Shown one piece after another: positions 1 to 32,000 of a stretch of DNA of 32,000 nucleotides (positions are counted from its first letter, which is position 1; every line of letters begins with the position of its first letter). The translations under genes and the position numbers were made by a program. The notes under the pieces were generated by a model. The model saw only the letters and a program-made list of their open reading frames with translations. It had not been told where the DNA came from and did not search any database. Origin of the DNA: Candidatus Saccharimonadota bacterium. GTDB lineage: Bacteria; Patescibacteriota; Saccharimonadia; Saccharimonadales; UBA4665. Location: assembly GCA_963716945.1 (NCBI GenBank), contig OY970322.1, positions 960,001 to 992,000 on the forward strand, in the 5' to 3' direction.

Positions 1-306
1 GACCGGATAACTGATTATCAACGCGGCGCCAAGGGCCAAACCGCCGGCCAGATGATGCCAGCCGCCGAAGTAAATCAACACCAGGCCGGCCGCAATCTGG
101 AGCAGCATGCCAAGCCTGAGAGCCGACAGCAGCAGCCGGGCCGCCCGGGTCGGCTCCAGTTGGCGGCGTTTCTTAACCTGGGAAAAATCCTTGGTCCGCC
201 AAAGCCAATTGAGGTATGGCCCCACCCGGTACTCGCTAGCCTGGAGCATGTAAACCAGGACGGAAGGGTAGCCCGGACGGTAGAGGCTTAGGAGTTCGTT
301 AATCAT
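1..306 (-). CDS. hypothetical membrane protein, 5' part only (gene continues past the left edge)
   Basis: Absent from the ORF track because it has no stop in the window. The reverse strand from ATG 306..304 translates as MINELLSLYRPGYPSVLVYMLQASEYRVGPYLNWLWRTKDFSQVKKRRQLEPTRAARLLLSALRLGMLLQIAAGLVLIYFGGWHHLAGGLALGAALIISYPV and stays open to position 1. It contains hydrophobic helices. Its ATG overlaps the TGA of the upstream hydrolase gene (ATGA at 306..303). The + ORF 52..291 is its antisense shadow. Confidence 0.5.
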   Translation of the reverse strand, partial: MINELLSLYRPGYPSVLVYMLQASEYRVGPYLNWLWRTKDFSQVKKRRQLEPTRAARLLLSALRLGMLLQIAAGLVLIYFGGWHHLAGGLALGAALIISYPV

Positions 307-1055
307 TTTAGAAACTCCGCTATCAGGCTTTCGACTTTTGCCGGCTGGTCCTGGTGGACGAAGTGGCCGGCCGCGGCCAGCATTTCCAGCCGCGACCCTT
401 TGATGAGCCGCTGGTATTGCCGGCCGTCGGCGGGCGGCACGGCCCGGTCGTCTTCGGCATAAATTAACAGCGTGGGGATGGTAATTGACGCGGCCTCGGC
501 CTGGACGTCCTGGCGCACGGTTTTTTTGAAAGTTTCCTGCAGCTCGGGCACGACCAGCAGATCCGAGCCGGCAGCACCATAGAGGCTGCGGCGCAAGGCT
601 TGGCGGTAGCGTTCCGGCAGCCAGATAGTAGCCAGGTCGCCGGTTTTGGCGATGATTTTCAGGATAAAACGCCTGGCCCCGCCGCCCGTGCGGATACCCG
701 AAGCCGCCAGCAGTACCAGTTTTTGCGGTTTGAGCAGACCGAGCGAAACGCCCCGCACCGCTAGGGCGCCGCCGTTGCTATGGCCCACGACGGCGTAAAG
801 CGGCCGGAGCTCCAGTTTATTCAATAAAGCCCCGGTGAACCGGGCATAATCGTCCAAATTCCAAACGCCTTGGGGCGCTTGCGAGCTGCCGAAACCGGGC
901 AGATCAACCGCCAGCACCTGGTAGCGCTTAGCCAGGCTCCGGCTAAGCCCGCCCAGGCCCCGGACATTGTCGCCCCAGCCATGGAGCAGCAGTACCAGTT
1001 TGCCCTTGCCGGACAGTTCGTAGTGGGCCAGCAGGCCATCGACGACGATTTGCAT
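303..1055 (-). CDS. alpha/beta-fold hydrolase
   Basis: 250 aa. LLLHGWG oxyanion-type motif near the N-terminus, nucleophile elbow GHSNGG (GxSxG), and C-terminal AAGH (triad His). Typical size for the family. Confidence 0.85.
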   Translation of the reverse strand: MQIVVDGLLAHYELSGKGKLVLLLHGWGDNVRGLGGLSRSLAKRYQVLAVDLPGFGSSQAPQGVWNLDDYARFTGALLNKLELRPLYAVVGHSNGGALAVRGVSLGLLKPQKLVLLAASGIRTGGGARRFILKIIAKTGDLATIWLPERYRQALRRSLYGAAGSDLLVVPELQETFKKTVRQDVQAEAASITIPTLLIYAEDDRAVPPADGRQYQRLIKGSRLEMLAAAGHFVHQDQPAKVESLIAEFLK

Positions 1056-1061
1056 GGGCTT

Positions 1062-1067
1062 ATTATA
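1062..1067 (-). promoter_or_regulatory. -10 box TATAAT, 6 nt upstream of the hydrolase ATG (leaderless-type start)
   Basis: The reverse strand reads cgcgcTATAATaagcccATG. Confidence 0.45.
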
Positions 1068-1081
1068 GCGCGTTTGGGGTT

Positions 1082-1101
1082 GGCTGGTGGCGGCACCAGC
1101 C
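1082..1101 (-). other. perfect 8-bp stem / 4-nt loop hairpin just downstream of the 467-aa gene; no U tract
   Basis: GGCTGGTG-gcgg-CACCAGCC, starting 5 nt after the stop at 1106. On the transcribed strand it is followed by AACCCCAAAC, so it is not a canonical intrinsic terminator. Confidence 0.35.
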
Positions 1102-1105
1102 GGGT

Positions 1106-2509
1106 TTATTGAGTGAAGGTATCGCTGTTGCTATTGAGGCTGCTGCCGGAATTCAGGCCGCTGAAGAGGTTGGACAGGCCGGGGTTGGCGGCGGCGTCTT
1201 TTTCTATTTGAGCCAGGACTTGGACGGCCGGTTCGGCGTTTGCCGGGGCGGTGATGGATACCGGGGCGTAGCTGATAGTCGTCGTGAACGAACCGGTGGC
1301 ACTCTTGCTGCTGTTGTCCTGCAAGGCCAGCTTGACGATGCGCTTGCTGCTCTTGTCTACCCAGACGGTAATCGGCGTCGTCTTGTGGTCGCCGGTGGCA
1401 GTCGAGGTGTCGGGCAGGCTGGTGGCGCTCTTGTCGCACTTTTGGATTTCTTTGACGATCGACAGGTTGTCCAGTACCTTGGAATTGCCGTAAGCGGTCG
1501 CCTTGTCATCATTGATGCTGAGGACGAACTTTTCGGCACTATGGCCGTTGACGGAATCCGAGGCCGTGCTCTGGATAGTCACGAAGGGGTTCTTGTCATA
1601 TTGGTTTTCCAGCAGCTGGATGTCGGCCTGGGTCAGACCCCAGTTATTGTTGAGGATGCAGCTGGCACCGCTTTCGTCGAGTAAGGTGCTGTCAATGACA
1701 ATCCACTTGTTGGAAAGCTGGTCGCTCAAGGTGGTCGCCAGCGAACCGGCATCCGGACTATAGGCGCCTAGCAGGCTGGCAATCGTGCTTAGGTCGCCGA
1801 CTTTTATATAGACGTTGTCTTTGACCAGGCGGGCTTCGACGGGGAAACTGACGCCCGACACGGTCAGGTTAAGCTGAAGGTCGGCCGTCTTGGCGGTACT
1901 GTTGCTGGCACCGTTGACGTCGGCTTTGAGGGCTAAGCCGCCTGCACCGGAACTGGCTTGCAGCGTGCCTGTGAAGCTGGTTTGTTTCTGCTGCAGGCTG
2001 TTGACCAGCGCCGACTTCAAGACGTTAGCCGGCTTATTGGGCACCACGGCGCCGAAGTAGGCGGCAGCCGAACCGCCGCCGATAACCAGCACGGCCACCA
2101 GTACCAGCGCCAGTTTTTTGAATAAACCGGATTTGGAAGCCGGCGCCGCGGGCGGCGGGCCGGTGCTGTAAGCGGCCTGGGGAGCGCTAAACTGACCCGG
2201 CGCGGGCGGCATCTGTGCTGGAGCCGGTTGGGCGGGCGAAAAATCACCGCCGGTCACGACTCCGGGTCCGGGCGTTGGAGCGGCAGCGGCCGGGGCGGCC
2301 GGCGGTTGCGGCGCAAAATCAGGCGATACGACGACTTGCGGCTGGCCGGGCACGGCTCCCGGTACGGCACTCCAATCCGAAACTACCGGTTCCGGCGCGG
2401 CGGCCGGTGCCGGGCCGGTGACCGGCGGCGAAATAGTCGGATTATTGGAGGGTGATGCGGTTACGGGCGGCTGGTCGGCAGGGTTTTGGTTGTTTGTGTT
2501 GGGGTCCAT
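1106..2509 (-). CDS. membrane-anchored protein with Pro/Ala-rich N-terminal region
   Basis: 467 aa. About 120 aa of low-complexity P/A/Q sequence, then one hydrophobic helix (LALVLVAVLVIGGGSAAAYFGAV), then a Ser/Thr-rich ~300-aa domain of unknown fold. Confidence 0.7.
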   Translation of the reverse strand: MDPNTNNQNPADQPPVTASPSNNPTISPPVTGPAPAAAPEPVVSDWSAVPGAVPGQPQVVVSPDFAPQPPAAPAAAAPTPGPGVVTGGDFSPAQPAPAQMPPAPGQFSAPQAAYSTGPPPAAPASKSGLFKKLALVLVAVLVIGGGSAAAYFGAVVPNKPANVLKSALVNSLQQKQTSFTGTLQASSGAGGLALKADVNGASNSTAKTADLQLNLTVSGVSFPVEARLVKDNVYIKVGDLSTIASLLGAYSPDAGSLATTLSDQLSNKWIVIDSTLLDESGASCILNNNWGLTQADIQLLENQYDKNPFVTIQSTASDSVNGHSAEKFVLSINDDKATAYGNSKVLDNLSIVKEIQKCDKSATSLPDTSTATGDHKTTPITVWVDKSSKRIVKLALQDNSSKSATGSFTTTISYAPVSITAPANAEPAVQVLAQIEKDAAANPGLSNLFSGLNSGSSLNSNSDTFTQ

Positions 2510-2596
2510 GGCGGCTGGCCGCTCCTCAGCGGCGGTTCAGTTATTTATAAGCTTGATTATACATAAGCGTAGTAATTTACCAAACGGATGAAAATC

Positions 2597-2672
2597 TGGT
2601 GGAGATAGGGAGAGTCGAACTCCCGACCTCGGCAATGCGAATGCCGCGCTCTACCAACTGAGCTATATCCCC
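2597..2672 (-). tRNA. tRNA-Ala(CGC), CCA encoded
   Basis: Reverse complement GGGGATATAGCTCAGTTGGTAGAGCGCGGCATTCGCATTGCCGAGGTCGGGAGTTCGACTCTCCCTATCTCCACCA. Cloverleaf folded by hand: G3:U70 Ala identity pair, anticodon loop TTCGCAT. Confidence 0.9.
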
Positions 2673-2694
2673 TCTTATAGTTTGAATTGCGTAA

Positions 2695-2781
2695 TGGTGC
2701 GCGGGGCGGGAATCGAACCCGCAAGCCTGTAAGGGCAAGGGATTTTAAGTCCCTCGTGTATACCAATTCCACCACCCGCGC
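2695..2781 (-). tRNA. tRNA-Leu(TAA), long variable arm, CCA encoded
   Basis: Reverse complement GCGCGGGTGGTGGAATTGGTATACACGAGGGACTTAAAATCCCTTGCCCTTACAGGCTTGCGGGTTCGATTCCCGCCCCGCGCACCA. 87 nt, anticodon loop CTTAAAA. Confidence 0.9.
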
Positions 2782-2802
2782 GCGGGTAAATTTAGGATAA
2801 AC

Positions 2803-2876
2803 TGGAGGCGCCTACCGGAATTGAACCGGTGTAAAAGGTTTTGCAGACCTCTGCGTAACCACTCCGCCAAGGCGCC
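2803..2876 (-). tRNA. tRNA-Cys(GCA), CCA encoded
   Basis: Reverse complement GGCGCCTTGGCGGAGTGGTTACGCAGAGGTCTGCAAAACCTTTTACACCGGTTCAATTCCGGTAGGCGCCTCCA. Anticodon loop CTGCAAA, discriminator U. Confidence 0.9.
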
Positions 2877-2892
2877 GTATTAGAACAGGGCT

Positions 2893-2898
2893 ATTATA
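2893..2898 (-). promoter_or_regulatory. -10 box TATAAT upstream of the tRNA cluster
   Basis: The reverse strand reads tacgcTATAATagccctgttctaatac, followed by the tRNA-Cys 5' end 16 nt downstream. Confidence 0.4.
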
Positions 2899-2918
2899 GC
2901 GTATTACTATGTGGGCGG

Positions 2919-4088
2919 CTAAACGAGGCCGGTTTTGCTCAGGCGCCGGGGCCGAGCCAAACAGGCTAACGCTACTACCAAGGCTACGGCTACCGCCAAA
3001 GCAAAAGGCGTCCGGACGCTGAACCAGGCGATCAGCAGCCCGAAAAACAGCTGGCCCAGAGCGCTGCCGCTGTCGCCGGCCACGACTATCAAAGCCGAAC
3101 CGCGTTTGGTCTGGCTTTCATTAAGGTTATCCAGAGCCAGGGCGTTAATCGCCGGCGAGGTGCCGCGCGCGAAGATGCCGAAAACAAAACTAAAGGCGTA
3201 GAAAGCCCATAGCTGCCTGGCCGCCAGAAGCGCCAGTATGCTCGCGGCCATGCCGACTTCGGCGTAAGCGACGGCCCGCAGACCGGAATAACGTTCGGCG
3301 AACAGGCCGACCAGCCAACGCCCGCAAAAATAACCGGCAAAGACGAATGTTTGCAACAGCAGGCTCTTCTCCAATGAATAGCCCTTGCTAAGCAGCAGCA
3401 GCGGCAAGTAAACGAAGAGCTGCGAGCTGGCAAAGGAATCCAGGAATTCAACTACCAAAGTAAACCTGAAGGCCTTGTCATGCCGCAACCGCAAACTGCT
3501 TATTCCGCCGGCCGCCTGGCTCTTGAGCGGTGTCCGTGGCAACCGCGATGTAAAAACGAAGTACAAAACGGCCAGCAACGTGATGGCCGCCACGGCTCCC
3601 GGCGCCCCGCTAACGATGACCATGCCGGCGATAGCGACCGGCGCGGTAATCCTGATAATATCAACCAGCATCCACAGCTTGGCCATGGTCCGGAAGCGTT
3701 CGCCTTTGACGGTCAGGCTGGCGCTCAGGGCGCCGATTGCCGACATGGCCAAGCCCGCCGCCAGGCCCATGACCGCGTAAGCCAGCACCAGGAGCGGCAG
3801 CAGCTTCAGCGACGAGCCGCCGAACAGAATACAGCCGGCGACAACGGCCAAGCCGGCCGCCAGCCGCAGCAAGAGCCCGGTCGACAGACTGTGCAGCCGG
3901 CGGGCGACGGCCACGGCACCGATAATCAAGGCGACAATAAAACCCGCGCCGATATAGCCGATGGCTGCCGAGCCAATCAGCCTCTTGGCGTAAAAAACCG
4001 GCAGCAGCACGAAGTAAGACGTCGACAGGCCCTTGGTCAGGGCCTGCAGCACGTACAAATCAAAGAGCGGCTTGGCTTCCGGTTTCAT
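2919..4088 (-). CDS. MFS-type transporter (multi-pass membrane protein)
   Basis: 389 aa, about 11-12 hydrophobic helices in two halves with a charged central loop. The call rests on architecture only. Confidence 0.65.
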   Translation of the reverse strand: MKPEAKPLFDLYVLQALTKGLSTSYFVLLPVFYAKRLIGSAAIGYIGAGFIVALIIGAVAVARRLHSLSTGLLLRLAAGLAVVAGCILFGGSSLKLLPLLVLAYAVMGLAAGLAMSAIGALSASLTVKGERFRTMAKLWMLVDIIRITAPVAIAGMVIVSGAPGAVAAITLLAVLYFVFTSRLPRTPLKSQAAGGISSLRLRHDKAFRFTLVVEFLDSFASSQLFVYLPLLLLSKGYSLEKSLLLQTFVFAGYFCGRWLVGLFAERYSGLRAVAYAEVGMAASILALLAARQLWAFYAFSFVFGIFARGTSPAINALALDNLNESQTKRGSALIVVAGDSGSALGQLFFGLLIAWFSVRTPFALAVAVALVVALACLARPRRLSKTGLV

Positions 4089-4118
4089 TCATATAAATAT
4101 TAGCAGGTGGGGACTGTT

Positions 4119-4925
4119 CTAGCCGAGGGCCAGGTAGTCCTCATCGCTGAGATCGATATCGGCGGCTTTGAGGTTAGCCTCCAAATGCTCGATTGACGTG
4201 GTGCCGGGAATCGGCAGGATCATCGGTGACCGCTTCAGCAGCCACGCCAGGGCTATCTGTTGCGGCGTGGCGTCATATTTGCCGGCTATGGCCGCGACCA
4301 CGGCCTCGACTTTCGCGGTGTCGCCGGCCAGGCCGCCGAGCGGAAACCACGGTATGAACGCGATCTCGTTAGCCGTGCAGTAATCGACTAGCGCCTCGTG
4401 CTTGCGGATAGCCACGTTATATTCGTTTTGGACGCTGACGACCGGCGCTACGGCCACGGCTTCTTTAACCTGGTCGACGCTGACCTCGGACAGACCGATA
4501 TGGCCGATCAGGCCTTCGTCCTGAAAACCCTTGAGCACGGCCATGGTTTCGGCCAACGGAATCGTCGGGTCCACCCGGTGCAGCTGGTATAGGTCGATCC
4601 GGTCCGTCTGCAGGCGCTGCAAGCTTTCTTCCAGTTCGCGGCGCAACTGCCCGGCCGAAGCGCCGTTGCCCATGCCGCCCTTGGTCGCTATGACCAGCCC
4701 GTTGCCGTACGGCGCCAAGGCGTTGCCGATGGCCGCTTCGCTCTGGCCGCCGGCATAGCGGTGGGCCGTATCGATGAAATTAACACCCAGCTCGACCGCC
4801 CGCCGCAGCAGCTCGTAGCCGTCTTCGTTGTCGTGAATCCGGTTAGTCCCCAAACCGATCCGATTAACCGTTATACCGCCAAAACTAACCGTACCCGCGC
4901 CCGCTGCCGCAATTGTATTTGTCAT
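4119..4925 (-). CDS. aldo/keto reductase family oxidoreductase
   Basis: 268 aa. NFIDTAHRYAGGQSE (Asp/Tyr region), IATKGG (Lys), LYQLHRVD (His): the classic AKR catalytic tetrad context. Confidence 0.9.
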   Translation of the reverse strand: MTNTIAAAGAGTVSFGGITVNRIGLGTNRIHDNEDGYELLRRAVELGVNFIDTAHRYAGGQSEAAIGNALAPYGNGLVIATKGGMGNGASAGQLRRELEESLQRLQTDRIDLYQLHRVDPTIPLAETMAVLKGFQDEGLIGHIGLSEVSVDQVKEAVAVAPVVSVQNEYNVAIRKHEALVDYCTANEIAFIPWFPLGGLAGDTAKVEAVVAAIAGKYDATPQQIALAWLLKRSPMILPIPGTTSIEHLEANLKAADIDLSDEDYLALG

Positions 4926-4988
4926 GATTTTCCCCTTATATTTTTTATTTTAGACAAACTCGCCGCAGAAAAGTGTGAAATATTTGAC

Positions 4989-5096
4989 TTAGCCCCGAAT
5001 CAAGCGGTCGGCCACCAGACAAACGAAGACCAGGATGACCAGCCCGGCCAGCGAGAAGAAGAGCTTGTCCTGGTACGGCTCATCGGTTTTTTTCAT
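4989..5096 (-). CDS. small single-pass membrane peptide (35 aa)
   Basis: MKKTDEPYQDKLFFSLAGLVILVFVCLVADRLIRG. The ATG at 5096 lies 6 nt after a TATAAT box (5108..5103), the same geometry as the hydrolase start. The longer track ORF 4989..5261 runs through an AT-rich intergenic stretch and looks unrealistic. Confidence 0.4.
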   Translation of the reverse strand: MKKTDEPYQDKLFFSLAGLVILVFVCLVADRLIRG

Positions 5097-5102
5097 ATGT
5101 TT

Positions 5103-5108
5103 ATTATA
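5103..5108 (-). promoter_or_regulatory. -10 box TATAAT, 6 nt upstream of the small-peptide ATG
   Basis: The reverse strand reads cccTTATAATaaacatATGaaaaaa. Confidence 0.4.
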
Positions 5109-5169
5109 AGGGTTTATACTCTTCTGCTGACCACTCAAGCATAAGCAGGCTACTTTGCCGGGTCCAAGG

Positions 5170-6297
5170 CTAGCGCCTGAACCGTTTGAAGCTAAAAGCA
5201 GGCAGCACGTACTTCTTGCCGGGCTGGAGGTTTTTGGCGGCTTGCTCCAGGTCGGCGGCACGCGGGAAATTACGTTTCAAAAAGCGCCGGTCGTAACTGG
5301 CGATGGCCGGGCCGCTGGGGTGGGTGTCGCCGTGCCTGATGAGCTGGCTGGCGGCGATTTCCCAGGGATTGTCGCCGGGCCGCGGAATTACGGTTTCCGG
5401 TTGCGGGTTGGCCGCGGCCGTTAGTGTTTTGGCCGGTTCGCCGTGGTTCGCCGGGCCGTCCGACAAGCCGTTCTCGACGGCCATGCTGCCGCCAAAGGCT
5501 GCGACACCGATTACGGCCGCCAGGGCGGCTTTGCGCCGGGTGTATTTCCATTCGTGTTTGCCCGCCATGGGCCGGCCGTGCATTTCGGCCCTCAGGGCTT
5601 TAGCGGCCAGGCCGGCTTTGGCGACGGCCCGGCGGGCGCGGGCGCGCAAACCGCGCGGTTCGGTTTCGGGGTAAGTCCGGAAATCGGTCAGCAGCACGCC
5701 GTCATCAACCAGACGTTCGGTCTCGGCCCGTTCGTACTCGGCCGGGATTTGCTCCAGGCGCTGGTTGAATTTATGGAACGGGTCGGCTCCGCCGTCTTCG
5801 TAAGCGTCGAGGTGCGCGCCCTGGCTGTCGGAATAGCCGGCGCTGATTTCGACCATCTCGATGGTGCCGGTAGTCAGGCCCGGCAAATATTCAAGCGACT
5901 TGCCGATCAAGTCGGCTGGCAACGCTTGGTCGGGATCAAGCTGGCAATATACGGCCCGGCCGGCCGCTTCGCTGGCGCTCAAATCATAAAAGGTGTTGCC
6001 GACAATCATGAACTTGTCGCCGGTGTCGGTCTGCAGGTAAGCCCGGAGCTTGAACGACGATTCCGGCCAGTCAATTTCAACCCCCTCCTCGGTGAACTGG
6101 CGGCCGAGCTGGACATGGGTACGGCCTTCGATATCACGGGGGTAGTGCTGGACCAGCCTGCCATTCAGGGGCGGCGCTATAGCTTGCTCGGCCGCCGCAG
6201 GGGCGTCGAACAGGTTCATTTGGCCGAAGCCGGCATCAGGAGCCAGCGGGTCGTGTACGCCCGCCGGAGCAGCCAGTTCAATTAACTCTGTTGACAT
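5170..6297 (-). CDS. membrane-anchored protein with C-terminal LysM-like segment
   Basis: The track gives a GTG start at 6309. I prefer ATG 6297 (MSTELIEL) because AAGAGGTGG lies 9 nt upstream of it and overlaps the GTG. One TM helix (AALAAVIGVAAFGGSMAV). The C-terminus VIPRPGDNPWEIAASQL...LQPGKKYVLP resembles a LysM repeat. Confidence 0.65.
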   Translation of the reverse strand: MSTELIELAAPAGVHDPLAPDAGFGQMNLFDAPAAAEQAIAPPLNGRLVQHYPRDIEGRTHVQLGRQFTEEGVEIDWPESSFKLRAYLQTDTGDKFMIVGNTFYDLSASEAAGRAVYCQLDPDQALPADLIGKSLEYLPGLTTGTIEMVEISAGYSDSQGAHLDAYEDGGADPFHKFNQRLEQIPAEYERAETERLVDDGVLLTDFRTYPETEPRGLRARARRAVAKAGLAAKALRAEMHGRPMAGKHEWKYTRRKAALAAVIGVAAFGGSMAVENGLSDGPANHGEPAKTLTAAANPQPETVIPRPGDNPWEIAASQLIRHGDTHPSGPAIASYDRRFLKRNFPRAADLEQAAKNLQPGKKYVLPAFSFKRFRR

Positions 6298-6326
6298 AAA
6301 TCCTGCCACCTCTTAAATATTAATAT

Positions 6327-6355
6327 ATTTAAGCAAAATTCTAATGTTTTGTCAA
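6327..6355 (-). promoter_or_regulatory. sigma70-type promoter TTGACA-N17-TTAAAT
   Basis: The reverse strand reads TTGACAaaacattagaattttgcTTAAAT, followed by the AAGAGGTGG RBS of the 5170..6297 gene. Confidence 0.5.
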
Positions 6356-6367
6356 CCCCAGTTAGCG

Positions 6368-7162
6368 TTAGCGGCGGGCTATGACTTCTACCGAGCCGTC
6401 CCAGAAAGCTTCGATCATCGGTATGATGCGGCCGCGGTATTCGACCTGCTTGCGAAGCGCCGGGCAGCCCCGGCCTTCAACGCTACAGGTTTTGGCAAAA
6501 TCTTTGGCCTCTTTGGTTAAGTCGACTTCGCCGCTCTCAGGGTCCTCTTCCAGGTGGCCGGGGTCAATCGCGCTGGTCATAGGGTTCTCGATACCGACAA
6601 AACCGTTAAAGGCACCGCGGCCCGGAACGCCCGCTTCCATATCATTAAGCATCGCCAACCTGGCGGCCAGGCCGTGGCTGCGGCGCAAGGTCTCTACCTG
6701 TTCGGGTTTTTCGCGTCCGGCAACCCCGGGCATTTGCAAAATGCTCCTAGCGATAAGGTTGGTATCCATGACTGCCCCGGCACCGTTATTCATACAGTTC
6801 ATGGCAATAGTGATAGCCTCTTGGTCCCGTTCCATAATCAAGTCGCGGTAAGGATCATAAACGCGTCCTTCGAAATCTTGCGCGAAGTTGCCATAAAAGA
6901 AAGCGTTGCCTTTTTTGACCCACTTGGGAACACCGGAGTTGGCCGACGGGTGGATGCCCATAAAAGACTGGTCACTCTCCGCGATGACCCGCGCCAACTC
7001 ATCAGCCACCGTAAAACCCAGCGACGTCAGTCCAAAGGTATCGAACTCCGGCAGCTCGCGGCCGCCGGGCCCGGCGACGGCTTGCTCAATTGCGGTCTCA
7101 ATAGCGACCGGAAAGGCAACGGTATTAGTATCTGCTCGTAAAAACGGGTCAAAATTGCTCAT
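6368..7162 (-). CDS. hypothetical protein (264 aa, soluble, acidic)
   Basis: Clean ORF with its own promoter. I recognise no motif. Confidence 0.7.
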   Translation of the reverse strand: MSNFDPFLRADTNTVAFPVAIETAIEQAVAGPGGRELPEFDTFGLTSLGFTVADELARVIAESDQSFMGIHPSANSGVPKWVKKGNAFFYGNFAQDFEGRVYDPYRDLIMERDQEAITIAMNCMNNGAGAVMDTNLIARSILQMPGVAGREKPEQVETLRRSHGLAARLAMLNDMEAGVPGRGAFNGFVGIENPMTSAIDPGHLEEDPESGEVDLTKEAKDFAKTCSVEGRGCPALRKQVEYRGRIIPMIEAFWDGSVEVIARR

Positions 7163-7172
7163 TTGGATAGCA

Positions 7173-7200
7173 ATTATAACCTATTTAAAATAATTTGCAA
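7173..7200 (-). promoter_or_regulatory. promoter TTGCAA-N16-TATAAT, 10 nt upstream of ATG 7162
   Basis: The reverse strand reads TTGCAAattattttaaataggtTATAATtgctatccaaATG. Confidence 0.5.
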
Positions 7201-7207
7201 TACTTTG

Positions 7208-8761
7208 TCAGCGGACCAGCAACGTTTTGCCGAGCAGGGGCAGCTCGAAAGGCTGGTCTTTCATGATGTCATCGTAGAGTATTTGCGGCAGGGGGCCGTA
7301 TTTAGCGGCATTGGCAATGGCGATCTTGGCGTCGGCTGTTTTGCCCTCCGCGCCGTAGAGGATAGCGACGTAAAGCCACAGTTTGTAGTCTTGCGGGTAG
7401 GCGTTGATGGCCTTTTGGAAGAACTGCAGGTTCGACGGCGGCTGGCCGTAGGCCAGCTCTATCTGGCCCAGGTTTTCATAGACCTCGCTCAGGCTGCCGT
7501 ATTTCAGGGCCTGGTTGTAGGCCGCTTCGGCGCCTTTATAATTGCCGGCTTGCTGCCGGGCGACACCCAGATTATTGTAATTCGAAACGGCCGGGTAAAT
7601 ATCGACCGAGCGCTGCGCGTAGGCGGCGGCTGCCTGGAATTTGCCCTGGCTCGTCAGGCCCTGGGCAATGTCGTTCATGGCCGAATAGTCTTCCTTGGAA
7701 ACGGCCAGGTCGCGCCTGGCGAGGACGTACTGGCTCCGGTAGTCGGTGCCTCTCACGGCGGTACGGATACCCAGTCCGCCAATTAGCACTACGGCCGCCA
7801 GAATCAGCCAATCCGGGCGGACCTTAAGTTTAACCGTCGAGGAGGCGATGCCAATCATCCCCAAGACTCCGGCTACCGAAGGGTAGAACCAGTCTTCGCA
7901 AACCGTCATGTCCAGCGGAATGACTTGCAGATACGGCAAAACGCTGACGGCCGCCAAGCCCGCGAAGAATAAGTAGGCGCGGTACTTGGTCTTGGGCAGC
8001 CGGCGCCGGACCCGCCAGCCCAGGTAAACGAAAAGAGCGATGACCGCCAGGTCAATCACCAAGGGCACCAGCACGTGCCGGACACTGAAAGCCGGGTAGG
8101 TCCAGTAATAACCGGTCGCCAGCTTCCACGGGAATATGAATTTGGTTATATAGAACAGGATTATGGCCGGGTCGGTCATCAGGCGGCCGGCCAAGTGCAA
8201 GTTGTCAATCGGCGCGCCGTTTTGCTTGCCGTTCAAGCCGACGGCATTAATCTTTAGCGCCGCGTACAGCACGATGGGCAGAACCAGGATTTTGACGAAC
8301 TCGTATACCCGTTTCCGCTCAAACAGGAATAGGTACAGCAGCGCTATCACGATGAATACGACCGCCGTTTCTTTAGACAATAATGCCAACAAGAGGCAGC
8401 CCGCCGCCGCCCACCGGCCGTTCGCCGACCGGTAATTCATCAGTACCCAAAGGCTCAGGATACCGAAGAAAAAGAACAGCGCGTCCTGCATCGAGGGGAT
8501 GGCGAAGGCGGCCTGCGAGTTAAGCGGGTGCACCAGGAAAATCAGCGCCAGCCCCAAGGCTAGCGCCGGCTTCATAAACCGCGTGAATATCAGGTACAGG
8601 ATAAACGCGCTGGCCGTACACAAGCCCAGCTGGACCAGGTGGAAAGCGACCGGGTGCGCGCCAAAAACGGTGTAAATCAGCGCGAATACCGTACTCATCA
8701 GCGGCCGGTAATAAATGCCCGTCAGATGCTGGCCGTTATAAAACGTGCCCGACTGGAACAA
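7208..8761 (-). CDS. GT39/ArnT-like polyprenyl-phosphate-sugar-dependent glycosyltransferase with C-terminal TPR repeats; true 5' end unresolved
   Basis: At least 517 aa: about 10 TM helices followed by a TPR-like soluble tail (AYAQRSVDIYP..., YNQALKYG..., FQKAINAYPQDYKLWLY). The same frame stays open upstream to 8986 with no ATG/GTG/TTG. An ATG at 8976 is one base out of frame, next to a C5 run (see finding). Confidence 0.75.
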   Translation of the reverse strand: MFQSGTFYNGQHLTGIYYRPLMSTVFALIYTVFGAHPVAFHLVQLGLCTASAFILYLIFTRFMKPALALGLALIFLVHPLNSQAAFAIPSMQDALFFFFGILSLWVLMNYRSANGRWAAAGCLLLALLSKETAVVFIVIALLYLFLFERKRVYEFVKILVLPIVLYAALKINAVGLNGKQNGAPIDNLHLAGRLMTDPAIILFYITKFIFPWKLATGYYWTYPAFSVRHVLVPLVIDLAVIALFVYLGWRVRRRLPKTKYRAYLFFAGLAAVSVLPYLQVIPLDMTVCEDWFYPSVAGVLGMIGIASSTVKLKVRPDWLILAAVVLIGGLGIRTAVRGTDYRSQYVLARRDLAVSKEDYSAMNDIAQGLTSQGKFQAAAAYAQRSVDIYPAVSNYNNLGVARQQAGNYKGAEAAYNQALKYGSLSEVYENLGQIELAYGQPPSNLQFFQKAINAYPQDYKLWLYVAILYGAEGKTADAKIAIANAAKYGPLPQILYDDIMKDQPFELPLLGKTLLVR

Positions 8762-9011
8762 CAGGACTATATGCTTAATCGAATGGACCGGCAGATTATT
8801 AACTATCTGGTAGCCGTCATCGCCCTGAAAAGCCCCGCTTAACCCCGTAAAAAAGACGCTGAAGCCCGCCGCTATGAAGATATAGGCGGCCTGCTCCGGC
8901 TGAAGTTCGTTAATCCAAGCGATAACCTGCTCGGCGGTTTTTATAACTCGGTCTTTGATACAGCCCCCGGAATCATAATACTTTAGCTATAGTAGTATAA
9001 ACTCTCCGGCC

Positions 9012-9040
9012 TTGTATAGGAGCTCGTGAATTAGGATAAT
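9012..9040 (+). promoter_or_regulatory. promoter TTGTAT-N17-GATAAT, 9 nt upstream of ATG 9050
   Basis: cTTGTATaggagctcgtgaattagGATAATagctgcacgATG. Confidence 0.45.
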
Positions 9041-9049
9041 AGCTGCACG

Positions 9050-9805
9050 ATGGGAGCTGCTAAATCCAAACGGCCCGACCTGACGATCGTTATCCCGGCT
9101 TACCGCGAGGAACGGCGGATTGGCGCCACGCTCGACGAGCTGGCGGACTTCTTGAAGCACGACCGGTATTTCCGTAATAAGGCGGTCGAAGTCATAGTCG
9201 TCAGCGCCGGCCGGCCGGACAAGACCCGCGAGATAGTGCTATCCAAGCGGGAATCATTCAAGCAGCTGCGCTTGCTCAAGCCGGAACAACGGGCCGGCAA
9301 AGGCCGCGACGTCCGGCTCGGCATGCTGGCAGCCGCCGGCGGGGCCGTGATCTACATGGACGCCGACCTGGCGACCCCGCTCCGGCACCTGGAAGAGTTT
9401 TATGAAGCCTGCCTTGGCGGCAACGACATCGTCATCGGCACGCGCGACTTATCGAAACATCATCCTGGACTACTGCGGCGCTCCATCTCCAATACCGGCA
9501 ACTTGCTGTTTCGCCTGGCCTGCGGCTTGTGGCTGGAGGACTCCCAGTGCGGTTTCAAAATGTTTAACCGGCGGGCGGCCCGGCTCTGCTTTTCGAGGAT
9601 GACTATTATGGGCTGGGGTTTCGACATGGAGGTTCTGACTATCGCCCGGCTCAACGGCTTGAACATAGCCGGCCGCCGCATCGACGACTGGAACGACAAG
9701 CCGGACAGCACCTTCACCGACAATGTGGTCCTGGTCGTGATGCGGTCGCTAAGGGACCTGGGACACATCACCCGGAACCGGCTCAGCGGCAGGTACGCCC
9801 GCTAA
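9050..9805 (+). CDS. family 2 glycosyltransferase (polyprenyl-phosphate sugar synthase type)
   Basis: 251 aa. LTIVIPAYREERRIGATLDEL at the N-terminus and a DxD-type YMDADLATP. Divergently paired with the GT39-like gene, which would be the usual donor/acceptor-enzyme pairing. Confidence 0.85.
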   Translation: MGAAKSKRPDLTIVIPAYREERRIGATLDELADFLKHDRYFRNKAVEVIVVSAGRPDKTREIVLSKRESFKQLRLLKPEQRAGKGRDVRLGMLAAAGGAVIYMDADLATPLRHLEEFYEACLGGNDIVIGTRDLSKHHPGLLRRSISNTGNLLFRLACGLWLEDSQCGFKMFNRRAARLCFSRMTIMGWGFDMEVLTIARLNGLNIAGRRIDDWNDKPDSTFTDNVVLVVMRSLRDLGHITRNRLSGRYAR

Positions 9806-9813
9806 GTCCGGGT

Positions 9814-9819
9814 TATAAT
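9814..9819 (+). promoter_or_regulatory. -10 box TATAAT, 7 nt upstream of ATG 9827 (leaderless-type)
   Basis: ggtTATAATtaatggtATG. Confidence 0.45.
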
Positions 9820-9826
9820 TAATGGT

Positions 9827-10579
9827 ATGTATTCCCTGACCCGCCAGACCCTCAGGAAGGTTCCGGAAATCACGCTGGTTTTCTGGATTATCAAACTACT
9901 GACGACGGCCATGGGCGAGTCGGCGTCGGATTTCCTGGTTTTCCGGATCAACCCCTACCTGGCCGTGGCCCTGGGGGCTGTCGCTTTGATCATAGCGCTG
10001 CTGCTGCAGTTCGCGGTCCGCAAGTATGTACCCTGGATATACTGGCTGGCCGTCGCCATGGTCGCCGTCTTCGGTACGATGGCAGCCGACGTGCTGCATA
10101 TCCAACTCGGCGTGCCCTACATATTATCGACGCTGTTCTTCGCGGTCGTGCTGGCGGCAGTTTTCGTAGCCTGGTACAAGAGCGAGGGGACGCTATCGAT
10201 CCACAGCATCAACACCCGGCGGCGCGAGCTGTTCTACTGGGCGACGGTGCTGGCGACCTTCGCGCTCGGGACGGCGGCCGGCGACATGACGGCCACTACG
10301 CTCGGGCTCGGCTATTTGACTTCGGCTTTCCTGTTCATGGCGCTGATTGTCATCCCCGCCCTGGCTTATCTGTTCGGCTTCAGCGAAATCGCGGCCTTCT
10401 GGGCGGCCTACATCCTGACCCGGCCGATCGGCGCGTCGTTCGCCGACTGGCTGGGCAAGCCTAAGAGCGTCGGCGGGCTGGGACTCGGCGACGGCCACGT
10501 CAGCTTGAGCCTGACAATCATAATCGTCTTATTCGTTGGCTACTTGACCGTCAATTCTTGGAATCTCGACAAGGGCTAG
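9827..10579 (+). CDS. multi-pass membrane protein with internal two-fold repeat
   Basis: 250 aa, about 8 helices. EITLVFWIIKLLTTAMGESASDFL is echoed by ELFYWATVLATFALGTAAGDMTA in the second half. It resembles the uncharacterised membrane-anchored protein class (COG4705-like, from memory). Confidence 0.75.
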   Translation: MYSLTRQTLRKVPEITLVFWIIKLLTTAMGESASDFLVFRINPYLAVALGAVALIIALLLQFAVRKYVPWIYWLAVAMVAVFGTMAADVLHIQLGVPYILSTLFFAVVLAAVFVAWYKSEGTLSIHSINTRRRELFYWATVLATFALGTAAGDMTATTLGLGYLTSAFLFMALIVIPALAYLFGFSEIAAFWAAYILTRPIGASFADWLGKPKSVGGLGLGDGHVSLSLTIIIVLFVGYLTVNSWNLDKG

Positions 10580-10587
10580 CGCCGTAA

Positions 10588-10872
10588 TCAGTTCAGGTGT
10601 CCGAACCACGAGGTCGGCAAATCGCCGTTCAAATACCACTTGCCGTGATACAGAACTATCTTAATCGTTTGTCCGGAACCGGTCTGGCAAAGGCCGTAAG
10701 CCGGCGTCCGCTTGACCAGGCGGACACAGCCCCGGAAGGCGTAGTAATTATCGAACGTGCTGTGGGCCTTGTTCAGCAGCCGGACTTGGTAAACCGCGAA
10801 CACGGCCAGAACAATTACGGCCAATCCGACAGCCGATAAGGCCAGCTTATGTTTCAGGAGCCGCTTAATCAT
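10588..10872 (-). CDS. small N-terminally anchored protein (94 aa)
   Basis: One TM helix (LALSAVGLAVIVLAVFAVY) and a two-Cys ectodomain. Its start overlaps the stop of the upstream gene (ATGA). Confidence 0.6.
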   Translation of the reverse strand: MIKRLLKHKLALSAVGLAVIVLAVFAVYQVRLLNKAHSTFDNYYAFRGCVRLVKRTPAYGLCQTGSGQTIKIVLYHGKWYLNGDLPTSWFGHLN

Positions 10873-11357
10873 CGTTCCATTATTTTAAACAATATAAGGT
10901 AACCGGCCAAACCGCCAAGGGTATTGGCCAGCAAATCCCAGTAGGCATCGGCCGTATTAATATGGGCCAGGTGCAGTTCCAGCAAGGCGAACTCCAGCAA
11001 CTTATTGGCCACGCCGAACGCCGACACCCACGCGAAGAGCGCCAGACAGTCAACCAGCCAATTGAGCCGCCAACGGAATAGCTGCTTGGCGTAGAGATAA
11101 AGACAGGCGCTATACATACCGCCGCCCACGAAATGCTGCTGGAAGGTCGAGGTTTGGTTGGAAATATGAATATTCGGCAACTGCATACTGACGACCATCA
11201 GCACCCCGGCGAGCACCGGCAGCCAGGCGCTGGCCTCGTGAATTTCCACCGCCGGGAAAAAGCGCCGGCCATAACCGATGATGAGCGGCAGACAAGCCGT
11301 AATGACCGCCAGCAGCACTAATGACAGGAAGAAGAACATCCCAGAATTATACGCCAT
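10869..11357 (-). CDS. four-helix membrane protein (possibly VanZ-like)
   Basis: 162 aa. The hydrophobic helices and the C-terminal DxxxNxxGGxxG pattern are reminiscent of VanZ-like proteins. Weak call. Confidence 0.6.
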   Translation of the reverse strand: MAYNSGMFFFLSLVLLAVITACLPLIIGYGRRFFPAVEIHEASAWLPVLAGVLMVVSMQLPNIHISNQTSTFQQHFVGGGMYSACLYLYAKQLFRWRLNWLVDCLALFAWVSAFGVANKLLEFALLELHLAHINTADAYWDLLANTLGGLAGYLILFKIMER

Positions 11358-11391
11358 AACAGGGCCGGCCGGACATATCCGCTGTAAGTTC

Positions 11392-11411
11392 TAGACTTTT
11401 TTATACTAACA
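11392..11411 (-). promoter_or_regulatory. copy 1 of a 20-nt motif; reads as extended -10 promoter TGTTAGTATaaaaaagtcta on the minus strand
   Basis: 19/20 identical to 12909..12928. Lies 35 nt upstream of ATG 11357. Confidence 0.35.
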
Positions 11412-11430
11412 AAGCTTTGGTTAAATGAGC

Positions 11431-11850
11431 TTAGCTATCAGCCGCTTTGTCACCCTTAAAAATCCACTGAACGCCATACTTGTCATAGAACTGCCCGTAT
11501 ATTCCAAACGGCATCTCGTGCAGCTCTTGTAATCTCTCGTTATTGTCACCATCCCTCAGCTTGTCAAACACCGACTTCAGCTCGTCATACGTCTTGCCAA
11601 TGACGAATATAGCGAACGTATTGCCCCGAACCGGCTCAAACTCAGGCGCGGCCATCCAATCGGTGGCCGATATTTCAATCTCCCCGCTCTTGAGATACGC
11701 ATTAATAATCCTGTCATGCTTCTCCGGCGGCAGCATGTCTTTCATCGGCGTGTCGCCCAGCTTGGTCAGCGTCAATTCCCCGCCCAAACACTCATGATAA
11801 AACGCCATCACCTCGGCACACTCCCCGTCAAACAACAAAATGGCGTACAC
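11431..11850 (-). CDS. VOC-superfamily protein, PhnB-like (glyoxalase/bleomycin-resistance fold)
   Basis: 139 aa. LLFDGECAEVMAFYHECLGG at the N-terminus and FGIYGQFYDKYGVQWIF at the C-terminus, typical of PhnB-like proteins. GTG start in the track. A TATAAT-N6-ATG (ATG 11858) sits just upstream but out of frame. Confidence 0.8.
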   Translation of the reverse strand: MYAILLFDGECAEVMAFYHECLGGELTLTKLGDTPMKDMLPPEKHDRIINAYLKSGEIEISATDWMAAPEFEPVRGNTFAIFVIGKTYDELKSVFDKLRDGDNNERLQELHEMPFGIYGQFYDKYGVQWIFKGDKAADS

Positions 11851-11883
11851 CTCAACATGTACGAATTATAGCAAACGGAAAGA

Positions 11884-12768
11884 TCAGATGTGGTGTTTTA
11901 GCCTGGCTATACCGCGCCTGTAGAGTCCGTGCTTGTGGCGAGGACGTCGCTTTAATGCGACCATAGCTTGCGGAAATAATACTCCCGAAGGGACCCACTG
12001 CACCACGTCAAAACCCGCTGCTTCCCAAACACGCTCCACATACGGCTTAGACGCTGCCGCCCAGCCATAGAAATCACCCGATCGTCTACCATCATCAGGA
12101 TGGTTCGAGTCATAGGCAATACCGCCCTCTTTGAAACGGGCCTCTGCTTCAGCGAGATGATCGCCGAACATACGTGCAAAGTCGGACTTAGGCGCGGCAC
12201 GAGCCCACCGGAGCTGCTCGAAGAACCCATCATCCAATAACGTCATTATCACCAGTCCATTATCGGCAACGAGCCGTCCAAACTCGGTTGCCCAAGCTTC
12301 GTGAGCCTCGGGCGAAAGATGGGAAAAGACACTAAATGCTGTTACTAAATCATGGCTGCTGCCATCGAGCATCGTTGGCGGTAAGGCGTCTACAGTGATT
12401 GTATTAATCCCAGGCAGAGATACGTTCACTAAGGCAGTCATTTCAGGATCAACGTCAGCCGCAGTGAGGTTTACGGCTTGTACATTGCGTGTTAAGAGAA
12501 CACGAGTGATTCTACCCCAGCCCGAACCGAAATCCAGAATCCGGTGTAATGCATCGAGCTTACCCAATCCATTCACAGCAGACCAATTATCAGCTACCCT
12601 GACAAAGCTCAGTGCTTCCTCATAAGCGTCTTCATACGATCTGCCCACAAATTTCTGTTGCAGTTTTGCTGGCGGATTGAATGGCGGATGCTTGAGAGGA
12701 TCAGCTACTTCCGGTAAAACCTTGAACGTTGTCGCCGTCGCTAGTGATTTGATAAGTGGATCTGTCAT
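11884..12768 (-). CDS. class I SAM-dependent methyltransferase
   Basis: 294 aa. Motif I ILDFGSGWGRITRVL, followed by an acidic residue after beta-2 (AADVD). Confidence 0.85.
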   Translation of the reverse strand: MTDPLIKSLATATTFKVLPEVADPLKHPPFNPPAKLQQKFVGRSYEDAYEEALSFVRVADNWSAVNGLGKLDALHRILDFGSGWGRITRVLLTRNVQAVNLTAADVDPEMTALVNVSLPGINTITVDALPPTMLDGSSHDLVTAFSVFSHLSPEAHEAWATEFGRLVADNGLVIMTLLDDGFFEQLRWARAAPKSDFARMFGDHLAEAEARFKEGGIAYDSNHPDDGRRSGDFYGWAAASKPYVERVWEAAGFDVVQWVPSGVLFPQAMVALKRRPRHKHGLYRRGIARLKHHI

Positions 12769-12905
12769 TCTAATCCTTATTAATATTATTAGTAATAAAA
12801 AAGGACAGCCATGCGGCTGTCTAAAGCTTTCAAAGCAGGGTTTCCCCGAACTAAGGCATGGCTGCCCATTTATTTCGGGAATAAAAATCCCTGCTGAACT
12901 GAAAA
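12769..12905 (-). promoter_or_regulatory. structured 5' leader with alternative terminator/antiterminator pairings (riboswitch- or attenuator-like)
   Basis: Folded by hand. It has a three-tier hairpin (12895..12834), an intrinsic terminator (12821..12795), and a 12-nt complementarity between 12867..12856 and 12814..12803 that excludes the terminator. Confidence 0.4.
12795..12821 (-). terminator. rho-independent terminator
   Basis: Minus-strand RNA GACAGCC-GCAU-GGCUGUC followed by C-UUUUUU-AUU. Perfect 7-bp GC-rich stem. Confidence 0.6.
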
Positions 12906-12908
12906 CTT

Positions 12909-12928
12909 TAGACTTTTTTATATTAACA
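12909..12928 (-). promoter_or_regulatory. copy 2 of the 20-nt motif; TGTTAATATaaaaaagtcta on the minus strand
   Basis: 19/20 identical to 11392..11411. Positioned to start the structured leader of the methyltransferase gene. Confidence 0.35.
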
Positions 12929-12978
12929 CGGACCAGGCGTCAGAAGTAGGTCTTAAAGCTAGATGAGGCAATTTTCGT

Positions 12979-13665
12979 TTACTTTTTTACTTTGAGCAAA
13001 ATATCTTGTTTTTCGAGTATAACCAACTGTAGCGCGATTAGTATATCTTCAACGGAGAATGACATACCGGTATCTTTTTTGAGGCTGTGGCGCAGCACTT
13101 TTGCGATGTCTTCTGAGTAAAGAGCTTTGGCTATTGATTCAGGCGAGAGTGCGGTACTACGCTTCCAGTAGCCTTCTAGTTCTCCCTTTATAATCGAGTG
13201 CTTTGTTAGGAAGATAAGCTGCTTGGCAGCCGGAGATATTTGCTTTAGGTCGTCTAACTGGAAGCTAAATAGCTTAACCGTATTGATAGGTTTCTTGAAA
13301 ATTACCCTATAAAGTTCTATCTGCCTACCGTTTGTTAAGACCGCCCAATCGATGCCTTCATTGGCGGCGTAGTTTACTGTTTGCCGTATATGACCTTCAT
13401 TCAAATTAATGCCGATTGATTTCACCTCAACCACGAAACATTTATTGCGTTTCAGCTGCACAACGTAATCCGCGTATGAGCCCTTGATCTCATATTCGGT
13501 TTTAATTTCCTCGAGCTCTTCATAGCCCAATACATTGGTTAGCAAGTGATTTACCAGAATGCGAGTCGCCGATTCGTCTAGGTCTTTGTGGTCTTTTAAC
13601 AAGTAGCGGTGTCGATACTCCCTAAGGTTCTTCGTGAGATTCTTGAACTGTAATTCGGTTGCCAT
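12979..13665 (-). CDS. HsdR_N-like PD-(D/E)xK nuclease-fold protein (orphan)
   Basis: 228 aa. The N-terminal ~120 aa resemble the type I restriction enzyme R-subunit N-terminal domain. Candidate catalytic residues are YADYVV (D) and FVVEVKS (ExK). The C-terminal ~100 aa are unknown. No HsdM/HsdS nearby. Confidence 0.7.
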   Translation of the reverse strand: MATELQFKNLTKNLREYRHRYLLKDHKDLDESATRILVNHLLTNVLGYEELEEIKTEYEIKGSYADYVVQLKRNKCFVVEVKSIGINLNEGHIRQTVNYAANEGIDWAVLTNGRQIELYRVIFKKPINTVKLFSFQLDDLKQISPAAKQLIFLTKHSIIKGELEGYWKRSTALSPESIAKALYSEDIAKVLRHSLKKDTGMSFSVEDILIALQLVILEKQDILLKVKK

Positions 13666-13747
13666 AAGACCTTCTCTCTTTTATGCCAATATAGCACACC
13701 GGCTAAATATTCAGATTGGAAGCAACGGGTCCTAAACTTAATTAGGT

Positions 13748-14281
13748 TTAGGATCCGTACAGTTTTAACGTAGCAACAACTGAAATTAATATCATGGCTA
13801 CGGCCAACAAAGACATTTGTACATAGCTGGGCCAGCGTTTCGTTCCAGGATTCATAATCTTTGTGAACTCATTTTGTGCGCCAATATACTTCTGGAGGTC
13901 AAGAGGGTCGCTTCGTTCGTTGCCATAAAATATGTCTCTTCTGCCAAGCGCAAGTTTTTTAAAAAAATTTGCTTCCATCAAATGCTGCAACACCCCGAAA
14001 GCTATGGAAAAGTTAAGCAAGGTAATTATAAAAATTGACAAACCCTTAACAGTATCGCTAGAACTCGATAATAGGGCGCCAAATTGGGATGATAGAGCAA
14101 GAAAGATACCCGCAATTAATATCAATTGGGATGCCATTTGCCTGAATACAGTATTATGCTCTTTCACACTAAACATGTCATTTTTAATAAATTCCAGCTC
14201 TAGATTTTTCCTAGCTTCATCAAACTTTTGATTATCAATTCTTATAACTTTTTCACCAGGTTGAATATTCGGTTCGGCCAT
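13748..14281 (-). CDS. hypothetical three-TM membrane protein
   Basis: I prefer ATG 14281 (MAEPNIQPGE) to the track's TTG at 14326. It has a ~50-aa cytosolic head, two adjacent TM helices, a ~60-aa loop and a C-terminal TM helix. Low-GC codon usage. Confidence 0.6.
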   Translation of the reverse strand: MAEPNIQPGEKVIRIDNQKFDEARKNLELEFIKNDMFSVKEHNTVFRQMASQLILIAGIFLALSSQFGALLSSSSDTVKGLSIFIITLLNFSIAFGVLQHLMEANFFKKLALGRRDIFYGNERSDPLDLQKYIGAQNEFTKIMNPGTKRWPSYVQMSLLAVAMILISVVATLKLYGS

Positions 14282-14390
14282 GTTCACTATTATTGACAAG
14301 AAATAACTATTTGCAAGCATAAGCAAAAATAAATGACATCATTTTGGGAACAATTGTTAGGTAAATGAGGTCTTGGGGTCGCGCAGACTA

Positions 14391-14786
14391 CTAAAGCCTT
14401 TCCAGCGTCCTCTTAGCATATGTAACATACTGGCTAATGCCGTAGCTAAATATGCTAAGGTCAAGATCACTAAGCGGGTCGGGCGTATCAAATGTTGCCA
14501 GCCACCTATCTTGGGAAGCTGGATCCAGAGCTAGAACAATACCATCTGTTTTCTGTGTTTCCTGGATGAGTGGGCCTTGTATGAAACCGAATGGCCTGCC
14601 GATAGAAATGGCGACTGCGCCGTTTCTTAAACTCGTCAAAGTAGGATCAACCATCGTGAACGGATAATTGCGGAGTGTAAATGGTACATAATCCCCATTG
14701 TCCAAAGGCAGTCTTTGACGAGCTATGATTAGGTGCTCCGGTTCAATACTGAAAGAACCTAGGAGTTGGGTCTCCGAACTTACCAT
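14391..14786 (-). CDS. hypothetical protein (131 aa)
   Basis: Clean ORF in an AT-rich context. No recognisable motif. Confidence 0.55.
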   Translation of the reverse strand: MVSSETQLLGSFSIEPEHLIIARQRLPLDNGDYVPFTLRNYPFTMVDPTLTSLRNGAVAISIGRPFGFIQGPLIQETQKTDGIVLALDPASQDRWLATFDTPDPLSDLDLSIFSYGISQYVTYAKRTLERL

Positions 14787-14840
14787 TATCTTATTATAAC
14801 ATAATAGTTTAGTTACGCAATTTCGGAGAAGATACGTCTC

Positions 14841-15449
14841 TCATGCGAACGACCCGGTCTTAACCTCGCCGGCTCGTTTGTAGTTGGCGAAGATGACGCC
14901 CTTGGGCGTGGTTTTGGATTCGGTTAGCTCGAATCCGGCCGGCGCGGTGCCTTCGGCGAATAGGCGCTTGCCTTTGCCGAGAGTCACGGGAAATATCTTG
15001 AGCCAGAGTTCGTCAACCAGGTCGTTCTTGAGCAAAGTCTGGATCATGTTGCCGCTGCCGTGGACTTGCAGCATCGGGCCGTCCTGCTGCTTCAGCTCCT
15101 TGAGCTTCGCGGCTACGTCGCCGTCAATCAGCACGGATTTTTCCCAGGTCAATTCCGGTGATGAAGCGGAGACGACGTATTTTGTCGCTTTATTGAACGG
15201 GCCCGTAGGTCCGACTGTTAAATCCTGCTTCGGCCAGTAAGCCGCGAAGATATCGTAGGTCTTCCGACCGAGCAGCAAATCAAACGCCCCGCTCATTTGC
15301 TCGCCCATCAACTTGCCCGAAAATTCATCCGAATAAGGCACGGTCCAGCCGCCGTACTCGAAGCCGCCCGAGGTGTCCTCGTCCGGACCGCCCGGAGCCT
15401 GCATCACGCCGTCAAGACTGACAAAAGATAGCACGACTATTTTTCTCAT
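14841..15449 (-). CDS. dihydrofolate-reductase-family protein (RibD C-terminal domain type)
   Basis: 202 aa. MRKIVVLSFVSLDGVMQAPGGPDED...GGW and VHGSGNMIQTLL are hallmark strings of this family. Confidence 0.9.
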   Translation of the reverse strand: MRKIVVLSFVSLDGVMQAPGGPDEDTSGGFEYGGWTVPYSDEFSGKLMGEQMSGAFDLLLGRKTYDIFAAYWPKQDLTVGPTGPFNKATKYVVSASSPELTWEKSVLIDGDVAAKLKELKQQDGPMLQVHGSGNMIQTLLKNDLVDELWLKIFPVTLGKGKRLFAEGTAPAGFELTESKTTPKGVIFANYKRAGEVKTGSFA

Positions 15450-15615
15450 ACCTTTATAATAACAACTTCCTTAGAAATTCTTTTCTGCTAGCATGGTCTT
15501 ACGGTCGCTGCGGCAATATATAACCCCGACCAATGGAATAGTTTCTTCTTCTGGTCGGCACCGGCTCCGCCACGCTGGCCGGGCCGGTTTTCGTAGCCAT
15601 GACTATTAAAACTTG

Positions 15616-15642
15616 AAGGCCGGCCTTATCCGGTCTGGCCTT
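15616..15642 (-). terminator. weak terminator-like hairpin after the heliorhodopsin stop
   Basis: Minus-strand AAGGCC...GGCCUU (6-bp stem, long GC-rich loop) followed by CAAGUUUUAAU. Starts 2 nt after the stop. Confidence 0.3.
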
Positions 15643-15644
15643 GG

Positions 15645-16409
15645 CTATGGCCTTAACGTTCCCGCAAACACCTGCCAGGCAAGTAGTGACTTAGCGACTA
15701 GACTCAGAATAATATATACCCTTTCGCCATATAGATAATCCTTCCAAGGCCCGACCTTTTTGTACTGGAGTACCATGTTTACCGCAAAACAGCCGAAGAA
15801 GATAAAGATGGAGACGAATATCCAGTATACGAAAGTCGGGGCTTTACTACCCATGTGCGCGCCTAGCGCTAAGTAACCAGCCACCACCAGCCAAGGTACT
15901 AGGCCTGCCCAACAACCGATGAAGTAGCTGAGCCAGTTAGTTTTCTGTGTTGTTTGGTTATGCACTTCCATAACCAGCCCCATTAAGTTCATGATGGATA
16001 TGAGGGCAAACATCATGAGCAAACTGCCGGCGTCATAAATGCCAACGAGCAAACCTATAGCCACCATCATAACGCTAGCCGAGAGGGAGTATTCTATCCA
16101 GCGGGCTTTATTAATACCTAGCTTCAAGTTGTGGTTATAGCGTTCGTTATAGACCGTGGCGATCAGCAGATGAAAAAACGCTGATAGGAAGAAGAAGGCA
16201 ATGATCAACCAAGACAGCTGGACATTAAAGAGTGTTTTAGTAGCGGGATCCAAATGCCGTGTGGCTTTATTGAACTTTAAGTAGGTACCCGTAATCGATA
16301 CGGCAAAACTCTTGCTGATTAGTAATACTGCCAAACCCTGGGCAAAGTGTAGCCCGGCAGCAACCAGGTTTAGTTTTCTAAGTTTCGTATCAGTTATTTT
16401 TTGTGCCAT
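15645..16409 (-). CDS. heliorhodopsin
   Basis: 254 aa from ATG 16409 (GGAG 6 nt upstream; the track's TTG at 16415 is less likely). Seven TM helices. It aligns by eye with heliorhodopsin 48C12 as I remember it: RWIEYSLSASVMMVAI (TM3 counterion Glu), GERVYIILSLVAKSLLAWQVFAGTL (TM7 Schiff-base Lys), and His in TM1 (AAGLHFAQ) and TM2 (AFFHLLIA). Confidence 0.9.
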   Translation of the reverse strand: MAQKITDTKLRKLNLVAAGLHFAQGLAVLLISKSFAVSITGTYLKFNKATRHLDPATKTLFNVQLSWLIIAFFFLSAFFHLLIATVYNERYNHNLKLGINKARWIEYSLSASVMMVAIGLLVGIYDAGSLLMMFALISIMNLMGLVMEVHNQTTQKTNWLSYFIGCWAGLVPWLVVAGYLALGAHMGSKAPTFVYWIFVSIFIFFGCFAVNMVLQYKKVGPWKDYLYGERVYIILSLVAKSLLAWQVFAGTLRP

Positions 16410-16428
16410 ATCCAACTCCGTTATCTTA

Positions 16429-17052
16429 CTACGGTTTACTAATGATTGGAGCTTGCCTAATAAAGCTATGCTGCTCGAGTACTTGAATAACTGCCTGGGC
16501 TACTTCCTGTCTGCCGACATACCATTTCGTCGGACCGTGTTCACGAAGCTTGAACGGCTTAGGCGGTACGTTCTGTAACTTCAACACCCGTATAACTGTC
16601 CAGTCCAAGTCACTGTTTTTGAGTACCTCCGTGTGGTTTTTGCCGTCTTTGACTCTAGCCGGGTCGATAATGCCGATACCCAGGTTGAGAAACCTGTCAA
16701 TCAGGCTAATTTTGTCTCCGGGAAAACGCACACCGGTGCCAGTCAAGCTCACTAAACGCTTAACGCCTAATGCCTCCATGACACCTACGACCTTCTGAAT
16801 AGCTACGGTCTGAACATTTGGCTCTGAGCCTTTAACGTGGCCGATAAAGCTGGCGACGGCCTCCTGATCCGATAGTAAATTCTTCAGCTGGACTTCGTTA
16901 GTGGCATCGCACTCAACCACTGTTAGGTTGGGATGCGGCTTCAGGTAATTCTGGCCGCGCACTCCTGCCCGAATTGTATGGTCCGCGCCCAATGCTGATT
17001 CAACGAAAGCTTGGCCCGATCTCCCATTGGCGGCAATGACTGCTATTCTCAT
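16429..17052 (-). CDS. NAD(P)-binding Rossmann protein (atypical SDR / NmrA-, BVR-B-like)
   Basis: 207 aa from ATG 17052 (AGGGAA RBS). The N-terminal MRIAVIAANGRSGQAFVE is a GxxGxxG-type dinucleotide fold. The gene ends 19 nt before the heliorhodopsin ATG. Confidence 0.8.
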   Translation of the reverse strand: MRIAVIAANGRSGQAFVESALGADHTIRAGVRGQNYLKPHPNLTVVECDATNEVQLKNLLSDQEAVASFIGHVKGSEPNVQTVAIQKVVGVMEALGVKRLVSLTGTGVRFPGDKISLIDRFLNLGIGIIDPARVKDGKNHTEVLKNSDLDWTVIRVLKLQNVPPKPFKLREHGPTKWYVGRQEVAQAVIQVLEQHSFIRQAPIISKP

Positions 17053-17249
17053 AATATTCCCTAATTGATTATGCCCATTACTCCTACTTAGCATGAGCTC
17101 AATAGCTAAAATTAGCAAACGGCCGGCCGCGTGAAATCAGAGCCTCCCGGCCTAACCTTGGCGCGGAGAGCCTGAGAGCTTGAATAAGGAACATGTAGCA
17201 GGCAGCGACCGGTACGGACTGGCCTATGCAAAAAACACGTCATTTCAGT

Positions 17250-17257
17250 ATGGTGCG
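17250..17257. repeat. left copy of 8-bp direct repeat ATGGTGCG (candidate crossover core)
   Basis: Identical to 31747..31754. The flanking similarity continues weakly (14/19). Confidence 0.3.
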
Positions 17258-17316
17258 CTTGGTAGGACAGCTTTCCAACCCTTCGCCGAGCTTGAAGGCG
17301 ATCCTTTCCGCTCTGC

Positions 17317-18081
17317 CTAACGAGCGATGAGCTGCAGACGGACTGCCCTCGGTAGGAGCGCCATACAGCCGGTCGCGCTGGTAAGGCGGGCAAGGTTCTC
17401 CCACATCGCTGCCCGTACTCCGGCGGGCGTCTCGCCATAGTGGCTGGCAAGCGCCTTCTCAACGGTCGCAACGAGACCAGGCCGTGCGTGCTGTCCGCTA
17501 CGGCGGTCCCCAAAGGGGTGGTCGGTCTCCGTAAGGATGCGATCAAGCGGAATGACATCGAGCAGATCAGTACGCCGTACCGAGGCTGCGTTGACCGAGA
17601 AGGAGCAGCCAAGTTCAATCGCACGACGAGTTTGCGCGGGGTCGCCTAGCCACCAATGGAGGACGGCTCCGGCGATGGGCTGAGCCTCAAGAGCCTGGAT
17701 CACAAGGCCGGTAGCCTTGTAGCTGTGCAAGCTTGCGATACGGGATGAGTGCTGAAGTTCCGCGAGAACGGCTGAGAGGGTCGCCTGTTGTGTGCTCATT
17801 GGCACGCGTGACGAGCCATCTAGGCCAACCTCGCTGACGAAGGCAGTTCGTTGAATCAGGTCGGCGAAGCGTTTGCGGTCGAACTTCTTTTGCGCGCCGG
17901 CGAGACCTGGATGACAACCCACACCCCAGATCGTCTGCTCGTCTTTACGAGCAAGTGCAATGTCGGCTTCTGAAAGGGAGCGAGTAGCAGCAAAGATTAC
18001 GGCGCTGAGCAGCCGCAACTCAGCGGGGGCGATGGATGCCTTTACATGTGCATGGAGATCGATGGGCGGCTGCGGACTCAC
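17317..18081 (-). CDS. qatD: TatD-family metal-dependent hydrolase/DNase (QatD-like)
   Basis: 254 aa. N-terminal IDLHAHV (HxH), internal His residues, and C-terminal ILTETDHPF (metal-binding Asp). GTG start overlapping the upstream stop (GTGA). Confidence 0.8.
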   Translation of the reverse strand: MSPQPPIDLHAHVKASIAPAELRLLSAVIFAATRSLSEADIALARKDEQTIWGVGCHPGLAGAQKKFDRKRFADLIQRTAFVSEVGLDGSSRVPMSTQQATLSAVLAELQHSSRIASLHSYKATGLVIQALEAQPIAGAVLHWWLGDPAQTRRAIELGCSFSVNAASVRRTDLLDVIPLDRILTETDHPFGDRRSGQHARPGLVATVEKALASHYGETPAGVRAAMWENLARLTSATGCMALLPRAVRLQLIAR

Positions 18082-19370
18082 AACTCAAGTCCTGCAAGCT
18101 CATTCATGCCACGCCGACAAAGGTCCAGCGCATCAGCCAGTGGGTAGCTTGTAGGAAGGTTCATAGCCGTAAGGTCGCGCTGCCGCACGCCACGCTTGAT
18201 AAAGCTGCGCACGGCTGGCTCTACCGACTTGTCGTTAAGCCAGGCTTGCAGTTTCGTATTACCTCCCGGGGCAATGTACGTGGTGGCATCACTCACGCCC
18301 GACGCCACGAATGCTGCCCTGCGGACGACGCAGCCAAAGCAAACGCCACAGGCTTGGGTCGGCGAGACCTTGAAGGCTCTCTGACCAGTATGCGCACACG
18401 AGTTCGTGCTAGTGAGATAGGCCGAAGCCGCGCCTGCTCCCACTAGCTCGGCAGCACGCGCGAACATCTCACCCTTCGTGTTGGCAACAAAGGGATTTTC
18501 GATCGTGCCGTGAGCACCCACTGTACTCAAAACGTTGCCAAGTCCACCGAGGAACGCTGGATGTGTTGTACGTGTAGACACGCTACCAAGACGCTCTGGG
18601 CCAAGGGGCGGGTTGAGGGAGGCAAAGCCGTTCTCGGGTATCCAAAGTGGCACGTCGTAGACGGAGGCTGCGGCCAAGCCAAGCGCTAGGAACAGAAGCG
18701 AGCGCGAGCGGCTGGTGGGCTCGGTCGGATAGTACGTTCCGTCTAGGCGCCGCTGATTACGGGACAGATGAATTTGTAGGTGCTGCTGTGTAGGTCCAGG
18801 GACCAGTCGCTCCGCCGCCTCTGAAATGGTGCGCTGAATCGGCGCTAGTGCCGGAGCACTGAAATGAGACATAAGCACATGCCGCTCGTTGTCGGCAAGC
18901 ATCGACCGGGAAAGCAGCGCCCCGACTGCCGAATCAGCTCCCCCGCTGAGAAGGACAATACGCTGCGGTGCGGCAGGCTCCGCTGCCACTGCCGGGGCAG
19001 TTTCTACCTGCTCCTCGATAAACTCGAAACTCCAGTGATCCCCGGTGAGGAAGCCGACTACAGATGCTAGCTCACCAGCAAACTGCGCCCATTGAGCAGC
19101 GACGGAGACTGGTATGCGCAGTTGAAACTGGCGCTGGTTCCAGTTTGAGCCCCCGCCAGAACGAACGGTTGAACGATCAGCGGCATACACGGCCACGGCA
19201 AGCCGTACAAAGTCGATACTCAGCGCGGGAACAGGGCCGAGACTACTAAGGTTCGGATCAAGCTTAGTCGTAAAGCTTGACGAGCCTGTGGTAAGCCAGT
19301 AGAAAGATGTCTCCGCCTCGTCTGGACTGATGGTGGTGGGCGCATTGAGGCGCAGCGTAAATGCGGGCAT
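18078..19370 (-). CDS. qatC: QueC-like PP-loop ATPase with N-terminal extension (QatC-like)
   Basis: 430 aa. PP-loop IVLLSGGADSAVGALL at about residue 150. C-terminal Cys cluster CAHTGQ...ACGVCFGCVVRR, like the QueC zinc site. Confidence 0.8.
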   Translation of the reverse strand: MPAFTLRLNAPTTISPDEAETSFYWLTTGSSSFTTKLDPNLSSLGPVPALSIDFVRLAVAVYAADRSTVRSGGGSNWNQRQFQLRIPVSVAAQWAQFAGELASVVGFLTGDHWSFEFIEEQVETAPAVAAEPAAPQRIVLLSGGADSAVGALLSRSMLADNERHVLMSHFSAPALAPIQRTISEAAERLVPGPTQQHLQIHLSRNQRRLDGTYYPTEPTSRSRSLLFLALGLAAASVYDVPLWIPENGFASLNPPLGPERLGSVSTRTTHPAFLGGLGNVLSTVGAHGTIENPFVANTKGEMFARAAELVGAGAASAYLTSTNSCAHTGQRAFKVSPTQACGVCFGCVVRRAAFVASGVSDATTYIAPGGNTKLQAWLNDKSVEPAVRSFIKRGVRQRDLTAMNLPTSYPLADALDLCRRGMNELAGLEL

Positions 19371-20176
19371 CAGGAGCTTCCTTCGTAGATGCTGCGCAAG
19401 GTTTCGATGCCATTTTCGATTGCTTGTGTGAATTGGTCTTCGGTCACACCATCAACAGCGAGATTTGCGCGTGAAGCCAAGGCATCGGCGGCGTCGCGGA
19501 CATCACTTTCTGCCAACTCGGCGTGGTTGGAGTTGTTGATGAGTTCACCAGTCTCACTCAGTAGTGCGTCGGCGATAATCAAGCCGATTGTGTGACGCAC
19601 GATCTCTTCTGGAGTCGGTGGCTCGCCGTCTTGGCTGAGCACCCACTCAGCTACCTCGGCTGCGACAAGTCGCTGCTCGTGGTCCTCGATGGTGCTATCG
19701 GCACGAGCGCAAGCAGCATAGGCGATGCGGCGTGCGATCTCGTACTGATCTCCAAGAGCAGTAAGCTCAGCAAAATTGAGTCCAAGCCGTTCCAGTGTCG
19801 AGGCATCACCCGAGCGATAGGCATATGCCGCAGCCGCAGCGCGTCCTGCGGTCCCCGCCGACCGAGCAACAGTGCGATTGGGACCACCGCCGCTGCGGCC
19901 TCCGCCACCTGTTGCAGTACCGCCTGTGCCGCCAGAGCCCCCGCCCGGGCCATCGCTCCCTCCGCTTGTTCCCGATCGCGGTCTGAGCAACCCAACGATC
20001 GGGAGTATCGCTTCGGGGTTTAGCCGAGGTCTGTCGTGCTCTCCTTGGCCCTGGTCTCCGTTGTCGCCTTGACCTGTCTGTGGTGAGGGAAGCGAGTCAA
20101 GCCAGTTGCTGACGTCCTCGCGCAGGCGCTCTCCGACCTTTCCGCCGCTTCCTGAGTACGAGCCGCTTGTGCCCAT
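19370..20176 (-). CDS. qatB: Gly-rich protein of unknown function (QatB position)
   Basis: 268 aa. N-terminus MGTSGSYSGSGGK, a disordered G/S/P-rich first half, and a helical C-terminal half. Start and stop each share one nucleotide with the neighbouring genes. Confidence 0.65.
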   Translation of the reverse strand: MGTSGSYSGSGGKVGERLREDVSNWLDSLPSPQTGQGDNGDQGQGEHDRPRLNPEAILPIVGLLRPRSGTSGGSDGPGGGSGGTGGTATGGGGRSGGGPNRTVARSAGTAGRAAAAAYAYRSGDASTLERLGLNFAELTALGDQYEIARRIAYAACARADSTIEDHEQRLVAAEVAEWVLSQDGEPPTPEEIVRHTIGLIIADALLSETGELINNSNHAELAESDVRDAADALASRANLAVDGVTEDQFTQAIENGIETLRSIYEGSS

Positions 20177-22050
20177 CAGACAGTCTCCCGTTGCTTGAGC
20201 GCGTCATCAATAGCATTCTTCACCGGCTGACTGCTCGCTTGGCCCTTCCAGCCATTCAGAACCTCGAAGAGGTCCGCGTGGTCATTCGGTGCAAAGAGCA
20301 GCGGAGTTGCGACCGAGACATCGGCGGGAGGCAGCATCAGCAGTGCTTTCTTGGCTGCCCCGACGGAGCCTGGTGCCCGACGGGCTATGCGTAGGATGGC
20401 AGTAACACCTGTCTTCTGCTTCGTTGGCTGGTCCCGCACAGTGCGCCCCAGATGCAGGAGCAGTGCGTCGGCCTCAGTTTGAGACAGAGCATCGATGTCC
20501 TCATCACCGACGGCCTGACGATCGGCCCGTGATGTTGAAAGCAAATTGGATGCGATGTCCCGCAAACGCTCAGGCAAGCTGTTGTCGAGCAAAGTGAAGC
20601 TAGAAAATGACGCCGCCAAGTTAAGATAAGGGGACAGGTCGGTGCCGGCAAGCGCTGGCGGCAGCTTTGCCCAACGGAGCAAGCCCTCACCAAAGCCAGT
20701 GGTGCCGTCATCGGTCGTAGATGCTGGCTCGCCATCCTTGTTCTCGCTGCTGGTTCCCTCACTCGTGGATCGACTGGACGGGGATGACCGACCAGCGGCC
20801 AGCTCAAGCTTGGCGATCTGATCGCGCATTGTCCCCTGAGCAAGCCAACCAAGCACCATCGTAAAGTCCTCCGGCAACAGTACCTCAAGAACCATGAGCT
20901 TTGCGACAACGGCTGGGTCCAACTTGATCCCACGCCGCTCTGCGATCGCCTGCCGGACACGTAGATCATTCAGGAAACGCTTGACGCGCCGTGGATTGCC
21001 GTGCAGCTTCTCATAGAGAATCGGCGTCAGTCGGCTCGCGAACGCAAGCGGATCGCTGATGTCCAATCCATCGATGCCAGCAAGGTCATCGAGACTGCCG
21101 GCTTCACGACGGATTTTGGCGCACTGCTCGATCATCACGTCAAACTTGTCGCCTTCAAGGCTCGGCTGGAGTTGAAGCAGCAGAAGGAAAGCCTGCGTAT
21201 CAAATCGGCTGAGCGCCGGCAGCGGGATCGTGGTTTGCACGATCTTATGTAGATAAAGCTTCGCTGGCTCCTCTTCGTCGTGTCGTGGCTGCTCGGCGAT
21301 GCCTGTATCCCTGAATCGCGTCCGAATAGCATCGGCGACGCGATCCTCGTCGGCTGCAATGACAAATGACATCTTGGGAACTGCAAGGAAGAGGCGAATC
21401 GCCTCCAAGGTCTCAATGACGGTCTCGGGGAGGCAGCGGTCGAGATCATCGACAAGCACCGCTACCGCCTGTATGTGCGCCAGCGCCTCAGACGCCATAA
21501 GCTCACGAAATTCTGATCGGAACTCCTCCAAGCCACGAACCTGCTCATCGTCATCACCCTCTGCGGGCTTTACCAAATCGACAATATCGTCAATCGAGGG
21601 AATCTGAAAAGCCAGTGATGTCTTAGCGGTCAGCTTGATCGCCTTGGCCCAGTCGATGCGCTTGGCTAGACGCGAGACGAGGCGCTGCGCTTTCTCCTTG
21701 ACGCCCTCAATAGTCGTCTCGGAGTTCTCAACCTCACGTGCGAGCGCAGCCAGTACCTCGCCAATAAGAGTCTCCTTTGCCCCGGTCGTGGGATCGTAAC
21801 GCCACGGCTCGGTCTTAATGACAAGTACCTTCTGTCCGTCGGTAGCGCGCTGTCCCAGCTCCTTCTCAACCAAGCCAAGGACAGTTGTCTTGCCACTACC
21901 CCACGCGCCCGAGAGGCCAAGGGCGACCGGATCAAGTGCTCGGTCAAGGAGCGCGTCCGCTGCCGTAGCAGCAACCGCATCGAATGACAGGAGGTCGGTC
22001 GGTGCTGGATCGTCGGACCACAACGCCAAAGTCGGCGCTGTAGTGGTCAT
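20176..22050 (-). CDS. qatA: KAP-family P-loop NTPase (QatA-like)
   Basis: 624 aa. Walker A LSGAWGSGKTT, Walker B/KAP signature VLVDDLDRCLPETVIETLEAIRLFL, and a long helical C-terminal region. Confidence 0.8.
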   Translation of the reverse strand: MTTTAPTLALWSDDPAPTDLLSFDAVAATAADALLDRALDPVALGLSGAWGSGKTTVLGLVEKELGQRATDGQKVLVIKTEPWRYDPTTGAKETLIGEVLAALAREVENSETTIEGVKEKAQRLVSRLAKRIDWAKAIKLTAKTSLAFQIPSIDDIVDLVKPAEGDDDEQVRGLEEFRSEFRELMASEALAHIQAVAVLVDDLDRCLPETVIETLEAIRLFLAVPKMSFVIAADEDRVADAIRTRFRDTGIAEQPRHDEEEPAKLYLHKIVQTTIPLPALSRFDTQAFLLLLQLQPSLEGDKFDVMIEQCAKIRREAGSLDDLAGIDGLDISDPLAFASRLTPILYEKLHGNPRRVKRFLNDLRVRQAIAERRGIKLDPAVVAKLMVLEVLLPEDFTMVLGWLAQGTMRDQIAKLELAAGRSSPSSRSTSEGTSSENKDGEPASTTDDGTTGFGEGLLRWAKLPPALAGTDLSPYLNLAASFSSFTLLDNSLPERLRDIASNLLSTSRADRQAVGDEDIDALSQTEADALLLHLGRTVRDQPTKQKTGVTAILRIARRAPGSVGAAKKALLMLPPADVSVATPLLFAPNDHADLFEVLNGWKGQASSQPVKNAIDDALKQRETV

Positions 22051-22100
22051 GGCGCCAACCTAGAATTATTGCCGAGAATCGAACTATAGGGCATGTCACT

Positions 22101-22106
22101 ATTATA
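22101..22106 (-). promoter_or_regulatory. TATAAT box 50 nt upstream of the qatA ATG; no good -35
   Basis: The reverse strand reads ggcattgTATAATagtgacatgc. Two short palindromes lie just upstream (22127..22137 and 22145..22155). Confidence 0.3.
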
Positions 22107-22176
22107 CAATGCCGGAGTTTGGCAATCTTGCGACAAGGCGAAAGGTGCGTCGCACAAGTGTCATTGTCGGGCGGGC

Positions 22177-22409
22177 TCAGCCTCTGACGATCTGCGATAT
22201 GCGTTGGTGGCTCATGCCCATGATTCGGGCGATGGCTGTCATGGGCAGGCCCTCGCCGTAAGCGGCGCGGATCGCCTCGTCCCGCTCCTGCCGCAACTCC
22301 TCGCCTGCCTTCTCCCACGCTGCCTCGCGCCGAGCGTAGCCCTTGGCAAAGGCTGCTAGCTGGCTTTTGGCTTCGGGTGCTTGGCGTTCAGATCGAGCGA
22401 TTCAGGCAT
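22177..22409 (-). pseudogene. small HTH DNA-binding protein, frame broken at an A4/T4 run (or sequencing error)
   Basis: ATG 22409 gives MPESLDLNAKHPKPKAS-stop. The adjacent frame continues as SQLAAFAKGYARREAAWEKAGEELRQERDEAIRAAYGEGLPMTAIARIMGMSHQRISQIVRG-stop (22177), a typical HTH ending. One extra A in the run at 22365..22368 fuses the two. The downstream frame has no canonical start except a TTG that would give 37 aa. Confidence 0.45.
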
Positions 22410-22473
22410 CGTGTAGCCTATTCCTGCTAGTCGGTTAGCAAGAACAGTCCCGAGCTACAGGAGCCTCCTATCC

Positions 22474-23019
22474 ATGCCACGCATCGACCGCCTGAACCCC
22501 CATGCAAAGCGCATCGCCGTGCTCGCCGTAGCCGGCGTAGCAAGCCTGCTCGCGCCCCTGTCGGCAGAGTCGGCTCCGGCGGCGTCGCCCCAGCAATGCC
22601 AGGCGGCAGCGCTCGCTCGCCCGGCCGTCCTCACGGGGGCCTATGTCGGTGGCTATGTGCTCAACAACAACCACTACGAAATCCGGGTCAGCGAGCCGGT
22701 CATGCCGTCGGGCTGCAAGGGCACGGTGACGCTCAAGCCGTTTCAGCAGAAGCAGGAGCTTGGCGACGGCCTATCGCCGAAGCTCGAATGGATTCCATAC
22801 GGCTTCCGCCCGGACAGCACCGTGATAGCTCATGGACAGGAGCGAGTCGTCATGCGTGCCGCCCGGCTGTGCTGGTCATTCTCGATCGGCGGCGGCGGTG
22901 ATGGCGACCTCAAGCGTCACACCGAGGCTCGGCCAGCGGTTAGGAAGACGTGGCGACCGCAAGGCGGCCGTCCGGTATCGGTGATCTTCAGCGGCACGGC
23001 GCGAACGGTTTGCAAATAG
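22474..23019 (+). CDS. secreted protein of unknown function
   Basis: 181 aa. Signal-peptide-like N-terminus (KRIAVLAVAGVASLLAPLSAESAPA) and four Cys. GGAG lies 11 nt upstream. Confidence 0.6.
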   Translation: MPRIDRLNPHAKRIAVLAVAGVASLLAPLSAESAPAASPQQCQAAALARPAVLTGAYVGGYVLNNNHYEIRVSEPVMPSGCKGTVTLKPFQQKQELGDGLSPKLEWIPYGFRPDSTVIAHGQERVVMRAARLCWSFSIGGGGDGDLKRHTEARPAVRKTWRPQGGRPVSVIFSGTARTVCK

Positions 23020-23091
23020 GCAGCGCGACGTTCTCTATAGCGTCATAATCAGCTCGCTAGCACGGCTGTGCGCGGTCGCGCAGCGCACTAT

Positions 23092-23658
23092 TTACGCCGA
23101 TGGTGCATCAGGGGTCAGTAGCTCTACCAAACCTCGCAACGCTCCGCGCGCCACGTCGAGAGTCCCTTGATCCTTGAACTCGTCGGTCTCCCTACGCCAC
23201 GCTATCCATCGCCGCATAAGGTCGCGGCCACTAACTACCTGGCGTAGGCCGGACATCAAGATACGTTCTTCCCGGTGGCCGATCTGGCGGGGAAGATCCT
23301 CGGGCTCCGGGTCGTCCGTGGCCACGTCATTGAATGTCTCTCGCAGCCAGCCTCGCTCCGCCTCGTTGTATGGAAAGGCCGTGTGAAACTTATGCCAAAG
23401 ATCGTAGAATTCTGCGTTTTGCGCTGAGCCTTGCTGACCTTGGTCAACCGGACCGGTCAAATGCTCTGCCCAGTTTTCCAATTCGGTCCAGTCCTCAAAC
23501 GCCTGCAAGTCGTCCTCTAGCCAGGGCTGTTCGGGGTCTTCTATCGGTAAAAGCTCAGCCGATAGGTACTCCAACAAATAGCCAACGTGCATACCGACTT
23601 CTTGACCCATCGGGCCGAAGGGTAAGCGTTCTTGTGACTGTTCTGTACCTTGCGCCAT
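23092..23658 (-). CDS. strongly acidic, Trp-rich hypothetical protein (188 aa)
   Basis: Clean ORF with its own TTGTAT-N17-TATAAT promoter. The sequence has many D/E and W residues (EDPEQPWLEDDLQAFEDWTELENWAEH). Confidence 0.65.
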   Translation of the reverse strand: MAQGTEQSQERLPFGPMGQEVGMHVGYLLEYLSAELLPIEDPEQPWLEDDLQAFEDWTELENWAEHLTGPVDQGQQGSAQNAEFYDLWHKFHTAFPYNEAERGWLRETFNDVATDDPEPEDLPRQIGHREERILMSGLRQVVSGRDLMRRWIAWRRETDEFKDQGTLDVARGALRGLVELLTPDAPSA

Positions 23659-23684
23659 GCGACTATTACCTACTCAATATATGA

Positions 23685-23713
23685 ATTATACCATACTTTG
23701 ATTATTAATACAA
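23685..23713 (-). promoter_or_regulatory. promoter TTGTAT-N17-TATAAT
   Basis: The reverse strand reads TTGTATtaataatcaaagtatggTATAAT, in the only AT-rich spacer of the island. Confidence 0.45.
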
Positions 23714-23724
23714 ACCCGCCGAGG

Positions 23725-24849
23725 CTATTCTCCTTGTTCAACTGCAACATGAAATCCCACGGTCTCGGAAAACTTGTTCGCAGGCGCCTCGCTATGGTCG
23801 ATGATCGTGCCTAGCGGGTCGGTCGCAACATAGTCATTGAGATGGGTCGTGATCCAGTGTGGGTGAGTTTCATTAATACCAATATTGTGCTTCCAAGTAA
23901 CCGTACCTGGAACCAAGACTAGCCGAGTCGGCGCGGCCGTCAGAACATGGGTTGCCCACTTGACTTCCGGAGCATTGGCAGCCTTGACCGCTACTTGGAC
24001 GACATGATCTCTGGTTTCTTCAGTCTGATCGAGACCAACGGACAGGCGAACATTGATCGCGCTCAGACCGCCGGGGCTGGCGGCATTGACAAAGTAAGCC
24101 TCTAGGGCTAGCTGGTCGCCGGCTTCGGCTACAACCCCTCCTGCTCGATAGGAATGGTCGTGCTTTGTAATATCGGCCGCGTAAAGCAATGCTTCAAGCT
24201 GGGTCTCGTGAGCTGGGACGTGTCTTCGGAGTCCTACGTATTCACCGCCAGTAGTAGGTTTACGCTGGGCGGCGTTTTTGTGACCATTGCTGACCAGGCC
24301 GAGCCAGCCAAGCACAGAAACAGCAATTGCCAACGGAATCGCACCCGCGAGGAGCCAGCGAAGATGTCGCTGAGGCCGGTGACGAGGCTCGTTCTGCTCG
24401 AATCGAACCTGGCCGTCGTCCGGTTGCTGCCGGACCTGAATATCGGCCGCGCGTTCCTCGGCTAGGCGGACAAGATGACCAGCTAGCTGCCTTAGCATCG
24501 GCTTCTCAAGCTCGTCTTCCAGATGCTTGACCGTTACGCCACCGAGTCTGCGTGCGACATCTTCGCGTCGTTGCGAGAGATATCGCCTTTTCGTGGCCGA
24601 AAAGTCCATGAGTTCGGCGACTGCGGGACCATTGAGCTCCCCCATATGTTTGGCGGCCGCTTCAAGTGCCGCCTTGATCTGGTCTGCCACCGGCTGACTA
24701 GGGTCGTCGCTGAGGCGTCGGGCTGCCGCTTCCAAAACGGGCAGCGGGATCTTCTGCGTGCCGCGCCGTACGCCGTATCGCCGGAGAGCTAGCAGCTCGG
24801 CCGCCAGCACCGTCGGATCTAGCTCGGAAGCCGATTCGGCCTTCGTCAT
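23725..24849 (-). CDS. single-pass membrane protein: helical cytoplasmic N-domain, beta-rich C-terminal ectodomain
   Basis: 374 aa. TM helix WLLAGAIPLAIAVSVLGWLGLV at about residue 165. No motif recognised. Confidence 0.7.
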   Translation of the reverse strand: MTKAESASELDPTVLAAELLALRRYGVRRGTQKIPLPVLEAAARRLSDDPSQPVADQIKAALEAAAKHMGELNGPAVAELMDFSATKRRYLSQRREDVARRLGGVTVKHLEDELEKPMLRQLAGHLVRLAEERAADIQVRQQPDDGQVRFEQNEPRHRPQRHLRWLLAGAIPLAIAVSVLGWLGLVSNGHKNAAQRKPTTGGEYVGLRRHVPAHETQLEALLYAADITKHDHSYRAGGVVAEAGDQLALEAYFVNAASPGGLSAINVRLSVGLDQTEETRDHVVQVAVKAANAPEVKWATHVLTAAPTRLVLVPGTVTWKHNIGINETHPHWITTHLNDYVATDPLGTIIDHSEAPANKFSETVGFHVAVEQGE

Positions 24850-24970
24850 GGGTCGGAATCTTAGAAGTACCAGGGAAATGAGGTGTCTTTCCGGTGCTTA
24901 TGGGGTGGTTTTTTGTCGTTTGCTGAGGCTGCCGGTTTTGACTACGACCCATCTCAGGAAGGAAGCCACC

Positions 24971-25261
24971 ATGTCGAACCTCACCTCCCGTCGTTCTTCC
25001 CAGCCCTTTCAGCCCGACAGAACGCTGAACCACCAAGTCGCCGATGCCGAGCGGGTCGGTATCACGGCGGTCGCCCGAATCCAGGCCGGGGCCTTCGCCA
25101 CATCGGTCGCCATGCAGAACGCCTGCATGTTGTCTCGCGCGGCCAACGCCGCGTTCAAGGTCAGCCCGATGGGCGAGGAGGTCTACCAGGCCATCTTTAC
25201 GGCCTACGGGACGCTGGCGATCACCGAGATCCAGGGCCTCAGCTTCCGGGGGCGATCCTGA
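24971..25261 (+). CDS. hypothetical protein (96 aa)
   Basis: ATG preceded by GGAAGGAAG. It is the 3' part of track ORF 24758..25261. Its stop shares a base with the next start (TGATG). Confidence 0.55.
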   Translation: MSNLTSRRSSQPFQPDRTLNHQVADAERVGITAVARIQAGAFATSVAMQNACMLSRAANAAFKVSPMGEEVYQAIFTAYGTLAITEIQGLSFRGRS

Positions 25262-25494
25262 TGGCTGTTGTCGAGTCGTTTCCCGTGGCGTTTGGCGTGA
25301 TCGTGCTCGCACTGGTCGTAATCGGTGCCCTCGCAGGGCTATCCCCTGACTCTCCAGGCGATGATCGGGCCGCCCCCTACCGCGAAGGACTTCATGCGGC
25401 TAACCGCATCCAGAGGGTCGCTCAAGACTTTGAGCAGCAGATTTACGCCGAGGCGGCGCGGCAGATCGAACGAGACCAGGGAGATCGGCCCTGA
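25261..25494 (+). CDS. small N-terminally anchored membrane protein (77 aa)
   Basis: MAVVESFPVAFGVIVLALVVIGALAGL... It is coupled to both neighbours by TGATG overlaps. Confidence 0.55.
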   Translation: MAVVESFPVAFGVIVLALVVIGALAGLSPDSPGDDRAAPYREGLHAANRIQRVAQDFEQQIYAEAARQIERDQGDRP

Positions 25495-26045
25495 TGCACA
25501 ACCAGTCGTCGATCGCCGCGCCTCAATCGCCGGGTTTTCGGCACGAGCGCTCGCGGGGAGCGTCGGTGGAGTGGTACACGCCGCCCGAGGTCTTTCGGGC
25601 GCTCGGCATCTCGTTTGACCTTGACCCGGCAGCTCCGGCTGGTGGTTTGTCATGGGTGCCGGCCAAGCGTTTCCTCAGCCGAGCTGATGACGGCCTCGCC
25701 CAACCCTGGCAGGGCCGGGTGTGGCTGAACCCGCCCTATGGCCGGGAAGTGAATCGTTGGCTCGACCGTTTGGCGCTGCACGGCGACGGCTTGGCTTTGG
25801 TGTTCGCGCGCACGGACACCCGCTGGTATCAGGCGGTTGTGCGACGGGCGACCGCGATTTGCTTCATTGCTGGGCGTCTGTCATTCGTCGGGGCGAACGG
25901 AGTGCCGGTCGGCAGCGCTGGCGCGCCGTCGGTCCTGCTGGCCTTCGGGTTGCCTTGTGCGCTAGCAGTGAGTGAGTCACGGCTGGGACAAACCCTGATC
26001 TTGCCCCGTGAAGTACGACGAGAAAGACCGGGAGGTAAATCCTAA
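25494..26045 (+). CDS. DNA N6-adenine methyltransferase, phage Dam-like family (orphan)
   Basis: 183 aa. VEWYTPPEVFRALGISFDLDPAA, then WLNPPYGREVNRWL (NPPY catalytic motif), then FARTDTRWYQ. No cognate endonuclease is adjacent. Confidence 0.8.
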   Translation: MHNQSSIAAPQSPGFRHERSRGASVEWYTPPEVFRALGISFDLDPAAPAGGLSWVPAKRFLSRADDGLAQPWQGRVWLNPPYGREVNRWLDRLALHGDGLALVFARTDTRWYQAVVRRATAICFIAGRLSFVGANGVPVGSAGAPSVLLAFGLPCALAVSESRLGQTLILPREVRRERPGGKS

Positions 26046-26215
26046 TGCACGACAACCACAAGCAGATAGAGCGCGTCGTGATTGGTCTGGTCGCCTCGGC
26101 CATCAGCATCAACGTGTTGGCAACCGAGCTGCCGCGTGTCATGCCGTATCTCGTCGGCTTGGCTGTGATCTACGTCATCGTCCGGCTTGTTCTGTTTCAC
26201 ACCCGGAATTGGTGA
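26045..26215 (+). CDS. small two-helix membrane peptide (56 aa)
   Basis: MHDNHKQIERVVIGLVASAISINVLATELPRVMPYLVGLAVIYVIVRLVLFHTRNW. Its ATG shares a base with the methyltransferase TAA. Confidence 0.45.
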   Translation: MHDNHKQIERVVIGLVASAISINVLATELPRVMPYLVGLAVIYVIVRLVLFHTRNW

Positions 26216-26456
26216 AAGTTCAGGGGTGATTCCTCTTGTGGTAGGGCTAGTCGTGTCGGTGTTGTGAAATGCACAGAGGGCATTGACTGATTCGCATAAT
26301 CATTATTCAATAGTCATCCTCCCGGTACAGCCGTAAGCGGTACACGGTTTGGTTTTGGTGACGGGCTTGGCCCGTCAAGCAGGAATTAGCCTCTAGTGGG
26401 GCTTGGCCTTCTGCGTGCCAAAATCCGGCCCGGCAGGGAGAGGAAGGAGGTTCACT

Positions 26457-26684
26457 ATGAGTAGAACCTATCATCATGGCGAACGTCGGATTCGAGTCCG
26501 GGGTGTGCGCCGCCCGGCTGACTTGCGCCGTTTGGCGCGGGCACTAATTGAGCTGGAGTATCAGCAAGCCCAGGCCGAGGCGGAAGCCGAAGCCGAGGCG
26601 CAGCACCGGAAGGAGTCGGAAGCCAAGCGTGGTCAGCAGCGCGGTAGTGACGGCGTGGCCGGTACTGAGCGGGGCGGCGCGTGA
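26457..26684 (+). CDS. small basic protein with (EA)n repeat, first gene of the transfer operon
   Basis: 75 aa from ATG 26457, which lies 6 nt after GGAAGGAGG (the track's longer start lacks an RBS). MSRTYHHGERRIRVRGVRRPADLRRLARALIELEYQQAQAEAEAEAEAQ... GTGA overlap with the next gene. Confidence 0.6.
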   Translation: MSRTYHHGERRIRVRGVRRPADLRRLARALIELEYQQAQAEAEAEAEAQHRKESEAKRGQQRGSDGVAGTERGGA

Positions 26685-28837
26685 AGCTGGCGTGGTATCA
26701 ACTGCACTGGCCGCGCGAGGTCGAGCCTGAGCAGGTAGCCCAAGCCTTTCGGCTGCTGGCGACGGCCGCCGGTAGTCCGGTCGTCATTGAAGCGCTCGGT
26801 TCGCCCGGTGCAGTCGAGCATCGTCTGGCCTTGCCAGCCAGTCGGGCCGAGAGCGTGGCTGACCAGCTCCGAGCTGCCATCCCTGGCCTTGCGGTCGAAG
26901 CCGTCGGCGAGCGACCGGCGCTGAACGTCACGCGAGCGGTGGAGCTGCGGGCAACTACCAAACGCCGGCCGCTGCGCACCGACGACATGGCCGGCGTCAG
27001 TCGGGCGATACTGACGGCGCTGGCGCACTTGCGCCGGGGTGAGCGGCTGACTGTCCAGTGGGTGCTCGGCCGTCCGCTCGCGGCAATGGTCGTGCCGAAT
27101 CACCTGGACAGTTTGCCGCCTGAGTCGTGGCTGGCGGCGCTGTTGCTGGCTCCGTTCGCGCCATCGCAAGCGGCCGATGGCGAGCTGCGTAACGCGCTGC
27201 GGGCCAAGCAGGCCGAGCCGGGCTGGCAGGCTGTGGGGCGGGTGGCCGTCAAGGCCAAAACGGTTAGCCGTGAGCGGCAGCTCATCCGGCAGGTGGTCGG
27301 CGCCTTGCGCAGCGCCGAAGCGCCCGGTGTCAGCTTGCGGGTCTGCTCGACCAGCGCCAGCCGGGTGATCGGGGTGAACGTGCCGCGTTGGCTGTGGCGG
27401 CTGCGCTTGAACGCCAGCGAGCTAGCGACCGTCTCGGCGTGGCCGGTCGGCTTGACCGGCGAGTTGCCGGTGGAGATGAGCCCGAGCCGGCTGGTAGCTC
27501 CTTCGGCTGCTGTCCCTAGAGCTGGGCGAGTGGTTGCGACAGCGACCTTTCCTGGCCGAGAGCGTCCGCTGGCGCTCGCGCCTGCCGATTCGCTGCGGCA
27601 TCTGCACGCCCTCGGGCCGACGGGTTCAGGTAAGTCAACGCTGTTGCTCAACCTCATCGTGCAGGACATGGCGGCTGGCCGAGCGGTCGTCGTCATTGAG
27701 CCCAAAGGCGACCTGATCGCCGACGTGCTGGAGCGTGTCCCGCCGAGTCGTCTCGCTGACGTGGTGCTGCTTGATCCGACCGACACCGCGCGGCCGGTCG
27801 GACTCAATCCGCTGGCGCTCGGCGGGCGGTCGCCAGAGCTGGCAGCCGATCAACTGCTCGGCTTGTTTCACTCGCTGTACGCCGCGCATTGGGGGCCAAG
27901 GACGCACGACATTCTCGGTGCTTCCCTGCTGACACTGGCCCGGCTGCCCGGCATGACCTTGGCGGCGCTGCCGCTCTTGCTGACGGATGCCGGTTTTCGG
28001 CGGCGCGTCTTGCCGGGCGTGGTCGATCCGATTGGCCTGGGGCCGTTCTGGAGCGCCTACGAGGCGTGGAGCGAGGCCGAGCGGGCGGCGGCCATCGCGC
28101 CGGTTATGAACAAGTTGCGCCCGTTGTTGCTACGGCCGGAACTGCGGGCCATCATCGGCCAGAGTCGGCGGAGCTTTGACCTGCGGCGGGTCTTCACCGA
28201 GCGCAAGCTACTGCTGGTCAACCTCAGCAAGGGGCTGCTCGGGCCGGAGACTTCGGGCCTGCTGGGGAGCCTGGTTGTCTCGCAGCTCTGGCAGGCGATT
28301 CTCGGGCGGACAGCCATATCACCAGAGCGCCGCCATCCGGTCTTCGTCTACGTTGATGAGTTCCAGGACTACCTGCGCTTGCCGCTCGACCTGGCCGACG
28401 CGCTGGCACAGGCGCGAGGCTTGGGCGTCGGCTTCGTCGTAGCCCACCAGTACATGCACCAGCTCGACCCGGCGATGCGCTCGGCGGTGCTCGCCAACGC
28501 GCAGAGTCGCGTGGCCTTCCGGCTGCCGAGCGAGGACGCACGCAGCATCGCGGCCGACAGTGCCCTGACGGCTGAGGACTTCCAAAGCCTCGGGGCCTTC
28601 CAGTGCTATGCGCAGCTCGTCGCTGGCGCGGCCGTCCAGCCGTGGTGCAGCGCCGCGACCGTGCTGCCCGGCGGCCCGGTCAGCGATCCGGCAGCCGTTC
28701 GCAATGTCTCGCGCCGCGCCTACGGCGTTGATCGAGCCGAGATTGAGGCCGACCTCCAGGAGCTGTTCCTCGGCCGCCGCCAGTCAACCGGCGATGACCT
28801 TGCGCCGCGGCGGCGGAATCATGGGGGTGCGGTATGA
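26681..28837 (+). CDS. VirD4/TraD-like type IV coupling-protein-family ATPase
   Basis: 718 aa. Walker A LGPTGSGKSTLLLN, Walker B VFVYVDEFQDY, and C-terminal AHQYMHQL...NAQSRVAFRL. The ~300-aa N-terminal domain has no TM helix. Confidence 0.8.
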   Translation: MKLAWYQLHWPREVEPEQVAQAFRLLATAAGSPVVIEALGSPGAVEHRLALPASRAESVADQLRAAIPGLAVEAVGERPALNVTRAVELRATTKRRPLRTDDMAGVSRAILTALAHLRRGERLTVQWVLGRPLAAMVVPNHLDSLPPESWLAALLLAPFAPSQAADGELRNALRAKQAEPGWQAVGRVAVKAKTVSRERQLIRQVVGALRSAEAPGVSLRVCSTSASRVIGVNVPRWLWRLRLNASELATVSAWPVGLTGELPVEMSPSRLVAPSAAVPRAGRVVATATFPGRERPLALAPADSLRHLHALGPTGSGKSTLLLNLIVQDMAAGRAVVVIEPKGDLIADVLERVPPSRLADVVLLDPTDTARPVGLNPLALGGRSPELAADQLLGLFHSLYAAHWGPRTHDILGASLLTLARLPGMTLAALPLLLTDAGFRRRVLPGVVDPIGLGPFWSAYEAWSEAERAAAIAPVMNKLRPLLLRPELRAIIGQSRRSFDLRRVFTERKLLLVNLSKGLLGPETSGLLGSLVVSQLWQAILGRTAISPERRHPVFVYVDEFQDYLRLPLDLADALAQARGLGVGFVVAHQYMHQLDPAMRSAVLANAQSRVAFRLPSEDARSIAADSALTAEDFQSLGAFQCYAQLVAGAAVQPWCSAATVLPGGPVSDPAAVRNVSRRAYGVDRAEIEADLQELFLGRRQSTGDDLAPRRRNHGGAV

Positions 28838-29163
28838 GTGCCTGTCGTGTCGCTCGTCGCATCGCGTCGATGACGCTGCCGGCAAACGCCCGTAGTAACG
28901 CCGTAAACGCCCGCACTTTGGCAACGAAAGTCTTTGACTGTTGTTGTCACCTTTTTCTGCCTGGGTGCGGCGGGCAGATCCCGGCCGGGGTGCTGCGGCG
29001 GGCGGTCGGGCTGCTCGATAGCGGCGAGTGCCTGTCAGCGGGGGTGGCGCTGTTCCCCCGGCAGGGGAGCGCCCGTCGCGTCGGGTGCTCGGTGACGCCT
29101 GCGGCAACACCTTTCATGACTGTCTGTTTGGTAACGAAAGGAAAGAATGGAGATAAAGGATGA
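28834..29163 (+). CDS. Cys-rich hypothetical protein (109 aa)
   Basis: No motif and an odd composition. However, both ends are exact ATGA overlaps with the flanking genes (28834..28837 and 29160..29163), and third-position GC is high, as in its neighbours. Confidence 0.4.
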   Translation: MSACRVARRIASMTLPANARSNAVNARTLATKVFDCCCHLFLPGCGGQIPAGVLRRAVGLLDSGECLSAGVALFPRQGSARRVGCSVTPAATPFMTVCLVTKGKNGDKG

Positions 29164-29978
29164 GACGGGCGATGCCCGTGCGTCCTTATATGTCGGGGAG
29201 GGGGCTCCGGCAAACGCGCGAGCGTCTGTCGGCACGGGACTTGGGCATCATCCGGCAGGTGGCCGAGCTGCGGCTGATGAGCGCCCGCCAGATTCAGGCC
29301 GTCCACTTCCCCGCCATCGAGCACGACAACGAGCAGGCCGCCACTCGCGCCCGACAGCGAGTCTTGGAGCGACTGACGCGCGAGCGGCTGCTGATCCGGC
29401 TGGATCGTCGCATCGGCGGTGTTCGGGCCGGTTCGGCCGGTTTCGTGCTGGCGCTCGGGCCAATCGGGCAGCGCGTACTGGCAGTCGGGCCAAGGCGTCG
29501 CGCCTACGAACCGACGCTGCGGTTTGTCGATCACACGCTCGCCATCGCCCAGCTCGTCGTAGACCTGACGGTCGCCTCGCGCCGGGGCGTGCTCGACCTG
29601 TTGGCCTTTGAGGCCGAGCCTCGAAGCTGGCGGGAGTTCGGAGTCATCGGCGGGCGGCGCTTGCTGCGACCCGATGCGTTCCTAGTGCTCGGCAGCGGCG
29701 ATTATGAGCTGCGCTGGTTCATCGAGGTAGACAGGAGTAGCGAGAGCCTGCCGGTGATCGTGCGCAAGTGTCGCCTGTACGCCGACTACTACCAGTCGGG
29801 CAAAGAGCAAGCCGCGCACGGCGGGGTGTTCCCGCGCGTCTGCTGGATCGTGCCGGATGACAGGCGCGCGGAGAAATTGCGCCAAGCCATTGCCCGTGAT
29901 CGCACGTTGCCCGAGGGGCTATTTATGGTGACAGCTACGGGCGTGGCGCTCACTGTTTTGCGAGAGGTAAAAGTGTGA
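29160..29978 (+). CDS. replication-relaxation family protein
   Basis: 272 aa. N-terminal LSARDLGIIRQVAELRLMSARQIQAVHFP and later RPDAFLVL...WFIEVDRSSESL are typical of the family found on actinobacterial-type plasmids and ICEs (recognised from memory). Confidence 0.8.
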   Translation: MRRAMPVRPYMSGRGLRQTRERLSARDLGIIRQVAELRLMSARQIQAVHFPAIEHDNEQAATRARQRVLERLTRERLLIRLDRRIGGVRAGSAGFVLALGPIGQRVLAVGPRRRAYEPTLRFVDHTLAIAQLVVDLTVASRRGVLDLLAFEAEPRSWREFGVIGGRRLLRPDAFLVLGSGDYELRWFIEVDRSSESLPVIVRKCRLYADYYQSGKEQAAHGGVFPRVCWIVPDDRRAEKLRQAIARDRTLPEGLFMVTATGVALTVLREVKV

Positions 29979-30021
29979 AACGGTCCTTTACTCGTATGGT
30001 GAATGTAGTACACTTAACAAC

Positions 30022-31770
30022 ATGCAGGCTGTATCAGTTCAACGGGATAGGAGACACGTATCGATGGCTCTGAGTACGCACGCTGACAATCCCGATGGAG
30101 CTGCGGCCGTCATCTACCTGCGGGTATCGAGCAAGGAGCAAGCCGAAAAGGGCGGCGAAGCCGAGGGATTCTCGATCCCCGCGCAACGCGAGGGCTGCAA
30201 GCGCAAGGCGCAGAGCCTAGACGCGGTAGTCATCGAGGAGTTCGTCGAGCGCGGCGAGTCGGCCAAGACGGCTGACCGACCCGAGTTGCAACGGCTACTT
30301 GCCTACCTCGCCGAGCATCCTGTCAAGTACGTCATCGTCCACAAGGTTGACCGACTGGCGCGCAACAGGGCCGATGACGTAGCGATCAACATGGCGATTC
30401 GGCAGGCCGGGGCCGAGCTGGTGTCCGTCTCCGAGAACATCGACCAAACGCCATCGGGTCTACTGCTGCACGGCATCATGGCCTCGATCAGCGAGTTCTA
30501 CAGCCGCAACTTGGCGACGGAGGTCATCAAGGGCACCACGCAGAAGGCCAAGAACGGCGGCACGCCGGGTCGTGCGCCGATCGGCTATCTGAACGTGCGG
30601 GGCATGATCGAGGGCCGCGAAGTCCGTACCGTCGAGGTCGATCCGGTGCGCGGGCCGCTGATGGCGTGGGCGTTCGAGGCGTATGCGACCGGCGAGTGGA
30701 CAATCCGGCGTCTACTGGCTGAGCTGACCGCCCGAGGCTTGACGACGGCACCGGGCCGAAAGAATCCGGGCCGGCCAGTGGTCGTCTCGCACCTGCATAC
30801 GCTACTGCGCAACCCGTACTACATGGGCATGGTGCGCTACCGGGGAGCGGTCTACGTAGGCAAGCACGAGCCGCTCGTCACGCCCGCCATTTGGCATGAA
30901 GTCCAGAGCATCTTGAGCGCGAAGTACCTAACCGGGGAGAAGGATCGGGAGCACCCGCACTACTTGAAGGGCAGCATCTACTGCGGCCAGTGCGGCGCTC
31001 GCCTGATTGTCAATCGAGCCAAAGGCAACGGCGGCAGCTACATGTACTTCGTCTGTGGCGGACGACAGCGCGACCCGGCAAGCTGCCAGTTCCGGGCGGC
31101 ACGGATCGAGCAGGTCGAGGCTGCCGTCGTCGCCTGCTACGCGACTGTGCAGCTTCCCGAGGATGAGGTTGCACGACTGCGTACCTTCTTGGGTCAAGAG
31201 CTGGCGAAGCTTCGCAGCGACTCCGAGCGTGAACGGGACGAGCAGGAGCGCCGACTGCGAGGACTCCAGGGCGAACGCGAGAAGCTGCTCCAAGCCCACT
31301 ACGCCGATGCGATCCCGCTCGACCTTCTCAAGCGCGAGCAAGACCGCCTCACGACAGCTATAGCCAACGCCGAAGGTCGGCTGGCTGCCATCACCGCCGA
31401 CCTCAAGGCGGCCGATGCAAATATGCACAAGGCCCTGACCCGAGCCGGCGACTGCCAGACCGCTTACGACGAAGCCGCCGACCGGCTGCGCCGGCAATTC
31501 AATCTGACCTTCTTCAAGCGCCTCGTCGTCTACGACTCCAGCAACGTCTCCGCCGAGCTGGCCGAACCTTGGGACATCATCCTCGGAGAGGAGCTGCGAC
31601 GGGCAGTCGCCGCACAAGAGGCCGAAAGCCTCAAAGACGCCATTGAACACGCCAAGCGCGAGCACGCACGACGCCCACGCGGGCCAATCGCAGGCAAGAC
31701 GACAACCGCCGCCCCTGATTGGGGCGGCGGTTGGAGTCCGAACATGATGGTGCGGGTGAGGGGACTCTAA
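30022..31770 (+). CDS. large serine recombinase (integrase)
   Basis: 582 aa (568 if ATG 30064 is used). Resolvase catalytic domain AVIYLRVSSKEQ...VHKVDRLARN, a recombinase domain, the zinc-ribbon CGQCGARL...FVCGG, and a long coiled-coil tail. The last 23 nt overlap tRNA-Gly. Confidence 0.9.
   Translation: MQAVSVQRDRRHVSMALSTHADNPDGAAAVIYLRVSSKEQAEKGGEAEGFSIPAQREGCKRKAQSLDAVVIEEFVERGESAKTADRPELQRLLAYLAEHPVKYVIVHKVDRLARNRADDVAINMAIRQAGAELVSVSENIDQTPSGLLLHGIMASISEFYSRNLATEVIKGTTQKAKNGGTPGRAPIGYLNVRGMIEGREVRTVEVDPVRGPLMAWAFEAYATGEWTIRRLLAELTARGLTTAPGRKNPGRPVVVSHLHTLLRNPYYMGMVRYRGAVYVGKHEPLVTPAIWHEVQSILSAKYLTGEKDREHPHYLKGSIYCGQCGARLIVNRAKGNGGSYMYFVCGGRQRDPASCQFRAARIEQVEAAVVACYATVQLPEDEVARLRTFLGQELAKLRSDSERERDEQERRLRGLQGEREKLLQAHYADAIPLDLLKREQDRLTTAIANAEGRLAAITADLKAADANMHKALTRAGDCQTAYDEAADRLRRQFNLTFFKRLVVYDSSNVSAELAEPWDIILGEELRRAVAAQEAESLKDAIEHAKREHARRPRGPIAGKTTTAAPDWGGGWSPNMMVRVRGL
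31747..31754. repeat. right copy of 8-bp direct repeat ATGGTGCG
   Basis: Covers the CCA end and the last acceptor-stem bases of tRNA-Gly. Identical to 17250..17257. Confidence 0.3.
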
Positions 31771-31824
31771 CCCCTGGCCTCGTCCTTGGCAAGGACGCGC
31801 TCTAAACAACTGAGCTACACCCGC
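31748..31824 (-). tRNA. tRNA-Gly(GCC), CCA encoded, unusual D/T loops
   Basis: Reverse complement GCGGGTGTAGCTCAGTTGTTTAGAGCGCGTCCTTGCCAAGGACGAGGCCAGGGGTTAGAGTCCCCTCACCCGCACCA. All four stems pair. Anticodon loop TTGCCAA. The D loop is AGTTGTTTA (no GG) and the T loop is TTAGAGT (A at position 56). Confidence 0.8.
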
Positions 31825-31871
31825 ATGTTGTACCGGACTATATTACCTGAAATGGCCGGCCGAAATCAACG

Positions 31872-31947
31872 TGGTGGCGCCTCCCAGACTCGAACTGGGG
31901 ACACAAGGCTCTTCAGGCCTCTGCTCTACCAACTGAGCTAAAGCGCC
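31872..31947 (-). tRNA. tRNA-Phe(GAA), CCA encoded
   Basis: Reverse complement GGCGCTTTAGCTCAGTTGGTAGAGCAGAGGCCTGAAGAGCCTTGTGTCCCCAGTTCGAGTCTGGGAGGCGCCACCA. Canonical cloverleaf, anticodon loop CTGAAGA. Confidence 0.9.
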
Positions 31948-32000
31948 ACGACTTGGCTATTTTACGCTAGATAACAGATGAGCACAAGGGTCTTGGGGTT

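Follow-up and report, generated by a model that had tools for sequence, protein, structure and literature searches.

Gene content of the locus

The window analysed here is a stretch of 32,000 nucleotides from contig OY970322.1; all positions are counted from the first nucleotide of the window. The contig belongs to a 1.1-Mb Saccharibacteria genome; six sequences that we take to be TM7 primers or probes have perfect matches, in the expected order, in its only 16S gene, and the genomes of all relatives measure 0.5-1.5 Mb. The left part of the locus comprises four genes on the minus strand. The gene at 20176..22050 encodes a KAP-family P-loop NTPase equivalent to QatA (PADLOC QatA, 8.9e-81; Pfam KAP_NTPase, 2.4e-39), the gene at 18078..19370 a QueC-like QatC (PADLOC QatC, 2.2e-71), and the gene at 17317..18081 a TatD-family DNase equivalent to QatD (PADLOC QatD, 1.6e-36; Pfam TatD_DNase, 5.6e-29). 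QatC and QatD each exhibit 88% amino acid identity to the corresponding proteins of the Actinomycetota contig OY970180.1 (G364). The 268-residue product of 19370..20176, which is 92% identical to that of G364, is assigned as QatB by position, as its gene lies between those of QatA and QatC and overlaps both; this candidate QatB has no PADLOC or Pfam match. QatABCD was reportedly described by Gao et al. in 2020 as an operon comprising a KAP ATPase, an uncharacterised protein, a QueC-like protein and a TatD DNase. The present operon resembles it in its four genes and in the three products that match PADLOC models, and differs from it in the missing model match of QatB and in its location, on an integrative and mobilisable element (IME) of a Saccharibacterium. 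The defence operon that the first-pass annotation had placed at the far end of the element is thereby confirmed as QatABCD, a predicted anti-phage system, and can be regarded as cargo since it lies between the mapped element ends.

The middle part of the locus is less readily interpreted. A small HTH protein of ~70 residues, with an uncertain start codon, is encoded at 22177..22386 on the minus strand (Pfam Sigma70_r4, 5e-6) and exhibits 63-80% amino acid identity to genes in the left part of seven Solirubrobacterales elements; it is a candidate regulator or directionality factor. It is followed by a 181-residue ORF (22474..23019, plus strand) with no family matches and no tblastn match in the related loci, a conserved 188-residue protein (23092..23658, minus strand) with homologues in 11 related loci, including one of 46% identity in locus L067, and a 374-residue protein (23725..24849, minus strand) with 37% identity to L067 and no family matches. 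On the plus strand, 24883..25494 encodes a conserved 203-residue protein that recurs in 14 related loci (73.5% identity in L067). For four conserved uncharacterised proteins of the element, no function could be assigned with PHROGs or NCBIfam. An orphan Dam-like N6-adenine methyltransferase, also cargo, is encoded at 25494..26045 on the plus strand (Pfam Dam, 1.8e-15; PADLOC orphan MTase, 4.6e-10) and is absent from L067, whose homology to the window stops at 25499 and restarts at 26043.

The right part comprises the transfer module and the recombinase, all on the plus strand, and the genes from 26681 to 31770 overlap or are at most 44 bp apart. The transfer operon starts with a basic 93-residue protein (26403..26684; 68% identity to L067), whose gene end overlaps the start of that of a VirD4-like type IV coupling protein (T4CP) of 718 residues (26681..28837). 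This T4CP scores above the cut-off with both Pfam TrwB_AAD_bind (33.3 bits) and T4SS-DNA_transf (22.7 bits) and exhibits 89% amino acid identity to that of L067, its best plasmid matches being T4CPs of Embleya and Streptomyces (37-40%). An accessory 109-residue protein (28834..29163), coupled to both neighbours and with homologues in 16 related loci, precedes a 272-residue relaxase (29160..29978) with a Replic_Relax domain (PF13814, 1.6e-40) and a PHROG match to 'replication initiation by nicking' (5.6e-17). PF13814 corresponds to MobC (PMC5357655). The genes of these four proteins overlap translationally, in agreement with the coupled operon proposed earlier. Neither VirB4 nor any other mating-pore match was found in the element ORFs scanned with Pfam, NCBIfam and PHROGs, so that this part of the initial proposal also stands. 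The element thus has its own recombinase with attL and attR and its own PF13814 relaxase but no mating-pair-formation genes, and the combination of recombinase, relaxase and coupling protein fits the proposed mobilisable, rather than self-transmissible, element. For transfer, the MobC relaxase and the VirD4-like coupling protein would depend on a type IV secretion system supplied by a helper; the sole VirB4 found in the host genome (CD1110 family, 362 bits; G000:166.6-168.6 kb) lies ~790 kb away.

The large serine recombinase (30022..31770) comprises 582 residues when integrated and contains the Resolvase (PF00239, 4.2e-32), Recombinase (PF07508, 9.7e-10) and Zn_ribbon_recom (PF13408, 8.7e-11) domains, all above cut-off, with the catalytic motif YLRVSSKEQ at its N-terminus. 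It exhibits 85% amino acid identity to the recombinase of L066. As originally noted, its ORF stops inside tRNA-Gly, 23 nt into the minus-strand gene at 31748-31824, and its final 7 residues correspond to tRNA-Gly antisense sequence.

Attachment sites and the recombinase tail

The element limits are a TGCG at 17254-17257 (attL) and a TGCG at 31751-31754 (attR), the latter in the acceptor-stem 3' strand of tRNA-Gly(GCC). This target gene (31748..31824, minus strand; ARAGORN) is left intact. Comparison with relatives confirmed to the base the previously suggested insertion at the tRNA 3' end, with junctions exactly as predicted. Across elements, a conserved arm, TGCGCTTGGTAGGACAGCTTTCCAACC, marks the left ends. 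In the window, the P' arm of attP, CTTGGTAGGACAGCTTTCCAACC (17258..17280), has a reverse complement beginning with GGTTGGA, as the P arm does. It is identical at 32/33 positions to L069:2916-2948, aligns with L079 over 52 nt at 84.6% identity, and is also present in L100, L074, L081 and G364; in L069, L079, L100 and L074 the same arm directly follows unrelated flanks. On the other side of the core, the B arm (17224..17253), the former 3' trailer of tRNA-Gly, is unlike the flanks of related elements, and the G364 homology begins at 17254, not before. It is this conservation of the P' arm in relatives, together with the colinearity of G364 from exactly 17254, that fixes the left end at this position.

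In the window, L069, L100 and L074, attL and attR have TGCG alone in common; in G364, attL has TGCA and only TGC is shared. TGC(G) is the core shared across six elements, and the exchanged dinucleotide, TG or GC, lies within TGC. The P arm, GGTTGGAGTCCGAACATGATGG (31729..31750), forms part of the recombinase ORF, with GWSPN encoded by its first 15 nt, and is near-identical in G364, L067, L069 and L095. The attP rebuilt from both arms is an imperfectly palindromic sequence of 49 bp, GGTTGGAGTCCGAACATGATGG-TGCG-CTTGGTAGGACAGCTTTCCAACC, with GGTTGGA at the start of both arms. The B' arm is the T arm of tRNA-Gly (GGACTCTAACC, plus strand).

Some of the first indications proved less informative than these comparisons. 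The 8-bp ATGGTGCG is indeed present at 17250-17257 and 31747-31754, and both sites coincide with the true ends; however, the window contains five copies of it where 1.6 would be expected, and it is not diagnostic alone. A search near the left boundary for a second copy of the tRNA 3' end in direct orientation gave no match longer than this 8-mer. The T6 run assigned to 17231-17236 is an A6/T6 run at 17230-17235, within the B arm, and the terminator context suggested for it is not supported, as a terminator scan detected no hairpin there. No strictly empty tRNA-Gly site was found in close relatives: the distance from RibD_C to tRNA-Gly is 1.6 kb in G016 and G022 versus 16.3 kb here, G016, G022 and G024 have different genes in the slot beside the tRNA, and the similarity of the same-genus G001 to the window is confined to the part from 31748 to the right, with other DNA beside its tRNA-Gly. 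Metagenome contigs gave no match to the circular junction, to the attB, attP, attL and attR junctions or to the family attP.

With regard to the mechanism, the recombinase has very probably joined the 49-bp attP to the tRNA-Gly(GCC) gene of the host at its 3' end, the acceptor stem being the place of crossover, within TGC(G). The sequence of the mature tRNA is unchanged, and the old trailer is now found 14.5 kb away, at attL. Because the recombinase gene spans attP, integration also swaps the C-terminal tail of the enzyme. In the attP form, the recombinase comprises 601 residues and ends in a conserved 24-residue tail, RLVGQLSNPSPSLKAILSALPNER, which is replaced by 5 tRNA-encoded residues in the 582-residue form. 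In L074, the exchanged tail is 112 residues long. Among the 80 related loci, most have a tRNA gene that converges on the recombinase gene at its stop or within ~100 bp of it, ORF overlap is common, and most also have a GGTTnGA-type motif ~20 nt from the tRNA end. The recombinase probably reads this motif ~20 bp from the crossover, with the tRNA T loop as the host-side copy. Such a supply of GGTTnGA by the T loop could explain the many tRNA targets of the relatives, tRNA-Leu being the commonest among those of Solirubrobacterales, and possibly the entry into another phylum. Since GGTTnGA is absent from the B arm, it explains only half of the recognition of the sites.

Origin of the element and alternative readings

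In the recombinase tree, the enzyme is nested in a 38-row Solirubrobacterales clade, with L066 as sister (SH-like support 99), which points to an element from Actinomycetota. The comparison with actinobacterial DNA recommended at the outset revealed a colinear copy in the Actinomycetota genome OY970180.1 (G364), with nucleotide identities of 88.7% over 17254-22167, 82.6% over 22186-22444 and 75.7% over 26084-31772, and with homology ending in the tRNA at ~31772. L067 exhibits 82.7% nucleotide identity to the window over 5.8 kb, and its relaxase 86% amino acid identity. The element therefore appears to have originated in Actinomycetota (Solirubrobacterales) and now resides in a Saccharibacteria chromosome; its type is typical of high-GC soil actinobacteria. 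As the nearest actinobacterial copies are 76-89% identical at the nucleotide level, the true donor is not among the sampled genomes, and the transfer may be an old one. The Saccharibacteria host, the actinobacterial origin and the crossing of attP by the recombinase gene are observations beyond the first-pass annotation.

The opposite direction, in which an element native to Saccharibacteria, or an ancient one, spread into Actinomycetota, would be in line with the existence of Saccharibacteria's own serine-recombinase elements at tRNA-Gly, such as that of G089, where an unrelated recombinase ends inside tRNA-Gly and a Qat operon is also present, and with the frequency of large serine recombinases in the family. 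We nevertheless consider it improbable, because the recombinase is located many forks deep within Solirubrobacterales and all 80 closest loci belong to Actinomycetota, whereas the best Saccharimonadales recombinase is only 55% identical and relaxase homologues, found in 3 of 250 Saccharimonadales, reach only 40-45%. The GC content of the element core also agrees with that of the actinobacterial flanks.

Composition is of little help in delimiting the element. The genome has a GC content of 57.4% (sd 3.2% per 2 kb); the stretch from 17.1 to 26 kb is genome-typical (56-67% per 500 bp), the element core reaches 65-69% versus 57% for the host, and only ~26.4-30 kb (63-71%) exceeds the 99th percentile. 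The GC jump initially taken as the left boundary does exist at 17121, but it corresponds to the end of a heliorhodopsin and NAD-binding cassette, within a low-GC anomaly at 12.5-17.1 kb, and lies 130 bp left of the true junction. The tetranucleotide distance is high over all of 11-32 kb and hence does not resolve the boundary either; the composition profiles proposed earlier were thus computed, and neither separates the element from the adjoining low-GC stretch. The host-typical GC of the Qat region (56-62%) would equally suit an element limited to a ~9.5-kb backbone (~22.1-31.75 kb), with Qat as a separate, abutting host defence island, and most Solirubrobacterales relatives indeed share just 22.15-31.77 kb, without Qat. 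We searched 15.4-23.2 kb for inverted and direct matches of the attR region, and the sole notable one, a weak direct match at 22214-22239, was rejected as an alternative left end, as it is coding sequence of the conserved HTH gene. Moreover, the P' arm is found at 17254-17285 and not at 22 kb, G364 carries the same Qat operon at the same place with homology from 17254, and of 250 other Saccharimonadales only 2 gave a QatC match, which makes a separate island very unlikely.

The actinobacterial core GC and relatives of the element, in a genome apparently derived from a metagenome, could also suggest an actinobacterial fragment misjoined into a Saccharibacteria contig during assembly or binning. 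However, the two junctions lie well within a single contig of 1.1 Mb and coincide with the exact recombination core, and a misjoin would not produce hybrid attL and attR sites. In addition, attR uses a Saccharibacteria tRNA-Gly, whose 3' 56 nt are 100% identical to those of the same-genus G001, whereas the actinobacterial copies use tRNA-Leu; identity over the tRNA-Gly/tRNA-Phe pair is 94%, and attL adjoins the Saccharibacteria heliorhodopsin cassette. A chimera is accordingly highly improbable. A prophage or phage satellite is the least probable reading, given a module of relaxase and coupling protein and no capsid, portal, tail or lysis match in the ORFs scanned (Pfam, PHROGs), even though many phages have serine integrases, the recombinase has matches in 394 phage records (at 31% identity or less) and the T4CP has a weak terminase-like PHROG match. 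We thus regard window 17254-31754 as, very probably, an intact 14.5-kb IME in tRNA-Gly(GCC), of Solirubrobacterales origin, with Qat cargo and a tail swap of its recombinase.

Relation to known systems and biological meaning

In gene content, the element is similar to the streptococcal IME_Class_8, which combines a compact VirD4 coupling protein, a MobC (PF13814) relaxase and a serine integrase (Coluzzi et al. 2017, PMC5357655). It shares with that class the three signature proteins in a compact same-strand order, the lack of mating-pore genes and the cargo at the far end, but it belongs to a family of Actinomycetota elements and was carried into Saccharibacteria. Serine-integrase IMEs have been described as integrating inside genes (PMC5704250), whereas the present element is at a tRNA 3' end and disrupts no gene. 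Ghinet et al. (2011, PMC3218068) call integration by serine recombinases at tRNA genes rare, the examples being AICEs of Mycobacterium, located in tRNA-Leu, and phage phiRSM1, located in tRNA-Ser. The element resembles these AICEs as an actinobacterial integrative element with a serine recombinase at a tRNA gene. AICEs transfer double-stranded DNA by means of an FtsK/TraB translocase and a Rep protein, neither of which is present here: no PF01580 or Rep-family match was found, and the ATPase of the element is VirD4-like.

The recombinase has the Resolvase, Recombinase and zinc-ribbon architecture and the catalytic serine motif of phiC31, Bxb1, TP901-1, A118 and SCCmec CcrA/B, and, like characterised large serine integrases, combines a minimal shared core with an imperfectly palindromic attP. 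In contrast to them, it is at most 31% identical to any phage integrase, scores far below the cut-off of the NCBIfam Ccr models, has attP within its own coding sequence and uses a tRNA end as attB. Among tyrosine recombinases, those of the mycobacteriophages BPs and Brujita undergo integration-dependent C-terminal switching, and SSV1-type integrases are split by their own attP. In these systems, as here, the attachment site lies in an element gene and integration alters the C-terminus of its product; the present enzyme differs in being a serine recombinase and in exchanging just a 24-residue tail.

Saccharibacteria (TM7) are tiny epibionts thought to live on Actinomycetota. It is possible, although we hold this only tentatively and with more doubt than confidence, that they repeatedly capture intact elements from their host actinobacteria through recombinases reading the near-universal tRNA T arm, and that the tail swap acts as a sensor of the integrated or excised state, helping to set directionality. 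If so, each captured element would mark the host lineage like a fingerprint in the genome, in this case Solirubrobacterales for a soil Saccharibacterium. To our knowledge, the hosts of soil Saccharibacteria are almost unknown, and a precisely delimited actinobacterial element in the chromosome of an epibiont leads to a testable host prediction, namely Solirubrobacterales. The element also provides direct evidence that whole mobile elements, and not single genes alone, cross between Saccharibacteria and Actinomycetota, and it equips a genome of 1.1 Mb with a complete predicted anti-phage system. Its recombinase family represents a large and little-described clade of serine integrases that appear to target tRNA ends without damage and have attP within the integrase gene, and its compact, reconstructable attP/attB pairs could become integration tools.

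Recombinase, transfer genes and target tRNA

The right end of the element carries a large serine recombinase of 582 aa (30022-31770), which exhibits Resolvase, Recombinase and Zn_ribbon_recom domains and the catalytic motif YLRVSSKEQ. As the first-pass annotation stated, this ORF ends inside a tRNA-Gly: its stop codon lies 23 nt within tRNA-Gly(GCC) (31748-31824, minus strand, ARAGORN), which is followed by tRNA-Phe. The coupled transfer operon described upstream of the recombinase is also present, with four translationally coupled genes encoding a 93-aa protein, a 718-aa VirD4-like coupling protein, a 109-aa protein and a PF13814 (Replic_Relax) relaxase. No mating-pore genes were matched in the element, in agreement with its description as mobilisable. 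The streptococcal IME_Class_8 has the same architecture, combining a VirD4 coupling protein with a MobC/PF13814 relaxase and a serine integrase (PMC5357655). IMEs with serine integrases have been described as inserting within genes (PMC5704250), and insertion of serine recombinases in tRNA genes has been termed rare, an example being the Mycobacterium AICEs in tRNA-Leu (PMC3218068).

Ends of the element

Among genome contigs, 80 loci encode close relatives of the recombinase, and every one of them is from Actinomycetota. Gene order is conserved in related loci, with identities of up to 89% for the coupling protein and up to 86% for the relaxase, and with the 109-aa and a 203-aa protein among the other shared genes. 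Compared with L067, the closest core relative, all core ORFs of the element are full length. A 33-52-nt sequence starting at 17252-17254 (TGCGCTTGGTAGGACAGCTTTCCAACC...) recurs in four of these loci (L069, L079, L100, L074), 7-9 kb upstream of the recombinase and each time after unrelated flanking DNA. OY970180.1 (labelled uncultured Actinomycetota; locus L066) holds a colinear copy, bounded by tRNA-Leu(GAG), which matches 17254-22167 at 88.7%, 22186-22444 at 82.6% and 26084-31772 at 75.7% nucleotide identity. As the first base of this homology is the T of the predicted core TGCG (17254-17257), the element corresponds to 17254-31754 and the Qat defence operon is its cargo, at the far end, as previously proposed. 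The right end lies in tRNA-Gly, and the left end is the core, 130 bp to the right of the GC step at 17.12 kb.

Host relatives agree at the right end. In a same-genus relative (G001), similarity to the window (81% over 4.5 kb) starts exactly at 31748 and extends to the right; the DNA left of its tRNA is unrelated, has 42% GC and carries a clean terminator hairpin immediately behind the tRNA. The distance from RibD_C (14841-15449) to tRNA-Gly is about 1.6 kb in two other genomes (G016 and G022) versus 16.3 kb in the window, and no DNA-level match to 17100-31760 was observed in five relatives. The slot between tRNA-Cys and tRNA-Gly (2876-31748) is a variable region of Saccharibacteria chromosomes, whose gene content differs between genomes and whose length is 6 kb (G016), 27 kb (G024) or 23 kb (G089).

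The window lies within one contig of 1,099,440 bp with 57.4% GC (sd 3.2% per 2 kb), so 17.1-26 kb is ordinary in GC. Only 26.4-30 kb (63-71% GC) exceeds the 99th percentile, which contradicts a high GC sustained from 17.12 kb to the tRNA. The step itself exists, but its left side (12.5-17.1 kb) is abnormally low while its right side is genome-typical. A heliorhodopsin and NAD-binding pair (15645-17118) is a cassette recurring in unrelated context in another genome (G042) at 77.6% nucleotide identity over about 1.5 kb, with sharp ends at 15638 and 17121; the latter end explains the step. Throughout 11-32 kb, tetranucleotide use ranks in the top 3-15% by distance from the genome mean. The profiling suggested as a check flags a foreign region, but the left boundary cannot be placed from composition. 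The low-GC stretch directly left of the element (12500-17121, 37-50%, strongly atypical tetranucleotide use) contains an HSDR_N-like nuclease-domain ORF, two unknown ORFs, RibD_C, heliorhodopsin and the NAD(P)-binding protein.

Cargo, origin and transfer

PADLOC models identified the four-gene Qat operon (17317-22050, minus strand) through QatA (8.9e-81), QatC (2.2e-71) and QatD (1.6e-36), the second gene having no PADLOC match. QatC was found in 2 genomes from a sample of 250 Saccharimonadales, and OY970180.1 also encodes it (88% aa identity). The QatA homologue of that copy aligns in two frames, with a break at about residue 476-480 (L152/L153, joined-loci 10536-12402), which reflects either a frameshift or an indel error from long reads. 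The 42%-GC same-family Saccharibacterium G089 carries a QatABCD operon of its own (58-76% aa identity; L150/L151, G089:C1:536000-566000) together with a large serine recombinase that is unrelated (25% identity) and terminates 12 nt within the same tRNA-Gly(GCC); the two span positions 11935-29813 of the joined loci. A Dam-like orphan methyltransferase gene (25494-26045) is missing from L067, where homology breaks off at 25499 and restarts at 26043, indicating a clean insertion.

The host is a Saccharibacterium: six TM7-specific primers or probes match its single 16S gene (375180-376640) perfectly and in the expected order. This gene has the usual 907-926 site with TM7-type differences, and all host relatives measure 0.5-1.5 Mb. 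The nearest 40 or so recombinase relatives (63-85% aa identity) belong to Solirubrobacterales MAGs of 3-4 Mb. In a FastTree of 81 recombinases, excluding rows with a best HSP below 400 aa (including L007, L009 and L010), the enzyme lies many forks deep in a 38-row Solirubrobacterales clade, as sister to L066 (SH-like support 99). Relaxase homologues were found in 3 genomes of the 250-genome sample, at 40-45% identity. The unpublished genomes G002, G015 and G132 enter only the tallies of relatives, and no claim is built on them. From these sequence relationships we conclude that the element originated in Actinomycetota; with best nucleotide identities of 83-89%, the actual donor is unsampled.

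Among plasmids, the coupling protein is best matched by Embleya and Streptomyces sequences (37-40%). The host genome contains a CD1110-family VirB4 (362 bits versus an NCBIfam cut-off of 325; G000:C1:166616-168568, L158:1300-3252, minus strand), which fits the MPF-FATA-like system of Patescibacteria (PMC12102498). This conjugal transfer ATPase might assist mobilisation, and the element may have been moved by that system, by a helper element of the actinobacterial partner or by uptake of DNA. Horizontal transfer between the two has served as evidence that Saccharimonadia and an actinobacterial partner are associated (bioRxiv 10.64898/2026.09.16.751625).

Attachment sites and site recognition

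The 8-bp repeat proposed as crossover core, ATGGTGCG, is present at 17250-17257 and 31747-31754. However, it occurs five times in the window (1.6 expected) and alone is no evidence for a boundary. Since only TGC(G) is common to attL and attR, the left and right junctions, in six elements, the crossover dinucleotide is TG or GC, on the 3' strand of the acceptor stem. No hairpin accompanies the T6 run regarded as terminator context, which is located about 15 nt away from where the tRNA formerly ended. The search for the circular junction, suggested as a check and run on metagenome contigs, found neither junction reads nor circular forms.

The P arm (31729-31750) lies within the last recombinase codons, its first 15 nt encoding GWSPN. 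In the integrated state the ORF has 582 aa and the ending ...NMMVRVRGL; once rejoined at the core, it would extend to 601 aa and finish in ...NMMVRLVGQLSNPSPSLKAILSALPNER. The protein sequence of this tail (24-28 residues) is conserved across six elements, and in L074 the tail measures 112 aa. In L073 (11715-19959), two tRNA-Leu(GAG) genes lie 8 kb apart with the conserved right flank after the second, which may reflect tandem elements. In L081 (12558-13382), a lone copy of the P' arm, about 700 bp away from a tRNA-Leu(TAG), may be a decayed element.

Read towards the core, both arms of the reconstructed free-form site attP, GGTTGGAGTCCGAACATGATGG-TGCG-CTTGGTAGGACAGCTTTCCAACC, begin with GGTTGGA. 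Their host counterpart at the corresponding distance is the T arm of the tRNA (GGACTCTAACC; reverse complement GGTTAGAGTCC), and no GGTTnGA-type motif was found in the host arm of attL. Most of the 80 loci have such a motif about 20 nt from the end of the tRNA, and the targets of these loci are tRNAs for Leu, Ala, Val, Lys, Arg, His and Phe, with Gly in the window. The recombinase thus probably reads T-loop sequence, which would explain both its hopping between targets and its ability to enter another phylum.

Follow-up and report, generated by a model that had tools for sequence, protein, structure and literature searches.

The four-gene locus described here, which lies in a window of 32,000 nucleotides (the whole stretch of DNA that was analysed), is in our estimation, at a probability of roughly 85%, an intact QatABCD operon for defence against phages, of a divergent clade found mainly in actinobacteria, situated between host-like and mobile-element genes. 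The match to Qat is far beyond chance: the profile E-values of QatA, QatC and QatD range from 1e-36 to 1e-92, and all four genes occur in order, with conserved overlapping junctions, in 78 of the 80 loci examined. The first-pass annotation had recognized the QatABCD architecture and considered the locus a known family rather than a new one. The architecture holds, since the products of the first, third and fourth genes match Qat profiles, the second is a remote homologue of QatB by profile comparison, and gene order is kept in relatives. The system is indeed a known one, but this example is not another copy of the published family: its clade is divergent and has for the most part gone unannotated.

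Gene arrangement and genomic surroundings

The operon reads from 22050 to 17317, and both the coordinates and the junction letters bear out the earlier description of four co-directional minus-strand ORFs with overlapping starts and stops (Table 1). The sequence TGATG occurs at the qatA/qatB and qatB/qatC junctions (at 20176 and 19370, respectively; 1-nt overlap each), and GTGA at the qatC/qatD junction (18078..18081; 4-nt overlap). All four ORFs are full length relative to their homologues, and the motifs previously quoted for the first, third and fourth proteins were all seen in the translations.

Table 1. Features of the qat locus (positions within the window)
Feature	Coordinates	Strand	Length	Description
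qatA	20176..22050	minus	624 aa	KAP-family P-loop NTPase with QatA-type C-terminal domain
qatB, divergent actinobacterial subfamily	19370..20176	minus	268 aa	
qatC	18078..19370	minus	430 aa	QueC-like PP-loop ATP pyrophosphatase with N- and C-terminal extensions
qatD	17317..18081	minus	254 aa	Type II (HxH) TatD-family nuclease
promoter-like site	22098..22125	minus		upstream of qatA; TTGCCA ... TATAAT/AATAGT

A consensus promoter scan returned two sites against 1.3 expected, which is weak evidence taken alone; the -10 box upstream of qatA (GTATAATAGT) is kept in the closest relatives, loci L004 and L005. We infer from these letters that the site listed in Table 1 may function as a promoter. The possibility that an Xre-type HTH gene upstream of qatA acts as a conserved regulator was rejected, since this gene occurs in the genome of the closest relative only.

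The operon and its short flanks form a block (17254..22167, minus strand) with 88.7% DNA identity, by blastn, to L004 and L005, which are loci in Solirubrobacteraceae/Actinomycetota MAGs. This similarity stops 63 bp beyond the qatD stop codon. On one side the operon is bordered by host-like genes and on the other by mobile-element genes near a tRNA-Gly gene; a comparison of the flank past qatD with the recombinase/tRNA-Gly end revealed no att-type repeats longer than 10 bp. PADLOC matches among ten neighbouring ORFs were limited to an orphan methyltransferase and to a partial, weak match of type IIG. In relatives the flanking genes vary, with defence and mobile genes frequent among them.

QatA, QatC and QatD

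QatA matches the QatA models of PADLOC (8.9e-81) and NCBIfam (6.8e-92) as well as Pfam KAP_NTPase (2.4e-39), although its NCBIfam score, 309 bits, does not reach the equivalog cut-off of 600 bits. Together with the Walker A (GAWGSGKTT) and Walker B (VDDLDRC) motifs present in the translation, these matches agree with the earlier assignment of the first ORF as a KAP-type P-loop NTPase. QatD shows the same pattern, with matches to PADLOC QatD (1.6e-36), NCBIfam QatD (5e-39; 134 bits, below the cut-off of 230) and Pfam TatD_DNase (5.6e-29), and to the QatD structure 9xsn_A in PDB (5e-20). It had been called a TatD-family hydrolase, as confirmed by these models and by the HAH (residues 10-12) and TETDHP (184-189) motifs; H10, H12, E84, H119, H142 and D187, the two-metal ligands whose roles are defined in PMC13434339, are invariant across this and the canonical clade.

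QatC was likewise matched by the PADLOC (2.2e-71) and NCBIfam (2.3e-78) QatC models, its NCBIfam score of 264 bits being just below the 280-bit cut-off, and in PDB by the QatC chains 9zee_B and 9vlk_A (both ~6e-39). The first-pass annotation of this ORF as a QueC-like PP-loop ATPase with an N-terminal extension of ~140 aa was correct on both counts: SGGADS, the invariant PP-loop (S142-G-G-x-D146-S147), begins at residue 142, and the CGVCFGC cluster (341-347) contributes to an invariant zinc site (C325/C341/C344/C347). Also invariant are the Qat-specific Thr-x-Thr substrate loop (S265-T266-R-T268-T-H270-P271) and the R350-R351 pair. The published catalytic residues are all present, and the active-site residues are identical in this and the canonical clade.

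QatC shares with housekeeping QueC (7-cyano-7-deazaguanine synthase, PF06508) the Rossmann-like PP-loop fold, the SGGxDS motif and the Cys4 zinc site, and Pfam QueC gives a weak match (2e-06) confined to its C-terminal part (residues 287-356). These features might suggest a housekeeping or secondary-metabolite 7-deazaguanine (queuosine/preQ0) cluster not involved in defence, a reading that we regard as effectively refuted. The best matches are to QatC models and structures rather than QueC; QatC lacks the canonical QueC catalytic motifs and carries additional domains at both termini; and the substrate residues of QueC are replaced, as in other QatC proteins, where an invariant Thr-x-Thr stands in place of the CDG-reading Tyr/Asp. 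In E. coli, QatC did not complement a queC deletion. Moreover, qatC is always linked to genes for a KAP NTPase, QatB and TatD and does not have a que operon context. As the earlier annotation had stated, queuosine genes are missing from the vicinity (a scan of the 28 main flanking ORFs gave none), and no queD, queE, queF or tgt was found in the window or in annotated relatives.

Comparison of the four proteins with the QatA-D profiles, which had been proposed as a check, thus gave a divided result: QatA, QatC and QatD match, all three below the curated NCBIfam cut-offs, and QatB does not.

QatB and the distribution of the clade

Searches of QatB against the PADLOC models PDLC02211-13 and NCBIfam NF041924 gave zero matches even at E<=10, while canonical QatB proteins, used as positive controls, were found by the same models. 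As for Pfam PF28083, none of the close QatB homologues has an entry in its precomputed Pfam field; the Pfam copy searched contained no QatB model, so the non-match of QatB itself to Pfam carries no weight. Sequence and profile searches against PDB returned low-complexity noise only and no QatB chain, whereas a canonical QatB profile recovered the QatB chains 9vll_A and 9zee_A at 3e-59. Foldseek comparison of the AF2 model of QatB with PDB gave no match at E<=0.001, in a library which ends at 2026-04-08 and may miss QatBC entries. A canonical QatB modelled with AF2 as the planned control reached a pLDDT of 42 from a shallow alignment, so that the negative Foldseek result is uninformative.

Since the standard models give no match, the assignment was rescued only by deeper profile work. 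An hhalign comparison of thin QatB profiles (63.6% probability) was superseded by a run with broadened profiles, which gave a probability of 99.0% and E = 3.5e-18 over 144 columns, aligning QatB residues 125-268 with 135-289 of Delftia QatB. In addition, bridging proteins were discovered which are matched by the QatB profile of the window family (E = 1e-13 to 1e-21, library-wide) and whose core is also matched by the canonical QatB profile. These proteins match the NCBIfam QatB model at 3e-8, carry Pfam PF28083, and are encoded inside KAP-QatB-QatC-like-TatD operons. On these profile alignments the second gene product is a remote QatB, homologous over its helical core.

The protein consists of an N-terminal MGTSGSY, two short helices, a Gly-rich linker (~69-99) and the helical core (103-267). 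In the AF2 model the core has a pLDDT above 90, and residues 1-9, 35-45 and 69-99 of the tail are of low pLDDT. The earlier description of a Gly-rich protein of this length was accurate; that of a protein with no recognisable fold was not, as the core is confidently predicted to be helical and is homologous to QatB.

Could the locus instead be a QatA/C/D remnant with an unrelated filler as its second gene, or a decayed, non-functional operon? The missing matches to QatB models and PDB chains, the low-complexity Gly-rich region of the second protein, and a qatA gene that is split in the assembly of one relative (L004) would fit such a reading. It is nevertheless very improbable and largely refuted by the remote homology to QatB, the four full-length ORFs with intact catalytic residues, and the conserved architecture; furthermore, 30-78 sequences show no variation in the QatB N-terminal motif or in many residues of the core. 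Among the 80 loci, 74 are clean A-B-C-D arrangements, in four a single gene is divided between reading frames, and only two are incomplete, one missing qatA and the other both qatA and qatB.

QatB begins with MGTSGSYSG, an instance of the clade motif M-G-T-S-x-[SA]-[YF]-x-G, in which G2 and G9 are invariant and position 7 is Y or F (78 clade members). The modified N-terminal peptide of canonical QatB is GTSKAY; by analogy, MGTSGSY is probably an acceptor motif, with Gly2 as acceptor, at the end of a long flexible tail. The PLVPxW tail element, found in 119 of 120 canonical QatB proteins, is present in none of the 78 from this clade. In canonical QatB this region (P16/W18) is essential, deletion of residues 16-22 or 14-20 having abolished defence. 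From its absence in the clade, we suggest that recognition of the tail may differ from that in canonical systems. In this clade residues 1-9 of QatB and every active-site residue of QatC are kept and the rest of the tail is replaced, which distinguishes the essential parts (the Gly2 motif and the core-docking surface) from the lineage-specific ones.

A QatC-based genome scan located the clade in 114 species genomes, mostly of Actinomycetota; its hosts include Streptomyces, Mycobacterium, Nocardia and Microbacterium (species-level genomes), and its QatB family comprises 251 clusters at 50% identity. In two Rhodococcus plasmid copies PGAP names both QatB and QatC "hypothetical". A 2026 survey of Qat reported 91.7% Pseudomonadota and no Actinomycetota. 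Because QatB has no model match and the other scores are below threshold, the clade largely escapes current annotation and the published distribution figures are probably biased. A sizeable branch of Qat is therefore largely invisible, and detection of defence systems in actinobacteria would gain from a QatB model that includes this subfamily.

Proposed action and comparison with known systems

The first-pass annotation called the mechanism poorly understood, a view now outdated by four papers from 2026 (PMC13279940, PMC13376578, PMC13639016, PMC13434339), which report structures of QatBC and QatD from work on the systems of E. coli, P. aeruginosa and A. baumannii. These structures indicate that Gly2 of QatB is modified by QatC; against some phages QatBC alone suffices. 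In the E. coli system, where QatC carries the same Thr-x-Thr loop, a QatB N-terminal peptide with an NDG modification was detected. The reaction of canonical QatC is debated, one group having failed to reconstitute it, and NDG was seen at the peptide level only.

By analogy with these three systems, the clade proteins might act as follows. After removal of Met1, the QatB core would dock, in a 1:1 complex, on the C-terminal extension of QatC, perhaps through an acidic patch around E174/E177/D183/E185 facing the basic K392/R393/R396/R398, patches which appear conserved in alignments. The flexible tail would then thread Gly2 into the active site, where QatC would adenylate a carboxylate (7-carboxy-7-deazaguanine in a single MS report) and transfer it to the Gly2 amine. 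The resulting QatBC unit would block the phage through some downstream step, with QatD (3'-5' exonuclease and AP endonuclease) and QatA (a DNA-binding oligomer of KAP NTPase) presumably widening the phage range.

Perhaps the architecture is the same and the chemistry is not. Clade hosts might be unable to make 7-carboxy-7-deazaguanine, and QatC might attach to Gly2 something other than a host-made 7-amido-7-deazaguanine group, using either another carboxylate or phage-supplied 7-deazaguanine precursors, whose availability would be the infection signal. We consider this unlikely, though less so than the readings rejected above. Actinobacteria, to which most hosts belong, are reported to hold most of the species that do not use, do not make or only salvage queuosine, so that CDG supply is uncertain; the CDG-reading Tyr/Asp are replaced, queuosine genes are absent as described, and two groups call the first QatC substrate unidentified. 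Against this, many actinobacteria produce preQ0-derived metabolites. The NDG-modified E. coli peptide and the identity of active-site residues between clades also favour the canonical chemistry. If the alternative were true, the clade would be a natural system for identifying the first QatC substrate, and a tail with a helix and Gly-rich linker in place of PLVPxW would suggest an alternative means of substrate delivery. A clade from a phylum reported to hold many species not using or making queuosine is a useful test of 7-deazaguanine as the substrate of QatC.

Among other systems, the QatABCD reading invites comparison with Cap9-CdnD of Type IV CBASS. In the deazaguanylation described by Wassarman et al. 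(cited in PMC13279940), a QueC-family enzyme likewise acts on the N-terminal Gly2 of a partner which starts with MG(G/T)S and carries a flexible tail, with ATP-dependent chemistry in both. Qat differs in that the partner is QatB rather than a CD-NTase, with neither a Cap10/TGT-like gene nor a cyclic-nucleotide effector, and in that QatC is ~20 kDa larger and has Thr-x-Thr where Cap9 has the CDG-reading Tyr/Asp.

The closest likeness is to canonical QatABCD (Gao et al. 2020), with the same four genes in the same order and overlapping junctions, carried in both cases on mobile DNA or in defence islands. Both have a KAP NTPase with a C-terminal domain as QatA, a QatB that begins MGTS and combines a long flexible tail with a homologous helical core, a QatC with SGGxDS, Thr-x-Thr, the Cys4 zinc site, the RR pair and both terminal extensions, and a QatD with HxH two-metal ligands. 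The clade differs in its hosts, mainly Actinomycetota rather than Pseudomonadota or Bacillota, in the identity of QatC and QatD to their canonical counterparts (only ~27-33%), and in a clade-specific C-terminal extension of ~20 aa in QatD. In its QatB, the place of PLVPxW is taken by a predicted helix (12-28; R19 and W25 conserved), a second short helix is present, and the linker is Gly-rich where that of canonical QatB is Pro-rich.

Operon organization and the QatA, QatC and QatD products

The four minus-strand ORFs lie exactly where the first-pass annotation had placed them, and every motif that it quoted is present in the translations. The chained start/stop overlaps were also read from the minus strand: the A/B and B/C junctions are both TGATG with one shared base each, and the C/D junction is GTGA with four. 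Its assignment of the operon to QatABCD was right; A, C and D match the PADLOC and NCBIfam Qat models, and B is a divergent QatB.

Features of the Qat operon, its surroundings and related loci (window positions unless a locus is named)
Feature	Position	Strand	Remarks
HSDR_N_2 protein gene	12979-13665	-	228 aa
Heliorhodopsin gene	15645-16415	-	Pfam PF18761
qatD	17317..18081	-	254 aa ORF
qatC	18078..19370	-	430 aa ORF
qatB	19370..20176	-	268 aa ORF
qatA	20176..22050	-	624 aa ORF
HTH-like frame	22177-22401	-	
Mobile-element module	25494-31947		
Dam-like orphan methyltransferase	25494-26045		qatA-upstream side
T4SS coupling-protein-like gene	26681-28837		qatA-upstream side
Replic_Relax gene	29160-29978		qatA-upstream side
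Large serine recombinase	30022-31770		qatA-upstream side; 3' end overlaps tRNA-Gly(gcc)
tRNA-Gly(gcc)	31748-31824		followed by tRNA-Phe
Defence genes flanking Qat operons	L001 1-355; L006 6173-9088; L098 1-2139; L014 5409-8089		
QatC match	~5001-6290 in L029, L065, L070; 1645-2913 in L043		

The PADLOC and NCBIfam models were matched by QatA (8.9e-81 and 6.8e-92), QatC (2.2e-71 and 2.3e-78) and QatD (1.6e-36 and 5e-39), and the Pfam matches were KAP_NTPase, TatD_DNase and a partial QueC. All three scores lie below the curated NCBIfam equivalog cut-offs (309 vs 600 bits for QatA, 264 vs 280 for QatC, 134 vs 230 for QatD). QatA has both Walker A and Walker B motifs, and its match to the QatA model extends over the C-terminal domain. 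For QatC, the solved homologues 9zee_B and 9vlk_A align at ~6e-39. In the alignment, S142-G-G-x-D146-S147, S265-T266-R-T268-T-H270-P271, C325/C341/C344/C347 and R350-R351 are invariant both in the divergent, mainly actinobacterial branch that includes this operon (the clade) and in the published, canonical family. QatD possesses the full two-metal ligand set (H10/H12, E84, H119, H142, D187) defined on the Acinetobacter baumannii protein (PMC13434339), together with a clade-specific C-terminal extension of ~20 aa.

Identity of the second gene

The profile check proposed in the first-pass annotation failed for the second protein, which has zero PADLOC or NCBIfam matches even at E≤10 and matched no PDB chain in single-sequence or family-profile searches. 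These null results are meaningful, since the controls succeeded: every canonical QatB tested is detected both by NCBIfam NF041924 and by the three QatB models of PADLOC, and a canonical QatB profile retrieves QatB chains of known structure (9vll_A and 9zee_A, 3e-59). The Pfam null carries no weight, because QatB is not among the models of the local Pfam copy. The family splits into at least 494 clusters when grouped at 90% identity and into 251 at 50%; among the matches listed its members are named only 'hypothetical protein' and lack any Pfam domain.

The N-terminus, MGTSGAYSGSGGK, is near-invariant in the family alignment. In the complete plasmid-borne Qat operons examined, the B-position proteins start with MGTS, one probably with VGTS and one having a misannotated start. 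The latter is the Agrobacterium C58 pAt QatB, whose annotated start lies 351 nt downstream of the true MGTS start at L013:2443. In four related loci (L009, L010, L012, L013) QatB is often a 'hypothetical protein' and QatA a 'P-loop NTPase', despite QatC and QatD being named by PGAP. Work on canonical Qat found QatB Gly2 to be essential, and the N-terminal peptide GTSKAY to bear a 7-amido-7-deazaguanine (NDG) adduct.

Beyond the N-terminus, hhalign of the family alignment against seven canonical QatBs gave a probability of 63.6%. Distant full-length members were recovered by profile search of a 50%-clustered library, and the canonical profile matches these at ~93-280, so beyond the N-terminus as well. 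With both profiles broadened by the distant members, hhalign gave 99.0% (E = 3.5e-18) over 144 co-linear columns, pairing window QatB 125-268 with Delftia QatB 135-289. In addition, the curated NCBIfam QatB model matches four bridging proteins, which both profiles recognize, at 3e-8 to 4e-5; two of the four carry Pfam PF28083 (QatB) and are located in KAP-QatB-QatC-like-TatD operons. On the strength of the broadened alignment and these bridging proteins, the second gene is a QatB of a divergent subfamily missed by the PADLOC and NCBIfam QatB models.

The protein had been described as having no recognisable fold, which is not borne out by the AF2 model: a helical core at ~103-267 has pLDDT above 90, two short N-terminal helices are present, and confidence is low at 1-9, 35-45 and 69-99. 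Its most conserved block, S161-T-I-E-D-H-E-Q-R169, is paired by hhalign with canonical G-T-V-D-E-G-I-A-R. E174, E177, D183 and E185 come out close to the acidic patch of canonical QatB. This interface mapping comes from alignment and may be offset by one or two residues.

Distribution and genomic context

A QatC-type search of one genome per species found the window type in 114 genomes, with 46-88% identity across the best 80 loci kept. The genera include Streptomyces, Amycolatopsis, Nocardiopsis, Mycobacterium, Nocardia, Rhodococcus, Microbacterium and Arthrobacter, and the clade is further represented by MAGs labelled Chloroflexota, Acidobacteriota, Binatia and Saccharibacteria. Other carriers are Demequina aurantiaca ARC0220 (NZ_CP192436.1) and the MAG chromosomes OY970180.1 and OY970350.1. 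Among these best 80, a clean QatA-QatB(window type)-QatC-QatD order is found in 74, four have a single gene split between reading frames, and two are missing qatA or qatA plus qatB. The last are probably truncations, because QatC in L034 and L064 lies at most 400 bp from the contig end. A canonical-type QatB was the best match in none of the 80, and the overlapping junctions are kept across related loci. All of 78 clade QatBs have G2, G9 and a Y or F at position 7; S or K occupies position 4 in 77 of them, and Gly makes up a median 34% of the linker.

PGAP labels two Rhodococcus plasmid copies 'P-loop NTPase fold protein / hypothetical / hypothetical / TatD family hydrolase'. Actinomycetota are not listed in a 2026 survey covering 631 QatD sequences, and a census of defence systems in actinobacteria does not mention Qat. 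The locus had been considered a known family; it is indeed a known kind of system, but in a widespread, unannotated actinobacterial variant.

The actinobacterial-type operon was also seen in Saccharibacteria/Patescibacteria-labelled MAGs and one Stenotrophomonas maltophilia-labelled contig (L029, L043, L070, L065), which suggests horizontal transfer or binning contamination. Saccharibacteria/Patescibacteria are known epibionts of actinobacteria. Of two assemblies of the closest relative (L004 8129-10001, L005 8130-10001), one has qatA in 475-aa and 73-aa pieces and the other intact at 623 aa; the difference stems from a frameshift or else from misassembly.

In line with the first-pass annotation, a scan of the 28 main flanking ORFs turned up no queuosine genes. 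The block 17254..22167 is common to the closest relatives (Solirubrobacteraceae/Actinomycetota MAGs) at 88.7% identity, with similarity stopping 63 bp past qatD; the other two common pieces, both shorter, are the coupling-protein gene and an upstream stretch. Given this limited block and the adjoining mobile-element genes, the operon has the look of mobile cargo, carried as a cassette whose position varies. A search for att repeats of the element gave none. Defence genes beside Qat operons of both clades include pPIWI_RE (Lentzea), SIR2 plus ATPase (Rhodococcus plasmid), type I R-M and CBASS (Bradyrhizobium), a typical defence-island context.

The small HTH-like frame, ending GLPMTAIARIMGMSHQRISQIVRG*, is conserved in the closest relative (79% identical amino acids), but its first 35 codons offer no ATG, GTG or TTG start. 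Between it and qatA, relatives have ~480 bp including an Xre-type HTH gene, confined to the closest relative's genome, and the window has 18 bp. The heliorhodopsin gene (E = 1e-93) adjoins NAD(P)H-binding and RibD_C genes in a low-GC stretch at ~12-17 kb (0.39-0.52 vs ~0.6 elsewhere). The HSDR_N_2 domain (Pfam 7e-09) resembles a type I restriction R-subunit N-terminus; its protein weakly matches a PADLOC type IIG enzyme, and no partner genes lie nearby.

Proposed mechanism and comparison with canonical Qat

The earlier remark that the mechanism is poorly understood is outdated, as it is partly known from canonical systems. In the window operon the genes are intact, overlapping and conserved, with every catalytic residue and the acceptor motif in place. 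By analogy with the canonical systems, QatB would lose Met1, its core would dock onto QatC, and its tail would bring Gly2 into the PP-loop active site, where QatC would adenylate a carboxylate, reportedly 7-carboxy-7-deazaguanine (CDG), and couple it to Gly2. QatBC alone may restrict some phages, the range being presumably widened by QatD (in canonical systems an exonuclease and AP endonuclease inhibited by NTPs) and QatA (there an oligomer that binds DNA).

Actinobacteria reportedly include most of the species that either make no use of queuosine or obtain it by salvage alone, and QatC is described as lacking the Tyr/Asp that read CDG. If hosts of the clade cannot supply CDG, the QatC substrate differs or is phage-derived.

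T266 and T268 of the window QatC are the counterparts of the essential T278 and T280 in P. aeruginosa QatC, and the place of the canonical QatB-binding basic patch holds K392, R393, R396 and R398. The PLVPxW element separates the QatBs of the two branches: all but one of 120 canonical proteins have it (119), against 0 of 78 from the clade.
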